In this document: one piece after another, positions 1 to 64,000 of the stretch
Position numbering within the stretch: the stretch's first letter is position 1
How the letters are laid out: each line of letters starts with the position of its first letter
Source of the DNA: Alphaproteobacteria bacterium
GTDB taxonomy: Bacteria; Pseudomonadota; Alphaproteobacteria; UBA828
Assembly: GCA_963422645.2 (NCBI GenBank)
Contig: CAXXVO010000012.1
Coordinates: 235,873-299,872 of the forward strand
Direction: 5' to 3'
DNA length: 64,000 bases
The notes under the pieces: generated by a model
What the model saw: the letters and a program-made list of their open reading frames with translations, nothing else
The model's database searches: none
Told to the model about the DNA's origin: nothing
Position numbers and translations under genes: made by a program

Positions 1-1
1 C

Positions 2-772
2 TATTTCCCGATCCGGGTCATCCCGGCGGCGGAGGCGCGCGCGATTCGGAGCGATGTCGAGGCCGCCGAGCGTCACCTCGCGGCCCAGGGCGAGCGGTTG
101 CGCCATCGTCCCCACCTGCTGGTGACCGCGCTCGACCGCCTGATCCGCAACGAGACGGTGCTGGATGCGGTGGAAGACCTGCTCGGTCCCAACCTGCTCT
201 GCTGGACCTCGCTCTTCTTCACCAAGGATGCGCACGACCCGGCCTTCGTCTCGATGCACCAGGACTCGACATACTGGGGCCTCAGCAGCCTCGAGGTGGC
301 GACCGCCTGGATTGCGCTCTCGCCCAGCACCGTGGAATCGGGTGCCATGCAGTTCGCGCCCGGCACCCACAAGCTCGACCAGATCGCCCACCGCGATACC
401 TTCCAGGAGCACAACATGCTCACGCGCGGCCAGATCGTGGAGCACGAGGTGGACGAAGACGAGGCCGTCGATGTCGTGCTGCAGCCGGGCGAAGCCTCGC
501 TGCACCACGTGCGCCTGATCCACGGCTCCGGCCCCAACAACTCCGACGACCGGCGCATCGGCTTCGCCATCCGCTACATCCCCACGCATGTGAGGAACGT
601 GGTCGGGCGCGACTTTGCGGCGCTGGTGCGGGGCGTCGACGAGTACGGGTATTTTGATGCCGAGCGCCGGCCCGAGCGCGACCTGGAGCCCGAGGCGCTG
701 GCGGCCTATGAGGCCGCGAACGCGAGCCACAACGCCGTGCTCTACGCGGGCGCGGCACAGATGCGGGGCTGA
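2..772 (+). CDS. Phytanoyl-CoA dioxygenase (PhyH) family Fe(II)/2OG dioxygenase, 5'-truncated by window edge
   Basis: Frame is open from base 2; HQD iron motif (MHQDSTYW), distal H in LIHGSGPN, and RRIGFAIRY. Confidence 0.85.
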   Translation, partial: YFPIRVIPAAEARAIRSDVEAAERHLAAQGERLRHRPHLLVTALDRLIRNETVLDAVEDLLGPNLLCWTSLFFTKDAHDPAFVSMHQDSTYWGLSSLEVATAWIALSPSTVESGAMQFAPGTHKLDQIAHRDTFQEHNMLTRGQIVEHEVDEDEAVDVVLQPGEASLHHVRLIHGSGPNNSDDRRIGFAIRYIPTHVRNVVGRDFAALVRGVDEYGYFDAERRPERDLEPEALAAYEAANASHNAVLYAGAAQMRG

Positions 773-1030
773 TCTGCGGCCCGCTTCGGCCCCTTCTCCT
801 CCGCGTACCGTGGCGCGATGCACAGCACGCGGTGACCCCAGATTGAGGGGGACGAGCGTCGGCGTCGCGGCTGCCGGCTTGCCCGGGGCATCCCACTCGT
901 CCCGCTCAATCCCGGCGAATCCCGCCAAAAAATTTCTCCGGGCGGACTTGCCAGGGAGCGACGATGGATGGCGAAGCCGCGCCGCATTGCGCTTTGCCGC
1001 CGCCCTTGGCCGGAGGGAGACCGTAGAGCG

Positions 1031-3064
1031 ATGAAGGGCCGCTCTCTGCTCTGGACGCCCCTTCGCCTCGGCCGAATCGAGCTTCGCAACCGCTTCGTGC
1101 TGCTGGCCCACTGGAACGGGCTCGACGCGCCGGACGGGACGCCGACGGAGGACCTCGCCGCCTACTACGAAGCGCGGGCCAGGGGCGGAGTCGGGCTCAT
1201 CGTGACCGGCAGCCACGCCATGCATCCCTCCGGCCAGATGAGCCCGAATTACGGCCGGGCGTGGGATCGAGACGCTATTCCCGCATACCGGCGGATCGTC
1301 GATGCGGTGCATCCCCATGGCGCGCACGTCTTCGCCCAGCTCAGCCATGCCGGGCACACCAGCCTCGAACACCCGCCGAAGGAGCTCTGGGCGCCCACCC
1401 AGATGCCCGAGCCCTATTCGCGCTACAACACGGTCGAGATGGGGCCGGCGGAGATCGAGGCGGTGATCGAGGGCTTCGCGGCGTCGGCGGTCAACATGCG
1501 CGACGCCGGTTACGACGGGGTCGAGATCAAGCTCGGCCACGACGGGCTGCTGCGCAGCTTCGTCTCGCCCTTCTTCAACCGCAGAGAGGACGCCTACGGC
1601 GGCTCCTTCGAGAAGCGCATGCGCCTCCCCCTCGAAGTGCTGGCGGCGGTGCGGGAGGCGGTCGGCCCCGACTGGCCCGTCTCGGTCCGCCTCTGCCTGC
1701 ACGAGTACACCCCCTTCGGCTACGACCTCGACTACGGCCTCGAGATCGGCCGCGCTCTTGCTGCAAGCGGGCACGTGGATCTCTTCTGCTCCGACGCGGG
1801 AACCTTCAGCAGCTTCTGGATGGAGATTCCGCCCTCGGCGGTGCCGCAGCTTGTCTTCAACGACCTGAACGCCGCGCTCAAGCGCGCGACTCCGATACCG
1901 GTGGTCGCCTTCGGCCGGATCAAGAACCCCGTGGACGCGGAAGGGATTCTCCAACAGGGCGATGCCGACCTCATCGGCATGGCGCGCCAGCTCATTGCGG
2001 ACCCGGAGCTGCCCAACAAGGTCCGGGATGGCCGGCTCGGCGAGGTGCGGCCCTGCATTGCCGGCAACGTCTGCCTCCATCAGATCGATCAGAGGGACCC
2101 GATCCGCTGCGCGTTGAACCCTGCGGCCGGGCAGGAACGCAGGCTGGGCGCGCTCGCGCCCGCCGCTCTGCCCCGTCACGTGGCGGTGGCCGGGGGCGGC
2201 CCGGCCGGGCTGAGCGCTGCGGTGACCTTGGCGCGGCGCGGCCATCGGGTCACCCTCTTCGAACGTGAGAACGAGCCGGGCGGCCTCATCCGGCTCGCAG
2301 CACGCCAGCCGCTGCACGCCGAGATTGGCGAATCGGTCGAGCATCTTGCCTCGGAGGCGGCGCGCGTCGGGGTCGATATCCGGCTGGGGGCGAGGGCGGG
2401 CGTGGATACGATCGAGGCGCTCGGCCCCGACGCGGTGATCGTCGCCACCGGCTCACGCCCCTACCTCCCGGGGCGCGATGCCCCTGACGGACCGAGCCCG
2501 CCCATTGCGGCGGAGGGCATGTGGGCGTCGATGGGCGGGTTCGTCCCGGGCCTCGCCGACGATCCCAGGGTGGTCTCGGTCGACGACGTGATGTCCGGAC
2601 GAATCGAAGCGGGGAAGAGCGTCGTCGTCCTCGACCGCAACGCCCACTGGGAGGCGTGCGGCACCGCCGAGTTCCTGCTGGAGGCAGGCCGGCGGGTCGA
2701 GTTCGTGACGCCTCTCGGGGCGGCCGGCGTGGACCTCGAACCGGGCAACGCCCCGCTCTTCTACCAGCGCGTCCGCCCGCAGGGGCTTCGCATCACGGTG
2801 CACGCGGACATCTGCTCGATAGGGCCGGAGGGCGTGGTCGTCGTCGACGTCCACACCAACGAGGAGCGGACTCTCCGCGATGTCGATACGATCGTGCTCG
2901 CCATCGGGCGCCGATCGAACGATGCGCTCTACTGGGCGTTGCGGGAGCGGCTGCCCACCTTCCGCATCGGAGATTGCCGCGCGCCGCGCCTTCTCGATAA
3001 CGCGATCCGCGACGGCGACGCCATCGGGCGCGAGCTCGATGCGCGGCTCGGCGAAGCCGGATGA
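1031..3064 (+). CDS. NADH:flavin oxidoreductase (OYE / 2,4-dienoyl-CoA reductase-like TIM barrel plus FAD/NAD-binding domains)
   Basis: LRNRFVL start, YYEARARGGVGLI, NRREDAYGGSFEKRMR, Fe-S cysteines (CIAGNVC...C), GGGPAGL; ATG at 1031 preferred. Confidence 0.85.
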   Translation: MKGRSLLWTPLRLGRIELRNRFVLLAHWNGLDAPDGTPTEDLAAYYEARARGGVGLIVTGSHAMHPSGQMSPNYGRAWDRDAIPAYRRIVDAVHPHGAHVFAQLSHAGHTSLEHPPKELWAPTQMPEPYSRYNTVEMGPAEIEAVIEGFAASAVNMRDAGYDGVEIKLGHDGLLRSFVSPFFNRREDAYGGSFEKRMRLPLEVLAAVREAVGPDWPVSVRLCLHEYTPFGYDLDYGLEIGRALAASGHVDLFCSDAGTFSSFWMEIPPSAVPQLVFNDLNAALKRATPIPVVAFGRIKNPVDAEGILQQGDADLIGMARQLIADPELPNKVRDGRLGEVRPCIAGNVCLHQIDQRDPIRCALNPAAGQERRLGALAPAALPRHVAVAGGGPAGLSAAVTLARRGHRVTLFERENEPGGLIRLAARQPLHAEIGESVEHLASEAARVGVDIRLGARAGVDTIEALGPDAVIVATGSRPYLPGRDAPDGPSPPIAAEGMWASMGGFVPGLADDPRVVSVDDVMSGRIEAGKSVVVLDRNAHWEACGTAEFLLEAGRRVEFVTPLGAAGVDLEPGNAPLFYQRVRPQGLRITVHADICSIGPEGVVVVDVHTNEERTLRDVDTIVLAIGRRSNDALYWALRERLPTFRIGDCRAPRLLDNAIRDGDAIGRELDARLGEAG

Positions 3065-3107
3065 CGACGACCGCGATTTGGGTGAGCGCACCCAGACGGA
3101 GGATTCC

Positions 3108-4520
3108 ATGACGGACTTGTCCCTCGCCTACACGTCAGCGACGACGCTTGCCGGACTGATCGGGGAGAAGAAGGTCTCGCCCGTCGAGGTGGTGCAGAAC
3201 AGCCTCGCACGCATCGAGGAGGTGAAGGGCGCCCTCAACGCCTTCTGCTTCACCTATCCGGAAGAGGCGCTGGCTCCGGCGCGGGAGGCCGAACGGGCTG
3301 TCATGGCAGGAGAGCCGCTTGGGCCGCTGCACGGCGTGCCGATCGCCATCAAGGATCTGACGCCGACCAAGGGGAAGCGAACCACGCTCGGCTCCAAGAT
3401 CTATGAGAACTGGGTGCCGGAGTTCGACGTGCCCATCGTCGAGCGCCTGCGCGCCGCTGGCAGCATCCTGGTGGGCAAGACCGCGACGCCCGAGTTCGCC
3501 TATGCCGGCTTTTGCAAGAGCGCGCTCTGGGGCGACACCAACAATCCCTGGGATACGACGCGCTCGCCGGGGGGCTCGTCCGGCGGATCGGGGGCGGCGG
3601 TCGCGGCCGGCTGTGTGCCGCTCGCCGAGGGCACCGACGCGGGCGGCTCGGTCCGCATCCCGGCGGCCTTCTGCGGCACCGTCGGACTGAAACCGACCTT
3701 CGGGCGTATCCCGCTCCAGATGCTGCCGACCGCGTTCGACGATCTTCTTCACTTCGGCCCGCTCGCGCGGACGGTTGCGGACGCTGCGCTCTTCCTCAGC
3801 GTCACCCAGGGTCCCGACGACCGCGATTTTCTGTCGTTGCCACAAGGCCCCGCGATCCGGGTTCCTCCGCCCTCGGATATCCGAGGCCTCAAGCTCGCGG
3901 TGAATTACGACTTCGGCTTCTACGCCATCGACGACGACGTGCGCGCTCAGACCCGGGAGGCCGCCCGCGCGCTCGAAGACGCCGGCGCCACGGTGGAGGA
4001 GGTGGAGATCGCTTGGACCCGCGACGTCATCGATCGCTGGGTCGAGCACTGGGGCGTGCTGCAAGCTGCGTGCTTCGGCCAGCATCTCGGGGAGTGGCGC
4101 GATCAGATGGACCCGGTGCTCGTCGCCTACATGGACAGGGGCCTCGCCATGGGCGCGGTCGACTTCAAGACTATCGAGATCTTCCGCACGCAGATGTGGG
4201 AGGACCTGCGGCCGATCTTTGCCGCGTACGACGCGCTGCTGACGCCCACCTGCGCGCAGCCGCCCCCGCCGAACGACACGCTCGATCCGGACTACTACCG
4301 TGTCGACGAGCAGGGGCGCTTCTGCGGGCTCTACATGACCTACCCCTTCAACTTCCTGCACCAGTGCCCGGCGCTCGCGGTGCCCTCCGGCGTCACGCAG
4401 TCGGGGCTGCCGACGAGCCTGCAGATCGTCGGCCGGCGCCACGACGACAACGGCGTGCTCAGGATCGGGGCCGCGCTCGAGGCGATCCGTCCCTGGGCCC
4501 AGCGCACGCCGCGGCTGTAG
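3108..4520 (+). CDS. Amidase signature family enzyme
   Basis: GPLHGVPIAIKD, PGGSSGGS, GTDAGGSVRIPA; GGAGG ribosome-binding site before ATG 3108. Confidence 0.9.
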   Translation: MTDLSLAYTSATTLAGLIGEKKVSPVEVVQNSLARIEEVKGALNAFCFTYPEEALAPAREAERAVMAGEPLGPLHGVPIAIKDLTPTKGKRTTLGSKIYENWVPEFDVPIVERLRAAGSILVGKTATPEFAYAGFCKSALWGDTNNPWDTTRSPGGSSGGSGAAVAAGCVPLAEGTDAGGSVRIPAAFCGTVGLKPTFGRIPLQMLPTAFDDLLHFGPLARTVADAALFLSVTQGPDDRDFLSLPQGPAIRVPPPSDIRGLKLAVNYDFGFYAIDDDVRAQTREAARALEDAGATVEEVEIAWTRDVIDRWVEHWGVLQAACFGQHLGEWRDQMDPVLVAYMDRGLAMGAVDFKTIEIFRTQMWEDLRPIFAAYDALLTPTCAQPPPPNDTLDPDYYRVDEQGRFCGLYMTYPFNFLHQCPALAVPSGVTQSGLPTSLQIVGRRHDDNGVLRIGAALEAIRPWAQRTPRL

Positions 4521-4615
4521 TCCTCCGGGCCTCGATGAGCGGACGCGCCCGCATTGCGCTTTGACGCAGCCTTGGGCATAAACGCGGCGCGTTCGTTGGG
4601 AGCGAGGCGACGGTC

Positions 4616-5932
4616 ATGCGGCGCTCACGTTACTTCTTGCCGACTCTGAGAGAGAACCCGGCCGAGGCGCAGATCGTCTCGCACCGGCTGATGCTGCGCG
4701 CGGGCATGATCCGGCAATCGAGCGCCGGCATCTACAGCTGGCTGCCGCTCGGCCACCGGGTGCTGCGCAAGATCGAGCAGGTGGTGCGCGAGGAAATGGA
4801 CGCCGCCGGCTGCCAGGAGATCCTGATGCCGGCGGTGCAGCCGGCCGAGCTCTGGGAGGAGAGCGGCCGCTACCACGATTACGGCAAGGAGATGCTGCGC
4901 TTCACCGACCGGCACGAGCGCCCGATGCTCTTCGGCCCCACCCATGAAGAGGTCGTGACCGATATCTTCCGGAGCTCCGTGCGCAGCTACCGCGACCTGC
5001 CGCAGAACCTCTATCAGATTCAGTGGAAGTTTCGGGACGAGCTGCGCCCGCGCTTCGGCATCATGCGGGGCCGCGAGTTCTACATGAAGGACAACTATTC
5101 CTTCGACTTGGACCATGCCGGCGCCGTGCGCTCCTACAACAAGATGTTCGTGGCCTACCTGCGCACCTTCGCCCGGCTCGGGCTCACCTCGATCCCGATG
5201 CAGGCGGAGAGCGGGGCCATCGGCGGCGACTACAGCCACGAGTTCATCGTGTTGGCGGATACCGGCGAGAGCGCCGTCTTTTGCGATCGCGCCTGGCTCG
5301 ACACCGACCCGCTCGCGCTGGGGATCGACTACGAGGCCGAGCTTCAGCCGATCGTGGACGAGTGGACCCGGCTCTACGCCGCTACCGACGACAAGCACGA
5401 CCCCGCCGCCTGCCCGGTGCCGGAGGATGCGCTCTACCAGGGGCGGGGCATCGAGGTCGGCCACATCTTCTACTTCGGCACCAAGTACTCGAAGGCCATG
5501 GGCGCCACGGTGAACGACCCGGACGGCGCCGAGGTCGCGGTGGAGATGGGCTCCTACGGGATCGGCGTCTCGCGCCTTGCGGGCGCGATCATCGAGGCGA
5601 GCCACGACGAGGCCGGTATCATCTGGCCCGAGGTCGCGGCCCCCTTCAAGGTGGGCCTGATCAACCTGCGCGTGGGCGATGCGGGATGCGACGAGGCCTG
5701 CGAAGCGCTCTACAGGCAGCTCGTCGAGGCGGGAGTCGAGGTGCTCTACGACGACCGGGACGAGCGCGCGGGCGTCAAGTTCGCCGAGATGGAGCTGATC
5801 GGGCTGCCCTGGCAGGTCGCGATCGGCCCGCGCGGCGTCAAGTCGGGCACGGCGGAGTTGAAGGCGCGGGCCGGCGGCGAGGCCGAGGCGCTCTCGTTCG
5901 AGTCGGTGTCGGCACGCCTGATAGAAGGCTAG
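4616..5932 (+). CDS. proS: Proline--tRNA ligase (short alphaproteobacterial type)
   Basis: [37 protein letters not shown], anticodon-binding [11 protein letters not shown]. Confidence 0.97.
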
Positions 5933-5944
5933 CGACCGACACGC

Positions 5945-7181
5945 ATGTTCTCAGCCTTCGAACGCCTCGTCGCGTTTCGCTACCTGCGCGCCCGCCGGCA
6001 GGAAGGTCTCGTCTCGGTCATCGCGGCGTTCTCGCTGATCGGCATATTCCTGGGCGTCGCCACGCTCATCATCGTCATGTCGGTGATGAACGGCTTTCGC
6101 GAGGAGCTGCTGACCCGGATTCTCGGTCTTAACGGCCACATGACGACCTATGCCTTCGAGGACGGCTTCACCGACTTCGATGCGCTCGCGGGACGCATCC
6201 AAGGGGTGGATGGCATCGTCACCGTCTCGCCCATCGTCACCGGGCAGGTGATCGCAGCGGCGAACGGCAGGGCCACCTTCGGCCAGGTGCGGGGCGTGCG
6301 CGAGGCCCACCTGGAGGCGCGGCCCTTGCTGATGGAGAACGTGGTCGGGGGCACGCTCGACGATTTTGCCGCCGGGGAAGGCGTCGTGATCGGCAACCGC
6401 ATGGCCCGCAAGCTCGGCGTCAGCGTCGGCGATTCGATCACGCTGCTCTCGCCGGAAGGCCGGACCACCCTGATGGGGTCGGTGCCGCGCTCGCGCGCTT
6501 ACGCCGTGGCGGCGACCTTCGACATCGGCATGTTCGAGTACGACTCCACCTTCGTCTTCATGCCGCTCGACCTGGCTCAGATCTATTTCAGGAAGAAGGG
6601 CGCGGTCACCGCCATTGAAATGACAGTCGCAGACCCCGAGCGCATACGTGAGGTCGAGTCCGCGGTCAAGCAGGTCGTGGGCAGCCAGGGCTGGATCGTG
6701 GACTGGCGGCGAGCCAACGCGCAGTTCGTCAACGCGCTCCAGGTCGAGCGCAACGTCATGTTCGTGATCCTGACCCTGATCGTGCTGGTGGCCGCCTTCA
6801 ACATCATCGCCGGGCTGATCATGGTGGTGAAGGACAAGGGCCGCGACATCGCGATCCTGCGAACCATGGGGGCGACGCGCGGGCAGATTCTGCGCATCTT
6901 CTTCATGAACGGCGCGGCGATCGGGGTGGCGGGCACCGTGCTGGGCGTGGGCGGCGGCATCGCCTTCGCCGCCAACATCGATACCATCCGCGTCTGGCTG
7001 GAGGGCTTGACCGACACGGCGCTGTTCCCGGCCGAGATTAGATTCCTCTCCCAGCTCCCGTCGCGGACCGATCCGACCGAGGTGGTGATCGTGGCGGCGA
7101 TGGCAATCGGCCTCTCGTTCCTGGCGACGATCTATCCCGCGTGGCGGGCGGCGCGGCTCGATCCGGTGGAGGCGCTCCGCT

Positions 7182-7189
<8 letters not shown>
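5945..7189 (+). CDS. lolC: Lipoprotein-releasing ABC transporter permease LolC/E
   Basis: FRYLRARR, VMSVMNGF, VAAFNII, DIAILRTMGA, YPAWRAARLDPVEALRYE. Confidence 0.92.
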
Positions 7190-7880
<691 letters not shown>

Positions 7881-7884
7881 ACCG

Positions 7885-8610
7885 ATGACCTCAGATCCAA
7901 GTACCGCGCCCGTGCTGCTCGTGACCCACGTCACGGCCTTCGACGTCGGTGCGATCCCGGACCTGCTCGCCGACCGCGGGCAGCCGTCGCGGGTCATGCG
8001 GGCCAACAAGGGCGAACCCTTTCCGCAGGATGTCGAATCGCTTGGCGGCTTGGTCAGCTTCGGGGGACCGCAGAGCGCGAACGACGATCACATCGACTAC
8101 GTGCGCGCCGAGCTCAATTGGATGCCGCGCGTGATGGCGGCCGGTGTGCCCCTGCTCGGCATCTGCCTCGGGGGCCAGATGGTGGCGCGTACCCTGGGTG
8201 CCGCGGTGGGGCCAGACCCGAACGGGCTCTACGAGTTCGGTTACTACCCGATCGAGCCGGTGGACGGTGCGGCCGAAGAGCTGGCCCTCGACGGGACGCT
8301 CAACGTGGCGCACCGCCATGGCGAGGCGTTCACGATCCCCGCCGGCGCGCGCAGGCTCGCGCGGCGCGACTTGTTCGAGAACCAGGCATTTCGCTACGGG
8401 GCGACGACCTGGGGCGTGCAGTTCCATCCCGAGGTCAACGACACGGTGCTGGGGCGCTGGCTCGACTGCGATCCGCCGCCAGAAGACCTGGAACGCAGCG
8501 GCGCGCAGACGGTGGCGGTGCAGCACGCCAATCACGCGCGCCATCACCGGGCGATGCACGACTGGCTCGGGCGCTTCCTCGCGCTTTGGCTCGCCAGTGC
8601 GGAGCGCTGA
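7885..8610 (+). CDS. Class I glutamine amidotransferase-like protein
   Basis: LGICLGGQ nucleophile elbow and GVQFHPE. Confidence 0.85.
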   Translation: MTSDPSTAPVLLVTHVTAFDVGAIPDLLADRGQPSRVMRANKGEPFPQDVESLGGLVSFGGPQSANDDHIDYVRAELNWMPRVMAAGVPLLGICLGGQMVARTLGAAVGPDPNGLYEFGYYPIEPVDGAAEELALDGTLNVAHRHGEAFTIPAGARRLARRDLFENQAFRYGATTWGVQFHPEVNDTVLGRWLDCDPPPEDLERSGAQTVAVQHANHARHHRAMHDWLGRFLALWLASAER

Positions 8611-8611
8611 C

Positions 8612-9205
8612 ATGGTCAAGAGCCTGATCGTCGGCGTGACCGGCGCGAGCGGCGCCGTCTACGGCGTGCGCCTGCTCGAGGTGCTGCGCGAGACACCGGT
8701 CGAGACCCACCTCGTGGTCAGCAAATGGGGGCAGAGAACGCTGGAGCACGAGACCGGCCGAAGGCTCGAGGACCTGCGCGCGCTCGCGGATCACCACTAC
8801 GGCGCGGGCGACATGGCTGCCCTGATGTCGTCGGGCTCGGCGGCCATCGACGGCATGGTGATCGCGCCCTGCTCGGCAAGGAGCCTCGCGGCGATCGCCT
8901 GCGGGCTGAGCGAGAATCTGATTCATCGGGCCGCCGACGTCATAATCAAGGAGCGCCGGCCGCTTGTGCTCATGGTGCGGGAGACACCGCTCAGCGCCAT
9001 CCACCTGGAGAACATGCTCAAGCTGGCGCGGCTCGGGGTGACGATCCAGCCCCCCGTTCCCGCCTTCTACAACGAGCCGGGATCGATCGACGAGATCGTC
9101 GACTATACTGTCGCCAGGGCGTTGGATCAGTTCGGGCTCAAGCTCGATCTGGGCGAGCGCTGGCGTGGCGAGCTTGCGCGCAGCGTCGTTTCGTCCGAGG
9201 GCTGA
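8612..9205 (+). CDS. ubiX: Flavin prenyltransferase
   Basis: GVTGASGAVYG, APCS, RAADVIIKERRPLVLMVRETPLSAIHLENM, PPVPAFY. Confidence 0.93.
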   Translation: MVKSLIVGVTGASGAVYGVRLLEVLRETPVETHLVVSKWGQRTLEHETGRRLEDLRALADHHYGAGDMAALMSSGSAAIDGMVIAPCSARSLAAIACGLSENLIHRAADVIIKERRPLVLMVRETPLSAIHLENMLKLARLGVTIQPPVPAFYNEPGSIDEIVDYTVARALDQFGLKLDLGERWRGELARSVVSSEG

Positions 9206-9239
9206 TGCAGGTTGGGGCCGGCTTGGCCGGGCCTCGAGA

Positions 9240-9908
9240 TCAGAACGTGTGGGCTGCCGCGATTGCGATGGCCCGTTCGATATCGGCGATGGCGCCGGCC
9301 ATCTCGCGCCCGATCAGGTCCATCTTGCGGACTTGCTCGATGCGGGGCTCGACCCGGTCGATCTCCCGCTTCGAGTAGATCGTCCGCAGGATGTTGCAGC
9401 TATCGACGAGACAGATCAGGGCGACATCACGCGGGTCGGGAATCTCGTCCGAGAACAGCACGTCCGAGATTCGTTTCTTCGCCTCCTGCTCAATCTTGCC
9501 GTCGAAGGTCGGATAGCGGCGGGAGCGAAACACCCAAAGAAACTTTTCTTTCTGGCGCTGCAAGACACCGCGTTCCACCAGCTTTTCGAGCGCGGTCGCC
9601 CGAATTGTCACGTCGTGGCTGGCGGATGCCTCCTCGGCGGAGAGAGTCTCGATCCAGGCCCTGCTGTCGGCGACGCCTTTCTCGCCCGCGATCCGGGCCA
9701 GGGTGCGGTCGAGCAGGGAATCGCCCGTCGGGTCGGAATTGATGACCACCAGCTGCTCGGGGTCGGTATCGATCCGGTTCGCGAACGCCAGGTCCATGAG
9801 GACCGCACCCGTGAGCGCGCGGTTGAGCGTGTGCTCGCTCACCGGCAGGAAGGTGCCGTTCTCGTCATGGAGAAGGAGCACCATGATTTCTTCGTAGAAT
9901 GTCAGCAT
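9240..9908 (-). CDS. GOLPH3/VPS74 (GPP34) family protein
   Basis: MLTFYEEIMVLLLHDE, ALTGAVLMDL, LVERGVL...KFLWVF..RRYP pattern. Confidence 0.75.
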   Translation of the reverse strand: MLTFYEEIMVLLLHDENGTFLPVSEHTLNRALTGAVLMDLAFANRIDTDPEQLVVINSDPTGDSLLDRTLARIAGEKGVADSRAWIETLSAEEASASHDVTIRATALEKLVERGVLQRQKEKFLWVFRSRRYPTFDGKIEQEAKKRISDVLFSDEIPDPRDVALICLVDSCNILRTIYSKREIDRVEPRIEQVRKMDLIGREMAGAIADIERAIAIAAAHTF

Positions 9909-9961
9909 GAAACCGTTTCCCGAGGGTCAGGGTGAGGGCCGGCGGCTCGGGGAGCCGCGCC

Positions 9962-10297
9962 TCAAGCGACCGCGGCGAGCGCAGCCTCGTTCGTTTCGTG
10001 GCACTCGATGATCGCGAGAAATCCGCTCATCTCCATGACCGCCCGACACTCGGGCTGCAGGGCCGCCATAGCCAGCTTCCCGCCACCTTGCTGACACTTA
10101 CGGGCGCTGATGAGCAGGACACGCAGGCCGGCACTGCTGACGTAGCCCATCTGGCTGCACTCCAGCACCAGTCGCACGTCGCCACGTTCCACGATTGCGG
10201 CGACTTTCGCCTCCAGGTCCGGCGCAGTCATCCCGTCCAACCGGCCGTTGAGGGAGACGACGACCGCCGTTCCCTCTGTCCGTTCCTCGATTTCCAT
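9962..10297 (-). CDS. STAS-domain anti-sigma factor antagonist
   Basis: LNGRLD and YVSSAGLRVLL motifs; 111 aa. Confidence 0.88.
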   Translation of the reverse strand: MEIEERTEGTAVVVSLNGRLDGMTAPDLEAKVAAIVERGDVRLVLECSQMGYVSSAGLRVLLISARKCQQGGGKLAMAALQPECRAVMEMSGFLAIIECHETNEAALAAVA

Positions 10298-10382
10298 CGC
10301 GGTCTCGCTCTCCGCTTTGGGTTGCTCGCGCCAACGGGCACGGGCGGCAAAGATACGCTGTTAGAGTCGTTCTCTGCAATGG

Positions 10383-11612
10383 TCACACGCTGCCGCCGTC
10401 ACGCCAGAGTCGGGGCCAGTTGAGACCGAGGAGGAGGGCGGCGACCAGGCCCTCCGCCGCGACGATGCGCACGGCATTGGCAACGCCGAAGAGCTCGCCC
10501 ATGAGCCCGATATTGGTGAACCCGATCACGCCGGCGCCGATCGTGAGCGAGAGGATGCCGAGCATGCGGCCGCGCATCTCCGGCGGCGCCATCCCGTATA
10601 TCAGGACGGTTTGCATGGTGGAGAAGCCGGCCGCGCCGAGCCCTACGAAGAAGATCACGATCGCCATCGGCGCGGTCTCCGTCATCCAGCTCGCGACGAA
10701 GGCCAGAGCGGAATAGCTCGCGGTGCCAAAGAAGTAGAAGCGGCGGTATGCGCCTGGCCGGACGCCGATGGCGGCGATCAGCAGCGCCCCGGTGAAAGCG
10801 CCGCCGCCCTCCAGCGCGGCGAGGCCGCCGATGGCGGCGGGGCTCAGGCCGAGCTTCTCCGTGCCGATGACCGGGATCATCGAGACGAAGGGGAAGCCCC
10901 AGATGTTGAAGATCACCGTGACGTAGAGGATGCGGCGGATTTCCGGCTCGCGGGCGAGGAAGCGGAAGCCTTCACGCAGATCGCCGAGAAGCCTTGCCGA
11001 GCGCTGGCCGGCGCCGGACGCAAAGGCCTTCGGAAGACCCGGTGTCAGCATCAGGCACAACGCGTAGAGCACCGCTGCCAGGCCGAATGCGCCGCCGAGA
11101 CCGAGCCACTGGTAGAGCAGGCCGCCGAAGAGCGGACCGATGAGCCGCATGGCGTTGCTCGTGGCGCTGTCGAGGCTCATGCCGGCGGCGATTCGCCCCG
11201 CGCCGGCGACGTCGCCGATCATCCGCCGGCGGACGGGCATGTCCGTGGTCCAGACGACGCCGGAGAGGAAGGTCGCAAGCGCGATGTGCCAATAGGCGGC
11301 GATGCCCGAGAGCGCGAGGGCGAGGACGGCGAGCGAGACCAGCGCTGCGAGCCCGTGTGAACTGTAGAGCAGAATTCGCGGGGACACGCGGTCGGCGAAG
11401 GTGCCGACGATGGAGCCGAATACGGCCAGCGGCAGCATGCGTAGGATGACGAGCAGCGCCACCAGCACCGGCGATCCGGTGGTCTCCACGGCGAAGATGC
11501 CGACCACCAGGAGCTCCAGCCAGCGGGAGCCCATGCTGAGGAGGCCGATGAGCCAGAGGCGCAGATAGAGCGGGTCGCCCAGGAGCTCGGTCAGCCGGCG
11601 CGGCAGGATCAT
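10383..11612 (-). CDS. MFS transporter
   Basis: About 12 hydrophobic segments; GTFADRVSPR motif A; APPEMRGRMLG. Confidence 0.85.
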   Translation of the reverse strand: MILPRRLTELLGDPLYLRLWLIGLLSMGSRWLELLVVGIFAVETTGSPVLVALLVILRMLPLAVFGSIVGTFADRVSPRILLYSSHGLAALVSLAVLALALSGIAAYWHIALATFLSGVVWTTDMPVRRRMIGDVAGAGRIAAGMSLDSATSNAMRLIGPLFGGLLYQWLGLGGAFGLAAVLYALCLMLTPGLPKAFASGAGQRSARLLGDLREGFRFLAREPEIRRILYVTVIFNIWGFPFVSMIPVIGTEKLGLSPAAIGGLAALEGGGAFTGALLIAAIGVRPGAYRRFYFFGTASYSALAFVASWMTETAPMAIVIFFVGLGAAGFSTMQTVLIYGMAPPEMRGRMLGILSLTIGAGVIGFTNIGLMGELFGVANAVRIVAAEGLVAALLLGLNWPRLWRDGGSV

Positions 11613-11790
11613 CGATGGCGCCTCGCGTTGGGCGGCAGGGTAGAGGGGACAAAGAGCCAGCCGGTGGCCCGGTGGGACATTGGAACGCGCGGCGCGCAAA
11701 GCGCCCATGCCCCCTCACTATGACACGAACCGGGGTGCGCTGGGGGACAGCGGTCTGGCCGTCGCGAATCGGCGTGTAATCCGGTGTCGC

Positions 11791-11817
11791 GGCATTGATT
11801 TCATTGCAATCAACGCC
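11791..11817. promoter_or_regulatory. Palindromic operator candidate upstream of the antitoxin
   Basis: GGCATTGATT-TCATTGC-AATCAACGCC imperfect inverted repeat about 35 bp before the RHH antitoxin start. Confidence 0.5.
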
Positions 11818-11852
11818 TACATTCTTGAGGGTTGAGAGGGAGGGGTGGCGCA

Positions 11853-12095
11853 ATGGCAAGCATTACGATCCGCAACCTCGACGATGGCGTGAAGTCGCGG
11901 CTGAGGATACGGGCGGCCGAGCATGGACGTTCCATGGAGGAAGAGGCCCGGTTGATCCTGCGGGATGCGGTCGGGACGGAAGCCGGAGCGGACAACCTCG
12001 CCAGTGCCATTCGCGCGCGCTTCGCACCATTTGGCGGGGTAGAGCTCGAACTTCCGCCGCGGGAGGCCATGCGCGAGCCACCCAATTTCGATTGA
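11853..12095 (+). CDS. FitA-like ribbon-helix-helix antitoxin (VapB type)
   Basis: MASITIRNLDDGVKSRLRIRAAEHGRSMEEEARLILR. Confidence 0.9.
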   Translation: MASITIRNLDDGVKSRLRIRAAEHGRSMEEEARLILRDAVGTEAGADNLASAIRARFAPFGGVELELPPREAMREPPNFD

Positions 12096-12104
12096 TGGCT
12101 GTCG

Positions 12105-12152
12105 ATGTTCGTCCTGGATACAAATGTAGCATGTTCTTTCCTACTGGCCTAA
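12105..12152 (+). pseudogene. 5' stub of a VapC/FitB PIN toxin, interrupted after MFVLDTNV
   Basis: ATG TTC GTC CTG GAT ACA AAT GTA lies 9 bp after the antitoxin, then unrelated AT-rich sequence and a stop. Confidence 0.75.
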
Positions 12153-12192
12153 CCTACCGTATTCAAATAGCTTTTCTTTTTGCCCAACTGGC

Positions 12193-12212
12193 CCGTAAGC
12201 AATTCGGAAGCG
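12193..12212 (+). repeat. Putative integrase arm-type binding motif, copy 1
   Basis: CCGTAAGCAATTCGGAAGCG; matches the reverse complement of 17085-17104 at 19/20 and of 38205-38224 at 17/20. Confidence 0.7.
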
Positions 12213-12513
12213 GATTGGGGTGAAAGCCCGCGCGTTTCGGCGCGGCGCTGTCGACGGAAACCGCCTACCACTCCGTTGACCATCGGACCATCGTAACCGC
12301 TCGTCGGCCATCCGCTCGTGCGCTGTCCCGTTCGGCGAACCATCGGTGCGACGCAGACTCCATTGCGGTGCCGCGTTTCGGGATCGTAAACACCGGCCGA
12401 GCGCGTGGCCGGCGTACGGACATGCCGGTGATGTCGGCACGGGGGCCTGTTGCCACCTGCATTGCTGAGCGCACCGCACTTTCACTCCCGGCCGTCGGGT
12501 GCGTGGGCTGGCC

Positions 12514-13215
12514 TTACACCCGTCTGACGGTCCAGAGTACCTTGCCGACGATGTGCACGTCTTCGGCAAGGCAGGTGTAGTCGGCGTAGTCCGGGTTGGC
12601 TGATTTCAGCCGCAGCTCGGGCGCGCCGCCGGCGTCGTTCACATGCTCGACGCGCTTGACCACGAGCCCGGTTCCGTCGAAGAGCACGAACATCTCGCCG
12701 GTGGCGGGGACGCGCCGGGCGGTGTCGACGAGCAGCCGGTCGCCTTCGGAGAGCTCGGGCTCCATCGATTCGCCGCGCACCCGCAGCACGCGGATGGCGC
12801 CGGGGTTTGCGCCCCCCTCGTAGCGGATCATCCCCTCGGGGAGGAACCAGCGCGCGCGCTCGGCGACGAACTCGTCGGCAAGCGCGCCGGGTCCCGCGGA
12901 CGCCTCGACATCCACCTCCGGGACGGCGGCGAGCGGCACCGGTCCGGGATCCATCTCCTGTCGGCGCCGCTTCTTCGCTGCCGCCCTCTTGCGCCGGGGC
13001 GGGCGCTCGGCGTGGTGCAGATCTCCGGCCTTGCAGCCAAGCAGGCCGGCGAGCTTTTCCGCGTCCTGGTGCGAGATCACCTTGGGGGTGCCGCGCTCGA
13101 GGAAGCCGTGCAGGTAGGAGACGTTGCGGCCGATGGCGAGCGACACCTCGCGCATGTTCATGCCGCGCCTCCAGAGCAGGTCGCGGATGTTCTGTCGTAC
13201 CGGGTCGCGTTCCAT
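12514..13215 (-). CDS. CI/LexA-like repressor (HTH plus S24 peptidase)
   Basis: N-terminal HTH (REVSLAIGRNVSYLH), VRGESMEP Ser motif, VVKRV Lys, IVGKVLW. Confidence 0.88.
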   Translation of the reverse strand: MERDPVRQNIRDLLWRRGMNMREVSLAIGRNVSYLHGFLERGTPKVISHQDAEKLAGLLGCKAGDLHHAERPPRRKRAAAKKRRRQEMDPGPVPLAAVPEVDVEASAGPGALADEFVAERARWFLPEGMIRYEGGANPGAIRVLRVRGESMEPELSEGDRLLVDTARRVPATGEMFVLFDGTGLVVKRVEHVNDAGGAPELRLKSANPDYADYTCLAEDVHIVGKVLWTVRRV

Positions 13216-13280
13216 CGCGTTGCCTCGCTGGGTTGTCGCCGGTTGACGGCGGATGGCATAGCGTATTCACTAACTAACAC

Positions 13281-13297
13281 GATTGTCAACGACAATC
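13281..13297. promoter_or_regulatory. Palindromic operator candidate between divergent repressor and cro-like gene
   Basis: Perfect GATTGTC-AAC-GACAATC inverted repeat. Confidence 0.55.
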
Positions 13298-13319
13298 TGC
13301 CTGCGTATCTTCCGCCGCC

Positions 13320-14243
13320 ATGAACGCACTCACCACACATTTCCGCCACGCCGTGCGGGCGTATCTCGACCGCACCGGCACCGCACCCGCGCGGCTTGGG
13401 CTCGCGGAATCGCGCCAGTTCGGCGGCTGCTTCGTGCTCGGCATCCAGGTGATCTCCGCGCTCCGCGACCTCTACGGGCGCAACGGCGCGGAGACCATCT
13501 CGGGGCTCTGCGGCACCCGCGTGGTGCTCGCCGCCCCCGACCGCGACACCGCGCAATGGTCGGCCGACAGCCTCGGCCGCAGCGAGGTCGAGGAGGTGAC
13601 GGAGGGGTTCTCCTACGGCGCCAACACCATCCGCGACGGCGTCTCGCTCACGCCCAAGCGCGAGCTCCGCGCGCTCGCGCTCGCCTCCGAGATCATGCAG
13701 CTCGAGAGCCTCCACGGCTGGCTGCGCTTCCCCGGCCCGCTCCCGGTCGCCCCGATCCGGCTCGACTACGTGAAGCGCCCGAAGGCCGCCGAGCGGTTCG
13801 TGCCGCGGCGAGATGCCGGCCGGGACGAGACGGCGGCGGCAGCCAGGCCTCCCGGATCGACGGAGACCGAAGCGGATGCCGCACCGGAAGCGGCGGACCC
13901 TCGGGGCGAGCTCCCGAGCCTCCCGCCGCCCGACCCGGAACGGAAGCCGGCTCGCACCGGATCGGCCGGCGCGGAGGCCAAGCCAAGGGATGCACCGACG
14001 ACGGTCGGCGAGCTGGACCGGGCCACAGAAGCCCCCGCCGGCGCCGCGCGGCCAGCGGACGGTTCCGGCGAGGTGGCGGGGACGGGCGGTGCAAGCGGCG
14101 GTGACGCGCCGGGCGAGTCTTCGGCCCGCGAACGCGCCGCCGCGCCCGGTGGGCGGGACAGCACGGCTTCGGGTCCGTATACCGGGGATGACGATGACGC
14201 GGCCGGCGGCGCTGACGGCCGTCCGGCCTGCGAGTGGCTCTGA
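13320..14243 (+). pseudogene. Deletion fusion: Cro-like N-terminus joined to the C-terminal part of a TrwB/TraD type IV coupling protein
   Basis: MNALTTHFRHAVRAYLDRTGTAPARLGL followed by AESRQFGGCFVLGIQ...DLYG...SEIMQL; transmembrane segments and Walker motifs absent. Confidence 0.75.
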
Positions 14244-17071
14244 TGGTCGTCTCCATCGGCGCCGTCGCCTCGCCCGCGCAAGGTACGTCCTACTACGAGC
14301 GCGACGGCTACTACGCGAAGGACGACCCTGCCCACAGGGCCGCCAGCGCCTGGGCCGGAAAGGGCGCCGAGGGGCTGGGCCTCGAAGGCCCGGTCGACCC
14401 GGAGACGTTCCGCGCGGTACTCGAAGGCGAGGTGCCGGACGGATCGGGAAAGCGCCTGGGACGCCTCGACAGAGACGGCAACCGCATCCATCGCCCCGGC
14501 CGCGACCTGACGTTCAGCGCGCCGAAGTCCGTGTCTCTCGCCGCGCTGGTCGGCGGCGACGGCCGCGTAGTCGAGGCCCATGACCGGGCCGTCGCCCGCA
14601 CGCTTGCCTGGGTCGAGGGCAACGCCGCCGAGACCCGCATGCGGGATCCGGAGACGGGAAAGATGGTCCGGGCCGGCAACCAAAGAGTCGTGGCGGCAAC
14701 GTTCCGCCACGATACGTCCCGCAACCTCGATCCCCAGCTCCACACCCACGCCGTGCTCGCCAACATGGTGCAGGGCGGAGACGGGAAGTGGCGGACCATG
14801 GCCAACGAGTCGCTCTACCGCCAGCAGAAGCTGATCGGCATGGTCTACCGCAGCGAACTCGCCCGAGGCATTGCCGGGCTCGGCTACGGCATCGAGAAGA
14901 GCCATGCCGACGGGCGCTTCGAGATCGCGGGCGTGTCCCGCGAGGTGATCGAGGCCTTCTCCACCCGGCGCGCCGAGATCGAGGCCGCGGTCGCCGAGCG
15001 CGGCGCCGCGGGGACCGCCGCCGATGCGCGCCTCGCCGAGCGCGCGGCGCTGATGACGCGGGCCCACAAGCGCGATGTCGACAAGGCGGCGCTGCGCGAG
15101 AGCTGGCAGCGGCAGGCCGCCGGACTCGAGTTCGATGCGCGGGCCATCGTCGCCGAGGCCTTGCCGCGGGACGCCGGAAGGGAGCCGATCGTGGCGCGAG
15201 CGACGGACACCGCGCCGCGCGAGGCGGCGGCCCTTGCGGGCGCTGCCGGGAGGAAGGAGCCTGTGGGGCCGGACGGTGTTCCGAAGACCCCGGCGGCGGA
15301 GGCCATGGAATGGGCGGTCTCCCACTTGGCCGAGCGGGAGGCGGTGTTCTCCCGCGCCGACCTGCTGGCCGCCGCCCTCGCCTGGCGGCCCGGAGCGGTC
15401 TCCGTCGGAGAGGCGGAGATGACGGTGGGCACTCTCCGGAAGGCCGGCACGCTCCACGCCGCGCCCGCGCACGAAGCCGGCGACGGGATGACGACGGACA
15501 AGGCGCTCGCCGACGAGCGCGAGACGATCGGGCTGATGCGCGACGGTCAGGCCCGCGGGCGGCCGGTGATGCGAAGCTGGATGGTGAGCGCGCGCCTGCA
15601 CAGGGGACCGCTGACCCACGGGCAGCGGGAGGCGGTCAAGCTCATCCTCGGCGCGAAGGACCGGGTGGTGGGCGTCCAGGGCTATGCCGGCACCGGCAAG
15701 ACCGCCATGCTGAGGCGCGTCCAGGCGCTGGCGGCGAAGAGCGGCTACCGCATGATGGGGCTCGCCCCCTCGGCCTCGGCGGCGAGGACGCTCGGCGCCG
15801 AGGCCGGCATCGAAAGCGAGACGCTGCAGCTCTTCCTCGCGCGCAACGCCGGCGTCGCGCAAGCGCGCCTTTCGAAGAAGGGCGAGCGCGAACTGCGCAG
15901 CCGCTTCGCCAAGACCGTGCTGGTGGTGGACGAAGGCTCGCTCGCCTCCACCGTCCAGGCCCGCGACCTGCTGCGGATCGCGACCGTGCTGCGCATCCCA
16001 CGAGTGGTGCTAGTCGGGGACTCGAAGCAGCTCGACGCGGTCGATGCCGGGAAGCCGTTCGCGCAGCTTCAGGCCGCCGGCATGAAAACAGCCATCATGG
16101 ACGAGATCATGCGCCAGCGCGACCCCGACCTGAAGGCCGCGGTCGAGGCGAGCCTCGCGGGCGAAACGGCCAAGGCGTTCGGGAAGCTCGGCGCCAACGT
16201 CGCCGAGGTGAAGGCCGACAACATCGCGGGCGCGGTCGCCGCGCGCTGGCTCGCGCTCTCCCCGGAGATGCGCAACCGCACCGGGGTGATGGCCCCGAGC
16301 CACGCGCTCCGCCAAGCCATCAACGGCCATATCCGCGAGCGTCTCGCCCGTGAGGGCCGCATCCACGGCCCCGCACTCCAGAGCGAGCGGCTGGTCTCGA
16401 AGGGCTACACCAACGCGGAGAAGGCGCTCGCCGGGAACTATGCGGTGGGCGATGTCGTGGTCTTCCACCGACCGTACAAACGGATCGGCGTCGAGAAGGG
16501 CGACGAGCGCCGCGTCGCCGGCGTCGATCACGCGCGAAGGGAGGTCCTGCTCGGCGGGGGAGAGCACGGGACGGTGGGCTGGAAACCCGGCGAAATTGCC
16601 GGGAGCCGGGGCGGCAGCGAGGTCTACCGGGCCGAGGCGCTCGAGCTCCGCGCCGGCGACCGCGTCCGCTGGACCCGCAACGACACCGTGCTCGGGCTCG
16701 TCAACAGCCACACCGCCGAGGTGGTGGCGGTGACCGGCGGCCGGGTGTCCTTCCGGCTCGAGGACGGGCGCATGCTGAGCCTGAACGAAGGCGATCCGCA
16801 GATGCGCCATCTCGACCATGCCTGGGCCTCGACCGTACATGCGTTCCAGGGCCGTACCGTCGACAACGTGATCGCCGCCATGGAGGCAAACCATCCGCAC
16901 CTGACCAATCATAAAACGATGTATGATTCTCGCCTGTTCGACAACGGTGCGCAGAGGCGGTCAGAGACACGCGGGAGTATAATAGTCGATTGTTATAGCT
17001 ATATATTATCCCGTTCTCTCCTACAGCTACCCGCTTTCTGCCGCGCCACAGATGCGCTCCGATGCGCCTAG
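14243..17071 (+). pseudogene. MOB-F (TrwC/TraI) relaxase-helicase, interrupted at about 16910-16925
   Basis: YYERDGYY, DLTFSAPKSVS, HDTSRNLDPQLHTH, GYAGTGKT, TVHAFQGRT; similarity ends at HPHLTNHKTMY and motif VI (YV.ISR.R) is missing. Confidence 0.88.
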
Positions 17072-17104
17072 ATTGGAAGTCGGTCGCTTGCGAATTGCTT
17101 ACGG
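17051..17104 (+). repeat. Conserved integrase-proximal leader with arm-like motif, copy 2
   Basis: GATGCGCTCCGATGCGCCTAGATT...CGGTCGCTTGCGAATTGCTTACG aligns without gaps to 38171-38223. Confidence 0.75.
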
Positions 17105-17312
17105 ACCTGATACACGATCCCGCTCAGAATTCGTAATGCTTCTGTTCTCAGGTGATGGATGGTGATTTCACCGATTGAGTGTCCGCTTCCAGTCTCGTCG
17201 GAGAGGCCGCAGCCAGATGTCCCTCCTGGGCTCGGCCCGCTTCATGTGCGTGTCGTAGCGCCCGCGCAAAAGCCTCTGGTAACGCCGCCGGTGATTCGAT
17301 ATCGTCTCGCCC

Positions 17313-19751
17313 ATGGCGATGCGAGACGAGGATTTCGGGACGGCGCTGACACCGACCGAGGGGGACGAGGCGATCTGGTCGCCCCCCATGTCGGCGCCGG
17401 CGAGCGAGCCGCGCGACTGGCAATCTCTGTGCGAACAGGCGCAGGCGCGGGCGGAAGCAGCGGAAGCGCGTGCGGAAGAGTTGCGCTGGGCGGAAGTCGC
17501 CGCCCGCAGCGATGCGGGTGCGTGGAAGTCGCGGTTCAAGGCCTGCCGGCAGAGGCTGAGCGAGGCCGAGGAAGAGACCGGGGACCTCCGCCGCGCGGCC
17601 AAGGACGTGCCGGCCTTGCAGGCCGAAGTGGCGCACTTGCAGGAGTTGCTCTCCGAAGCCCGCAGCGTATCGAGCGAGTTCGGCACGATCGAAGCGCTGC
17701 GCGACGAGGTTGCTCAGTTGCAAGAGGCCCTGGCGTCGAAAGCCCGGAAGGACGCGACGGGGCCACTGTCGAGGGAGAATGCCCGGCTCCGCAAGACCCT
17801 GGAGCGGTCGCAGGGACAGAAGGACGAGGTCGCGGCGTTGCGCGGAGAGGTCTCGGCGCGGCGCAAGTCGGAGCGGGCCGCGCAGACGGCGCTGTCGAAG
17901 GAGAGCATCCGGCTGGGCAAGGCGCTGGAACGGACGCAGAAGCAGAAGGACACGGTCAAGGCGCTGCGCGAGGAAGTCGATTCCCTGACCCGGGAGACCC
18001 GTCGGCAGAACCGGGAGAACGGCCGGCTGCGCCGCGAGCTGGAGTGGTTGCAGGGCATCAGGGCGACGGCACGTGGGTTGTCCGACGAGGTCGAGCTGCT
18101 GCGCGCGGAACTGGCGGAATACCACGACCAGACGAACTTCATCGATTGGCAGGACAGGCGCATCGTCGACTTGCAAATTGCCCTGGATACGTCGGCCTTC
18201 AAGACCGAGCGGCTGGAGGCCGAGCTTGCCGAACGTCCCCTGCTGCCTGCGGCCTTGAAGAGATTGCGCCAGCAGGAGAAGACCATCGAGTCCCTGCGGG
18301 CCCGGATCGAGACGCTGGAAGAGGAGCTGGCCAAGCTGCGCTCGAGCCGGGCCGTCCTGTCGAAGGCGCTCCACGGCAGGAAGAGCGAGCAGCAGCAGAA
18401 GCCCGGTACGGGGCGCAAGCGCGGCCAGCAACGCGGCGCGCCCGGCCACGGCCGCACCCCGCGGCCCAAGCTCCAGGAGAAGAAGGAACGGCGCAACCCG
18501 CCGAAGGATGCGCGCATCTGTTCCTGTTGCGGCAAGCCCTATGTCGCCAACGGCGAACGCTCCACGAGCCTGATCGAGATCGAGGTCAAGGCCCACATCC
18601 GCAGGATCGTGCGGCCGCGCTACCGCCGGGGCTGCGAGTGTGCGTCCTCGCCCCTGGAAGCGATTGCGCCGCCGGTGCCGCGGCTGTTCCCCGGAACGCT
18701 CTTCGGAACCAGCTTCTGGGCACGGTTCCTGTTCGAACACTGTGGGTGTCTGCGCCCGCTGTGCCGGGTCGCCGCGTGGTACGGGGACCAGGGGCTGCCG
18801 GTCTCGCCGGGTACGCTGGCCAACAGCCTGAAGCGCTTCGTGCCGCTGTTCGACCCGCTCTACGAGGCGATCCTCGCGCACCAGAACACCGCGGCGTTGC
18901 GCCATGCCGACGAGACCGGCTGGCGGGTACAGGAGTTCCGCGACACCGGCCGTTCGAGCCGCGCCTGGCTGTGGGTCTCGGTCAGCAAGGATTCGGTCTA
19001 CTACATCATCGACCCCTCGCGCAGCGCCGAGGTCGCAAGGACCCTGTTCCGCGACACCGCCTGTATCGTCTTCCTGGTCTGCGACCGCTACAGCGCATAC
19101 AAAACGCTGGCGCGCGAACTCGCCGGCAAGGTGATCCTGTGCTGGTGCTGGGCACATCAGCGACGCGACTTCGTCGACTGCGCGACCGGGCAGGAGGCGC
19201 TGACCGAATGGTGCCAGGAATGGGTCGAGCGGATCGCGCTCGTCTACCACCTGAACGACGAACGGCTGAAGCATTACGACCCCGCTCTCGAACGCCAGAC
19301 ACGGGCCTTCGACGCGGCGCAGCGCAAGCTCGGAAGGGCGGTCAAGCGCCTGTTCGCGGACGCCGAGGCGGAACTGGCCGGCCTGCCGGACAAGGACCGT
19401 CGGGCAAAGCCCTTGCGCTCGCTGCTCAACCACCGCGAAGGGTTGTGCGTCTTCGTCGACAATCCCCAGGTTCCGATGGACAACAACGCCGGGGAGCGGG
19501 CGATCCGCGGGCCGGCCATCGGGCGCCGATTGAGCTTCGGTTCCAACAGCGAGGACGGCGCGAAGTTCACCGCGACCATGTACTCCGTCATCGGCACGCT
19601 CTCGATGAACGGCATCGACGTGCCGCGCTGGCTGGAGGCATGGTTGAAGGCCTGCGCGGAGAATGGCGGCAAACCGCCCGACGACCTGTCCCCATGGCTG
19701 CCGTGGACGATGAGCGAGGCGCGCAGGCGCAAGTTCACGGCGCAGGAATGA
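17313..19751 (+). CDS. IS66 family transposase (TnpC-like) with long N-terminal coiled coil
   Basis: LHGRKSE, CSCCG Zn finger, HADETGW, VCDRYSAY, CWAHQRRDF, DNNAGERAIR. Confidence 0.9.
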   Translation: MAMRDEDFGTALTPTEGDEAIWSPPMSAPASEPRDWQSLCEQAQARAEAAEARAEELRWAEVAARSDAGAWKSRFKACRQRLSEAEEETGDLRRAAKDVPALQAEVAHLQELLSEARSVSSEFGTIEALRDEVAQLQEALASKARKDATGPLSRENARLRKTLERSQGQKDEVAALRGEVSARRKSERAAQTALSKESIRLGKALERTQKQKDTVKALREEVDSLTRETRRQNRENGRLRRELEWLQGIRATARGLSDEVELLRAELAEYHDQTNFIDWQDRRIVDLQIALDTSAFKTERLEAELAERPLLPAALKRLRQQEKTIESLRARIETLEEELAKLRSSRAVLSKALHGRKSEQQQKPGTGRKRGQQRGAPGHGRTPRPKLQEKKERRNPPKDARICSCCGKPYVANGERSTSLIEIEVKAHIRRIVRPRYRRGCECASSPLEAIAPPVPRLFPGTLFGTSFWARFLFEHCGCLRPLCRVAAWYGDQGLPVSPGTLANSLKRFVPLFDPLYEAILAHQNTAALRHADETGWRVQEFRDTGRSSRAWLWVSVSKDSVYYIIDPSRSAEVARTLFRDTACIVFLVCDRYSAYKTLARELAGKVILCWCWAHQRRDFVDCATGQEALTEWCQEWVERIALVYHLNDERLKHYDPALERQTRAFDAAQRKLGRAVKRLFADAEAELAGLPDKDRRAKPLRSLLNHREGLCVFVDNPQVPMDNNAGERAIRGPAIGRRLSFGSNSEDGAKFTATMYSVIGTLSMNGIDVPRWLEAWLKACAENGGKPPDDLSPWLPWTMSEARRRKFTAQE

Positions 19752-20629
19752 CCGGCGCCATCGAGTGCCGGTACTACGGGCGCGACTTCACCACCGACGA
19801 GATGGCGCTGCTGCGCGCCCTGATCGCCGCCGATCCGCAGCCGACCCGCGCCGCCCTGTCCAGAGAGTTCTGCCGGCGTATCGGCTGGCTCAAGCCCGAC
19901 GGCGGCCTCAAGGACATGATGGCCAAGGTGACCATGCTCGCCATGCACCGCGACGGCGTGATCGTTCTGCCGCCGCCGAGGGGACGGCAGGGCCGGCCCA
20001 AGCCCTTCGTCTTCGGGCCTGACACCGAGCCGCCGCTGTTCCCGGCGCCGACGACGCTGGACGAGGTGCGCCCCCTCGACTTCCGCACCGTCATGCGCAA
20101 CACGCGGGAAGGCAGGCTCTGGAACGAGTTCGTCGCCCGCTACCACTACCTCGGATACAAGACCCTGGTCGGCGCCCAGATGCGCTACGCCGTGCACGAC
20201 CGAAACGGCTGGCCCGTCGCCATGCTCGGCTTCTCCACCGCCGCCTGGAAGCTCGCCCCGCGCGACAGCTTCATCGGATGGACGCCCGAGCTGCGCGAGA
20301 AGAACCTGCCGCTGGTGGTGGACAACCCGCGCTTCCTGATCCTGCCCTGGGTCGAGATCCCGAACCTGGGCTCGCACATCCTCGCCATCGTGCGCCGCCG
20401 CCTGCCCGAGGACTGGACCGCGCGCTACAACGTCACACCGGTGCTCATCGAGACCTTCGTCGAGACCCCGCGCTACACCGGCGCCGTCTACCGCGCCTCG
20501 GGCTGGACCCGCGTCGGGACCACCCAGGGCCGCGGGCGCTACGACACGCACATGAAGCGGGCCGAGCCCAGGAAGGACATCTGGCTGCGGCCTCTCCGAC
20601 GAGACTGGAAGCGGACACTCAATCGGTGA
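19748..20629 (+). CDS. DUF4338 (Druantia DruA-like) domain protein, IS passenger
   Basis: RYYGRDF, RYHYLGY..LVGAQMRY, AAWKLAPRD..IGW, NPRFLILPWV, ETFVE, GAVYRASGW, T.GRGR. Confidence 0.8.
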   Translation: MTGAIECRYYGRDFTTDEMALLRALIAADPQPTRAALSREFCRRIGWLKPDGGLKDMMAKVTMLAMHRDGVIVLPPPRGRQGRPKPFVFGPDTEPPLFPAPTTLDEVRPLDFRTVMRNTREGRLWNEFVARYHYLGYKTLVGAQMRYAVHDRNGWPVAMLGFSTAAWKLAPRDSFIGWTPELREKNLPLVVDNPRFLILPWVEIPNLGSHILAIVRRRLPEDWTARYNVTPVLIETFVETPRYTGAVYRASGWTRVGTTQGRGRYDTHMKRAEPRKDIWLRPLRRDWKRTLNR

Positions 20630-20691
20630 AATCACCATCCATCACCTGAGAACGGAAGCATTACCAGAATTCCAGGATTCGGATCTGACCG

Positions 20692-21885
20692 ATGCCGAGA
20701 CGCAACGAGTTCGTCATCACCAAGCGCAGCGTGGACGCGCTGTCCGTCGAGGGCAAGGAGGCGGTGTTCTGGGACCGGCGCCTGCCCGGCTTCGGCGTGC
20801 GCGTCCACCCCTCGGGCCGCAAGATGTACGTGGTGCAATCCCGCGGTCCGGCGGGCTCGAAACGGGCGACCCTCGGCCGCCACGGTCCGCTCTCCGCCGA
20901 GCAGGCGCGCCGGCAGGCGGCAACCGTCATCGACCGCATCAAGCAGGGGGAAGACCCGCTGCCGCCCCCACCGGTCGAGCCGGAGCCCGAGCCCACGGTG
21001 GCCGATCTCGCAGCGCGCTTCATGCGCAAGCATGTGGCGACGAACTGCAAGCCGTCGACCGCGACCGACTACAAGTGGACGCTCGACCGGCACATCCTGC
21101 CGGCGCTGGGCGGGCTCGCGGTGGGCGCGGTGGATCGAGAACATGTCGCGTCCCTCCATTACGGGTTGCGTGAGACGCCGTTCGTCGCCAACCGCGTGCT
21201 GGCGACGCTGAGCAAGATGCTTTCGCTGGCCGAGGCTTGGGGCCTCCGGGCCAAGGGCACCAACCCGCGCCGCTTCGTGCGCCGCTATCCGGAGCGGCGG
21301 CGCGAGCGGTTCCTCACATGCGAGGAGTTCCGCCTCCTGGGCGCGGTGCTCGACGAGGCGGAGGCCGACGGCTCGGTGTATCCCTCAGCGGTGGCGGCGA
21401 TCCGGCTCCTGATGCTGACGGGGTGCCGCAAGGGCGAGATCCTGGGCCTGAAATGGGACGACGTGGACCGCACGGCGGGGGAACTGCGGCTGCGCGACGG
21501 CAAGACGGGTGCGCGCATGGTGCCGCTGTCTCCCACCGTGGCCGAAGTGCTGAACGCCATCCCCCGGGTTCCCGGCAATTCGTGGGTGATCGCGGGCAAG
21601 AAGCCGGACGCGCCGCTGTGCGCCGTCGACGACCAGTGGAGCAAGCTGCGCAAGCGGGCCGGTCTGGAGGACGTGCGCATTCATGACCTTCGACATTCGT
21701 ACGCCTCAAGGGCTCTGGCGCTGGGCGAGAGCCTGACGATGATCGGGGCGCTGCTCGGCCATAGCCAAGTCGAGACCACGGCGCGCTACGCCCATCTCGC
21801 GCGAGACACCGAGAAAGCCTCGGCGGCGAAGGTCGGCGGCAGCATCGGGGCGGACATCATGCCGGAGGACGCCGCAGCCGCGTGA
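20692..21885 (+). CDS. Tyrosine integrase with N-terminal arm-binding domain (pair 1, first)
   Basis: WD..LPGFGVRV arm domain; LTGCRKGE, HDLRHSYAS, LLGH, TTARYAHL. Confidence 0.93.
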   Translation: MPRRNEFVITKRSVDALSVEGKEAVFWDRRLPGFGVRVHPSGRKMYVVQSRGPAGSKRATLGRHGPLSAEQARRQAATVIDRIKQGEDPLPPPPVEPEPEPTVADLAARFMRKHVATNCKPSTATDYKWTLDRHILPALGGLAVGAVDREHVASLHYGLRETPFVANRVLATLSKMLSLAEAWGLRAKGTNPRRFVRRYPERRRERFLTCEEFRLLGAVLDEAEADGSVYPSAVAAIRLLMLTGCRKGEILGLKWDDVDRTAGELRLRDGKTGARMVPLSPTVAEVLNAIPRVPGNSWVIAGKKPDAPLCAVDDQWSKLRKRAGLEDVRIHDLRHSYASRALALGESLTMIGALLGHSQVETTARYAHLARDTEKASAAKVGGSIGADIMPEDAAAA

Positions 21886-21917
21886 GGCCCGGCAACGGCG
21901 ATGGGAACAGAGAGACG

Positions 21918-23117
21918 ATGGCGAAGCTCCAATCCATGACGATCTCGCGGCGCACGGTGGACGCGCTGCGCGCCGGCAAGGACACGGTATTCTGGGATTC
22001 GGAGCTTTCGGGCTTCGGGGTCCGCGTCTATCCCTCGGGCGCGAAGATGTACGTCGTGCAGACACGGGCGCGAGGCAAGTCGACGCGGATCACGGTGGGC
22101 CGGCACGGCGTGCTGACGCCCGAGGAGGCGCGCCGGCGGGCCGCGCTCATCATCGCGCGGGTCAAGGCGGGCGAGGAGCCGATCCCGGCGCCGCTCGCGC
22201 CGAAGCCGGAGCCCGGCCCGACGGTGGCCGATCTGGCCGAACGCTACCGGACCGAACATCTCGAAGTGCGCTGCAAACCGAGCACGGTCAAGACTGCAAG
22301 CACGGCCATAGAGCAGCACATTCTGCCGGCGCCCGGGACGCTCCCGCTGATGGAAGTCGAGCGGGACAAGGTGATGGCGCTGCACGGCGGCTTGAGCGAA
22401 ACGCCCGCGATGGCCAACCTCGCGGTGGATGTCATCTCCCGCATGTTCACCATGGCCGAGGCGTGGGGCATGGTGCCGGACGGTAGCAATCCGTGCCGCG
22501 AGATCGTCAAATACAGGATGCGCAAGCGCGAGCGGTTCCTGACCGACGGGGAGTTCCGGCGCCTGGGCGTAGTGTTGGGCGAGGCTGTGTCCGGGGGCAA
22601 GGTCTCGGTGCATGCTGCCGCAGCGATCCGGCTGTTGATGCTGACGGGCTGCCGGTGCAACGAGATCCTGACCCTGCTATGGGAGGACGTGGACTTGGAG
22701 GCGAACGAGATGCGGCTCCGCGATAGCAAGACTGGGCCGCGGGCGGTTCCGCTGTCGCCGGCGGCGGTGAAGGTCCTCTCGGACCTGCCGCGCGTTCCGG
22801 GCAATCCCTGGGTCATCGCGGGGCGCGTCAAGGGCACGCACATGAAGAACCTCGGCGGCCCGTGGGGGATCGTCCGGGCGCGGGCCGATCTGAACGATGT
22901 CCGCATCCATGACCTCCGACATTCGTTCGCCTCGCGGGCGCTGGCGCTGGGGGAATCTCTGCCGATGATCGGCAAGCTGCTCGGACATGCGCGGGCGCAG
23001 ACCACCGCGCGTTATGCCCATCTGGCGCGGGACTCGGTCAAGGAAGCCGCGGCCAGAATCTCCGACAGCATCGCGGACGATATCCTGAAGAGCCGCAGAC
23101 GAGCGGAGGCTGCTTGA
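21918..23117 (+). CDS. Tyrosine integrase with arm-binding domain (pair 1, second)
   Basis: WDSELSGFGVRV; LTGCRCNE, HDLRHSFAS, LLGH, TTARYAHL. Confidence 0.93.
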   Translation: MAKLQSMTISRRTVDALRAGKDTVFWDSELSGFGVRVYPSGAKMYVVQTRARGKSTRITVGRHGVLTPEEARRRAALIIARVKAGEEPIPAPLAPKPEPGPTVADLAERYRTEHLEVRCKPSTVKTASTAIEQHILPAPGTLPLMEVERDKVMALHGGLSETPAMANLAVDVISRMFTMAEAWGMVPDGSNPCREIVKYRMRKRERFLTDGEFRRLGVVLGEAVSGGKVSVHAAAAIRLLMLTGCRCNEILTLLWEDVDLEANEMRLRDSKTGPRAVPLSPAAVKVLSDLPRVPGNPWVIAGRVKGTHMKNLGGPWGIVRARADLNDVRIHDLRHSFASRALALGESLPMIGKLLGHARAQTTARYAHLARDSVKEAAARISDSIADDILKSRRRAEAA

Positions 23118-23376
23118 GTTCCATCGACCACATGGCCCCTCCTCGGAGTTGGTCTCCGGGTCACTGTTCTCCGGAGCATCCGGGGTCTTTCCCGCGCCGT
23201 GAACATGCGCTGGATCGAGGAACCGAGTCGGCGTGACGAGCGAATCCCCGCAAGCCTCATGCGGCCTCGCCCGCCGCGACAGCCGAAGAATGCGCACCGC
23301 CTGGAATTTTGCCAATTTTGTTGTATTTTCCGGGTGGGGTCTGGCCAAGCCGATCAGAACGCGAGCGCGATGGATA

Positions 23377-23589
23377 ATGACTGACACCGATGTCATGACC
23401 GTGCGCGAGGTGGCCGAGTACCTCAAGGTCAAGGACCGTACGATCTACCGGCTGGTCGCCAACGGAGAGATACCGGGCTTCAAGGTTGGCGGCTCCTGGC
23501 GGTTCAGGAAAAGCGAGATCGACCTGTGGACCGAGGCGCACGCGGTCGGGCCGGACGACCCGGGTAGGCGGGTGGAGAGCAGCGTATGA
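23377..23589 (+). CDS. Excisionase-like HTH DNA-binding protein (probable operon regulator)
   Basis: MTVREVAEYLKV..RTIYRL...GEIPGFKVGGSWRF; stop overlaps the next start. Confidence 0.85.
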   Translation: MTDTDVMTVREVAEYLKVKDRTIYRLVANGEIPGFKVGGSWRFRKSEIDLWTEAHAVGPDDPGRRVESSV

Positions 23590-26500
23590 CCGTCCCGACG
23601 ATATTCGAGACCTGCCGGCCGCGCGCGGATGTTCTCAAGGGGGCGATCGCCGAGGCCGACTTCGCGGCGGATCTGGCCCAGGTCATCGTCGGCAAGGGAA
23701 ACGCCGAATATCTCGATCCGGCGCGCTTCTTCGCCAACACATACCCAACCAGAGGCCTTCGGAACCTGCTCGCCAACGTGTGCAGGCGTCTGACCGGCGC
23801 GGGTGGCGAGGTCGCGTCGATCTTCCGGCTCGATACGTCCTATGGCGGCGGCAAGTCGCACGGGCTGATCGCACTGTGTCACGCCGCGCGCGGCGTGGGG
23901 GACGTGCCGGGTATCGCGGAGTTCATCGACCCTTCGCTGTTGCCGCGAAGCCGTGTGCGCATCGCCGCCTTCGACGGCGAGAACGCCGACCCGACCAACG
24001 GGCGCCGCATGGAAGACGGTGTTCTCGCCCATACGCCCTGGGGCGAGATCGCCTGTGCGCTTGCCGGCAGGGAGGGGTATGAACGAGTACGCAAGAGCGA
24101 CGAGAGCCGCATCGCGCCGGGCGCCGGGACCTTGCGCGAGCTGTTCGGCGGCGAGCCCACCCTGATCCTGCTCGACGAGCTTTCGGTCTACCTGCGCAAG
24201 GTCCGCAACCTCGGAGACGCCCGCGACCAGTTGACGGCATTCCTGACCTCCCTGTTCAAGGCCGTCGAAAGCGCGCCCGACGCCGTCCTCGTCTACACGC
24301 TGGCGATCGGCAAGGACGGGCGGGCGAGCGACGCCTATACCGACGAAAACCAGTTCATTGCCGACCGCATGGCGGAGGCGGAGAGCGTCTCCGCGCGCAA
24401 GGCGACGCTGTTGAACCCCACCGAGGAAGACGAGACGGTTCGGGTGCTCCGCCGCCGCCTGTTCGAGTCCATCGACGAGACGGCGGTTCCGGCGGTCGCG
24501 GATGCCTATCGGGTGCTCTGGACCGCCCACAGGGAGTCCCTTGCGGACGATGCCGCCCGGCCCGAGACCGTCGAGACCTTCCTGGCGAGCTACCCGCTGC
24601 ACCCGGAAGTCCTCGAAACCCTGACCGGTAAGACCGCGACGCTGGGCAATTTCCAGCGGGTGCGCGGCATGCTGCGGCTTCTGGCGCGCACGATCTCGCA
24701 TCTCTGGGCGGAAAAGCCCACCGACGCGACCGCGATTCACCTGCATCATATCGACCCGGGCCATGAGCCGATCCGCCAGGAGATCGTGACGCGGCTCGGG
24801 CAGTCCGCCTATGTGCCGGCGATCGCCAACGATGTCTCCGGCTCGGCCGGGAAGAAGGCGTTGGCACAGGAGATCGACGCTGCCCACCACGGCGGCCTGC
24901 CGGCCTACGCGGCCTGTGTCGCCCGCACCGTCTTCATGCACACGCTTGCCTTCAACGATCCGCTGAAAGGGATTGCGCCGGAGCGGTTGCGCTACTCGAT
25001 CCTCGGCCCCGCGACGGACATCAGCTTCATCGAGGAAGCGCGCAAGAAGTTCATCGCCGAATCCGCCTATCTGGACGACCGCCCCGGAGCGCCGATGCGT
25101 TTTCTCGCCGAGGCCAATCTGCGCCAGATCGTCCGCCGCGAGGAAGGCCATGTCGATGCCGGGGAAGCGCGCGCCCAGCTCAACGACCGCATCCGTGAGA
25201 TATTCGGCGGCAAGACATTCGAGGCGGCGCCGTTCCCCGGAGGGCCGTTCGATGTTCCCGACGAGGTCGCGGACGGCCGCCCGAAGCTTGCCGTCCTAGC
25301 CTATGACGGCGTTACCGTTGGCAGCTCGGTCGAGAACGTGCCCGAGTTGATCGCGCGCATCTATACCCGGAAGGGTTCGGAAGGCTCCGCGTTGCGGGCG
25401 CTTCGAAACAACCTGGTGTTCGTGGTCGCGGACGACGCCCGCAAGGAGGAAATGCGCCGCAAGACGTACCACCGCCTGGCGCTGCGGGAGATGAAGAAGC
25501 CGGAACGCCTCGTCGAATTGGCGGAGCACCAGCAAGCCCAGGTGCGCGAGATGGAGGCCCGGTCCGAGCAGGAGCTCGCGATCGCCATCCAACAGTGCTA
25601 CCGGCACGTGTTCTACCCCTCCCGCAACCGCGTCGGCGCGAGCGATGTCGATCTGGCCCACACAGCGATCGACATTCATTCCACCTCCGATCAGCCCGGC
25701 GCGGGACAGCAGCAGGTCGTTCGGGCCTTGCGCGACCTCAAGAAACTGCGCCTGCCCGAGGACGAGCCGGACTCGCCCGCCTATGTGCGCGACCGCACGC
25801 CGCTGAAGAAAGGGCAAGTCACCACCTTGGCGTTGCGCGACGAGTTCCGGCGCGACCCGGCGCTGCCGATCCTGGTGGGCGAGGACATCTTCATTCGCGG
25901 GGTGAGACGCGGCATCGATCAGGGCGAGTATGTCTACCGGCGCGGAGACCTGCTGTTCGGGCTTGGGGACCCGTCGGCGGGTATCGCGATCGACGAGCAA
26001 TCCGTCGTTTTCACGATGGCCTACGCGAAGAATGCCGGCATCTGGCCACGGAAGACCGATGGACCGCCGGAACCCGGGACAGGTGACGATACGCCGGGCC
26101 AACCAAACGGGATGGACGAGGACGAACCGGATTGGGAATCGAGCACGGAACCGGTTGGCGGCCTTCCTGTCGGGCAGGCGCCGCCGGGCTCGTTTACCGC
26201 GGAGGGCGTGCTCCGGGAGGCGCTGATCCGGTTGTGGGAGCAGGCGCGGGCGAAGGATGTCGAGACCATAGGAGCGCTGACGATCCGAATGTTCGAGGCG
26301 GGCGACGCATTCCGGCTTCTCGGCGCCGTGGGGGCGGTATCCGGCGCGGAGAAGGTCGTCACCATCTCGGGCGGCTACGAAACCGGCGACGGCGGGTCGT
26401 TCGAAATCGAGTTCCGGGGGCCTGTATCGGATGCGCAACCGGTTCGGGAGTTCCTCGAACCGCAGCTGCGCGATGCCAAAACCCGAAGCCTGGAAGCGGG

Positions 26501-26627
26501 CTTCGAACTGATCTTCGAAAGCGGGCTGTCGATGCGGGACGATGCGGCGGAGAAATTGACCGAGCGCCTCGGCCGGTTCGCGAGCGGCGCCGCCTATGTG
26601 TCGGCGACGGCGGAGGTGAAGGCGTAA
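23586..26627 (+). CDS. DUF499 family AAA+ ATPase
   Basis: FAADL, FFANTYPT, YGGGKSH Walker A, LILLDEL Walker B, YPLHPE, FQRVRGMLRLL. Confidence 0.88.
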   Translation: MTVPTIFETCRPRADVLKGAIAEADFAADLAQVIVGKGNAEYLDPARFFANTYPTRGLRNLLANVCRRLTGAGGEVASIFRLDTSYGGGKSHGLIALCHAARGVGDVPGIAEFIDPSLLPRSRVRIAAFDGENADPTNGRRMEDGVLAHTPWGEIACALAGREGYERVRKSDESRIAPGAGTLRELFGGEPTLILLDELSVYLRKVRNLGDARDQLTAFLTSLFKAVESAPDAVLVYTLAIGKDGRASDAYTDENQFIADRMAEAESVSARKATLLNPTEEDETVRVLRRRLFESIDETAVPAVADAYRVLWTAHRESLADDAARPETVETFLASYPLHPEVLETLTGKTATLGNFQRVRGMLRLLARTISHLWAEKPTDATAIHLHHIDPGHEPIRQEIVTRLGQSAYVPAIANDVSGSAGKKALAQEIDAAHHGGLPAYAACVARTVFMHTLAFNDPLKGIAPERLRYSILGPATDISFIEEARKKFIAESAYLDDRPGAPMRFLAEANLRQIVRREEGHVDAGEARAQLNDRIREIFGGKTFEAAPFPGGPFDVPDEVADGRPKLAVLAYDGVTVGSSVENVPELIARIYTRKGSEGSALRALRNNLVFVVADDARKEEMRRKTYHRLALREMKKPERLVELAEHQQAQVREMEARSEQELAIAIQQCYRHVFYPSRNRVGASDVDLAHTAIDIHSTSDQPGAGQQQVVRALRDLKKLRLPEDEPDSPAYVRDRTPLKKGQVTTLALRDEFRRDPALPILVGEDIFIRGVRRGIDQGEYVYRRGDLLFGLGDPSAGIAIDEQSVVFTMAYAKNAGIWPRKTDGPPEPGTGDDTPGQPNGMDEDEPDWESSTEPVGGLPVGQAPPGSFTAEGVLREALIRLWEQARAKDVETIGALTIRMFEAGDAFRLLGAVGAVSGAEKVVTISGGYETGDGGSFEIEFRGPVSDAQPVREFLEPQLRDAKTRSLEAGFELIFESGLSMRDDAAEKLTERLGRFASGAAYVSATAEVKA

Positions 26628-27107
26628 ATGGCGCGTCCGGATCCCATATCGCAGATCGAGACCCTTGGGTCGGCGCCGCGCTATGAGTTGCGGATGCGGT
26701 GTCGTGGGCCAACGAATGCCGCCTACGAAATCTGGCAATTGCCGGCCAGCGCCTCGCCCCATGTGACGTGCGCGCTGCGCGTCGCCGGGCTTCATGGCCG
26801 CAACCTCGAACTGGTGGAGCATCGGGTGCTCAGAAGGCTGTCGCAAGCTGGCGTCAAGCCGGACCAGCGGGCCGATGCGATGAAACGGGGCTATGCGTTG
26901 ACAGAGGATATCGCGTTGACGCTGGGCCTCCTGTTCCGCACGCTGGCGCCGATGCGCAGCCGCGACAACATGCGGGCCGTGGCCGAGGGCATCGAAGCCA
27001 TGGGGCACGAGGAGGCGGCCTACTGGCTCGGCATGGCGATGCACCGCAAGAGCCCGCGCCGTGTGCTGATGGCGCTGCGCGTTCTGTTGACCGAGCCGAA
27101 ACGATAG
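26628..27107 (+). CDS. Small conserved partner of DUF499 systems (in the DUF3780-like position)
   Basis: Abuts the DUF499 gene; C-terminal M..EEAAYWLG....R...R...ALR pattern. Confidence 0.6.
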   Translation: MARPDPISQIETLGSAPRYELRMRCRGPTNAAYEIWQLPASASPHVTCALRVAGLHGRNLELVEHRVLRRLSQAGVKPDQRADAMKRGYALTEDIALTLGLLFRTLAPMRSRDNMRAVAEGIEAMGHEEAAYWLGMAMHRKSPRRVLMALRVLLTEPKR

Positions 27108-27121
27108 TCCGGGAGGGCACC

Positions 27122-27823
27122 ATGCGGATCGAACCGGAGACCGGGGGCGTGAGCGTTGTCGTCCTGGGCGATTTCAACCCGGCGATTTTCACACCGGCTT
27201 GGTTCGCCCTTCATGGCCTTCTGTCGGAAAGCGCGGCGGATAACGCCGATCTGAAAGTAGCCAGCCCCCAAGTGACGGCGTTCTCCACGGAGTGGCTTGA
27301 TCTTCAGGTCACTGCCGACCGCTTTCAGGCCAATACGCAGCAGGCCCCCCTTATTCGCGTGCGCGATCTTGCGGTGCGCGTGTTCAGGGAGCACCTTCAT
27401 CATACGCCCCTCAGGGTAATCGGCATCAACCGAGATGTTCATTTTCGGGTGACGGATCAGGCCACGCGGGACCGGATCGGCAGGATATTGGCGCCGCCGG
27501 AACCTTGGGGGGGGTGGAAAGATGAGCTCGATCTGGGTGGCGAGTATGGCGGAATGAAATCTCTCACGATGTCGCAGTTCAGCCCTGCAGGAAGACCGCC
27601 AGGCGGGCAGATGAACGTGACGGTGGAACCGTCCGCCCGGATCGGTAGCGGGCGGACGGGGATTTATGTCAATGTCAACGATCACTACGCTGCCGGCAGT
27701 GGCGGCCCCGATGCCCGCACGGAATTGCTGGGGTTCTTGGAGAACGATTTCGATTCGTCGATCCAACGCAGCGAAGGGATCGTCGATCATGTTATGTCCT
27801 TGGCGACGAATCGGGAGGGATGA
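27122..27823 (+). CDS. Hypothetical protein (possibly TIGR04255-like)
   Basis: VVLGDFNPAIFTPAWF and HTP..IGIN motifs; GGAGGG ribosome-binding site. Confidence 0.55.
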   Translation: MRIEPETGGVSVVVLGDFNPAIFTPAWFALHGLLSESAADNADLKVASPQVTAFSTEWLDLQVTADRFQANTQQAPLIRVRDLAVRVFREHLHHTPLRVIGINRDVHFRVTDQATRDRIGRILAPPEPWGGWKDELDLGGEYGGMKSLTMSQFSPAGRPPGGQMNVTVEPSARIGSGRTGIYVNVNDHYAAGSGGPDARTELLGFLENDFDSSIQRSEGIVDHVMSLATNREG

Positions 27824-28425
27824 ACGCCATGACTCGGTCTGACCGAACTACGGCGGCTTGGAGCTTCGATACGCCGTCCGAGGGCAGCGGTACCGGGGCG
27901 GATACCGAGTTGCAATTCCTCCTTGCGAACGCCGATGCAGCGATAAGTCAGGCGTGGATGCCGGCGGACGCTGCCCGCGGCGAGATGCCATCAACCGGAA
28001 GCCTGCCCGACTTTCCCCCGGACCGCACCCGAAGCGGCGAGATTGCCTCCGCTGTCGTGAACCTGCTGCCGCCGATAAAGCCGGCACCGCGCAGGGCCAC
28101 GCTCCATCCGTTGCAGGAGTGGGAAGGGTATGTCGTCGAAATCGGAGACGAGGATTTCACGGCGCGGCTGGTCGATCTGACCGCCAACCATTCGTATGAA
28201 AGCGAAGAAGCGACGATTCCGCTCGCCGAAATCTCGGAGCGCGATGCCGCCGGCATGACGGAGGGCAGCATCTTCCGCTGGGTGATCGGCTATGAGCGTT
28301 CCGCCGAGGGAACCCGGAAGCGGGTCTCGCAGATCGTCTTTCGCGACCTGCCCAGAATGACCGAAAGCGATCTTCTCACCGGCGAGGCGTGGGCGGAGAA
28401 GATTGCAGCGGCACTCAATCCGTGA
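27820..28425 (+). CDS. Hypothetical protein (LQEWEGYV...F.A.L.D...G..F.W.IG motif)
   Basis: 4-bp overlaps with both neighbours. Confidence 0.6.
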   Translation: MNAMTRSDRTTAAWSFDTPSEGSGTGADTELQFLLANADAAISQAWMPADAARGEMPSTGSLPDFPPDRTRSGEIASAVVNLLPPIKPAPRRATLHPLQEWEGYVVEIGDEDFTARLVDLTANHSYESEEATIPLAEISERDAAGMTEGSIFRWVIGYERSAEGTRKRVSQIVFRDLPRMTESDLLTGEAWAEKIAAALNP

Positions 28426-29507
28426 CGGCGACGGGTCCACTCAAGGACGGCGAATTCGAATTGACGCTTCTCGGCCCCGGCTACGGGGAGAGTATCGTCA
28501 TGCATGTCGGCGACGGCCGGTGGGTCATCGTCGATTCCTGCCTCGACTCCGACGGAACACCCGGTGCCCTGCGACACCTTGAGAATGTTGGCGTTGACCC
28601 GGCTCGGGCAGTGGCACTGATCGTTGCCACTCACTGGCACGATGATCATATACGCGGGATTTCGCGTTTGGTCGATGCGTGTCCCGCTGCGCAATTCTCT
28701 TGCGCAAGCGCGCTCTGCCGCAAGGAGTTTCTGGAATTGGTAGGAGCATTGGAAGGCCGCCATTTTTCCGCATCCGGGTCTGGATTGCGCGAACTCCATA
28801 GTACATTTTCGCAGCTGGGGGAAAAGAAAAAGGTGCCAATTCACGCAGTTGCCAACCGCGTCATCTTTCGGGAAGGGAATTGCGATATATGGTCTCTCTC
28901 GCCAAGCGATAAGGTCTTCCAGCACTTTCTTAGATCCGTTGGACGCCTGATTCCGGACCAAGGTGAGAACAAGACACGGATTCCAAGTTTTTCTCCCAAC
29001 GAAGTCGCCGTTGCGCTTTGGATTGACACAGGAAACTTCACACTGCTCCTCGGCGCCGATTTGGAAAGGCGTGGTTGGGTTGCCATTCTCGGGAGCCAAG
29101 CGCGGCCCGCAGGCCAAGCGTCGGTTTTCAAGATTCCGCACCATGGCTCGCAGAACGCCGATGAACCAGCCGTTTGGCAAACTATGTTGGAGCTCAACCC
29201 TGCCGCCATTCTCAGCCCGTGGCACCGAGGCGGCCGCATTCTGCCAAAGCAGGACGACATAGAACGTATTCTGGCCACCACTCCAAACGCCTATGCTTCC
29301 AGTGCTGCGCCTCGTTCGCCCCGATCAGGCCGTAACCACGCAAACAGAATGGTGGCGAAAACTCTTGCGGAATCCGATGCCCGCTTTCGTCCGCTGACCT
29401 CTCGCGCCAGTTCAATCCAGTTGCGCCGCCCCCTCAGCTCTGGAACGCAGTGGTCGGTCGAGTTGTTCGGCGATGCCTGCCACCTTACAGCCTTGACGGC
29501 GGCGTGA
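28422..29507 (+). CDS. Metallo-beta-lactamase-fold hydrolase (ComEC-like, probable nuclease)
   Basis: GPGYGES, IVDS, THWHDDHIRG, LGAD, KIPHHGS. Confidence 0.85.
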   Translation: MTATGPLKDGEFELTLLGPGYGESIVMHVGDGRWVIVDSCLDSDGTPGALRHLENVGVDPARAVALIVATHWHDDHIRGISRLVDACPAAQFSCASALCRKEFLELVGALEGRHFSASGSGLRELHSTFSQLGEKKKVPIHAVANRVIFREGNCDIWSLSPSDKVFQHFLRSVGRLIPDQGENKTRIPSFSPNEVAVALWIDTGNFTLLLGADLERRGWVAILGSQARPAGQASVFKIPHHGSQNADEPAVWQTMLELNPAAILSPWHRGGRILPKQDDIERILATTPNAYASSAAPRSPRSGRNHANRMVAKTLAESDARFRPLTSRASSIQLRRPLSSGTQWSVELFGDACHLTALTAA

Positions 29508-29514
29508 GCGGACG

Positions 29515-32448
29515 ATGCCCGACACCCGCCTGATTGAGCGTTGGCTGCCGATCGCGGCGCTTGGGGAAGAGAGCGTTCGCGAGCGCCGTTCCAATACAGC
29601 GTTGCCGCCAACGTACTACCTCCACGTCTGGTGGGCGCGTCGGCCGCTGGTGGCGTCGCGCGCGGCGGTGCTTGCCTCGCTGCTGCCGGCGGACGCCGAC
29701 CGCGAGAAATTCATGCATGTGCTCGGCATTCACGGGGACCCGGTCGCCACACGACAACAGATAGACGCCGCCAAGCGAAGCGGAGAGGACCTGGGTCTCA
29801 ACCCGTATGGCTACCGGCGCGCGTTCACGTATTCGCCGAGCGCGGATGATTTGGCATGGGCCAGAGCGGCCGGGACAGCACCGGTGGCGCCCAAGATTCT
29901 GGATCCGACTGCCGGTGGAGGCAGCATTCCGATCGAAGTTGGCCGCCTCGGCTTCGCGGCGTATGCAAACGATCTCAACCCCGTGGCTACGCTGATCCTG
30001 AAGGCCACTGCAGATTGGCCCGCGCTCCATGGCCCTTCATTGCTTGATGAATTCAACCATCTGGCCAGCGCGTTCATTGAGCGAGCGGAGCCAAAGTATC
30101 GCGATGTGTTTCCGGCGGATGCAGAGGGCAACCGGGTTCATGGGTATCTCTGGGTGCGGACGGTTGTTTGCCCTTATTGCGACGGGCTGGCGCCGCTTTC
30201 GCCGAACTGGCGTCTGGCGCCGGACGGGACCGGCGTGCGGTTGAAGCCCGATCTCGGTTCCGGGCCGGGTTCGGAAGGTCGGGTCTGTTCGTTCGAGATC
30301 GTCGGGCACGCGCGCGAGCACTCGCCGGGCACGGTGGCGCGGGGCGCCGGGGCCTGCCCCTATCCGGATTGCGGTCGCGTCATCGACGGTGCGGAGATCA
30401 AGCGCCAAGCCCAGGCCGGCGACATGGGCGAGCAGCTTTACGCCGTGGTGTACAAGAGGCGTATGCCGGGGAAGGTTCTGAAATCCGGCAAGCGGGGAAA
30501 GGACAAGTGGGTTCGCGGCTATCGCGCGCCGCGGCCCGAGGACGACAACGGCGCCGAGATCGCTGCGCGGCTCGCCGAGAAGCTCCCCGAGTGGGAGGCG
30601 TTCGACATCGTGCCGTCGGAGAAGATTCCCGACGGCAACAAAACCACGGAGCCCCAGCGTTACGGAATGCTCATATGGCGCGACCTGTTCTCGCCGCGCC
30701 AGCTTCTCTGCCACGGCACATCGGTCGAAATCTTTCGCGAGATGCTGGAGGCGGATCGGCAAGCGGGCAGGCTGACTGAGCTTCGCAAGGCGGCGTATGG
30801 CTATCTGGCGCTCTCGCTCGACAAGCTGCTGAACTACAACTCGCGTATGTCTGTGTGGATGCCGACGCGGGAAGTCGTCGCAAACACATTCAATCGCCAC
30901 GATTTCGCATTCTGTTGGTCGCACGCCGAGATGGCGCCTCTGATTGTCGGTCTCGGCTATGACTGGGCAATCGGCCAAACCGCGAAGTGCATCAAGGAAT
31001 TGGTCGCGTTGGTCCGCCCCGAAGCCAGGGACGGGAATATCTTCGGCGGCGAGTCGCGAGGCGCCCCGCCGCCGATCACCATCACCTGCAAGCCGGGCGA
31101 CGGCCTCGACCATATCGAGGACGGCAGCATCGACGCGGTGGTGATGGACCCGCCCTATTACGACAACGTGATGTATGCCGAATTGTCGGACTTCTTCTAT
31201 GTCTGGCTCAAGCGCACCGCCGGGCATGTCTTCCCCGAGCTGTTCCGCCGCCATCTGACCGACAAGGACAACGAGGCGGTCGCCAACCCGGCGCGGTTCC
31301 AGGGCGAGAAAGGCGCGCGGGCGCTTGCCGGCCGGGACTACCAGGAGCGCATGGCGGCGATCTTCGCCGAATGTCGCCGCACCCTGAAGCCCGACGGCAT
31401 CATGACCCTGATGTTCACCCACAAGGCGACGGGCGCCTGGGACGCGCTCACCAAGGGGCTGATGGAGGCGGGCTTCGTCATCACCGCGTCATGGCCGGTC
31501 AACACCGAGGCCGAAGGCAGCCTGCATATCAAGAACAAGGCGGCCGCCAACAGTACCGTCTTCCTGGTCTGCCGGCCGCGCGCGGACAATACGCAGACCG
31601 AAGAGACTCTCTATTGGGAAGACCTGGAACCGCTGGTTGCCAAGGCCGTGCGCGCACGGGTCGAGGAGTTTCAGGACGCCGGCATTGCCGGGGTCGATCT
31701 CTATCTCGCGTCCTTCGGCCCGGCGCTCGAGGAGTTCTCGCGCCATTGGCCGCTGAAACGGGGCACGCCGCGCGAGATCCCGGAGGAACGCCGGCGCCGA
31801 CGCCAGCAGGCCCTGTTCGAGGACGAATGGGATCCCTACGCCGCCACGCCGGAGGATGCGCTGGACGCCGCGCGGCGCGAGGTCAAGCGCTGGCGGCTGG
31901 AGCAGTTGACCCATCTGAAGGCCAATGCCGATCTCGATCCGGGCACCGCCTTCTTCGTGCTGGCCTGGGATGCGTTCAGGGCGCCGGTGTTCTCCTACGA
32001 CGAGGCGCTGCGGCTCGCCCGCGCCGTCGGTATCGATCTCGACAGCGACATCGTCGGCCGGTTCGCGGAAAAGAAGGGCGGCGACATCCTCCTATGGGAC
32101 AGCGCGCGCCGGGCGGCCAAGGGGGCGCTTGGCCCGGCCGACGGCTCGCGCGGCATGATCGACGCCATCCACCACACCGCCAACATGGCCCGCGCGCGCT
32201 CGCTTTCCGCCGCCCGGGAGATGCTCGCCACTGCGCTGGTGGACCAGGACCCGCGCTTCTTCGCAGCGCTCGAGGCGGTGCTTGAGGTCCTCCCGATCTC
32301 CAAGGCCTTTACCGGCATCGAGCTCGAGGGCGACGCGGCGGCCGCGGGAAACGATTTCGAAGCCCTCTACAACTTGGCGCGCCTCGCCTACGGCGACGAG
32401 ATCGACGAGCCCGAGCAACTCAGGCTCTGGCAGGACGATGAAATCTGA
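29515..32448 (+). CDS. DUF1156 family DNA amino-methyltransferase
   Basis: LHVWWARRPL, DPTAGGGSIP SAM-binding motif, CPYC...CPYPDC, MDPPY catalytic motif. Confidence 0.9.
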   Translation: MPDTRLIERWLPIAALGEESVRERRSNTALPPTYYLHVWWARRPLVASRAAVLASLLPADADREKFMHVLGIHGDPVATRQQIDAAKRSGEDLGLNPYGYRRAFTYSPSADDLAWARAAGTAPVAPKILDPTAGGGSIPIEVGRLGFAAYANDLNPVATLILKATADWPALHGPSLLDEFNHLASAFIERAEPKYRDVFPADAEGNRVHGYLWVRTVVCPYCDGLAPLSPNWRLAPDGTGVRLKPDLGSGPGSEGRVCSFEIVGHAREHSPGTVARGAGACPYPDCGRVIDGAEIKRQAQAGDMGEQLYAVVYKRRMPGKVLKSGKRGKDKWVRGYRAPRPEDDNGAEIAARLAEKLPEWEAFDIVPSEKIPDGNKTTEPQRYGMLIWRDLFSPRQLLCHGTSVEIFREMLEADRQAGRLTELRKAAYGYLALSLDKLLNYNSRMSVWMPTREVVANTFNRHDFAFCWSHAEMAPLIVGLGYDWAIGQTAKCIKELVALVRPEARDGNIFGGESRGAPPPITITCKPGDGLDHIEDGSIDAVVMDPPYYDNVMYAELSDFFYVWLKRTAGHVFPELFRRHLTDKDNEAVANPARFQGEKGARALAGRDYQERMAAIFAECRRTLKPDGIMTLMFTHKATGAWDALTKGLMEAGFVITASWPVNTEAEGSLHIKNKAAANSTVFLVCRPRADNTQTEETLYWEDLEPLVAKAVRARVEEFQDAGIAGVDLYLASFGPALEEFSRHWPLKRGTPREIPEERRRRRQQALFEDEWDPYAATPEDALDAARREVKRWRLEQLTHLKANADLDPGTAFFVLAWDAFRAPVFSYDEALRLARAVGIDLDSDIVGRFAEKKGGDILLWDSARRAAKGALGPADGSRGMIDAIHHTANMARARSLSAAREMLATALVDQDPRFFAALEAVLEVLPISKAFTGIELEGDAAAAGNDFEALYNLARLAYGDEIDEPEQLRLWQDDEI

Positions 32449-32450
32449 TC

Positions 32451-35400
32451 ATGCTCGGCGATCGCACATGGAGGCTCAAATACACGCCCGATGACGGCGA
32501 TCTGGTCAAGCTGTTCTACGTCCCCGCTCTGGAAGACGCCGAGCGTTACGATCGGCTGACCGGATATTTCAATGCCCGCGCTCTGGCCCTGGCGGCGCGT
32601 GGCATCGAAGGGCTGGTGCGCAACGGCGGGCGCATGAGGCTTGTCGTCGGCTGCACCCTGGAGCCGCCCGAAATCGAGGCCATCGAGAAGGGCGAGCGGC
32701 TTCGCGACCTCGTCGAACGGCGTCTGGCAAGCCTTCCCCTGGCCCCGCCGGACCCGGCTTCCGCCGACGCGCTGGAGCTGCTCGCCTGGATGGTGGCGCG
32801 GGGCTTTCTCGACGTGAAGGTCGCCGTTCCCTGCGATGCCGATGGCAAGCCGATTCCGGCCGACGGCATCTTTCACGAGAAGGCCGGCATCGTCGAAGAC
32901 CGCGGCGGCGACCGGATCGCCTGGACCGGCAGCCTCAACGAGACCGCCGCCGGCTGGCGGCACAACTGGGAGAGCATCAGCGTCTATACGAGCTGGGGGT
33001 CGGAACCACGCCGGGTTGCCGACGAGGAGGCCAACTTCGCGCGCATCTGGGCCGGCAAGGCGCAGCGCGTGATCGTGCTCGACGTGCCCGACGCCGCGCG
33101 GCGGGACCTGATGCGCTTCATGCCGGCAAGCGACAAACCTGCCCGCCTCAAGGAGAGGACCGGGAAAGAGCCTTCGAAGGCGCCACCGGAAAAGCCGACG
33201 TCGGAAACGACGGACCCCGAGGCGCCGGTCGCATCCCGGACAGGCGATTTGCGACGCCGCGTCTGGTCGTTTATCCGGCAGGCGCCTTCACTGCCCAGCG
33301 GCGGCGAGCGGATCGGCGAAGCGACCGCGGCGGTCACGCCGTGGCCGCACCAGGTGCGCGCCTTCGACCGTCTCTACCGCGATTGGCCGCCCAAGCTTCT
33401 GATCGCCGATGAGGTCGGCCTCGGCAAGACCGTCCAGGCCGGCATGCTGCTGCGTCAGGCATGGCTCGCCGGGCGCGCCGAACGGATCCTGATCCTGGCG
33501 CCCAAGGCCGTTCTCAAGCAGTGGCAGATCGAGCTGCGCGAGAAGTTCAACCTCAACTGGCCGATCTACGATGGCGGCAAGCTGACCTGGTATCCGTCTC
33601 CCGCGTGGCGCGGGCGAAACGAACGCCAGGTGGGCCGCGACGACTGGCACCGCGAACCCGCGGTGATTGCATCCAGCCATCTGATACGTCGGCGAGACCG
33701 GGCGGCGGCGCTTCTGGAAGATGCCGAACCGTGGGATCTGGTGGTGCTCGACGAAGCTCACCACGCCCGGCGGCGCGGCGCGGGAAGCCAGCAGGAAGGC
33801 GGGCCGAACGCGCTTCTCCGCCTGATGCAGGGGTTGAAGGGCCGCACCCGGGGGTTGGTCCTGTTGACCGCGACGCCGATGCAGGTCCATCCCGTCGAGG
33901 TCTGGGACTTGCTGAACCTGCTCGGTCTGCCGCCGGAGTGGACTTCCAGGGCGTTTCTCGATTTCTTCGAGGATATCGAGCAGCCGAACCCGTCGGTGGA
34001 GGCGCTGGATCGCATGGCTTCGCTGTTCCGGTCGGCCGAACGGACCTACGGCGAAGTCGAGACGGCGTTCGCGCAACGCCTCTCCGGCCTGTCGCGTCTG
34101 AAGGCCAATAAGATACTCCGCGCGCTGCGCGACGGCGCCAGCATCCCGCGCCGCCAACTGGAAACCGCGGAGCGCCGGGCAGCGGTCGGGATCGTGCGGG
34201 CGAACACGCCGCTGCGGCGGCTGGTCTCGCGGCACACACGCGAACTCCTGCGCCGGTATTTCAAGGCGGGAATGCTGGCCACGCCGATCGCCGACCGCAG
34301 TGTGGAGGATCGCTTTCTGGAGATGACGGCGGAAGAGCGGGCGCTCTATGACGCGGTCGAGGATTACATCGCCAGCACCTACAACCAGGCGAGCGCGAAG
34401 GAACGTACGGCGGTCGGGTTCGTGATGACCATCTACCGCCGTCGGCTCGCCAGCAGCTTCAGCGCCCTGCGCAAGACTCTGCAAAACCGTCTCGATGCCC
34501 TTGCCGCCGGCGGGCCGCCGCCATCGGCGGGCCTCGCCGAGGACGTGCCGGACGATGAGGCCGTGGACGACATCCTCGACGCCGACGACGCGGAGAGACT
34601 CGAACGCGAGGCCCTCGGCGGCGAAGAAGAGGCCGACATCGAAGACCTTCTTGCCAGTATCGGCCGGCTGCCACCGGACAGCAAGCTCGAAAGTCTCAGG
34701 AGCGCCCTTCGGGAGTTGCGCGAGGAAGGATACGGCCAGGCGATGGTCTTCACGCAGTACACCGACACCCTGGACTTTCTGCGTGAAGAGCTTCTGAAAG
34801 ACTCCGGTTCAAGGGTGATGTGCTTCTCGGGACGCGGCGGCGAAATCCCCGCCGCGGACGGCTCATGGCGCAGGATCGGGCGCGACGACGCCAGACGCCG
34901 GTTCCGCGACCGCGAGGCGGATGTCCTGCTCTGCACCGATGCCGCCGCCGAGGGTCTGAACTTCCAGTTCTGCGGCGCGCTGGTCAACTACGACATGCCT
35001 TGGAACCCCATGCGGGTCGAACAGCGTATCGGGCGTATCGACCGGCTGGGCCAGCAGAACCGGACCATCCGCATCGTCAACCTGCACTACGAGGGCACGG
35101 TCGAAACCGACGTTTACCGGGCGCTCAGGACCCGCATCGGCCTGTTCGAGTCCGTGGTCGGCCGGTTGCAGCCGATTCTGGCCCAATTGCCCCGGACGAT
35201 TTCGCAGACCGTGCTGTCCGGCGAAGGTCGGGATGCCCGGGAACGCGCCAATCTCGTGGATGCGATCGAACGACAGACACGGGACCGCGAGGGCCGGGGT
35301 TTCGATATCGACGAGGTGACGGAGAGCGATCTCCCCATACCGGCGCCGGCGCCGGCGCCCATCACCATGGAAGATCTCGACCGGATCGTCGGGATGCCCG

Positions 35401-35639
35401 ACGTGATGCCGCCGGGAACCGATGTCCAGCCCATGGGACATCGGGAGTACGGCCTGCTGGCGCCCGGCATGACCGAGCGTCTGCGGGTGACCACCGATCC
35501 GGCGTATTTCGAGGAGCACGCCGAAAGCGTGGAACTGTGGTCGCCCGGCAATCCCCTGTTCATTGCGCCCGAGTTCTTGGACAGCGGCGAGTTGGAGCCC
35601 TCGCAGTGGACACTGAAGGATATCCTCGACGGCGGCTGA
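32451..35639 (+). CDS. PLD-family nuclease fused to SNF2 helicase
   Basis: FHEKAG...TGSLNET PLD motif; ADEVGLGKT, DEAHH, TATP, EQRIGRIDRLGQ. Confidence 0.9.
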   Translation: MLGDRTWRLKYTPDDGDLVKLFYVPALEDAERYDRLTGYFNARALALAARGIEGLVRNGGRMRLVVGCTLEPPEIEAIEKGERLRDLVERRLASLPLAPPDPASADALELLAWMVARGFLDVKVAVPCDADGKPIPADGIFHEKAGIVEDRGGDRIAWTGSLNETAAGWRHNWESISVYTSWGSEPRRVADEEANFARIWAGKAQRVIVLDVPDAARRDLMRFMPASDKPARLKERTGKEPSKAPPEKPTSETTDPEAPVASRTGDLRRRVWSFIRQAPSLPSGGERIGEATAAVTPWPHQVRAFDRLYRDWPPKLLIADEVGLGKTVQAGMLLRQAWLAGRAERILILAPKAVLKQWQIELREKFNLNWPIYDGGKLTWYPSPAWRGRNERQVGRDDWHREPAVIASSHLIRRRDRAAALLEDAEPWDLVVLDEAHHARRRGAGSQQEGGPNALLRLMQGLKGRTRGLVLLTATPMQVHPVEVWDLLNLLGLPPEWTSRAFLDFFEDIEQPNPSVEALDRMASLFRSAERTYGEVETAFAQRLSGLSRLKANKILRALRDGASIPRRQLETAERRAAVGIVRANTPLRRLVSRHTRELLRRYFKAGMLATPIADRSVEDRFLEMTAEERALYDAVEDYIASTYNQASAKERTAVGFVMTIYRRRLASSFSALRKTLQNRLDALAAGGPPPSAGLAEDVPDDEAVDDILDADDAERLEREALGGEEEADIEDLLASIGRLPPDSKLESLRSALRELREEGYGQAMVFTQYTDTLDFLREELLKDSGSRVMCFSGRGGEIPAADGSWRRIGRDDARRRFRDREADVLLCTDAAAEGLNFQFCGALVNYDMPWNPMRVEQRIGRIDRLGQQNRTIRIVNLHYEGTVETDVYRALRTRIGLFESVVGRLQPILAQLPRTISQTVLSGEGRDARERANLVDAIERQTRDREGRGFDIDEVTESDLPIPAPAPAPITMEDLDRIVGMPDVMPPGTDVQPMGHREYGLLAPGMTERLRVTTDPAYFEEHAESVELWSPGNPLFIAPEFLDSGELEPSQWTLKDILDGG

Positions 35640-35802
35640 TGGGCCGTCGCTGTAGGGCTGCGACACGCGAGGCTACAGTGCGAACCGATGCGATTAGAAG
35701 CCTCCGGCATCACTGAAGCGCGGAAGATCCTGGCGACGCCCCAATTGAGGTCGAGCAAATTCCCGCCAACATTTGAACCTTCAAAGCGCCATCACTATCT
35801 CA

Positions 35803-36759
35803 CTATTCGTTGAAATCCGGTTCGTAATCTGGTATCTCACTACGGGCTTCCTCTAGCTCATCTTCGGTGTAGAGTTGAAAATACTCCGCTGCTGTGAATA
35901 CACGTCTTACACTAAACTCTTCCCCCAACCCGCTCGCTGTTAGTTTCAGAAGCCCTGAAATATGCAACCCACAAGCTATGCACTCAAAGGATGAGGGACG
36001 CATTGCTTGCCTCTGCACAATCTCGTCACCTTTTACCTCTGTACTAACTGCTCCTCTAGGGGATCCTTGTAAGAGAGCTCGGGATTCGCAAGCCGGACAT
36101 TCTACGCGATGACCGGAATGTCTTGTCGCCCAATTCGTCGACTGCAAGGTCGCTCTTTCTTGATCTTCCATATTTTTTTCTTGCCAAATTTTTCTGTGAG
36201 CAAGAATATCCCGTTCTACTGCGGACGCGACCTCCTTTTCGAATTCGTCAATAATCTCTCGTACCTGTGCCGTATCGGAAACGAATTCTTCAAGTTCTCT
36301 ATCCATGGACTTCAAAAGAACATCGCACGCCTTATAAAAATTTAGTAGCCATATAGATATTGATATGTTCGCGAATGCCAAATCACCAGAATGCAATTCG
36401 GCATTTCGTCTTTCGGCGTGCTGGCTGCAGAAGCCGACAATTTCCTCACTGAAATTTGGAATCAACTCTTTTAGACGCGACAACACGTCTTTGGTTGATA
36501 GGGATCTCGGAAAAAATTCAGTTGATGTTTGTTCTTTTCCCAAAGCGTATGCCAAATTTCGCCAATTTCGATTGTCCGCCAGAAGGACTGGAGATACATG
36601 AGCTAGCGCGGCCCGAGCCAAGAGTTCGAGCGACAATGCAGACCAGAGACCAAATTGCCAGTCGCCCTCGGTGTGTGCTTCCATTCGCTCAACATAGAGT
36701 TGCGCCTTTCGAAAAAGCGCTTCCTGCGACCAGCGATGAATCGCTATTTTCGTATTCAC
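35803..36759 (-). CDS. Hypothetical protein with HEPN-like RxxxxH motif and C-terminal Zn ribbon
   Basis: SLELLARA helix, RRNAELH, CPAC...CIAC; visibly AT-richer than its surroundings. Confidence 0.6.
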   Translation of the reverse strand: MNTKIAIHRWSQEALFRKAQLYVERMEAHTEGDWQFGLWSALSLELLARAALAHVSPVLLADNRNWRNLAYALGKEQTSTEFFPRSLSTKDVLSRLKELIPNFSEEIVGFCSQHAERRNAELHSGDLAFANISISIWLLNFYKACDVLLKSMDRELEEFVSDTAQVREIIDEFEKEVASAVERDILAHRKIWQEKNMEDQERATLQSTNWATRHSGHRVECPACESRALLQGSPRGAVSTEVKGDEIVQRQAMRPSSFECIACGLHISGLLKLTASGLGEEFSVRRVFTAAEYFQLYTEDELEEARSEIPDYEPDFNE

Positions 36760-37457
36760 GCAATTATCTCCGACAAATACACCCGTTCAATCCGTCGGTC
36801 AGCATCGTTCAAACTAACTTCACTACGTCCATGGAGTATGCGCCAGTTGTCTACCAGCAGTGTATCCCCAGGCTCGATCAGCGCCAAGCACTTCGATTGA
36901 TCCCATGATTTTCTACGCATGGTTTCTGAAACTCGGTTCGCAGGCTCGTTCATCGGTACCAGGAATAGAGGATCCCATCGAAATCCCGAAACGCCTCCTT
37001 GCCGAAACATGAGTGGAAGCAAGGTAAGGGAAGCATCTCCGCTGGCACGCCTAGGTCGCACCAAGGCTCGCCGTAGCGTCAAAATGTCAAGCACAGACGT
37101 AAGGGCTGAGGCCACCAAGAGGCGTGTACTCACGGACCGCGAGCCGTTTCGGCACCGCAGCATAAAGTAGCGGGGTGGCTGCGCCCAATGCGCGAGGTCA
37201 GTGTGAAGAGGAAACTCAGCAAGGCCGTATTCGCCGCTATAGCGATTTGCGAAAGCGTTGGCCGTCGTTTGCGGTTGCAATGTCTGCACAACAGGGATGT
37301 CACCCGGTAGCAATGTAGGGATGTCCACTACCGTGCCGACTGATTGTCCGATCATGGCTGTTGTTTCTGCTGGTCTCCATCTGCGAAGGAGGACGTAGCC
37401 ACTTCGGTGCAAGCTGTCCGCATGGTGCCGTGCGAGCGGCGGAGCTACTACGCCCAT
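36756..37457 (-). CDS. TauD/TfdA-like Fe(II)/2OG dioxygenase
   Basis: FPLHTD, LLVDNWRILHGR, RRIERVY; 4-bp overlap with the downstream gene. Confidence 0.8.
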   Translation of the reverse strand: MGVVAPPLARHHADSLHRSGYVLLRRWRPAETTAMIGQSVGTVVDIPTLLPGDIPVVQTLQPQTTANAFANRYSGEYGLAEFPLHTDLAHWAQPPRYFMLRCRNGSRSVSTRLLVASALTSVLDILTLRRALVRPRRASGDASLTLLPLMFRQGGVSGFRWDPLFLVPMNEPANRVSETMRRKSWDQSKCLALIEPGDTLLVDNWRILHGRSEVSLNDADRRIERVYLSEIIA

Positions 37458-37603
37458 ATGAGTTGACCGTCGATCATGGTTGAAATTGGGGGTCGCGGCT
37501 ACGGTGCTGAATCAGAGATTGCATGCTGAGCCTCGGTCCCATCAAGACAACGGCCTTACTGCCGCGGCACCCCACATCTGATCGGTGCTGTTGTTGGCAA
37601 CGA

Positions 37604-38044
37604 TCATTGTTGCAGTTCGGCGGTCCATGGATCGACGGTCTCGACGCCTGTGTTGCGGAACTCGCCGGTGTTCCGTGTCACGACGGCAAGCCCGCGCGTG
37701 GCGGCCGCTGCGGCGAGGAAGGCATCCGGCACATGGTCGTCAAGCGCCTCGCCGCGCCGGCGCTTGTTCTCTATGATCCGCGCGCATGCGCGGGCGTCGG
37801 CCAGTGTCCAATCGACGATGCGGTCCTCGAACAACTCGTCGAGAAGATCGTGGAACCGGTCGGCGAGACCGCGCCGGCGCTTACCCGGAGCCAGACGGCC
37901 GATGCCGTCGAGTATCTCCCAGACGGTGATGGACGCGAGGCCGAGGCCGTCATCGGCGATCGAGTCGAGATAGGCGGCGACCCGCGGTTCGGGACGCGGC
38001 CGCATCATCTCGGAGACGACGTTGGTGTCTAGAAGAAAACTCAT
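37604..38044 (-). CDS. vapC: VapC/FitB PIN-domain toxin without an adjacent antitoxin
   Basis: LLDTNVVSE, SITVWEI, DAFLAA, VVTRN, DPW. Confidence 0.88.
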   Translation of the reverse strand: MSFLLDTNVVSEMMRPRPEPRVAAYLDSIADDGLGLASITVWEILDGIGRLAPGKRRRGLADRFHDLLDELFEDRIVDWTLADARACARIIENKRRRGEALDDHVPDAFLAAAAATRGLAVVTRNTGEFRNTGVETVDPWTAELQQ

Positions 38045-38170
38045 TCTATCCGACACCCTGACCCACTTGCGCCGGAATGCATGGACTTGCGCTCATCTGA
38101 TATAACTCATTGTAAATAATCTATATTTCCGATTTCCATGGCGCAGCTTGCCCCTTGCATTCCCGCCTCC

Positions 38171-38224
38171 GATGCGCTTCAATGCGCCCCGATTTCGAGC
38201 CGGTCGCTTTCGGATTGCTTACGC
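38171..38224 (+). repeat. Conserved integrase-proximal leader with arm-like motif, copy 3
   Basis: GATGCGCTTCAATGCGCCCCGATT...CGGTCGCTTTCGGATTGCTTACG, homologous to 17051-17103. Confidence 0.75.
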
Positions 38225-38293
38225 GAAAATACCCGCATCTCGCAGCGATCCGATCCGCGCTCCGGCGACGGCCCCTGTCGCAGGAACCGGGAC

Positions 38294-39463
38294 ATGCCCG
38301 AACGCCAGTACCGAACCCTCTCCAAGCGCATCGTGGACCGCCTCACCGTCGACGGCAAGGACGCGGTGTTTTGGGACCGGGAGCTGCCGGGCTTCGGCGT
38401 CAGGGTCTACCCCTCGGGGCGCAAGGTGTATGTCGTCCAGACCCGCTCGAAGGGCAAGTCCAGACGCGTCACCGTGGGCCGCCACGGCGACATCGTGCCC
38501 GACCAGGCCCGCAAGGAGGCCGCCAAGGTCATCGCGCGCATCAAGGCCGGGCTGCCTCCCGTCGAGACGGAGCCCGAGGCCCCGCCGACGATAGCGGACC
38601 TCGCCGGGCGCTACCGGCGCGAGTATGTCGCGATGCACTGCAAGCCCAATACCGTGAAGCACTACGGTCTGATGCTGAGCAAGCACATCGTGCCGCGCTT
38701 GGGCGAACTGCGGGTATCGGACGTCGAGCGCAAGAACATCCTCGAGTTCCAGTTCCAGCTGAGCGACATGCCGACGGTGGCGAACCGGTGCGTGGACATC
38801 CTGGTGAAGATGTTCAACTTGGCCGAGCAGTGGGAGATGCGCCCGCCCGGCCGGAACCCGTGCAGGTCCGTGCGCCGCTACAAGATCGATCCGCACAAGG
38901 AGCGGTTCCTGACGCCCGCGGAGCTCGCACGGCTCGGCCGAACCCTCGACATCGCGCCCGCGAAGCGCCTCGCCTCGCGGCACGCGGCGGCGGCGATCCG
39001 GCTGCTGGTGCTGACCGGATGCCGGCGCAACGAGATCATGGGGCTTGCCTGGGACGACCTGGACTTCGAGGCGGGCGAGATGCGGCTTCGCGACAGCAAG
39101 ACCGGAGGGCGAATCGTCCCGATGCCGCCGGCAGCATCGGAGGTCCTGGCGGCGCTGCCGCGCGTCGCCGGCAATCCGTGGGTATTCCCCGGCCGGAAGC
39201 AGGGCACTCGTCAGGTCAACATCAACGACTCCTGGAATCGCATTCGCAGGCACGCCGGTCTCGACGATGTCCGGCTTCACGATCTTCGCCATACGTTCGC
39301 CTCGCGGGCGCTCGCGATCGGCGAAGGCCTGCCGATGATCGGGAAGCTGCTCGGCCACAACAAGATCGAGACGACGGCGCGCTACGCCCATCTCGCGCGG
39401 GAGTCGGTCAGGGCGTCGACGGCCAAGGTCGCCGAGAGTATCGGCGCGGACATCCTGGGGTAG
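38294..39463 (+). CDS. Tyrosine integrase with arm-binding domain (pair 2, first)
   Basis: WDRELPGFGVRV; LTGCRRNE, HDLRHTFAS, LLGH, TTARYAHL. Confidence 0.93.
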   Translation: MPERQYRTLSKRIVDRLTVDGKDAVFWDRELPGFGVRVYPSGRKVYVVQTRSKGKSRRVTVGRHGDIVPDQARKEAAKVIARIKAGLPPVETEPEAPPTIADLAGRYRREYVAMHCKPNTVKHYGLMLSKHIVPRLGELRVSDVERKNILEFQFQLSDMPTVANRCVDILVKMFNLAEQWEMRPPGRNPCRSVRRYKIDPHKERFLTPAELARLGRTLDIAPAKRLASRHAAAAIRLLVLTGCRRNEIMGLAWDDLDFEAGEMRLRDSKTGGRIVPMPPAASEVLAALPRVAGNPWVFPGRKQGTRQVNINDSWNRIRRHAGLDDVRLHDLRHTFASRALAIGEGLPMIGKLLGHNKIETTARYAHLARESVRASTAKVAESIGADILG

Positions 39464-39467
39464 CGCG

Positions 39468-40498
39468 ATGGCAAGGCTCGACAGCGCGACGATCTCGCGG
39501 CGGACCGTGGAGGCGCTCCCGGTCGGGGACCGGGAAGCGGTCTATTGGGACTCCGAGCTTCAGGGCTTCGGCGTGAGGGTCTATCCGTCGGGTTCCAGGG
39601 TCTATCTCGTGCAGACGCGCGCGGACGGGAAGTCCCGCCGGCTGACCGTCGGCCGGCACGGGCTGATCACGGCGGAGCAGGCGCGGCGCAAGGCGGCGCA
39701 GGTCATCGCCGACATCAAGGCCGGCAACGAGCCGGTCCTCGGCAACGGCGCCTCGAAGTCCGATGCCGGCCCGACGGTCACCGAAGTGGCCGAGCGCTAC
39801 ATGCGGGAACACGTGATGGTGCGCTGCAAACCCGCCACGGTGCGGCAGTGTCGGCACATCCTCGACCGTCACCTGCTGCCGGCGGTGGGGGAGTTGCGTC
39901 TCGGCGAGATCGGGCGCGAGCGGGTATCCGCCCTGCACTACAGCCTGCACGAGACGCCGACAATGGCGAACCAGGTCGTCGACATGCTCTCGCGGCTGTT
40001 CTACATGGCCGAGGGTTGGGGTGTCGCCCCCGAGGGCGGCAATCCGTGCCGGTTCGTGAAGAAGTACAAGGAACGCAGTTGCGAGCGTTTCCTGTCGGAA
40101 GAGGAGTTCCGCCGTCTCGGGCGCGTGCTGGGCGAGGTCGAGGCGGAGGGCAAGGTCCATCCGAGCGCGGTGGCGGCGTTCCGCCTGCTGATGCTCACCG
40201 GCTGCCGGCGCAACGAGATCCTCACGCTGCGCTGGGAGGACGTGGATATCGAGGCGGGCGAGCTTCATCTGCGCGACGCCAAGACGGGCGCGCGGTCCGT
40301 CGCCCTGTCGCCGGCGGCGCAACGCGTGCTCGAGGCGCTGCCGCGTCTCCCCGACAATCCCTGGGTCATCGTCGGCGCGAAGCCGGGCGCGCGGCTGAGC
40401 AATCTCAACAACGCCTGGCTCGTCGTGCGGGCGCGGGCCGACCTCAAGGATGTGCGCATCCACGATCTCAGACACTCGTTCGCATCCCGCGCCCTGGC
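39468..40498 (+). pseudogene. Tyrosine integrase (pair 2, second), truncated by IS21
   Basis: Similarity stops after HDLRHSFASRALA exactly at the IS end; LLGH and the catalytic Tyr are lost. Confidence 0.88.
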
Positions 40499-40700
40499 TG
40501 TCAATCGGCTTTCAATACTGACCCCCGATCGGCGTGCAAAATTGACCCCCCTGAGTGGCACGGCGGAGGTTGTCCCGGTAGCCAATAGGGGGGACCCGCG
40601 CGGCTTCGTGTGGCGCCCTGCGCTACGCGGAGCGAAGCCGCGTGGGGGGTCCCTGTTGGCCCACCGGGGCAACCGGGCCGCAAGGGAGGCCGGCGGCGGG

Positions 40701-41429
40701 TCAGGAGCGGTTCTTGAAGCGCCAGCTCTCGTTGCCGGTCTCGATGATCTCGCAATGATGGGTGAGGCGATCGAGCAGCGCTGTGGTCATCTTGGGGTCG
40801 CCGAAGACGGATGGCCATTCGCCGAAGGCGAGGTTTGTGGTGATGACGATCGAGGTGCGCTCGTAGAGCCGGCTCATCAGATGGAAGAGCAGCTGCCCAC
40901 CGGCCTGGGCGAAGGGCAGGTAGCCGAGCTCGTCGAGGATGACGAAGTCGCGGCGGACGAGCTGGTCTGCAGTGCGGCCCTGGCGTCCGGCGCGAAGCTC
41001 GGCCTCGAGGAGGTTGACCAGGTCGACGACGTTGTAGCACCGGCCGCGCGCGCCCTTGCGGATGCAGGACCGCGCGATGGCGACGGCGAGATGGGTCTTG
41101 CCGGTACCGGTGCCGCCGACCAGCACGATGTTGCGTTTGCCCTCGAGGAAGCCGCCGCCGGCGAGCTCCTGGATCAGGGGCTCGTTGACCGGCGAGGCGG
41201 CGAAGTCGAAGTCGGCCAGCTCCTTGACCGTCGGCAGCTTGGCGGAGGCCATCTGGTACTTGATCGAGCGGGCCCTCTTGTCGGCGATCTCGACCTGCAG
41301 CAGCGTACCGATGATCTGTTGCACCGGATGGCGGCGCTTGAGCCCGTCGGCAAGGATGTCGTCGTAAGCGGCGCGCATACCTGCGAGCTTCAGCTGGGTC
41401 ATCATCTCCAGCACATCATGACGCTCCAT
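40701..41429 (-). CDS. istB: IS21 helper ATPase
   Basis: [29 protein letters not shown]. Confidence 0.95.
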
Positions 41430-42930
41430 GACCGGCCTCCCTCAGGCTGTCGTAGCGCTGACAGTCGGCTACCGGCTTGTGGCGAAGCTGCAGGCCCTCG
41501 GGCGTCGGGATGATTGCCGGCGGTGCCGGCTGGCGCTGCCGGGCGAGGATGTTGAGCACCACGTCGGCGCTGCAGGCACCGCAGTCGAGCGTCTCGGCAC
41601 AGGCCGCCTCAACCGCCTCCAGTCCGTCCTCCAGCACCGCCGCGAGCACCTTGACGAACTGCCGGTCGCCGTCGTCGTGGCCCGCGAGCCGGGTTCGCAG
41701 GCGGCCGAGCGCGTTGGGCAACTGCCAGTCCTTGAAGGGCGCGCCATTGCGTAGCGCGCCGGGCTTCCGCGTCAGGATCGGCACGTAATGCCACGGATCG
41801 TAGACGAACCGGCCGCGCCCGAAGCTGCGGGGGTGCTCGGCAACGGTCTCGCCGTCCTGGCGGATGACGATCCGATCGGCATAGGCCCGCACGTCCACCG
41901 GCCGGCCGACGGCGCGGGCCGCGACGCTGTACTGGTTGTTGTCGAAGCGCACCAGACAGGTCTTCGAGACCGACACCTCGCTGGCATGGAAGCCGTCGAA
42001 GGGGCCGCGATACGCCATCAGGAAGGGCTGCTCCTCCTCGAACACCTGCCACACCGTCTTGCCCGGGATTGTCGGATGCGGATGCTTCTTGGCGTCCTCG
42101 ATGCACCGATCCATCAGCCACTCGTTGATCTCGGCGTAGGAGCGGCCCCGCGGGATGGGCACGAACAGGCGGCCGCGAAGGTCACCCACCTGCTTCTCGA
42201 CCTGCCCCTTCTCCCAGCCAGCCCCTGGCGTGCACGCCACAGGCTCCACCAGATGGTGCGAGCACAGCTCCTGGAAGCGGCGGTTGTAGTCCCGCTTCTT
42301 GCCCACGAAGATCGTGCTCACCGCCGTCTTCATGTTGTCGTAGATGCCCCGCCGGCAGACCCCGCCGAAGAAGCGGAAGGCACGCTCGTGCGCCTCGAAG
42401 ACCATCTCCTGGCTCTCGCGGGGAAAGATCTGGACCAGATACATCCGGCTGTGGCACAGCCGCATGTGCGCCGCCTTCACCCTGGTCGTCGCGCCCGACA
42501 GACGCGCGTACTCGTGGCTCCAGTCGAACTGGTAGGCCTCGCCGGGATCGAAGATCAGCGGCACATAGGCCTGCGCCGGCGACAACAGCCGCCACCGGCG
42601 CCGCCAGGCCCTGGCATAGCGGCGAACCGCGTCATAGCCGCCCTTGTAGCCCAGCGACACAAGGTCTTCATGAATCCGCAGAAGAGACAGCCGATCCTTG
42701 CGTGCCTTCTTCTCGTTGGCCTTCAGCTGGCGCTCAAGCTCCTCCACCCACAGCCCAAGCTTCGGCATCGGCTGGATCTTGCGCTCGTAGCTGTGCGAGG
42801 TCGCATCGCCCCGCACCACCTTGCGTATCGTGTTCTTGGAAACCCTCAAATCCCGGGCGAGCTTCTTGATCGGAACGCCCTTCACCAGATGATCCCGACG
42901 GATCTTCGCGATCGTTTCCACAACCAGCAT
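41416..42930 (-). CDS. istA: IS21 transposase
   Basis: HTH N-terminus, [30 protein letters not shown]. Confidence 0.95.
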
Positions 42931-43049
42931 CTCCCCCACCACCCCGTCCGTCCAAACGACGAGGTGTGTTCATGGACACAAATCCAAGGGGGTCAATTTT
43001 GGACGCCGATCACCCCCAATAGGGGGTCACTTTTCCACGCTTAACAACA

Positions 43050-43489
43050 CCCAGACCGGCAAGCTCACCTCGGCGGCCATCGACGCCCGCGACTTCATGC
43101 GGGCGAGAAAGGACCGCGAGACCCGCGCGCACCTGCCCGAGGGAACGCTGGTCGCCATCGCGGGCGGCAAGCACGTCTCGGACGCCGGCGCCGTCATCGC
43201 GCGCCTCGACAAGGTGAAGGCGAAGTACGCGGACATCATCCTCGTGCACGGCGGCGGACCCGGCGTCGAGCGCATCGCCGCGCAGTGGGCCGAGCGCAAC
43301 GGCATCCACCAGGTGGTGTGCAAGCCCGACTGGAACGCACACGGACGGGCCGCACCGTTCCGGCGCAACGACGCGCTGCTGAACCTCCTGCCGAAGGGCG
43401 TCATCGCCTTCCCCGGCTCCGGCATCACCGACAACCTCGTCGACAAGGCCGTCGCGCTCGGCATCCCGGTCCAGCGCGTCGCCGCCTGA
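43050..43489 (+). pseudogene. C-terminal fragment of a DUF2493 (SLOG/YspA-like) protein, 5' part lost at the IS21 end
   Basis: LVHGG..GVERIAAQWA, KPDW..HGRAAPFRRND, FPGSGIT; frame is open up to the IS end. Confidence 0.7.
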
Positions 43490-43505
43490 GCCGCATCGCC
43501 ACCAC

Positions 43506-43544
43506 GGGCCGCGTCGCCACTCCGGCGGCGCGGTCCCCCTTTTT
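43506..43544 (+). terminator. Rho-independent terminator candidate
   Basis: GGGCCGCGTCGCC-ACTCC-GGCGGCGCGGTCC hairpin followed within a few bases by TTTTT. Confidence 0.6.
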
Positions 43545-44354
43545 GGTCGGACACCGCGACCGCCACCCGCCTTCGCTTCGCGCGTCGCCTGCGGCGCCGC
43601 GCTCCGCGGCGGCTCCGCCGCTCCTTCCCCGCAGACCGCTCGCCAGACGACGATGATGTTCCCCCGCATCGTGCCGGTGTCGCCGACTCCGATGCCAGCG
43701 CTGCGGTCGATGGTGACGAGGATGCTGCTGCCGGCGGTGTTGCCGGTGCTGGTCATTCCGCCGGTGCCGAAGATGCTGACCGGTGTGCCGGACGGTAAGG
43801 TGAATCTGGGCGCGTCGCTTCGCGACCGGGCTACCCTGCCGAGCCCGCTGCGCAGTCTCGGCCCTGCGGGCGGGTATCCCTCGCGCCTCCACTCCCTTCG
43901 GTCGCTGCGCGCTCCGCTTGCCCGGCGGCTCGCTGCGCTCACCGCCGTTGCCGGTCCGCCACCGTCGTCGTCATCATCGACGGCATCGGTCGCTCGACCG
44001 CCGTATGCTCCTCGCGACGGCGCTGCGCGCCGTGCTCGTCGCAGTGCTCGCCTCGCTCGCTCTGGCCGGCTGCGGGCATCCCCTCGGGACCGTCGCGGCA
44101 GCACTCCGTGCGTCGCCGGTGCCCGCTTCGCCGCGCACCGCGCTCCGCACTACGCCGTGCAGTCGTGTCCGCACCAGTGTGGACACTTCCACCCGAGCCT
44201 CCGGCAGCGTGCTGCGCACGACTGCCTGCGGCTCCAGCCGCACCGCCGCCCGCTCACGCGCCGCGGCGGCTCCCCTCCGCCGGGTTCCCCGGCGTCGATT
44301 CCCCCTTCCGATCATGCCGCTCGGTTCGGTCTCCCTTGACCGCTGAGCGGCTGT

Positions 44355-44385
44355 ATTCTCACACCACACGCAGCAGGCTGCCGGT
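44355..44385 (-). other. Putative MOB-F oriT nick region
   Basis: Minus strand GCAGC-CT-GCTGCGTGTGGTGT^GAG resembles F nic (TGCGTGGGGTGT^GG) preceded by a short inverted repeat. Confidence 0.55.
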
Positions 44386-44793
44386 GTAGCCCAACCGCGC
44401 GCCTGTCATATATCCCCTGCGTGTTCAACGACATGAGGCGACAGGCGCTTGCCGGGAAAAGTTGTCAGCGATCGGTAGCGCGGAGCACTCAGTTTGAGTT
44501 CTGAAATTCACCCGTCGTATCAAAGCCTTGCGAGCCGTGCGCCCGATCGGGCGCACGGCGTGTCACGGAGCATGCGCGTCGGTCGAGGAGACTTCCTATG
44601 GAGCACTCAATCTGACTGCGCGCCCGGTTGCGCTCGCTGTTGACGGCGCTCAATCTGACTACGACACCGAAGACGTCTTGGGTCGCCCCAATCGCACCGA
44701 GCCAAGTCTGTCGATACACCGATCGCTACGAATTCCGGCGAAGCTGTCGTACCGTACCGTGATCGAAGTTGGGCAAGAAAATTCGAGAAAGCG

Positions 44794-45144
44794 ATGGCGG
44801 ATACGTTGACGAGGACCATCCGGGTCACGCCGGAGCAATGGGAGCGCATCGAAAAGATCGCCAAAGATCGAGATGTTTCGGCGAACCGGCTCGTGGTCGA
44901 GCTCGTCATGGAGGCCCTCGACCAGCGCGAATGGCCGCGCACGGAGCTCGATATCCAGGTTGCGAAGGCCGCGCTGTTTGCCGCCCAGGTCCTGCGGCGC
45001 GATCTCATCGCGGCCGGACGCAAGGATGAGGTCGAGGAAATTCTGAAGTTCGTTTCGACATTGGTGCCCGAGTCCGCCGCCAACCCGCCGGTGTCGCCAA
45101 GCTCGCCCGCGTCACGATTCGATCCGAAACAAGGTTCCGAGTAG
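44794..45144 (+). CDS. Ribbon-helix-helix protein, probable relaxosome accessory factor
   Basis: TRTIRVTPEQWERIEKIAKDRDVSANRLV RHH pattern; adjacent to the oriT candidate. Confidence 0.6.
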   Translation: MADTLTRTIRVTPEQWERIEKIAKDRDVSANRLVVELVMEALDQREWPRTELDIQVAKAALFAAQVLRRDLIAAGRKDEVEEILKFVSTLVPESAANPPVSPSSPASRFDPKQGSE

Positions 45145-45301
45145 CTGGAACGACTCGTCCCGGGGCTCCGGCGCGATGGCACGACGCACGCGACGCGTCT
45201 TCCGTATCCCTCCGTGCAGGCTCGGAATTGATTGTGTCCGGCGTTGCATCGCGATAGTCTTGCCACTAGATTTCTGACAGATTGAGCATGGAGATACGAT
45301 C

Positions 45302-45898
45302 ATGCGCGGCCTTTCCCGTCGCATCATGGAGCATGCCGAGGCCCTGCCGGAGGCCACGCCGCTGTGTCCGGCCGCCCTGTTGCACCTCGGCAACCGGGCG
45401 GCCGTCGACCAGGCCTTGTCGCGCCTCGCGCGCTCGGGCCACCTCATGCGGATCTGCCAGGGCGTCTACATGCGCCCGATCGAGACCCGGTTCGGCGTTC
45501 GGGCGCCCCGGGTTGCCAAGGCGATCGCCGCGCTGTCGCAGATGTGGGGCGAAACGATCGTGCCGTGCGGCGGCGCGGCGGCCAATTGCCTGCGCCTCAC
45601 CACGCAGAATCCGGTCCGTGCGGTCTACCTCACCTCCGGTCCCAACCGACGGCTGCACTTCGGCTCGTCCGTTGTCGAGCTGCGTCGCGCGCCGCGCTGG
45701 CAGCTGGCGGCGCCGCACCGAAAGGCGGGCGACGTCATCCGCGCCCTCGCATGGCTCGGTCCCGAAGAGATCGAGGATGGCCTCGAAGCGGTTCTGAAGA
45801 CGCTCTCCGAGGCGGACCGGGAAGAGCTTGCGGCCGCGCGGGCCATCATGCCGATCTGGATGGCGGAGCCGGTGAGCGCGCGCCTTGCGCATGGCTGA
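45302..45898 (+). CDS. DUF6088 / AbiEi-like type IV antitoxin
   Basis: RAAVDQALSRL...GVY, GAAANCLRLTTQNP, YLTSG. Confidence 0.82.
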   Translation: MRGLSRRIMEHAEALPEATPLCPAALLHLGNRAAVDQALSRLARSGHLMRICQGVYMRPIETRFGVRAPRVAKAIAALSQMWGETIVPCGGAAANCLRLTTQNPVRAVYLTSGPNRRLHFGSSVVELRRAPRWQLAAPHRKAGDVIRALAWLGPEEIEDGLEAVLKTLSEADREELAAARAIMPIWMAEPVSARLAHG

Positions 45899-46922
45899 GC
45901 AGGCATTCCAGAACCTCTCGCCCGACGACAGGCGCGACGCTCTTGAGGTGGCGGAGCGAGGCGGCAGCCGCAAGGCGCATCTTCTGGAGAAGGACGTCTG
46001 GGTCGTCGCAACGCTCGGCGTTTTGTTCGACGCGCCGTTCGCCGAACACCTGACCTTCAAGGGCGGCACGTCGCTGTCGAAGGTGTGGCGCGCGATCCGC
46101 CGTTTCTCGGAAGATGTCGACGTCACCTACGACATCCGCGCCTTCGCGTCGGACCTGGTGGCCGGCGCTGGTGACGAAGCGCTTCCGCCGACACGCAGCC
46201 AGGAGAAGCACTGGACGCGAGCTATTCGTGGCCGTCTCGCACAATGGGTCCGGGACGAGGCCTGCCTCATTGTTGACGAAGGCCTCTCCGATGCCGGATT
46301 CGTGGCAAGGTGCAGAGTGGAAGCGGAGCGTCTCTACGTCGCGTACGAACCGTTGTTCGAGACAAGCGGCTTTGTCGCCCCGGAAGTCATCGTCGAGTTC
46401 GGCGCACGGTCCACGGGTGAACCGCGCAAGGCGATGCCGATCGTGTGCGATGCGGCGGCATACCTGCCTGATCTTGTCTTTCCGCAGACGCACCCCACCG
46501 TCATGCTGGCGAAGCGGACCTTCTGGGAAAAAGCGACCGCGATTCACGTCTTCTGCCGCCAGGAGCGGCGCCGGGGCGAGCGTCTGTCGCGGCACTGGCA
46601 CGATCTCGCACGCCTCGACGAGGCGGGCATTGCCGATAACGCCTTGGCCGATCGCGCGCTCGCGCTTTCGGTTGCCCGCCACAAAGCGATGTTCTTCACC
46701 GAGAACGACGCCCGCGGCGACCGGATCGACTATGAAGCGGCGGTTTCGGGGCACCTTCAGCTCGTTCCCTCCGGCGCCGCCCACGCCGTGCTCGCGGACG
46801 ACTACGCGAGAATGCTGGCCGACGGCATGCTGATCGACGAGGAAGAGCTGTTCGATACGCTGATGGAGCGATGCGCCGCGATCGAGGCGCGGGCCAACGG
46901 ATCGCGGTTAGAGAGCGGATAA
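45891..46922 (+). CDS. AbiEii/AbiGii nucleotidyltransferase toxin
   Basis: EKD.WV, FKGGTSLSK, RFSEDVD, RTFWEK, SRHWHD. Confidence 0.9.
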   Translation: MAEQAFQNLSPDDRRDALEVAERGGSRKAHLLEKDVWVVATLGVLFDAPFAEHLTFKGGTSLSKVWRAIRRFSEDVDVTYDIRAFASDLVAGAGDEALPPTRSQEKHWTRAIRGRLAQWVRDEACLIVDEGLSDAGFVARCRVEAERLYVAYEPLFETSGFVAPEVIVEFGARSTGEPRKAMPIVCDAAAYLPDLVFPQTHPTVMLAKRTFWEKATAIHVFCRQERRRGERLSRHWHDLARLDEAGIADNALADRALALSVARHKAMFFTENDARGDRIDYEAAVSGHLQLVPSGAAHAVLADDYARMLADGMLIDEEELFDTLMERCAAIEARANGSRLESG

Positions 46923-49900
46923 TGGACGTATTCGCCTTTCGTGAAGAACTTGTCGCCGAGTACGAGCGGTTTTCCCGGAGCTTCACCAGCATTCGGGCCG
47001 AGGACATCTCCCGCGAGGTCGATGCGGCCTATGCCGGAGGCCGTTTCTGGCCCGCCCCGCTCATCCAGTTGAATCCGAACTTCGAGCCCGGCGGATGGGT
47101 GGACGACCTCGTCGCCGACGGCGCTCTCGACGCGGAATGCCAGAGGATTTTCCGGCTCAAGCACGCCAGCGACACTTTCGGCGAACGCCTTCTGCTGCAT
47201 CGGCATCAAGCCGACGCCATCGAGATCGCCAAACGAAACGAGAGCTACGTGCTGACGACCGGCACCGGCTCCGGCAAATCGCTCGCCTACTTCATCCCCA
47301 TCGTCGACGATGTGTTGCGACGGAAACGCGCCGGCGACGCCGGCAGGGGCATCGCCGCCATCGTCGTCTACCCGATGAACGCGCTTTGCAACAGCCAGCG
47401 CGAAGAGCTGGAGAAGTATCTGCGGCTCGGCTATGGCGAAGGCGGGGAGCCGGTCACCTTCGCTCGCTACACCGGACAGGAATCGCAGGAGGAACGCGAG
47501 CGGATCGCGAAGAACCCTCCCGACATTCTCCTCACCAACTACGTCATGCTCGAACTGCTCATGACGCGGTTCCACGAGACCGACAAGGCGGTCCGCGAAC
47601 ACGCTGCGGGTCTCCGGTTCCTGGTGCTGGACGAGTTGCACACCTACCGCGGGCGGCAGGGCGCCGACGTCGCCATGCTGGTACGCCGCGTGCGGGAACG
47701 GTTCAACGAGCGGCTTCTCTGTATCGGTACTTCCGCGACCATGGTCTCGGAAGGATCGCCGGAAGATCGGAACGTCGCCGTTGCGCGCATTGCGAGCCGC
47801 CTGTTTGGCGCCAAGGTCGATCCCGGCAACGTCGTTTCCGAGACGCTGAGGCCCGTAACCTACCGCGATGCGGGCGCAAACGGACCCGATCTGCGGGCCG
47901 CCATCGAACGAGGGATACCGGCGACCCCCACCCACGACGAGTTGTCCACACATCCTGTGGCGGCCTGGGTGGAGCGCAAGCTGGGTCTGGAAGAGCGCGG
48001 CGACAGGTTTGAGCGGATTTCTCGGCCCCTGACGATACTCGAAGCCTCGGACGCTCTCGCGGGAGACAGCGGTCTCGACGCGAAGCGCTGCCGCGACTAT
48101 CTCGCGAACTTCCTGTTGACGGCCCACCGGAGTCGGAACGAGCGAGGCCAGAGTTTCTTCGCGTTCCGGCTGCATCAGTTCATCAGCGGCGCCTGGAACG
48201 CCTACTCGACACTCGAAGCACCGGGCGAGCGGTATCTCACCCTGCACGGTCAGCAGTTCAAGCCCGGAGACCGCAACCGGCCTCTCTATTCACTCTGCTT
48301 CTGCCGGGCATGCGGTCAGGAATACCTGCCCGTCTGGGCAAGGTTGGCCGGCAAGCAGCCGCAGGCGTTCGCCCCCCGCGATCTCTCCGAACGCTCCAAC
48401 GACGACGAAGACATCCAGTTCGGCTATCTCATGCCCGACCCTTCGGGAATGTTCGATCCTGCGGATACTGAAAACCAGTACCCGGAGGACTGGCTCGAGT
48501 TCCGTGGCGACGAGCCCCGGCTCAAATCCCATTTCCGCCGCTACCGTCCCCACGGCGTGCGGGTGGATACCCAAGGCGGTGTCGCCGCGGATGGATTGCC
48601 CGCGTGGTTCATTCCGGGATCGTTCCGTTTCTGTCAGAACCCGGATTGCGACGCGCACTACGACGGCAGTATGCGGAGCGACATGACCAAGCTCTCCGGT
48701 CTGTCGAGCGAGGGCCGAAGCTCCGCGACAACCGTTCTGGCGCTGTCCTCGCTCAAGCATCTCATCGGCGCCGACCTCGACGAGCGCACCAAGAAGCTCT
48801 TGGCCTTCACCGACAACCGTCAGGACGCCAGCCTCCAAGCGGGCCATTTCAACGACTTCGTACAGATCCTGCTGCTGCGCGGTGCGCTGCTTGCGGCAAT
48901 TCGAGGCGATGTCGGGGGACTTCTGACCGACGACCTCCTGACCCAGGAGGTGCTCGCCCGCCTGCGCCTGGATGCAGCGGACTACGCGGCCAATCCCGAG
49001 GCCAAGGGCATCAAGGCCCAGAACACGCTCAGGGCGCTGCGCGACGTTCTCGGCTACCGGCTCTACTTCGATCTGCAGCGCGGCTGGCGCATCACCAACC
49101 CGAACCTCGAACAGTTGAAGCTGCTGGAGATCGGCTACCGGGGTCTCATGGACTGCTGCGAGGACGAGGAGGAATGGTGCGGAGTGCATCCCCTGCTCGG
49201 TTCCATCGCGCCAGAGCGCCGTTTCGAGATCGTCCGGGAGCTTCTGGAGCGCATGCGCAGAGCGCTCTGCATCAAGACGATCTATCTGGATCCGAACTTT
49301 CAGGAACAGATACGCAATCGAAGCTTCAACGAGCTGAAGGAGCCTTGGGGCCTGTCGGAGGACGAACGCCTGTTCTCCCACGCTTTCATGGTTGCCCGGC
49401 CGGGCGGCCGTGGGCGTCGGACGGACTATCGCGTTCTGAATATCTCTCATCGGTCCGCGTTCGGCCGGAAGGTGAAGTCCCAGGCGTTCTGGGGACAGGA
49501 CAATCCCTGCTATCCATCCAGGTTCGACGAGGACGTCTACAACGACGTGGTGGACGACATCCTGCGCGTGCTGACGACCTACGGCTATGTCGAGCCCACA
49601 GACCTCGACGGCGACCGCATCGGTTTCCGCATCGACAGTTCGGTTCTCGAATGGCGCATCGCCGACGACACCGGTGCGGACCAGGGTCCAGCCAATGCGT
49701 TCTTCCGCGACCTCTACGAGAATGTGGCGGGACTCCTCGACAGCGACGATCGCCTTCTTCACCAACTGGAGGCGCGAGAACACACCGCGCAGGTGGATGC
49801 AGAAGCCCGTGAGGAACGAGAACTGCGTTTCCGCAAGGGACTGTCAGGCGAGCGCGTCGTCGACGGCAAGGTGGAACCGGCCGGACTTCCCGTCCTCTTC

Positions 49901-52183
49901 TGCTCGCCGACCATGGAACTCGGTGTCGACATCTCCACGCTGAACGCGGTCTACATGCGCAATGTGCCGCCGACGCCCGCGAATTACGCCCAGCGAAGCG
50001 GACGCGCAGGGCGCAGCGGCCAGCCGGCGCTGGTTGTCACCTACTGCGCGGCGAGGTCGCCGCACGACCAGTATTTCTTCTCCGATCCGACCCGCATGGT
50101 AGCCGGCGCGGTCAATCCTCCGAACATCGACCTCGCCAATGAAGACCTGATCCGCAGCCATTTGCAGGCCGTCTGGCTCTCGGAAACGGGCGTCATGCTC
50201 GGCTCTTCCGTACGCGATGTGCTCGATCGGGAGAAGCCCGACAAGTTGCCTCTGCACGACGAGGTCGCGGAACAGATCGGCAGCGCCCGGGCCGTGGCCG
50301 AGGCGCAACGACGCGGGCAACGCATTCTCGCGACGCTCGGGTCCGACCTCTCTGGGCGGGCCGCGCCCTGGTACACGGACATTTGGCTCAAGAGCGCGAC
50401 GAACTCCGCGGACCGCCGCTTCGATGACGCTTTCGGCCGGTGGCGCTCGCTCTTCCGCGCGACAACGAACCAGATGAAGTTCGCCAACGATGTCGTCAAC
50501 AACGCTGCAGCAACCGAACGGGAGCGCCGGGAAGCCAAGGCGCGCTACGACGAAGCGTTTACCCAGCAGAACCTGCTGCTCCACAGCAAACCGACCATGA
50601 ACTCCGACTTCTACACCTACCGCTACCTGGCCGCCGAGGGGTTCCTGCCGGGCTACAACTTCCCGCGCCTGCCGCTGATGGCCTTCGTTCCCGGCCGGCG
50701 CGAGAAGGTGGCCCGGGATTCATTTCTGAGCCGGCCGCGGTTCCTCGGACTCACCGAGTTCGGCCCTCAATCCATCATCTACCACGAGGGCAGCACCTAT
50801 CGCGTACGGCGCGCCATTCTATCCAGTCGCGGCGATGAGTCCGGGGTGACCGCATCGGCCAGTCTCCCGGTGCAGGCCGCCCGCATCTGTCCCGCGTGCG
50901 GCTATGGACACTTCGGCGATCAGAAGGAGTACGAGCGCTGCGTCAGCTGCGACGAACGTCTCGACAGCGGGCGCGCGATCTTGAACCTCTACCGCATCGA
51001 ACAGGTGTCCACCCAGAGGGCGAACCGCATCACCTCGGACGAGGAAGAACGCCAGCGCCAGGGTTACGAGATGGTCACGACGCTTCGCTTCAGCGAAGAG
51101 AACGGCCGGGCGCGGGTCGAGGGCGTCGCCGTCGAGGAGAACGGCGAGACGCTGCTGGAACTGCGCTACGGCCCGGCCGCCACGCTGTGGCGCATCAATC
51201 TCGGGTGGCGCCGCCGCGAGGAGAAGTCGGTCTACGGCTTCAGCGTCGATGCCAACACCGGCGAATGGACCCGCGACTCGCAGGCGCCCACCGACGCGGA
51301 AGACGATAGCGTGCGTGACGGCAAAACCGTCGAGCGTATCACGCCATACGTCGAAGACACCCGCAACGTCCTCGTTCTCCGTCCGGCGATCGACCTGACC
51401 GAGACGGCCATGGTGTCGCTGCAATACGCAATCAAGCGCGGCATCGAGCAGGAGTTCCAGCTGGAGGAAGCGGAGCTCGCCGCCGAGCCGCTCCCCGACC
51501 GCGACGACCGGAGCACGATCCTGTTCTACGAGGCCGCCGAAGGCGGCGCGGGCGTCCTCACCCGCCTGGCCAGCGACCCCGGCGCGCTGGCGCGGATCGC
51601 CCGCAAGGCGCTCGAAGTCTGCCATTACGCATCGCGGTCGGGAGACTGGACCGGATGGAATGACCTCGACAATCGCGACGACGAATGCGAAGCCGGCTGC
51701 TATCGATGTCTGCTCAGCTACTACAACCAGCCGGACCATCCGCAGATCGACCGGCAGGACGAGGGCATGCTCGACCTGCTCTGCCGGTTGACGCGCGGCG
51801 AACGCAGCAGCCTCGACCATACGCCGGGTGCCGGCGACAGCTTCGACGAGTTGTGGAACATCGCCGGCTCGAGTCTGGAAAAGGACTGGCTGACATACAT
51901 CAGGAAGAACGGATACCGCCTGCCCGACCGGGGACAGCCCTACCTCGAGGACTTCGATACCCGGCCCGACTTCGCGTATACCGGCGATCAGACCCTGATC
52001 TATATCGACGGACCTCACCATCGCGCGCAGCGCAAAGGAACCGAAGACGCCGAGGTGACCCGGCGGCTCGAAGACGCGGGATTCACGGTCGTGCGATTCA
52101 CCGAGGACAGCGCGTCATGGGATCCTGTCTTCGACGAGTACGGCTGGGTCTTCGCGCCGGGCACGACATCGGCAGCCGAATAA
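46922..52183 (+). CDS. Large DEAD/DEAH (YprA/DrmAB-like) helicase with DUF1998 Zn domain and C-terminal DUF559-like endonuclease
   Basis: TGTGSGKS, YPMNAL, DELHTY, TSAT, SPTMELGVDI, QRSGRAGR, C..GCYRCLLSYYNQ, RPDF...IYIDGPHH. Confidence 0.88.
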   Translation: MDVFAFREELVAEYERFSRSFTSIRAEDISREVDAAYAGGRFWPAPLIQLNPNFEPGGWVDDLVADGALDAECQRIFRLKHASDTFGERLLLHRHQADAIEIAKRNESYVLTTGTGSGKSLAYFIPIVDDVLRRKRAGDAGRGIAAIVVYPMNALCNSQREELEKYLRLGYGEGGEPVTFARYTGQESQEERERIAKNPPDILLTNYVMLELLMTRFHETDKAVREHAAGLRFLVLDELHTYRGRQGADVAMLVRRVRERFNERLLCIGTSATMVSEGSPEDRNVAVARIASRLFGAKVDPGNVVSETLRPVTYRDAGANGPDLRAAIERGIPATPTHDELSTHPVAAWVERKLGLEERGDRFERISRPLTILEASDALAGDSGLDAKRCRDYLANFLLTAHRSRNERGQSFFAFRLHQFISGAWNAYSTLEAPGERYLTLHGQQFKPGDRNRPLYSLCFCRACGQEYLPVWARLAGKQPQAFAPRDLSERSNDDEDIQFGYLMPDPSGMFDPADTENQYPEDWLEFRGDEPRLKSHFRRYRPHGVRVDTQGGVAADGLPAWFIPGSFRFCQNPDCDAHYDGSMRSDMTKLSGLSSEGRSSATTVLALSSLKHLIGADLDERTKKLLAFTDNRQDASLQAGHFNDFVQILLLRGALLAAIRGDVGGLLTDDLLTQEVLARLRLDAADYAANPEAKGIKAQNTLRALRDVLGYRLYFDLQRGWRITNPNLEQLKLLEIGYRGLMDCCEDEEEWCGVHPLLGSIAPERRFEIVRELLERMRRALCIKTIYLDPNFQEQIRNRSFNELKEPWGLSEDERLFSHAFMVARPGGRGRRTDYRVLNISHRSAFGRKVKSQAFWGQDNPCYPSRFDEDVYNDVVDDILRVLTTYGYVEPTDLDGDRIGFRIDSSVLEWRIADDTGADQGPANAFFRDLYENVAGLLDSDDRLLHQLEAREHTAQVDAEAREERELRFRKGLSGERVVDGKVEPAGLPVLFCSPTMELGVDISTLNAVYMRNVPPTPANYAQRSGRAGRSGQPALVVTYCAARSPHDQYFFSDPTRMVAGAVNPPNIDLANEDLIRSHLQAVWLSETGVMLGSSVRDVLDREKPDKLPLHDEVAEQIGSARAVAEAQRRGQRILATLGSDLSGRAAPWYTDIWLKSATNSADRRFDDAFGRWRSLFRATTNQMKFANDVVNNAAATERERREAKARYDEAFTQQNLLLHSKPTMNSDFYTYRYLAAEGFLPGYNFPRLPLMAFVPGRREKVARDSFLSRPRFLGLTEFGPQSIIYHEGSTYRVRRAILSSRGDESGVTASASLPVQAARICPACGYGHFGDQKEYERCVSCDERLDSGRAILNLYRIEQVSTQRANRITSDEEERQRQGYEMVTTLRFSEENGRARVEGVAVEENGETLLELRYGPAATLWRINLGWRRREEKSVYGFSVDANTGEWTRDSQAPTDAEDDSVRDGKTVERITPYVEDTRNVLVLRPAIDLTETAMVSLQYAIKRGIEQEFQLEEAELAAEPLPDRDDRSTILFYEAAEGGAGVLTRLASDPGALARIARKALEVCHYASRSGDWTGWNDLDNRDDECEAGCYRCLLSYYNQPDHPQIDRQDEGMLDLLCRLTRGERSSLDHTPGAGDSFDELWNIAGSSLEKDWLTYIRKNGYRLPDRGQPYLEDFDTRPDFAYTGDQTLIYIDGPHHRAQRKGTEDAEVTRRLEDAGFTVVRFTEDSASWDPVFDEYGWVFAPGTTSAAE

Positions 52184-52201
52184 GGAGCGGAAAAGAGGTC
52201 G

Positions 52202-55064
52202 ATGACAACGGCGATTGCATTCAAACCGGGGGATCTGGTCCGGGCGCGCCAGCGCGAGTGGGTGGTTCTTCCGGAGACGCGCGACGACCTCCTGAAGCTC
52301 CGGCCGCTCGGCGGCGCGGAGGACGATGCGACCGTCATCTATCTCCCGCTCGAAACCGAGTCGCCCGTTCCCGCGACGTTCGATCTCCCCAACCCGGACT
52401 TGCCCGGCTCCCGGGAGGCGGCGCTGCTGCTGCGCGACGCGCTTCGCCTGAAACTCCGGGCCGGCGCCGGACCGTTTCGCAGCTTCGGCAACCTCAATGT
52501 CGAACCGCGCGCCTATCAGCTGGTGCCCCTGCTGATGGCCCTCAAGCTGGACACCGTCCGGTTGCTCGTCGCCGACGACGTCGGCATCGGCAAGACCATC
52601 GAGGCGGGTCTCATCGCGCGAGAATTGCTCGACCGCGGCGAGATCGAACGGTTCACCGTCATCTGTCCGCCGCATCTGTGCGAACAGTGGCAACAGGAGC
52701 TCGCGGAGAAGTTCGGCATCGACGCCGAGGTTGTCCGCACCGGCACGGCCACCCGCCTGGAACGGGGACTGCGGCCCGACGAATCGGTGTTCGAGGCCCA
52801 TCCGTTCACGGTGGTGTCCCTCGACTACATCAAGTCGGATCGGCGCCGCAGCGACTTTCTGCGCGCCTGTCCGGAGTTCGTCATCGTCGACGAGGCCCAC
52901 ACCTGCGTGCAGTCGAACACGAACACGCGCCACCAGCGTTACCGCCTGCTCAAGGGTCTCGCCGAAAGCGAGCCGCAGCGAAGCATGGTGTTCCTGACCG
53001 CCACCCCGCATTCGGGCGACGACACCGCCTTCCACAATCTGCTGGGCCTGCTGGAGCCGAAGTTTGCCGAACTGGCCGACACGCCCGAAGGCGATGCACG
53101 CCGACGCTTGCGCGACGAGCTCGCGCTGCAGTTCGTGCAGCGCCGGCGCGGCGACATCGCCGAATGGAAGGACGACACCGCCTTCCCCGTCCGCGAAAGC
53201 CGGGAAGCGACCTACCGGCTGACGGGCGACTGGGGCCGGCTCTTCGACGACGTGCTCGCCTATGCCAGGACCATGGTCCGGCGTGCGGAGAGCGGGACGA
53301 AGCTGCAGCAACGGATGTCCTGGTGGGCCGCGCTCGCGTTGTTGCGCTGCGTTTCCTCCAGCCCGGCGGCCGCCTCTCTGGCCCTGCGAACCCGACTCCA
53401 GGCCACCGAAGGCGAGACCGAACAGGCGCAGATCGCGAATCTGGATCGGGCGGCAGGCGAATCCGTGATGGACGAAACGGCCGACGACTCGCTCGGCCTC
53501 ACCGAGAGCGTGCCCGCCGGCACCGTCGAAAAGGCGGAGGATGCCGCGGCCCTGCGCGAACTCATCGAACGGGCGGATGCTCTGCGCGGCGCCCGGAACG
53601 ATCCCAAACTCAAGACCCTGGTCGAAGAGGTGAGACACCTTGTGCAGGACGGGTTCCGGCCGGTCGTGTTCTGCCGCTACATCGCCACCGCGCACTATGT
53701 CGGCGCTGAACTGAAAAAAAACCCTGACCGCCGGGAATACGCATGTCGCCGTGGTCACCGGAGAGCTCACCTCCGATCAGCGCGAAGAACGCGTCGAGGC
53801 GCTTGGGGACCTCGACGAACAAGTCGCGCCCGTGTTGGTGGCCACCGACTGTCTGTCCGAAGGCGTCAACCTTCAGAGCTGGTTCGACGCGGTGGTCCAC
53901 TACGACCTCACCTGGAATCCGACCCGCCATGAGCAACGCGAGGGCCGCGCGGATCGTTTCGGGCAAACCTCCCGGACCGTTCGCGCGCTGATGCTCTACG
54001 GCGAGAACAATCCCGTCGACGGCGCCGTGCTTCGCGTGATCCTCCGCAAGGCCGAGAAGATCAGGAAGGAGCTCGGCGTCTCCGTGCCCTTGCCGGCGGA
54101 CAACAACAAGGTCGTCGACGCCATCATGAGAGCCGTTCTCCTTCACGGCAGCGACCATTCCCACGCTACCCAGATGGCGCTGGATTTCGGGCAGGCCGAG
54201 ACCGAGGTGGACGATGCCTGGCAGACGGCCGGGAACAGGATGACACGCACGGTCTTCGCCCAGCGACGTCTGACGCCCGACGACGTGCTGCCCGAGTGGC
54301 GAAAGGCCGTATCCGTACTTGGCGGGCCCGACGATGTCGCCCGCTTCGTGCGCCTGTCCGCCGAACGCCTGGGGGCGCCGCTCGATGCGCGGGACGGCTA
54401 TTACCGATTGCCTGTGGCCCACTTCCCGAAACCGCTTCAGGACCGTCTCGACGCCATCGGGTTCACAGCATCCGCGAAAATCGCGTTCACGCGACCCGCG
54501 CCCGTGGGCGCGACCTGCATCCACCGCGCTCATCCGCTGGTCGCAGCACTTGCGGACTATGTGGCAGAACAAGCGCTCGACACCGACAGACCGGCGGTCG
54601 GCGCCCGCACCGGCGCCATCTTCACCAGGGACATTGGGAGCCGCACCGTGCTCTACCTGTTGCGCCTGCGCAGTCAACTCCAGGTGGAACGGCGAGGCCC
54701 GGACGGCCGGTATTCGCCGCTCAAATCGCTTCTGGCCGAGGAATGCCTCGGAATCGCCGTCCGAGGCGGCGCCACGCCCGAACTGTTGACCGAGGACGAT
54801 GCATTGTCGCTTCTCTCACTGGAACCAGGGCGCAATATGCCGGACGGGCAGAAGACCCGCCTCGTACGGCAGGCTCTCGAAGCGCTGCCGGACCTGGAAG
54901 ACACATTCGAGCGTGTGGCCCACGAGCAGGCCCGCCGGTTGCTCGCGGATCATCGCCGCGTCCGCGAGGCCAGCGACGCCAGGGGCCTGCGCTACAACGT
55001 CATCCCGGCCCTGCCGATCGACAAGATCGGAGTCTACGTCCTCATGCCCATGGCAAGTTTCTAG
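52202..55064 (+). CDS. SNF2-family helicase (DrmD-like); one frameshift at the A8 run near 53714-53721
   Basis: ADDVGIGKT, DEAH, TATPH in ORF 52202-53932; SEGVNLQ and EQREGRADRFGQ in ORF 53751-55064. Confidence 0.85.
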
Positions 55065-55066
55065 CC

Positions 55067-58000
55067 GTGGCGAGCGCGCGAAGAAGTCGAGGGTTCACGG
55101 CCCTGAAGATCGAAGGCGGTATCCTGCCGCCAGAGTTCCTTCAGGCTGTCGCCGCGCTCGATGCGCCCCGCCAGACAGGCGCCGACTATGGGCTGTCGAA
55201 ATCGCTCGCGGTCAAGGAAGAACTCGCCCGGTACTGGCGCATCGCCAGCGATCTCCACGGGCGCTATGCCGAGCGCCGCCCTCGCCAGGACCTCCGGGCG
55301 ACGCAGGTCGGCGTCGAGGATTGGCTCGTCCCTTTCCTGCGCTCGGTGCTTGGCTATGACGACCTGACCGCCGCGGACAGTGTCGTGCGGGAGGATCGCG
55401 TCTTCAGCTTGACGCACCGCGCCTGTGGCGGCGCCGTGCCTCTCCTGCTCGTGACCCATGAATTCGACCTCGACAGGGCCGATCCCCGTTTCGGGCACGA
55501 TGGCCGCCGGCAGGCGCCCCACGGCATGATGCAGGAGTATCTCAACGCCGAGGACGACGCGTTGTGGGGAATGGTTTCCAACGGCTCGAAACTTCGCATC
55601 CTGCGGGACAATCCGAGCCTGACACGGCCCTCCTGCATCGAGGCCGACCTCGACCTCGTCTTTGCGGAGGAGCTTTACCCGGACTTTGCCGCGCTCTGGC
55701 TCGTCGCCCATGCCACCCGCCTCCGGCCCGCCGCCGACAAGCCGTCGAGCTGCATCATCGAATCCTGGCGGGCCAAGGCGCACGAAACCGGTGAGCGCGT
55801 CCGGGAGAATCTCCGCGACGGGGTCACCGATTCCCTGCGTCGGATCGGCAACGGTTTCCTGCAGCATCCATCGAACGTCAAACTGCGCGAAGCCCTCGAA
55901 GGCGGTGCGCTCACACCGGAGCGCTATTTCCAGCAACTCCTTCGCCTCGTGTACCGCCTGCTCTTTCTCTTCACGGCCGAGGAGCGCAATCTGCTTCATA
56001 CGCCAGAGGCTACGGACGAACAGCGCGCCGTGTTCGCGGACGGCTACGCCTTGTCCCGACTGCGCGAACGCGCCCTACGCCGCCGCCACTACGACCGGAA
56101 CCAGGATCTCTGGCGGGGTCTCCAGATCACCTTCCGGGCGCTCGCCGAGAGCGCTCCCGGCCTTGGCCTGCCCGCGCTTGGCGGTCTGTTCCGGGCCGAC
56201 CGGTGTCCCGACCTCGACGACGCGGGCATCGCCAACGAACACCTGCTCGAAGCCGTTCGCACCCTTGCCTTCTTCCGGTCGGATCGAAGCCTCGCCCGCA
56301 TCAATTACAGGGACATGGATACCGAGGAACTCGGCTCCGTCTACGAGAGCCTGCTGGAGCTTCGGCCCGTCATCGACGTGGACGCTTCGCCGTGGACATT
56401 CACCTTCACCGGCGACGGTAACGGAGAGCGAGCCAAGGGATCCGATCGCAAGCTGACCGGCTCCTATTACACGCCGCCCAGCCTCGTGAGCGAACTGGTC
56501 AAGTCGACCCTCGATCCGGTTGTCGCCGAGGCCATTGCTGCACGCCCGGAAGACCCGCGCGCCGCGATCCTCGCTCTGAGAATCGTCGACCCGGCCTGCG
56601 GTTCGGGGCATTTCCTGCTGGCGGCGGCACGCCGTCTCGCCGCCGAGATCGCCCGCATCGAATCGAGCGCCGACACGTCGGACGAAGCCACGCGACAGCA
56701 CGCACTGCGCGAGGTGGTCCAGCATTGCATCTACGGCGTAGACCGCAATCCGCTCGCCGTCGAGCTCTGCAAGACCGCGCTCTGGATGGAGACGATCGAG
56801 CCCGGCAAGCCGCTCACATTCCTCGACTCCCACATCCTTCGGGGAGACAGCCTGGTCGGCATTCTCGATCCCGAGATCATGGCGAGTGGCATTCCCGGTG
56901 CCGCCTACAAGCCATTGACTGGCGATAACAAGGCCGTGTGCCGGGATATCAAGAAGCGAAACCGGCAGCCGAAGCAGGAGGATCTGTTCGACCAGGACGC
57001 CGTGCTGGAAGTCGCCGTGGCAGGCATCGACCTCGACGCCATGCCCGAGGAAACGCTGGATGAGGTCGAGCACAAGCGCGCCGCTTGGAAAGCCGCGTTG
57101 CGCGACGACACCCGGACCCGTGAAGCTCTGCGCGCCAATCTCTTCTCGGGAGCGTACTTCGCACCGAAGACGCACGATACGCTGCAGATCGTGCCCCAGA
57201 CCCAGGACCTCCAACGGCTGGGAAGCGATGTGCCTCGACGCCGCGGCGTCGAGGCCCTCGTGCGGATGCTGGCGGGCACGCACGATTTCTTTCACTGGCA
57301 TCTGGCATTCGCCGAGATCATGCAGGCCGGCGGTTTCGATGCCGTTCTCGGCAACCCGCCCTGGGAAGTCTCTCAACTCAATGAAGAAGAGTACTTCGCC
57401 ATCAAGGCCCCAAGTATCGCTAGCTTGTCCGGTGCATCGCGAAAACGTGCGATTGCTCAACTCGAAAATTCTGATCCACAGCTCTGGTCCGAGTATCAAA
57501 GCGCAAGCCATGGTTTCAATGCGCGAAACGGTTTCTGTCGGGGCAGCGGTCGCTACTCACTGAGCACTTATGGAAAGCTCAACAGCTATGCTCTCTTTGC
57601 AGAAACATTCATGCAGCTCATCAGTCCGCGAGGCCGTGCCGGCATGATCGTGCCAACCGGTATTGCCACGGACCACTCCACCAAGGCGTTCTTCGAGCAC
57701 ATCGTTACCCGGCAGAGGCTCGTCAGCCTGTTCGACTTCGAGAACCGGGAGAAGGTGTTTCCGGGGATAGACAGCCGGATCAAGTTCAGTCTTCTCACAC
57801 TGAGTGGCAAGGACAACCCGGTTCCCGAAGCTGAGTTCGCATTCTTCCTGCACCAGGGCGGAGCAGTTGAAGGAAGCCGAGCGACGTTTCACGCTGTCCA
57901 CGGACGACTTCTTGCTGTTCAACCCCAACACGAGGACATGCCCGATATTCCGTACCCGGCGCGACATGGAGATTGCGCGCAAGATGTACCGGCGTGCTGG

Positions 58001-59321
58001 TGTCCTGTGGAAGGAAGCAAGAACCGGTGAGGCTGAAGAGAATCCTTGGGGAATCAGCTTCATGCAGATGTTCAACATGACGAGCGACTCCGGGCTTTTC
58101 CTGCACGCGTGCCGAACTGACCGACGATGGGTGGGAACTCGACGATAATGTGTTCGTGCGTGGCGACGAACGCTATCTGCCGTTGTACGAGGCAAAGCTG
58201 TTCCATCAGTATGACCACAGATTCGCCACGTTCGAGGGCGTCTCCGGCAGAGATATCAGGAACGGCAATGCCCGACCGATGTCGGCAGGTGAAAAAATCC
58301 GATCCCCGCACGGTCGCCGTTCCGCGATACTGGGTCCCGGAAATGGAAGTCGCGGAAAGACTTGACATAGACAGAGAGACCGCACAATTGTTAGCCGAGC
58401 CGAGCCGAGCCGAGCCGAGCCGAGCCGAGCCGAGCCGTATTCGACACTCTTACGGAGCTGGCTCGCAACTCGGTCTCAGGAAGATCACCCGCGCGACCGA
58501 CGAGAGAACAGGAATCTTCGCTATGATCCCAGCTGTGGGATTGAGCGATTCCGGAACAACGATAATCGTTGGATCGTCGTATTCAGGGACATTTCGAGCC
58601 CAACGAATCAGCGAACAGCAATTTACACGATCATACGAGGCACAGCCGTGAGCAATAAGGCACCCGTTCTGGATATTGACTACGGGACTTGGCTTCAGGC
58701 TTTCCGAGGAATTACCAACTCGACAAACGAACGGACTGTCCTCACAGACAATGTGCCGAGAAGCGGTGTAGGAAATAGTGCTCCTGTCATCGATTACGAG
58801 AACGCACGGGTTGTGGCTTCGACCCTGGTCCTCTCCAACATGAACAGCCTTCCTCTTGACTGGGCAGCCCGCTTCTCCGTGGGAGGCGTCAATATGAATT
58901 TCTTTATTGTCAAGCAACTGCCTGTTCTGCCGCCGGCGGCATATCTAAAGAACAGCACATGCGGACGTCCGTGGGTTCAGTTGATCGTTCCGCGTGTCCT
59001 GGAATTGACCTATACATCTGAGGAAATGGCCGGCTTTGCAAGTGGTATCGGTTATCACGGCCCGCCCTTTCCCTGGAACGAGGAGCGCCGTCATTTTCCT
59101 CCAGGTCGGAACTTGACGCGATCTTCGCCCATATGTACGGACTCAGTCGCCTTGAACTGGAATGGATCTTGGATGCACCCGCGCCGAGCTCGTCCTTCCC
59201 ATCCTTGAAATTAAGCGAAACCAGAGAGTTCGGTGAGTATCGTACACAGCGTCATGTGCTCCAGGCTTTCCACTCACTCGAGCGTGGAAAAGATCTAAAT
59301 CTTTCCGGAGACACCGTGTAG
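55067..59321 (+). CDS. Eco57I/type IIG-like adenine methyltransferase (DrmMI-like) with several frameshifts in the 3' part
   Basis: ELGSVYESLL, GSYYTP, DPACGSGHFL, GNPPW; C-terminal pieces NPNTRTCPIFR, YLPLYEAK, PRYWV, KQLPVLPP, YGLSRLELEWILD are spread over different frames. Confidence 0.82.
58393..58437 (+). repeat. Simple sequence repeat (AGCCG)9 within the methyltransferase
   Basis: Nine perfect pentamer units counted directly. Confidence 0.97.
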
Positions 59322-59453
59322 AGACATCCGCCGGAACCGTGCTGAAGGGATTGATCTCGATGTAGGCACCATTGATATAAAGACGATAGCGCAACTCTTT
59401 ATCATCATGATCTCGCAGACTCTGCGAAGACAACCTGTCGAGTCCGCGCAATG

Positions 59454-60221
59454 TCAATGCTTGGAGAATCTCGGTTGGCCGGTATCGTCTTCAGCCTTCA
59501 ATCCTTTGATATAATGACGGATACGCCTCATCAATGGCACCGGGACAGAAAACTGCCCGGCCTCGTGCCTTTCGAGGCAATAGCCCAAAATCGTATGCAG
59601 ATCGTGACGCAGGGTATCCGGCGTGTGGTGCCGATGAAGATCGCGCAATAGCGAGCCGTGGCATTTTCGAACCTTGCGCCGCGGCCGCACGGGCAGTCGT
59701 GATGGCCACGGTATCCATGCTCATATAGAAAGAGGATGACAGCCAGTGCCGCAACCTCGTCATCCAGATTCAACGTGTCGACATAGTATCGGACGATGCC
59801 TTCCGCACCATGCCTCTGCTCGCCAAAAGGATGCTCACCGTCCTTTTGCCAGTGGCCAATAACCGTAGAAATAGGGAATGACGAGGTTGTTCACGAACCC
59901 CAACAAGGAAGGCTGTCGAGAGAATATCAGACGCTCCTCGATCGGAACGGCCAAGCAGAGCGTCCCATCCGTATAGATATGCTCGTAGCTACCGTCGATT
60001 TTTCCTCCCGTTTCCTGGACGCGCGGCAAGCTGCCCGGATACTGGCCGGGGATCAACAGTTCGATCTCGAAGCTGGTCTTTATCGAAGCATGTCCGTCAG
60101 CCGACGCCTCGAACGGCAACGGCCCGGACAGGACAGTCTCCTGTTCCGTCTCCGCAACCAGTGCCAACTCCTTGTGACTCTCCCGCAGTTCCGCGATCTG
60201 AGCGGCCAGCTCCTGCTTCAT
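59454..60221 (-). CDS. E2 (ubiquitin-conjugating-like) protein with SEC-C-type motif, CBASS accessory; frameshifted
   Basis: YPGSLPRVQETGG, HIYTDGTLCL; PFGE..HG..G, CPCG and RKCHG in other frames. Confidence 0.72.
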
Positions 60222-61420
60222 TCACCTCTTCCATGGCTTCGCAGACCTTGAGATGTGTACTTTCGGCGGAGAGGTGACGGCAGCCTCGGCAGATGTGGTC
60301 AGGCCAAGGTGGCCCGATACCACAGAGGCGCCGAGCGCTCCGGCGAGACGTTCGCGAACCGTCCCCGCACGGCTCTCATCCAGGATGCTGACGAGATCGC
60401 CCTTGAGCTTGGCTACCCATGAGAAGAAGGCCTTCGCCCGTGCGTGATCGTCCTCGTGCCAGCGGTCGGCGAAGTTCTCCTCGGGATTGACCGGGTTGGC
60501 GATGTACCACCGACCACCCGACGTTCGCTGAATCAGATTCAGAGAGGCAAGGGTCCGGTCGACCAGCCCGTTGTCGACAAGCACGGCGTGTCCGTGGAGC
60601 GTGGAGACGATTTCGGTCAACGCGGAATAGACATCCGCTTCGCCTTGATAAAGCCTCACCGCCAATGTCGTGACGATCATCGATATCGGCCGATAGTCGT
60701 GACGTCTTGAATGGTTGAACATCATGTCCCGATGACGCTTCATGATCTGGATCGAGCGCTGGAGAGGCGTGCGCACAAGCTGATCGGGAACTTCGTCGAC
60801 CGACGCATAGACCATGGATGCGCGCGCCTGAATGGACCGCTTCTGCTCCATCAGCACCCGTTCCAGCGCCGCCCGATTTCGGCCATCGAACCAATCGCCA
60901 TAGCCTTCGGGTTGCTCGCCGACCATTCGTAGATAGCACCCCGCTTGTTCGTGATCGCAATGGAGTTGTCCCCCATACTGCGAGGGTCTGGAACCGACGG
61001 CAGGACGTCAAGATGAAGCCGATGCCGTCCTGTTCCGTATATTCTAGCGTCCAGGAGCGCTTCCCTTCTCGGTCAAGAAGCTTGCGATACCGGTGATGCT
61101 CGGCGAAGGCGATCGCCTACCGCGTCTTTATCGAGCAGGCATCGATCTGATGTTTGGGAATCGGCAGTTCGCAGACCAAATCGATGTCGTAGTCGGCCTC
61201 GACACCGCCTCTTATCGGCCTCACAAACGGTTCCCAGGCGGAAGGAACCTTGAGGGTAGATGCCCGGCTCACCCGTACATCCCGAGTATGTACCGCCTTC
61301 CAGCCACTCTCCGACGGACCGATAGCGGTTTACGGCATCCTGATATTTGCTTGGCGGAATATCGATATCTTCCGCGACCTTCTCCAGGAATCGGGAGTAC
61401 TTTCCCTTGTCAATTGGCAT
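60222..61420 (-). CDS. CBASS cGAS/DncV-like nucleotidyltransferase (CD-NTase); frameshifted
   Basis: YPQGSFRLGT, DYDIDLVCEL, LDVLPS, P.GY..WF, RTPLQRSIQIMKRHRD, PISMIVTTL, NPVNPEENFADRW, KPW end. Confidence 0.85.
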
Positions 61421-62434
61421 GGCGCTCCTCGTCAAGTTGGTAAACCGGCACGAACACCTCCGCCGGACGGTCGAAGAACACGGGTTCGAGAGCCGGTAAC
61501 CGGCCCCGGCCCATGGTGTGTCCGAGACCCTTGAGGTCTTGGATGGTCCGCGTGTCGTCCATCCTGTAGGCGTTGTGCGGGACCGTGTGGTCGATCCGGT
61601 GTATGGCGGTATGATCGTGCTCGTGGCCGGTGAGCAGCTTGGCCATGCCCATCGCGCCGTGCGACTGGCCGTCCATGAAGAGCTTGATTGCCTTCAAGCC
61701 GAGGGTTCCGATCCCGACCCGTTTCGGGACCGTGTAGGTTTCCTCTAGACAGCCTAGGCTCAGGATGTGCAGGGACTCCGAGGCCATCCCAACATTGCGA
61801 CCGCCTCTACCGCCGCAACGGCGATTGGGTTGTTGGCCCAGACACCGCCGTCGAGAAGGCCGACCTCGTGCCGAGTGATATGGTGCCGGAAATAGGTGGG
61901 TGCGGCGGATGTCGCGAGGGCGGCGTCGACTGCGCTCGATCGGTAGTCCGTCCTGAGTCGTGGATGATGCGCTGTCTTGTAGATGTAGACGGACCGAGCC
62001 ACCGGGTTCCAAGCAGGGATCACCAACCGGGTTTTGGCTTCGCCGAGACGTGCATCGCCAAGTATCTCGTGAAGAGCCGTGCGAAGGGCGTCGGAGTCGT
62101 GCTTGTTCCGGTAGAGCCAGCGGAAACCGCGCAATGCCCGGAAAATCGGATTGGCCAGTGCGCCGCGCTTCTCGCCGAATACCTCAGGGCCGTGTTCTTC
62201 GTAGAAGTCCAGTATCTCCGACGCCCGATGGCCGAGAGACAGGGCGATCGCGATAATGCCGCCCGTCGATGTTCCGGCAATCAGATCGAAGTACAACGAG
62301 ATCGGGCTGTCGAGATGCTGCTCCACTTCAGCAAGAAAGGCTGTCGGGAACGCGCCGAGGATGCCGCCGCCATCAATGCAGAGGATGCGGTGTTTCGGCT
62401 GTTCAGCCTCTTCGTTTGTTGCCGGCAACGGCAT
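61410..62434 (-). CDS. Patatin-like phospholipase, CBASS effector (CapV-like); frameshift near 61780
   Basis: ILCIDGGG, AGTSTGG, ATSAAPTYF, DGGVWANNP, ILSLG. Confidence 0.88.
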
Positions 62435-62687
62435 TGTCTCCTTCCCATCTCCGTCCAATCGACGCGGCGCCATTGGCAAGCCCGATTCAACGCCGCACGG
62501 CTTGGTACGGCACCCCATGGTTTTCTCCTCGACGGAACCTGCCCCTCCTTGGCCAAAGCACCCCATCGGCGCGGTATGTTTTCCGCAAACCCGAGAAATC
62601 CCCGACCGAACTCTGCATGTTGGGGCCTCGGCCCGATTTCGACACCAGATCATGTAAGTTCGATTTTCGCTCTTTCAAGGGGGTATA

Positions 62688-62716
62688 TTGACATTATATG
62701 TTCGATCATGCAAGAT
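62688..62716 (+). promoter_or_regulatory. Sigma70-like promoter candidate in the divergent CBASS/XRE intergenic region
   Basis: TTGACA-N17-CAAGAT, about 30 bp before the XRE start. Confidence 0.4.
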
Positions 62717-62747
62717 GCCACGGATGGCAGCGGGAGGAGATCGAACG

Positions 62748-63978
62748 ATGGAGGCAGACGAGCTCGGACGCAGATTGCGGATGGCGCGCGAGGATCGAGG
62801 TCTCAGTCAACAGGCGGTAGCCGACGCATTGGGCTTGCCACGGACCGCTGTTACGCAATTGGAGGCGGGCAAGCGCTCTGTGTCGACTCTCGAGCTATCG
62901 AGGTTTTCGGAGCTTTACCTCTGCCCCGTCGCGGACTTCCTGCAGGAAGGCGTACGAGACGAGGATGTGTTGGTGCACTGTACCGTGTCGCGCCGGGATT
63001 GGAACAGGACCCTTCCACGCATGAGCAGGTTGCCCGCTGCGTCAGTCTGTGCCGTGAGGGGCGTGAGGCTGGAGAATCTGCTTGGCGCCAATCCCCGGTC
63101 TGGCCCGCCGAGCTATGAGATGCGTGTGCCGCGCTCTTCGGGAGAGGCCGTGGCGCAAGGAGAACAGACCGCTGAACAGGAGCGGCGCCGACTTGGCATC
63201 GGCACCGCACCAAATCGCGGATGTCTCCGAATTGATTGCATCCCAGGACATCTGGGCCTCAGGCGTCGAGCTTCCGAACGGAATGTCGGGTCTGTTTTGC
63301 GACACCCAAGCATCGGATCGGCCATTCTCGTGAACTCATCGCATCCGAGAGGCCGAAAGCGATTCTCCTATGCGCACGAGTATGCCCATGCCCTGCTCGA
63401 CCGGGATCGGAACGTCACGGTTTCCAGTACCGATAACTCGTCCGAAATGGTGGAACGGCGTGCGAACGCGTTCGCCGCTGCCGTCCTCATGCCGAGGAAC
63501 GGTATCTATGAGGCATTGCGAAGCCTCGACAAAGGCTCCCGAGCCGGCAGGAGCAGACCGTCTTCGATGCCGCAAGCGGTGGCCACATCGAGGCGAAACT
63601 TCGTTCTCCGGCGGGTTCGCAACGCATTACCTGCAATGACATCGCCATGCTCGCACATCATTTTGGCGTGAGCTACCAGCCGCCCTCTATCGCCTGAAGA
63701 GCCTTCGGTACATCTCCCATCCGGAATCCCGGGAGCTTCTGGAACAGGAGGATTTCGGACGGGAATACCTGAAGGCCCTCGACATGTTCAGCGATGTCGG
63801 CGAACGCGAACAGCGTCGGTACTGGGACCGCGAACTCCGCGGCGAGATCGCTCATCTCGCCATCGAAGCATACCGCCGCGACGAGATTTCGCGCGGCCGC
63901 ATCCTGGAACTCAGCCGGACGCTCGGCATCGACGGCGATATTCTGCTTCGTCTGGCCGAAGCGACGCGCCGGGAGTGA
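62748..63978 (+). CDS. XRE-family HTH fused to ImmA/IrrE Zn-metallopeptidase; frameshifted
   Basis: LGRRLRMARE..GLSQQAVA...QLEAGKR HTH; RFSYAHEYAH, ERRANAFAA, AYRRDEISRGR. Confidence 0.85.
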
Positions 63979-64000
63979 TTCGTCTCGTGACGGAAGGTCG

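Follow-up and report, generated by a model that had tools for sequence, protein, structure and literature searches.

Tandem-integrase elements and the LDTNV codons of PIN-domain toxin genes: a decayed mosaic in an alphaproteobacterial genome

Three junctions of mobile DNA lie beside copies of one 20-bp motif in a 64,000-nucleotide stretch of an Alphaproteobacteria bacterium (the window, which, as a correction to the earlier note on this DNA, ends where its contig ends), and they raise the question of what the elements recognise. At two of them, J1 and J4, a vapC toxin gene meets foreign DNA within the codons for L-D-T-N-V, and at the third, J3, a relaxase gene is cut. The best explanation, to which we give a probability of about 0.85, is a family of tandem-integrase elements (paralogous P4-type IntA, then IntB) whose attachment site would be the L-D-T-N-V DNA of PIN-domain toxins, which encodes their first beta-strand and contains the catalytic Asp. 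All the support for such homing is comparative, and a search of the literature found no precedent for an integrase that targets PIN codons. The window itself is a decayed mosaic of one type of conjugative element (ICE) in two complementary pieces and a second two-integrase island, E2, with an Hma system (Table 1).

Table 1. Features of the window, with positions, strand and basis or remark.
Feature	Positions	Strand	Basis or remark
Core chromosome flank	930..12104	.	94.7-95.1% nucleotide synteny with congener G005 up to 12127
MFS transporter	10383-11708	-	Pfam MFS_1; inside chromosome flank
FitA-like ribbon-helix-helix antitoxin	11832..12095	+	PF22513, E = 8e-21; intact at attL
vapC stub	12105..12152	+	MFVLDTNV from target and core, ACSFLLA-stop from element
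attL core / crossover region	12114..12128	+	CTG GAT ACA AAT GT
ICE integrase-distal arm (F end)	12129..12330	+	arm motif 12193-12212
20-bp motif copy	12193-12212	+	0 mismatches
S24 (LexA/CI-type) repressor of ICE	12514..13215	-	PF00717; adjoins F end in G029 ICE too
Fusion ORF	13320..14243	+	26 regulator codons joined at 13398 to C-terminal third of T4SS coupling protein
TrwC (MOB_F) relaxase-helicase, cut	14234..16907	+	Pfam TrwC + AAA_30; partial UvrD_C_2 (1-37 of 52)
E2 integrase-proximal arm (I end)	16908..17132, resumes 20665-20691 after IS	+	arm motif 17085-17104
20-bp motif copy	17085-17104	-	1 mismatch
IS66-family insertion sequence	17133..20664	+	DDE_Tnp_IS66; terminal inverted repeats; 8-bp duplication CAGAATTC
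E2 IntA	20692-21885	+	Pfam Arm-DNA-bind_3 + Phage_integrase; all catalytic motifs
E2 IntB	21882-23117 (or 21918-23117)	+	Pfam Arm-DNA-bind_3 + Phage_integrase; all catalytic motifs
E2 cargo, Hma-type defence system	23586..35639	+	PADLOC: HmaC 8e-99, HmaB 2e-70, PLD_Helicase / HmaA; Pfam
Accessory low-GC segment (unknown ORF, TauD-like fragment)	35640..37603	-	GC 47% at 36-37 kb
vapC2, PIN toxin body	37604..38044	-	PF01850; first 4-5 codons (MSFL-L) from ICE end
attR core + element-supplied start codon	38015..38044	-	aligned junctions
ICE integrase-proximal arm (I end)	38045..38293	+	arm motif 38205-38224
20-bp motif copy	38205-38224	-	3 mismatches
ICE IntA	38294-39463	+	intact; Arm-DNA-bind_3 + Phage_integrase
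ICE IntB	39468-40498	+	cut by IS21 before LGH box and catalytic Tyr
IS21	40499..43051	-	Pfam IstB_IS21, rve, Mu-transpos_C_2; istA 41416-42942, istB 40701-41429
ICE cargo to contig end	43052..64000	+	Pfam, PADLOC

Junctions with PIN genes and their comparators

The vapC that the earlier note saw breaking off behind its antitoxin near 12120 does so: from the ATG at 12105 it reads MFVLDTNV and then passes into ACSFLLA-stop. Target homology stops at 12127 and element homology begins at 12115, an overlap of 13 bp. The fitA-vapC operon is intact at this locus in four congeners (G005, G011, G006 and G001), and G005 serves as the comparator, sharing about 95% identity on the left as far as 12127 and having as its right flank positions 1-1345 of contig C22 of the host genome (G000). 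The empty site of G005 is ATGTTCGTCCTGGACACCAATGTCGTCTCC, so that divergence from the window begins at the Asp wobble; attL of the window differs from this attB at three wobble positions (D, T and V) in a flank otherwise 95% identical. The body of the fitA-locus vapC is absent from the assembly. The element-coded tail of the stub, A C/Y S F L/I L A/S stop, recurs at C16:154924 and at two ends in the related genome G029, and the F end of the window is 78% identical to that at C16:154924-155078 and nearly identical to that of the ICE in G029. These alignments indicate that an ICE of the 87-kb type with an F-type T4SS integrated in the chromosomal fitA-vapC operon at J1.

At J4 the antitoxin-less vapC beginning MSFLLDTNV, also reported earlier, was found again, with its Leu codon 175 bp from the motif. 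The true start of this gene, vapC2, is the ATG at 38044, not 38056, and it reads MSFLLDTNVVSE; no antitoxin for it occurs at the locus or in the assembly. A vapC2 paralogue (C3, 83%) can be aligned as far as 38029, and the alignment with the second ICE copy begins at 38015. The arm is 96% identical to C13:28399-28684, and the segment 37978-40498, which spans it, is 97.5% identical to the G029 ICE. As judged from these matches, the integrase end of the ICE type of the window now adjoins a different, accessory vapC.

On sequence comparison, related genomes supply an empty site or a continuous flank as comparator for three insertions. The ends at C16:154924 (stub VRLVLDTNV, then F end) and C13:28684 (I end, then PIN body) flank one locus, their flanks being separated by about 90 bp in G009, G011, G008 and G025 and by about 45-50 bp in G001 and G005. 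G029 carries a complete 87.5-kb element, with FitA and the stub VFLLDTNV before the F end on its distal side and the I end followed by MSFLLDTNVVSELL... on its proximal side. Its empty site is the intact C22 fitA-vapC of the host genome, and the homologies at its attL and attR share 13 bp, TAGACACAAATGT. By gene content (TrwC, coupling protein, TraG_N, TraH, TraC, TrbI, SSB, HTH_17 and S24 repressor) this is a full F-type conjugative element.

Two ICE pieces and the history of the window

On the map of the G029 element, piece A of the window (12129-16907) corresponds to coordinates 64239-89100 and piece B (38030-64000) to 1610-48858, without overlap. In piece A, homology with both C16 and the G029 ICE begins at 13398, within a fusion ORF whose TrwB_AAD_bind match covers profile positions 265-387 only. 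Element coordinates 67715-87823, with the T4SS genes and the N-terminus of the coupling protein, are missing there, and on this alignment the join is the junction of an internal deletion of about 20 kb. In piece B, homology to the G029 ICE stops at 40498, before an IS21 with an end that matches about 90 places in the genome; this IS21 is flanked by a deletion of about 29 kb, element coordinate 4092 jumping to 33465. The cargo beyond it comprises a SLOG protein, AbiEi/AbiEii, a DruE-like helicase, a split DpdE-like SNF2 helicase, an Eco57I-type methylase and an HTH-M78 regulator, and matches the G029 ICE at 95.5-97% identity across 43052-44451 and 44794-57367 and at 87% across 57578-58437. The 20-kb deletion, the IS21 in intB and the 29-kb deletion would have immobilised both pieces.

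How, then, did the two ends come to lie in one window? For J1 and J4 the earlier note judged two separate insertions, or a low-homology crossover, likelier than the two ends of one event, with all five LDTNV wobbles different (CTG GAT ACA AAT GTA at J1 vs CTA GAC ACC AAC GTC at J4); the codons were read likewise here, and between the J4 vapC and the orthologue of the fitA-locus vapC identity is only 39%. J1 and J4 are thus not the ends of a single insertion. The picture of two separate insertions was nevertheless too simple: in the relative, the far end seen at J1 and the integrase end seen at J4 bound a single type of ICE. The best fit is a history with a single ICE, a single nested island and one inversion mediated by an integrase, in which J4 would have arisen between the attR of the ICE and the LDTNV site of the second vapC; it is unproven because the contig ends.

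Since the two pieces are complementary parts of one ICE, a pure three-level nest (the nested island of the earlier note, with ICE copy A in fitA-vapC, E2 in the relaxase of A and a full ICE copy B in a vapC borne by E2) is no likelier than an integrase-mediated inversion between two PIN sites. We regard such a nest as doubtful. The arrangement of J1, J3 and J4 agrees with it, the distal junctions then lying past the contig end, and vapC2 lies with its neighbours in accessory DNA that none of the 20 searched congeners has (35640-37592 matches none of them). In three runs, unitig depth from the I end through intA and intB stood at 1.9-2.7 times the depth of the adjacent E2 cargo, an excess that extra copies would produce. 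Yet for a nest there would have to be a third intA/intB pair of the type, and the assembly has only two; the exact complementarity of A and B on the reference map would be a coincidence between independent copies; and the excess depth could come from extra identical copies, from co-resident related strains or from the 96-98% identical copy on C13.

Arm motif, crossover and the integrase pair

The motif had been reported three times beside the junctions, and with up to three mismatches it has exactly three matches in the window (0.01 expected; none of 100 shuffles gave three or more). Its proposed link to element ends likewise held in the genome, where five of nine matches with up to four mismatches lie at such ends and a sixth lies 43 bp from another integrase pair. 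The motif consists of two CGNAAGC heptamers in direct orientation, spaced by one helical turn: CGTAAGC and CGGAAGC at the F end (12193), CGTAAGC and CGAAAGC at the I end (38205), in both cases 11 bp apart. Both minus-strand copies precede two genes with Arm-DNA-bind_3 and Phage_integrase domains, as noted earlier, with the correction that an IS66-family element, lying in the integrase leader, separates the motif at 17085 from the first E2 integrase. The J4 arm holds an outward promoter-like site on the minus strand (38138-38109, TGGAAA-18-TACAAT), 65 nt upstream of the supplied ATG, and an inward TTGCAT-N17-TTCAAT box; a promoter scan gave two sites against 0.0 expected, the promoter call being a match to consensus only. 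The AT-rich block and promoter-like box of the E2 arm align to the J4 arm without gaps.

Aligned junctions from close relatives share one sequence on the element side as far as ...CTTCT and vary beyond it. The attP would be a mimic of the start of a PIN gene, a mini-ORF M-S-F-L-L-D-T-N-V-A-C/Y-S-F..., flanked by two arms with one copy of the motif in each, and strand exchange would fall within the Leu-Asp codons (CTN GAY). After integration, the antitoxin and an eight-codon toxin stub would stay at the integrase-distal end, and at the proximal end the element would supply the toxin body with a ribosome-binding site, the start codon and another three or four codons, with the promoter-like site facing outward.

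IntA and IntB both carry the TGCR, K, HDLRH, LGH and RY boxes. In a tree of 35 pairs, first- and second-position integrases form two groups with parallel subtrees; the position labels need only one change, and none of 500 shuffles was as low; the branch that splits the groups has low support in this quick tree (SH-aLRT 36). The two proteins probably act together, for which XerC/XerD is the supposed model. That a single integrase does the work, its partner being a directionality factor, serving a second att site or being redundant, seems unlikely: single-integrase relatives (57-59% identical) do exist and appear site-specific, with DIGGT stubs, and the ICE has an excisionase-like HTH_17 gene, but both paralogues retain every catalytic residue and the arm-binding domain, the pairing is kept across the 35 pairs with their parallel phylogenies, and the arm motif is a double heptamer.

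The relaxase junction and the range of targets

The relaxase had been said to break off near 16915, and homology is lost exactly at 16907/16908, after about residue 891 and ahead of the YV.ISRAR helicase motif, where an intact copy on C16 (96-98% identical) continues ...HLTTQKSFYVEISRARDR; a second relaxase C-terminus is absent from the assembly. From the flanking homologies E2 is placed as a second two-integrase island, at a pseudo-site in the ICE relaxase, and its Hma genes encode the HmaC ATPase, DUF7680, two unknown proteins, an MBL-fold protein, the HmaB methylase and a PLD-SNF2 helicase. Its native target is a matter of inference, both integrases falling outside the 25-pair PIN clade of the tree. 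The earlier proposal that relaxases are a conserved-motif target was not borne out, as no other examined locus breaks a relaxase at this helicase motif, and J3 looks like a single pseudo-site insertion (a pseudo-attB in antisense orientation). We think it improbable that the motif is a second genuine target class of a family that hunts genes of mobile elements. J3 does lie at a natural element boundary, 177 bp from the motif vs 175 bp for the Leu codon at J4, and members of other clades occupy conjugation genes (at C16:174345 a coupling-protein gene holds a 38%-identical pair) or interrupt a gene at ...GILFAT (L050 and L147). Against this, the relaxase junction is the one instance among 53 scanned loci, with no Pfam relaxase at any junction; the gene is joined in the orientation opposite to PIN targets; its antisense strand has only about 7 of 12 bases in common with the PIN core; and the E2 end still encodes ...TTT ATG AT|, as a PIN-type (M-I/L-D-T-N) target needs.

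The same 53 loci (142 ORFs scanned) speak for PIN codons, as the comparators do, in keeping with the earlier note. A Pfam PIN or PIN_3 ORF is present in 24 and begins at the junction, at the integrase-proximal end, in 23 of these; the exception, L027, has an intact fitA-vapC nearby. Sorted by IntA identity, PIN-positive loci number 23 of 34 at 67% or more and one of 19 below, an enrichment for PIN genes. A profile scan of the host genome found 20 PF01850 matches in 5.9 Mb, and at least 9 of its 17 copies of the 11-mer GAYACNAAYGT stand at PIN starts or stubs. I ends that are 96-99% identical adjoin unrelated PIN bodies (PIN vs PIN_3, antitoxin upstream or downstream), and between junctions identity collapses inside the D-T-N-V codons. 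That the family combines tandem integrases with defence cargo was also supported (Hma, DruE-like, AbiE).

Eleven of the 34 closest loci have no Pfam PIN ORF (L002, L005, L006, L008, L009, L011, L021, L022, L026, L028 and L068). The insertion is at the N-terminus of an ABC ATPase in L008 and of a short-chain dehydrogenase (SDR) in L026, intergenic in L022, in a plus-strand AAA-ATPase-like gene in L006 and in a response-regulator protein with the start MYLIDTNG in L028; L005 and L011 have LDTNV in products with no detectable domain. These loci fit pseudo-sites of similar DNA, and they also show that the specificity lies in the DNA and not in PIN itself. Neither excision products nor circles nor empty-site reads were observed; the joints in Logan contigs are short-sided and not to be trusted. 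TA modules, vapBC included, are common ICE cargo, and the window ICE carries an AbiE module; that the PIN genes are themselves cargo or addiction modules, with LDTNV at the junctions reflecting toxin homology, is nevertheless highly improbable, being contradicted by the same genes, antitoxins and flanks uninterrupted and element-free in relatives, by stubs with their antitoxin at the opposite element end, and by the unrelated families of the PIN bodies beside near-identical ends.

If PIN codons are the attachment site, a few LDTNV codons would let one element land in many genes and many bacteria. Protein function and GC-rich codon usage dictate the core of about 13 bp, which therefore recurs in many unrelated PIN genes, both chromosomal and borne by other mobile elements, and across phyla, and this recurrence would make multi-site integration, nesting, the use of pseudo-sites and integrase-driven rearrangements possible.

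Layout of the window and its junctions

The genes of the window, called from codon-position GC together with Pfam and PADLOC, are listed in the table in their order along a sequence of about 67% GC with low-GC patches. The 20-bp motif claimed earlier to be repeated occurs three times, against 0.01 expected copies. The three gene breaks that the earlier note had placed next to it were confirmed as well. At J1, the junction of the fitA-vapC locus with the integrase-distal (far) end of an element, vapC breaks off after MFVLDTNV (ATG TTC GTC CTG GAT ACA AAT GTA) and the PIN frame is then lost. At J4, where a second vapC (vapC2) meets an integrase-proximal end, the gene reads from 38044 on the − strand as ATG AGT TTT CTT CTA GAC ACC AAC GTC GTC TCC... 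and holds a complete PIN domain. At J3, the junction between a relaxase gene and the island E2, 98.2% identity to a second relaxase copy on contig C16 stops exactly at the break, beyond which the intact C16 gene goes on as HLTTQKSFYVEISRAR. The two integrase-proximal junctions lie 175 and 177 bp from the motif, and at J1 the distance from 12127 to the motif start is 66 bp.

Features of the window in order, with the positions assigned to them
Feature	Position	Strand	Remarks
Core chromosome flank			last gene an MFS transporter
GPP34 (Golgi phosphoprotein 3 family) homologue in the core flank	9240–9908	−	PF05719, E = 1.7e-46
FitA-type antitoxin and vapC stub			stub of 15 codons
J1	about 12127		fitA-vapC / far end
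20-bp motif, first copy	12193	+	
S24 repressor			
Coupling-protein fragment			
Deletion junction	13320–13402		
Truncated TrwC relaxase			
J3	16907/16908		relaxase / E2
20-bp motif, second copy	17085	−	
IS66-family element	17133–20664		before integrases 1 and 2
Integrases 1 and 2			
Hma-type defence operon			
Low-GC accessory piece			2 kb
PIN gene	37604–38056	−	PF01850 match
J4	about 38029		vapC2 / integrase-proximal end
20-bp motif, third copy	38205	−	
Integrases 3 and 4			integrase 4 interrupted by IS21
IS21	40499–43051		
Cargo			21 kb; AbiE, DruE-like helicase, split DpdE-like helicase, methylase, HTH-M78 regulator
DpdE/DrmD-like SNF2 helicase, in the cargo	52202–55064		two overlapping ORFs

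The IS66-family element has an 8-bp duplication and stands between the second motif and integrase 1, which marks it as a later simple insertion. Copies of this family, in the window and at C6:339311 and C8:422137, lie some 10–30 bp upstream of the intA start of three different integrase pairs with flanks that are all different, and this position may reflect an insertion preference that silences the integrases. The end of IS21 has about 90 matches in the 5.9-Mb genome, which is extremely IS-rich; this could account for the deletions adjoining the ICE genes. The two ORFs of the DpdE/DrmD-like helicase cover profile positions 2–513 and 527–974, a split that is likely a frameshift. The cargo of E2 has the Hma gene set (HmaC 8e-99, HmaB 2e-70, HmaA 1e-56 / PLD_Helicase 2e-69 by PADLOC), and with helicase HmaA, methylase HmaB and ATPase HmaC together it is predicted to be an Hma defence system.

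PIN gene starts as probable integration sites

Comparison within the genome showed that target and element homology are joined within the D-T-N-V codons. The fitA-vapC paralogue on contig C22 aligns at J1 up to 12127 and a second far end at C16:154924 aligns from 12115, and at J4, a paralogous vapC on C3 aligns up to 38029 and a second integrase end (C13:28399-28684, 96%) aligns from 38015. This second integrase end adjoins another kind of PIN gene (MSFLLDTNVVVAAFRS...) with the antitoxin downstream, and the C16 far end adjoins a stub, VRLVLDTNV. Relatives supplied the uninterrupted sites. The J1 locus holds an unbroken fitA-vapC in the congeners G005, G011, G006 and G001; G005 matches the window at about 95% identity on the left side up to 12127, and its right flank is the start of contig C22 of the host assembly (G000). 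The flanks of C16:154924 and C13:28684 lie 45–90 bp apart in six congeners, so these two ends bound one insertion of more than 100 kb that was split over two contigs by the assembly. At the same island locus, most of the PIN gene is missing from G009, G011, G008 and G025, but its 3' end is still there, as is the antitoxin-like gene downstream; this is toxin decay at an unoccupied site.

Both ends of one element are present in the closed chromosome of the near relative G029. There, an element of 87.5 kb runs from an integrase-proximal end next to MSFLLDTNVVSELL... to a far end, 87 kb away, that follows a FitA antitoxin and VFLLDTNV. The intact C22 operon of G000 is its empty site, with left and right homologies overlapping by 13 bp; the common core of attL and attR is 13 bp. 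With three insertion events having empty-site comparators in relatives, the shared short att core and the uninterrupted attB mark a predicted site-specific integrative element. Since TrwC (989 aa), a TrwB-type coupling protein (800 aa), TraG_N, TraH, TraC and TrbI lie inside the att bounds, the G029 element reads as a complete F-type ICE (MPF-F / MOB-F). The copies in the window fall short of this gene set, having lost the T4SS together with the N-terminus of the coupling protein and retained only part of the relaxase. For the break in the coupling protein at 13398, an att site of a second (38%) integrase family was considered and rejected, since the C16 sequence is continuous across this position; compared with the G029 ICE, the break is an internal deletion. 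At this 20-kb deletion, the two homologies overlap by five bases (13398–13402), suggesting microhomology, and the junction makes an in-frame fusion ORF, MNALTTHFRHAVRAYLDRTGTAPARL-GLAESRQFGG....

A census with the window IntA (the first-position integrase) as query recovered 79 loci from one-genome-per-species contigs, with record titles that cover several phyla. In the 53 loci with − strand ORFs immediately before the integrase end, all three frames of that strand were scanned there (142 ORFs). A PIN or PIN_3 domain (Pfam) was found in 24 of the 53, beginning at the junction residue in 23, and profile positions 1–3 of the junction hits begin at the L/I-D-T-N-V residues. One locus (L027) has an intact fitA-vapC beside an integrase without the usual arm. 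The enrichment for vapC breakpoints among homologous integrase pairs that the idea of the earlier note called for was seen: PIN genes stood at 23/34 loci with an IntA of at least 67% identity, and at 1/19 of the more distant ones. At the non-PIN junctions of close relatives, gene starts or intergenic stretches have a similar-looking sequence (among them an ABC ATPase with MSCL before and LHANG after the junction, an SDR with MDSKV, the intergenic GCGTTGGTGCC, and MYLIDTNG), and these junctions behave as candidate pseudo-attB sites. Integrase modules of 72–84% amino-acid identity occur in MAGs titled Alpha-/Gammaproteobacteria, Binatia, Thermodesulfobacteriota and Acidobacteriota, and genomes of the genus have 8–23 integrase-pair matches each among the matches listed. 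The host genome has 20 PF01850 hits; the 11-mer GAYACNAAYGT occurs 17 times in its 5.9 Mb, at least nine of them at PIN starts or stubs, and five core-bearing PIN genes are still unoccupied.

The point of exchange could be narrowed by aligning the junctions. The element side is invariant to ...CTT CT and variable from the next base, and at J1 the wobble bases of Asp, Thr and Val differ from the G005 empty site in a flank otherwise 95% identical, which together place the predicted strand exchange within the CTN GAY codons of the PIN gene 5'-end core, CTNGAYACNAAYGT. The predicted attP would code for M-S-F-L-L-D-T-N-V-A-C/Y-S-F-L/I-L-stop, imitating the beginning of a PIN gene. In the integrase-proximal arm there is GGATAG-N4-ATG, preceded at a distance of 65 nt by a promoter-like TGGAAA-18-TACAAT, which is directed into the toxin gene and is a match to consensus only. 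A second box, TTGCAT-N17-TTCAAT, is by our reading directed at intA and would put the 20-bp motif in the integrase leader. The motif itself consists of two direct heptamers, CG(T/G/A)AAGC, 11 bp apart, with one motif per arm and the same orientation in attP, an arrangement that would suit two arm domains bound side by side.

All four integrases of the window match PF13356 (Arm-DNA-bind_3) and PF14659 (SAM-like) and are thus of the P4 type (DUF4102). The catalytic motifs TGCR, RDSKTG, HDLRH, LGH and TTARYAH, all found in integrases 1, 2 and 3 and in both integrases of G029, identify them as predicted tyrosine recombinases (Phage_integrase, PF00589); integrase 4 stops after HDLRHSFASRALA and is without H-III and Tyr. 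A quick maximum-likelihood tree was made of 35 integrase pairs, taken from sources in which two hits, each of 330 aa or more and uninterrupted by stop codons, were separated by less than 400 bp. First- and second-position proteins separated with one label change, as low a number as none of 500 shuffles gave, and the branch between them has a weak support of 36 in this quick tree. A PIN-targeting clade of 25 pairs has 100% support in both halves of the tree. Single-integrase relatives exist. From these data we infer that IntA and IntB form an obligate pair, each possibly serving one half of the asymmetric core; this idea of a heteromer draws on both being catalytically complete and co-diversified, and on the double heptamer of the arm motif.

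Other clades of the family have other targets. Integration at tRNA 3' ends (...GGGGCAGGATTCGAACCTGCG) is seen at L134 and L148. The loci L133, L147 and L050 end at ...(L/F)(I/F)AT, followed by QNISC from the element, and the gene hit at ...LFAT in L133 and L147 is also hit in L050. Six single-integrase loci of 57–59% identity (L038, L040, L042, L043, L045 and L058) have + strand N-terminal stubs that end in (I/V)D(I/V)GGT and then an element-coded stop. As the L038 stub comes directly after a Hydantoinase_B gene, the target of these DxGGT relatives is probably the start of a hydantoinase A / ASKHA-type gene. Taken together, the sites suggest a shift of the family's target from tRNA genes towards the codons of short N-terminal motifs. 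A second tandem-pair family, 33–40% identical, is present at C16:174345, C5:426079, C8:164243, C3:168545 and G005:C2:1373018, with a conserved end peculiar to it, ...GCGCACCTGCGGTGCTAAC...; in the C16 ICE, the gene of the coupling protein is split by one copy after ...SPRDFDTMA, and one copy in G005 starts 1.3 kb past the fitA-vapC locus.

The relaxase junction and the history of the window

The E2 end at J3 lies at a natural boundary, and the relaxase is joined to it in a gene orientation opposite to that of the PIN targets. Towards the target this end reads ...CGT TTT ATG AT, which would suit a PIN gene starting M-I/L-D-T-N, and the antisense strand of the relaxase has about 7 of 12 bases in common with the PIN core; we infer a pseudo-site event. 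The E2 integrases fall outside the PIN clade in the tree, and have no close relatives in the genus, the best match being of 71% nucleotide identity. The earlier proposal that relaxases are a target class in their own right was not supported, as no other relaxase junction was found among the loci examined, Pfam included. Pfam did not bear out one candidate, a flank at L052 that had been read as the N-terminus of TrwC. A pairing of J1 with J3 by likeness of their motifs was also discarded, since in G029 the J1-type far end pairs with the J4-type integrase-proximal end despite three motif mismatches. This J4-type end is absent from all 20 congeners searched, where the integrase coding part alone matches, at about 70%.

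On the map of the G029 ICE, the two ICE pieces of the window are complementary and run in the same direction. Positions 12129–16907 are the far-end side, with the far end, S24 repressor, the 20-kb deletion, the coupling-protein C-terminus and the relaxase up to its break, and 38030–64000 are the integrase side, with the integrase-proximal end, intA, intB interrupted by IS21, a deletion of 29 kb and the cargo. The most economical account would have four steps: an ICE entered fitA-vapC, E2 inserted in the ICE relaxase, E2 brought the vapBC2 module, and the ICE attR recombined with the inverted LDTNV site of vapC2, so that the intervening DNA was inverted. This series would give J1, J3 and J4 as they are seen, and is held tentatively, at somewhat less than even odds. 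It predicts that the relaxase C-terminus, the E2 far end, antitoxin 2 and the vapC body of the fitA locus lie in an unassembled stretch before C22:1, and all four are absent from the assembly. The search of the whole assembly for partner junctions found the far-end signature at J1 and C16:154924 only, no second relaxase C-terminus, no vapC2 antitoxin, and a paralogue of 63% as the best match to the fitA-locus vapC body. The window extends to the end of its contig, C13, where the sequence is unique and overlaps no other contig. C22 starts 24 bp beyond the position of the vapC stop codon in the orthologous locus of G005, and the sequence there is not repetitive.

The main rival to the inversion, nesting alone with the ICE present twice, is given slightly lower odds; unitig depths lean slightly to it but are confounded. 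The contig with the integrase-proximal end, intA and intB (38021–40211) has a word depth 1.9–2.7 times that of the contig covering 35218/36264/36546–37850 in three runs, an ambiguous ratio, and a variant contig spans J4 with three differences at 37856–37868. Contig joints over 28001–48000 have sides of 20–36 letters and are not credible.

Known systems and what PIN targeting would mean

The closest parallels would be P4-type integrases that target tRNA genes, SXT in the prfC 5' end and the logic of homing elements. The P4-type (DUF4102 / Arm-DNA-bind_3) enzymes have the same arm-binding N-terminus, SAM-like and catalytic domains, their islands and ICEs likewise have arm-type repeats around the core and an attP copy of the displaced gene end that restores the target, and some clades of the present family are still at tRNA 3' ends (L134, L148). 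In contrast, two tandem paralogous integrases are found here, and integration is directed at the 5' ends of genes of a protein-coding multigene family, which offers many alternative sites in each genome where the others have one tRNA gene. ICEs of the SXT/R391 group integrate in the 5' coding end of prfC, a unique housekeeping gene, by one Int plus Xis, and provide a new N-terminus and promoter so that the gene stays expressed. The 5' coding-end position and the element-supplied N-terminus and promoter (here a promoter-like site) are shared, whereas here the motif is common to unrelated PIN paralogues and the toxin is parted from its antitoxin.

XerC/XerD and other heteromeric pairs consist of two paralogous tyrosine recombinases, and by analogy two catalytically complete paralogues could each serve half of an asymmetric core; unlike these, the present genes are adjacent, element-borne and equipped with arm-binding domains, and the heteromer is putative. 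Homing endonuclease genes, inteins and group II introns occupy the codons of conserved catalytic motifs. Their targets, too, are held constant by selection for protein function, available across species and hard to mutate away, but here an 80-90-kb conjugative element would undergo conservative site-specific recombination, and the target would be restored, not spliced. Multi-recombinase islands (GInt, RIT, BIM and strand-biased circularizing elements) also have several tyrosine recombinase genes clustered at one island end. To our knowledge, the recombinases of GInt, RIT, BIM and strand-biased circularizing elements are not P4-type arm-binding pairs, and no PIN-codon target has been described for them. 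Strand-biased circularizing elements carry intA/intB (PMC10214605). In 10.64898/2025.12.11.693706 and PMC3826726, vapBC belongs to the cargo and integration is at tRNA genes. The open full-text literature searched held no integrase aimed at vapC/PIN codons and no tandem P4-type pair.

The whole case rests on comparative sequence evidence, from which integration is predicted. The reading proposed, which may be called "domain homing" and to which a probability of roughly 35% is given, is that heteromeric IntA/IntB evolved to read the DNA of the PIN catalytic-Asp strand, which selection for protein function keeps constant, and would thus have landing sites in most bacteria, several per genome, rival mobile elements included. 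Integrases are usually seen as choosing one locus, a tRNA gene or the end of a housekeeping gene; here the choice would be a protein-family motif. Such targeting would explain the near-identical integrase modules across phyla and the nesting and rearrangement of islands, and may help to explain the many integrase pairs per genome in the genus. If it is true, the toxin would come under an element promoter with its antitoxin about 90 kb away, and the toxin/antitoxin balance may couple to the state of the element; the many inverted PIN sites would also be substrates for integrase-driven chromosomal inversions, as proposed for the window. As a natural recombinase of two proteins, the pair would have a target that is short, predictable and available in many places. 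In sister clades, the target appears to have shifted away from tRNA genes, to DxGGT of a hydantoinase-type gene and to ...LFAT in a mobile-element gene, and if so, the principle would be general and evolvable. Through PIN targeting, toxin–antitoxin loci would gain a new tie to genome plasticity by serving as landing pads.

Follow-up and report, generated by a model that had tools for sequence, protein, structure and literature searches.

In the window, the whole stretch of 64,000 nucleotides analysed here, a YprA-like DExH helicase gene (46871..52183, + strand) encodes an ArmC-like protein of 1770 aa with a DUF1998/MZB zinc domain and a C-terminal, Vsr-like DUF559 domain. It is followed on the same strand by the gene of a SNF2/RapA/BrxHII/DrmD-like helicase (52202..55064) and by that of a PglX/DrmMI-like N6-adenine methylase (ArmB-like, 55067..59321), which starts on GTG, comprises 1414 aa when its slippage tract holds 8 units and has its natural stop at 59319-59321. 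Integrases and a transposase adjoin this island.

The first helicase matched the Pfam families DEAD (1.2e-24), MZB (2.9e-12), Helicase_C (2.2e-9) and DUF559 (2.7e-4), and its best PADLOC matches were to DruE, the PADLOC release used (2023) having no ARMADA model. The second helicase is split in the window by an extra base at 53714; with that base removed the frame is open for 953 aa and matched SNF2-rel_dom (1.5e-12). Its two pieces matched NCBIfam DISARM_DrmD over positions 3-529 and 540-813 with 216 and 92.7 bits, against a cutoff of 610. The methylase matched Eco57I (1.5e-20), N6_Mtase (7.6e-9) and also MmeI_Mtase, and PADLOC DrmMI at 3.4e-74, covering only profile positions 548-881 of 1347. 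By these profile scores the DrmD-like and DrmMI-like proteins are related to their DISARM namesakes and are not equivalogs of them. The unaltered window sequence carries DPACGSG (residue 508) and NPPW (residue 763), and the SAM-binding and NPPW motifs are those of a gamma-class N6-adenine DNA methylase. The fold of the modelled orthologue from G011, a genome of the same genus, includes a TaqI/CamA/MmeI-type C-terminal recognition domain. The best NCBIfam model, BREX_2_MTaseX, gave 45.9 bits against a cutoff of 400, and as judged by such matches the enzyme probably works like PglX without being a BREX PglX member.

A DISARM-related system had been proposed in the sequence-only reading of this DNA. 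The assignment holds and can be made more precise as ARMADA type I, for which passages of a preprint give the order YprA-like helicase, a helicase resembling BrxHII/RapA and then a PglX-like methylase (bioRxiv 10.1101/2025.09.15.676423). A YprA-family DExH helicase with DUF1998/MZB is present here, and the YprA, SNF2 helicase and PglX-like methylase genes follow each other on the + strand. The likeness to the system of those passages extends to the DUF1998 and Vsr-type C-terminal domain on the helicase and to the adjoining integrases and transposase. DISARM class 1 does not fit, helicase and DUF1998 being fused in one 1770-aa protein, and no PLD domain (DrmC) was found in the helicase or the scanned neighbours. 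According to the same passages a mutation in the NPPW motif of ArmB abolishes ARMADA defence. ARMADA II has been tested in E. coli (PMC13463889).

Integrity of the methylase gene

The window was compared with contigs from 4 public sequencing runs of 2 studies. The bases at 57856, 58102, 58292, 59099 and 59104 in the methylase gene are extra in the window and absent from the contigs of all four runs, as are those at 53714 and 59856, and all four have one additional C behind 59678. The extra bases lie in short homopolymer runs. The frame breaks of the methylase gene other than that at the tract are assembly indels, and once they are removed the tract is the sole discontinuity in the gene.

From 58445 to 59009 the contigs of all four runs align to the window without a gap or a differing letter. 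The earlier caveat of a base lost between cassettes 1 and 2, whose presence would put the cassettes in one frame, finds no support in this match. The 107-bp spacing of the two cassettes is confirmed by it, and the same spacing recurs in relatives from other phyla.

A pentanucleotide tract with three frame outcomes

The last conserved element before the tract is a PRYWV motif (58322-58336, +) in the N-terminal half of the target-recognition domain (TRD). The nine AGCCG units claimed to come after it were found by inspection of the sequence, by Tandem Repeats Finder and by a script, which agreed on a perfect (AGCCG)9 at 58393-58437 (+), beginning at about codon 1108 of 1414. In the whole genome of 5,906,602 bases it is the one repeat of a 5-base unit with at least 5 copies.

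In the indel-corrected gene, translation from the GTG at 55067 with 5, 8 or 11 units gives 1409, 1414 or 1419 aa and the normal end of the family, whereas 6, 9 or 12 units lead to a stop at 58649-58651 and 7, 10 or 13 units to a stop at 58524-58526. Frame 1, into which 8 or 11 units lead, is open from position 58369. The stops given earlier for 9 and 10 units, and the entry into frame 1 with 8 or 11, were thus calculated correctly, and a slippage switch with three frame outcomes is supported by these computations. With 9 units cassette 1 is read, as had been stated, and the stop is that at 58649-58651; this reading is not one within the full-length enzyme, since the chain ends 57 codons past the conserved Arg.

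The tract has the properties of a simple sequence repeat (SSR) contingency locus: a perfect in-frame repeat, a unit that is not a multiple of 3, full-length and truncated outcomes, a length that differs among close relatives, and mixed frame states. The unit number of nine is that of an assembly in which roughly one indel per kb occurs in this stretch, and none of the run contigs bridges the tract. As the contigs of all 4 public runs break at it (58387-58444), we infer from comparisons between genomes that the population really switches. A scan of metagenome contigs gave no exact match to the window's 33-base 5' flank of the tract. Ribosomal frameshifting and transcriptional slippage were set aside as the cause of frame changes for units of 4 to 8 bases; transcriptional slippage is possible at the poly-C/G tracts of some relatives.

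The third-frame stop, reached with 10 units, overlaps an ATG in the frame of cassette 1 (ATGA, 58523..58526, +), and the 9-unit stop overlaps a GTG in the C-terminal frame (GTGA, 58648..58651, +), a candidate restart site with GAGG 7 bases upstream. Since each of the two stops shares bases with a start codon, ribosomes may restart there and produce the C-terminal piece as a separate chain. Among the relatives with the same arrangement (layout I, with cassettes in two frames) the alternative-frame stops lie at conserved positions, and an ATG or GTG overlap was present at each stop in 31 of 38 loci against a background of 36.5%. These counts and the binomial value overstate independence, as the Val/Met residue of the cassette motif in part dictates the NTGA overlap and the loci are related to one another. 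A Shine-Dalgarno-like core stands ahead of the restart codon in 13/38 loci (background 8.4%). We infer restart at the overlaps from these sequence features.

Recurrence and turnover of the tract

Relatives were collected as 80 loci from genome contigs, 5 of them without the anchor motif (FIVKQLP, 58903-58923, +, in the window), and as 80 loci from metagenomes, of which 35 without the anchor motif were excluded from the counts. A tree of the relatives was made by a quick search with SH-aLRT support only and a midpoint root. A PRYW motif followed by a tract within 200 bases was present in 48 of the 80 relatives from genome contigs, with units of 4 (17 loci), 5 (16), 1 (5), 7 (5), 8 (3) and 2 (2) bases. 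Units of 3, 6, 9 or 12 bases were searched for and found in 0 of these 48 loci. The frame states 0, +1 and +2 were represented by 11, 19 and 18 loci. The upstream frame was intact in 44/48, the downstream frame open from the tract in 44/48, and the natural stop in place in 45/48. Tract-bearing relatives span at least nine phyla, and their hosts are uncultured environmental lineages. The survey of homologues proposed in the earlier reading revealed, at this one site, tracts together with multi-cassette layouts, and each of the three frame states is represented. Distant members with a single cassette had no tract and were in frame (7/7), and among 20 single-cassette metagenome loci none had a tract, 16 being in frame, 1 out of frame and 3 without the PRYW motif.

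Within the genus of the window, G011 has 5 units and an intact frame of 1461 aa, and in G014 the gene is split over two contigs at the tract, one contig end carrying at least 16 units and the other at least 33. Two further loci, L029 and L034, have flanks that are about 96% identical, with AGCC repeated 9 times in one and 19 times in the other and with differing frame states. The upstream flanks of L040 and L071 are 92% identical and their repeat units are different. Across these compared sequences the tract changes faster than its flanks. The identity to L025 falls along the gene from 97% to 87% to 73%, with a step at the tract.

Tandem cassettes in different frames

The Arg codons of the three cassette cores lie at 58478 (frame 2), 58585 and 58705 (both frame 1), exactly where the earlier reading had placed them. 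A strict core pattern, R.[IV]...T[DN].RT, has 3 matches among the 11.8 million residues of the six-frame genome translation, each of them at a cassette. Cassette 1 (58463..58564, +) is encoded in window frame 2, which is +1 relative to the C-terminal domain, and in frame 1 the same bases form the stop-free spacer of the full-length form, making this a dual-coding stretch. Cassette 2 (58570..58665, +) lies in frame 1, the frame 0 of the C-terminal domain. Cassette 3 (58690..58785, +), also in frame 1, occupies the canonical beta-hairpin position of the full-length model; after it, at 58786..59321 (+), come the remainder of the recognition domain and the helical region at the C-terminus. Most family members have the cassette-3 copy only. 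In another arrangement, layout II, cassettes occupy the frames +2, +1 and 0.

Codon-position variability was analysed in the loci with exact cassette spacing, of which there were 20; one was omitted because its contig begins too near the region, leaving 19. The entropies in the cassette-1 stretch (1.273/0.835/0.467) follow the pos3/pos1/pos2 pattern of frame +1, and those of cassette 2 (0.959/0.548/1.318) the pattern of frame 0, which also fits cassette 3 and the downstream region. Cassette B of layout II gave the pattern of frame +1 (1.119/0.499/0.385). At a nucleotide identity of 64%, the amino-acid identity of the cassette-1 stretch was 56% in frame +1, against 33% for frame 0 and 41% for frame +2 (19 loci), and stops were absent from frames 0 and +1 in all 19 loci and present in frame +2 in all 19. 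A covarying residue pair in cassette 1 was N..N in 15 and R..D in 19 loci and mixed in 0/39; likewise the canonical cassette had no mixed cases (57). Each cassette type has residues of its own that are conserved across loci: 'KIT..ERTG' in cassette 1, 'DI..PTNQRT' in cassette 2 and 'GIT..NERT' in cassette 3. The R and T of 'ERT' in the core are invariant or nearly so among 89 sequences. The codon-position, identity, stop and covariation patterns show that cassette 1 evolves as a selected coding element in its own frame.

Tandem Repeats Finder at score 30 detects the pentanucleotide tract alone and none of the cassettes, which are thereby marked as old, diverged copies. Recent gene conversion or homology-driven deletion between cassettes was dropped from consideration, the copies being too diverged at the DNA level. 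The suggestion that a cassette array is resolved by deletion is not supported, since the cassettes are too diverged to register as repeats and their spacing is conserved across loci.

Predicted structure of the recognition domain

The cassette and C-terminal region had no Pfam match even at E up to 1, TaqI_C included, and no match in NCBIfam or by PDB sequence search. A PDB profile search matched the methylase core only (profile positions 14-252 of 980), and the region was placed by fold comparison alone. An AF2 model of the C-terminal 600 aa of the G011 full-length form reached a pLDDT of 88.2 and a pTM of 0.87. Its fold matches were M.BseCI (Z 15.6, 341 residues aligned, rmsd 4.4), CamA (Z 15.0), M.TaqI (Z 13), PglX/BrxX (Z 12.3-12.6) and MmeI (Z 10.3), and they extend across the tract (model residues 5-8 to 476-576). 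In this model the tract sits inside the TRD fold, and so do the cassettes, as had been proposed. Cassette 3 is predicted at pLDDT 86-97, with strands at the equivalent residues 395-430. The tract peptide, the spacer and cassette 2 are at 33-76, with cassette 2 itself at 37-43, and for the full-length form a disordered or spare cassette 2 is predicted.

In the natural short isoform of L027, which is in the +1 state, cassette 1 was predicted with an AF2 confidence of 73-93. The AF2 placement of cassette 1 leans on its homology, within the alignment, to the canonical cassette.

The N-terminal chain of L027 was predicted in complex with the putative restart C-terminal fragment with a score of 0.86, the best of 3 controls scoring 0.00. 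The mark applied to such complexes was reached by 116/157 solved complexes and 2/215 mismatched pairs, and it is a rough one here as our own alignments were used. The runs agree in at least 77% of the contacts, the pLDDT of the partner is at least 74, and the predicted interface includes the cassette-1 residues 334, 346-352, 354, 365 and 367-368. The result may reflect memory of intramolecular contacts in the solved single-chain relatives CamA, M.TaqI and PglX.

A probable switch between fused and split forms

The reading that we consider probable, with some reserve, is that slippage switches the gene product between a fused enzyme and truncated or split forms, each of them defined. A hypermutable slippage site would lie in a loop in the middle of the TRD of a PglX-like methylase in an ARMADA type I island, and each gain or loss of one 5-base unit would move translation among three frames, each with a defined outcome. 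In the frame of the C-terminal domain (5, 8 or 11 units) a single chain of about 1414 aa would be made, in which the bases of cassette 1 serve as an out-of-frame spacer and cassette 3 makes the first beta-hairpin of the C-terminal half of the TRD. In frame +1 (6, 9 or 12 units) the chain would end with cassette 1, a spare hairpin capping the N-terminal part, before translation halts on the GTGA at 58648-58651. In frame +2 (7, 10 or 13 units) there would be an early halt on the ATGA at 58523-58526. Ribosomes restarting at the stop-start overlaps could then supply the remaining C-terminal piece as a separate chain, and the switch would be one of fused versus split or truncated enzyme rather than simply of on versus off. 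Our guess is that DNA recognition, and hence defence, is lost or weakened in the truncated or split forms, which would yet be folded and safe for the cell. Cassette 2, conserved in frame 0 yet predicted disordered, counts against this explanation. A counterpoint to a switch is also that a working enzyme from every frame would make selection for the tract hard to explain.

An alternative is that the gene is designed to tolerate frame changes and is not a switch, the tract being kept for some other purpose, for instance as a variable surface loop of the recognition domain or as a recombination junction for swaps of the downstream module, with all lengths giving all parts of a working enzyme, fused or split. 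The presence of a cassette in two frames (layout I) or in all three (layout II) agrees with this, as do the conserved NTGA overlaps, which chain frame +2 to +1 to 0, and the predicted assembly of the split halves (0.86 against 0.00 for the best control, with the possible memory effect); the step at the tract in the identity to L025 (97/87/73%) fits module exchange. Tracts that are long and perfect and whose unit length is in no case divisible by 3, however, are the signature of selection for frame changes, units of 3 or 6 bases would serve loop length equally well and occur in none of the 48 loci, and layout I has no complete cassette in its third frame. We hold this alternative to be unlikely.

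Plain on/off phase variation, in which only the full-length frame matters, cassette 1 is a relic of duplication and the truncated products are inert, is the standard mechanism of SSR-bearing methylase genes and has been published for pglX in passages of PMC4365076 and PMC11341690. The abolished defence of the ArmB NPPW mutant, as given in passages of the ARMADA preprint (bioRxiv 10.1101/2025.09.15.676423), implies in addition that loss of the recognition domain should turn defence off. A relic would decay, however, and cassette 1 has kept the coding pattern of its own frame without stops in 19/19 loci, an amino-acid identity of 56% at a nucleotide identity of 64%, and perfect residue covariation. 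Cassette spacing is moreover fixed across at least nine phyla, and layout II retains a cassette in each of the three frames. The plain form of phase variation is therefore distinctly improbable.

The sequence-only reading had proposed a switch of specificity, with cassettes 1, 2 and 3 conferring different DNA specificities and so changing the motif that is methylated or defended. The cassettes do lie inside the TRD fold, each type has its own conserved residues across loci, and the specificity residues of PglX and MmeI, according to passages of PMC11341690, come late in the TRD and by a rough proportional estimate near the cassettes. The cassette core, however, is among the most conserved parts of the family where specificity residues should vary, and its near invariance makes it a poor candidate for a specificity determinant; the cassette-1 form also lacks, on its own chain, the remainder of the domain. 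These data do not support a change of DNA specificity, and we give it as little chance as plain on/off variation.

A decayed pseudogene or an assembly artefact, suggested by the 5 frame changes that the window shows within the gene's final 1.5 kb and by the similarly split helicase gene next to it, is hardly credible and already largely refuted, since every frame change but that of the tract is absent from the contigs of 4/4 runs, the spurious ones sit in short homopolymer runs, the corrected methylase gene and its corrected neighbour are intact, and the break that remains has the same designed layout as in dozens of otherwise intact relatives.

The switch between fused and split forms may be extended to a bolder proposal, to which we give somewhat less than even weight. 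The methylase would be a reading-frame-multiplexed gene, with a hairpin present two to three times in tandem in different frames that are chained by stop-start overlaps, and the repeat would heritably toggle it between fused and split or differently capped forms of differing activity. The module would have spread by horizontal transfer through at least nine phyla, its repeat unit being repeatedly replaced.

Relation to known systems

The base phenomenon is known for pglX, in which phase variation by a G-tract has been published (PMC4365076, in passages). As in those passages, a simple in-frame repeat lies in a PglX-type adenine methylase, its length changes shift the frame, and the methylase is one needed for methylation-based phage defence; the fold after the catalytic core is also PglX/BrxX-like (Z 12.3-12.6). 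Unlike the pglX tract as described there, the tract here is late, at about codon 1108 of 1414 and inside the recognition domain, its units range from 1 to 10 bases and differ between close relatives, and spare hairpin copies with stop-start overlaps follow in other frames. The text of the ARMADA preprint (bioRxiv 10.1101/2025.09.15.676423) nowhere mentions phase variation, slippage or frameshift, nor an ArmB with a tract or several cassettes.

In phasevarions, as outlined in abstracts, SSRs switch mod genes (Type III), hsdM/hsdS (Type I) and the Type IIG gene cj0031 of Campylobacter (PMC5909438, PMC7383803, PMC4889913). They share with the present system a methylase or specificity gene that contains a repeat tract, and the stochastic nature of the frame switching. 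In those abstracts the systems are on/off, in host-adapted pathogens and with mostly early tracts, whereas the hosts here belong to uncultured environmental lineages from at least nine phyla; the abstracts describe no domain element that is copied in alternative frames. Late poly-G tracts give C-terminal phase variation in Helicobacter canadensis (PMC2823697, in passages), and there too a late repeat alters the C-terminal end with most of the protein still expressed. The alternative ends described in those passages are a few unselected residues, whereas here the end is a conserved copy of a domain element that is predicted to fold, and the remainder of the protein may restart as a second chain. 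In the literature searched, no paper dealt with repeats within the methylases of DISARM or ARMADA, nor with phase variation of sponge symbionts.

Dual-coding or overlapping frames and termination-reinitiation at ATGA overlaps are known phenomena. One stretch of DNA kept open in two frames and an NTGA stop/start overlap are shared with dual-coding genes, but the frame is here set by a heritable change in DNA length and not by the ribosome, and the two frames encode homologous tandem copies instead of unrelated proteins. The frame-staggered cassettes appear to be new.

Pathogens and pglX supply most of the known cases in which repeats switch a defence methylase. At one exact site, an ARMADA/DISARM-type methylase keeps this strategy across many uncultured lineages, with the unit reinvented many times, and the sequence after the repeat is built for a folded, selected product in more than one frame, a design not met in the literature searched. 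Annotation pipelines will call such genes pseudogenes, and the defence repertoires of these organisms are consequently undercounted. If the forms differ in activity, the tract would provide a compact heritable trade-off of phage defence, self-methylation and gene uptake, and the methylase would be a natural example of a gene that has evolved for reading in several frames.

The AGCCG tract and the cassettes of the methylase gene

The Eco57I/N6_Mtase-type adenine methylase gene at 55067-59321 (DPACGSG at residue 508, NPPW at residue 763) contains a perfect (AGCCG)9 repeat at 58393-58437, located 3′ of the PRYWV motif at 58322 in window frame 2. It is the sole instance of a 5-base unit with at least five copies in the 5.9-Mb genome of 67% G+C. 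The three cassettes, all 3′ of the tract, share the core R-x-I-T-x-x-T-[N/D]-x-R-T and have their Arg codons at 58478 (window frame 2), 58585 and 58705 (both window frame 1), and a six-frame genome search with the strict core motif gave three matches, all being these cassettes. The repeat and cassettes pointed out in the sequence-only reading were thus found correct by inspection of the sequence, a script, Tandem Repeats Finder and the motif scan. Long hexanucleotide repeats, whose units are frame-preserving, occur elsewhere in the genome as (ACACCG)15 twice and (GTCGGT)/(GGTGTC) in 5-11 copies, at positions C8:261449-261538, C8:355005-355094, C12:51350-51490, C15:41901-41966 and C15:383552-383593.

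In the uncorrected assembly the methylase gene has five frame changes at 57.8-59.3 kb, and its 5′ neighbour is also split. Logan contigs were taken from two studies, four runs in all, and compared with window positions 52000-60000. Bases 53714, 57856, 58102, 58292, 59099, 59104 and 59856 were absent from all four runs and one extra C was present behind 59678 in all four, so that the window has 7 bases too many and 1 too few, each within a short homopolymer run; at about one single-base indel per kb, reading frames elsewhere in the window and the genome call for caution. Between 58445 and 59009 there were zero gaps and zero letter differences, which makes the 107-base offset of cassette 2 from cassette 1 genuine and rules out the missing base that had been considered possible there. 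Run contigs end at 58386 and restart at 58445, none crossing the tract, and the unit count of nine is the window assembly's alone.

In the run-supported sequence the 5′ neighbour is intact (953 aa), and the methylase, read from GTG at 55067, has a single discontinuity, which is at the tract. With 5, 8 or 11 units it is 1409, 1414 or 1419 aa long with the normal C-terminus of the family and a stop at 59319, with 6, 9 or 12 units it stops at 58649, and with 7, 10 or 13 units at 58524. The frame arithmetic proposed earlier for eight, nine and ten units holds in this reading.

Recurrence and turnover of the tract in relatives

The frame-1 piece compared with all representative proteins gave 2289 relatives, and for most of them the alignment begins only at cassette 3, indicating that they have one cassette only. 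The closest of them carry two cassettes in frame, and several read the cassette-1 stretch in the other frame within one open frame. Within the genus, the orthologue in genome G011 (71% identity) has 5 units and an intact frame of 1461 aa, and that of G014 is split over two contigs exactly at the AGCCG tract, one contig end having at least 16 units and the second 25+8.

Eighty loci from species-representative genomes were aligned on the C-terminal anchor motif FIVKQLP, which is absent in 5. A long simple repeat was found about 70-80 bases 3′ of PRYWV in 48 of the 80, so the layout of a repeat with multiple cassettes, for which a survey of homologues had been proposed, is recurrent. The units include AGCCG, AGACC, GACAG, ACCCG, AGCC, CGAC, ACCG, CAGA, ACCGAGA, ATCGACAG, poly-C, AG and others, with lengths of 4 (17 loci), 5 (16), 1 (5), 7 (5), 8 (3) and 2 (2); a search for lengths in multiples of three found none among the 48. 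The flanking frames on both sides are otherwise intact in 44-45 of these loci, and the upstream frame relative to that of the C-terminal domain is 0 in 11, +1 in 19 and +2 in 18. Distant members lacking a tract have one cassette, in frame, in 7 of 7 cases. A second set of 80 metagenome loci, 35 of them lacking the anchor motif and uncounted, was split in the same way, with tracts confined to multi-cassette loci (one with a 10-base unit) and present in 0 of 20 single-cassette loci.

In a quick maximum-likelihood tree (midpoint root) the tract-bearing loci form a single clade of 57 rows with an SH-aLRT support of 93, in which Chloroflexota, Acidobacteriota, Gemmatimonadota, Rhodothermota, Pseudomonadota, Latescibacterota, Actinomycetota, Binatota and Thermodesulfobacteriota are mixed. 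Its sister is a tract-less clade of cyanobacteria and Chloroflexota. Turnover is faster in the tract than in its flanks: loci L029 and L034 are about 96% identical in the flanks and have AGCC x9 versus x19 and different frame states, and L040 and L071, with 92% identical upstream flanks, differ in their units. Four multi-cassette relatives (L058, L037 and the metagenome contigs L113 and L114) are out of frame, with staggered cassettes and no detected tract; the tract may have decayed in them, or their contigs may be cut there.

AGCCG tracts of 12-61 units were also seen in four genomes of the same genus (loci L013, L014, L016, L017, L018 and L019 in G013, G009, G006 and G008), near the 5′ ends of very long frames that span 1275-1855 aa inside the loci and encode Calx-beta, fibronectin type III and Ig-like domains. 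The products are probably giant surface proteins subject to phase variation, and the genus would accordingly employ AGCCG at several contingency loci.

Staggered cassettes and alternative-frame selection

Two arrangements of the cassettes were found, with positions counted from the anchor and frames given relative to the C-terminal domain (window frame 1 being frame 0). Layout I, in about 38 loci including the window, has cassettes at -425 (frame +1), -318 and -198 (both frame 0), and past the tract the first stops come at -254 in frame +1 and at -379 or -385 in frame +2, with frame 0 running open as far as the natural stop. Layout II, a clade of its own, has one cassette per frame, at -415/-418 (+2), -305 (+1) and -192 (0), with stops at -307 and -128.

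For 19 exactly spaced layout-I loci, the variability of the cassette-1 nucleotides at the three codon positions was 1.273/0.835/0.467, the order third, first, second position of frame +1, and the frame-0 pattern was seen in cassettes 2 and 3 and further downstream. Amino-acid identity of the stretch was 56% in frame +1 versus 33% in frame 0, at 64% nucleotide identity, and frames 0 and +1 were free of stops in all 19 loci while frame +2 was stopped in all 19. The second cassette of layout II likewise had a frame +1 pattern (1.119/0.499/0.385). Core positions 5 and 8 covary strictly (N with N, R with D), the counts being NN 15, RD 19, mixed 0 and other 5 for cassette 1 (n=39) and NN 27, RD 18, mixed 0 and other 12 for the canonical cassette (n=57), with mixed pairs in 0 of 173 counted cassettes, which points to a direct side-chain contact in the hairpin loop. 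Judged by codon pattern, identity, open frames and covariation, the alternative-frame cassette is not a relic, and the cassette-1 stretch is dual-coding, giving a folded hairpin when read in frame +1 and a stop-free spacer when read in frame 0.

The first frame +1 stop overlaps a frame-0 ATG or GTG ([AG]TGA) in 31 of 38 layout-I loci (GTGA at 58648-58651 in the window), and the first frame +2 stop overlaps a frame +1 ATG or GTG in 31 of 38 (ATGA at 58523-58526). Of 9 layout-II loci, 7 have ATGA and 6 have TTGA. Such overlaps occur at a background rate of 36.5% (89/244) at other +1-frame stops of these genes, and an SD-like core stands before the restart codon in 13 of 38 loci per site versus 8.4% of control windows. 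As the loci are related and the residue belongs to the cassette motif, these overlaps are suggestive, not proof, of termination-reinitiation.

Structural models of the recognition domain

Sequence searches did not recognise the last 500 residues. The C-terminal 600 residues of the intact G011 protein were modelled by AF2 with good overall confidence (pLDDT 88.2, pTM 0.87), and in a fold comparison, for which Foldseek was also run, the model matched M.BseCI (Z 15.6), CamA (15.0), M.TaqI (13), PglX/BrxX (12.3-12.6) and MmeI (10.3). The aligned ranges span the tract, which places it in a mid-domain loop of the target-recognition domain, with the cassette as the first hairpin of that domain's second half. 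Cassette 3 of this region, for which structure prediction had been recommended, is modelled as strands (pLDDT 86-97) within the domain; the tract peptide, spacer and cassette 2 have pLDDT 33-76.

For the short isoform of L027, a relative naturally in state +1, cassette 1 was modelled on the N-terminal part (pLDDT 73-93) and disorder was confined to the out-of-frame tail. Co-folding of this N-chain with the putative restart fragment scored 0.86, and the best of 3 controls 0.00; 116 of 157 solved complexes and 2 of 215 mismatched pairs attain the mark for a complex, counts that hold only roughly since own alignments were used. Runs agreed in at least 77% of contacts with partner pLDDT of at least 74, and on the N-chain side the confident interface takes in cassette-1 residues, but on the fragment side none of the first 53 residues, which hold the fragment's own cassette 3. 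The model supports, but does not show, binding, as single-chain relatives have been solved and the result may reflect memory of an intramolecular interface.

The defence island

The methylase follows a gene (46871-52183) for a DExH helicase that contains a DUF1998/MZB domain and ends in DUF559 (Vsr-like) and a SNF2/RapA/DrmD-like helicase gene (52202-55064). This order is identical to the YprA-like, BrxHII-like, PglX-like order of ARMADA type I in the preprint (bioRxiv 10.1101/2025.09.15.676423), where ARMADA II defence is described as requiring the methylase ArmB and protection as lost in an NPPW mutant. DISARM class 1 was rejected because DUF1998 is fused to the helicase, a PLD domain did not turn up and equivalog cutoffs were missed. 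Upstream of the defence genes, two tyrosine-integrase genes (38138-39463 and 39468-41513) stand side by side, and a Mu-type transposase/rve gene is encoded on the minus strand (41416-42942); the defence genes are probably carried by an integrated mobile island. G+C dips to 47.5% at 36-37 kb, and the window ends with the contig. An HTH_XRE and Peptidase_M78 (ImmA/IrrE-like) fusion gene lies 3′ of the island (62688-63671), and several ORFs between 59.8 and 63.1 kb had no family match.

The methylase gene is mosaic, its identity to the Thalassobaculaceae MAG locus L025 being 97% at 55921-57400, 87% at 57578-58437 and 73% past the tract (58393-59303 region). About 180 bases at 57.40-57.58 kb align to no relative, and G+C changes from about 66% to about 55% from 57.5 kb on. 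The mosaicism suggests module exchange, possibly at the tract.

Interpretation

Type I, Type III and Type IIG methylases switched by simple sequence repeats are established kinds. G-tract phase variation of pglX is published and said to be common in pglX genes (PMC4365076, PMC11341690), and late-tract 'C-terminal phase variation' is described in a study of Helicobacter canadensis (PMC2823697). The ARMADA preprint text (bioRxiv 10.1101/2025.09.15.676423) contains no 'phase vari', 'slippage' or 'frameshift', and in literature searches neither repeats in DISARM or ARMADA methylases nor domain elements copied in staggered frames came up.

It is well supported that the recognition domain has a contingency repeat at a fixed site, that this repeat gives three frame outcomes, and that more than one outcome is under selection. 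Less likely readings of it are a frame-tolerant design, in which the repeat is buffered and not used, and plain on/off switching. The specificity switch put forward in the sequence-only reading is not favoured, the cassette core being among the most conserved parts of the family. The favoured reading, in which the roles of the outcomes are putative, is that the fused enzyme alternates with defined forms that are truncated or split; a point against it is that cassette 2 is conserved in frame 0 yet predicted to be disordered. The truncated chain would be capped by its own hairpin and therefore stay folded, and such a chain could keep partners engaged and prevent self-damage while defence is off or weakened.
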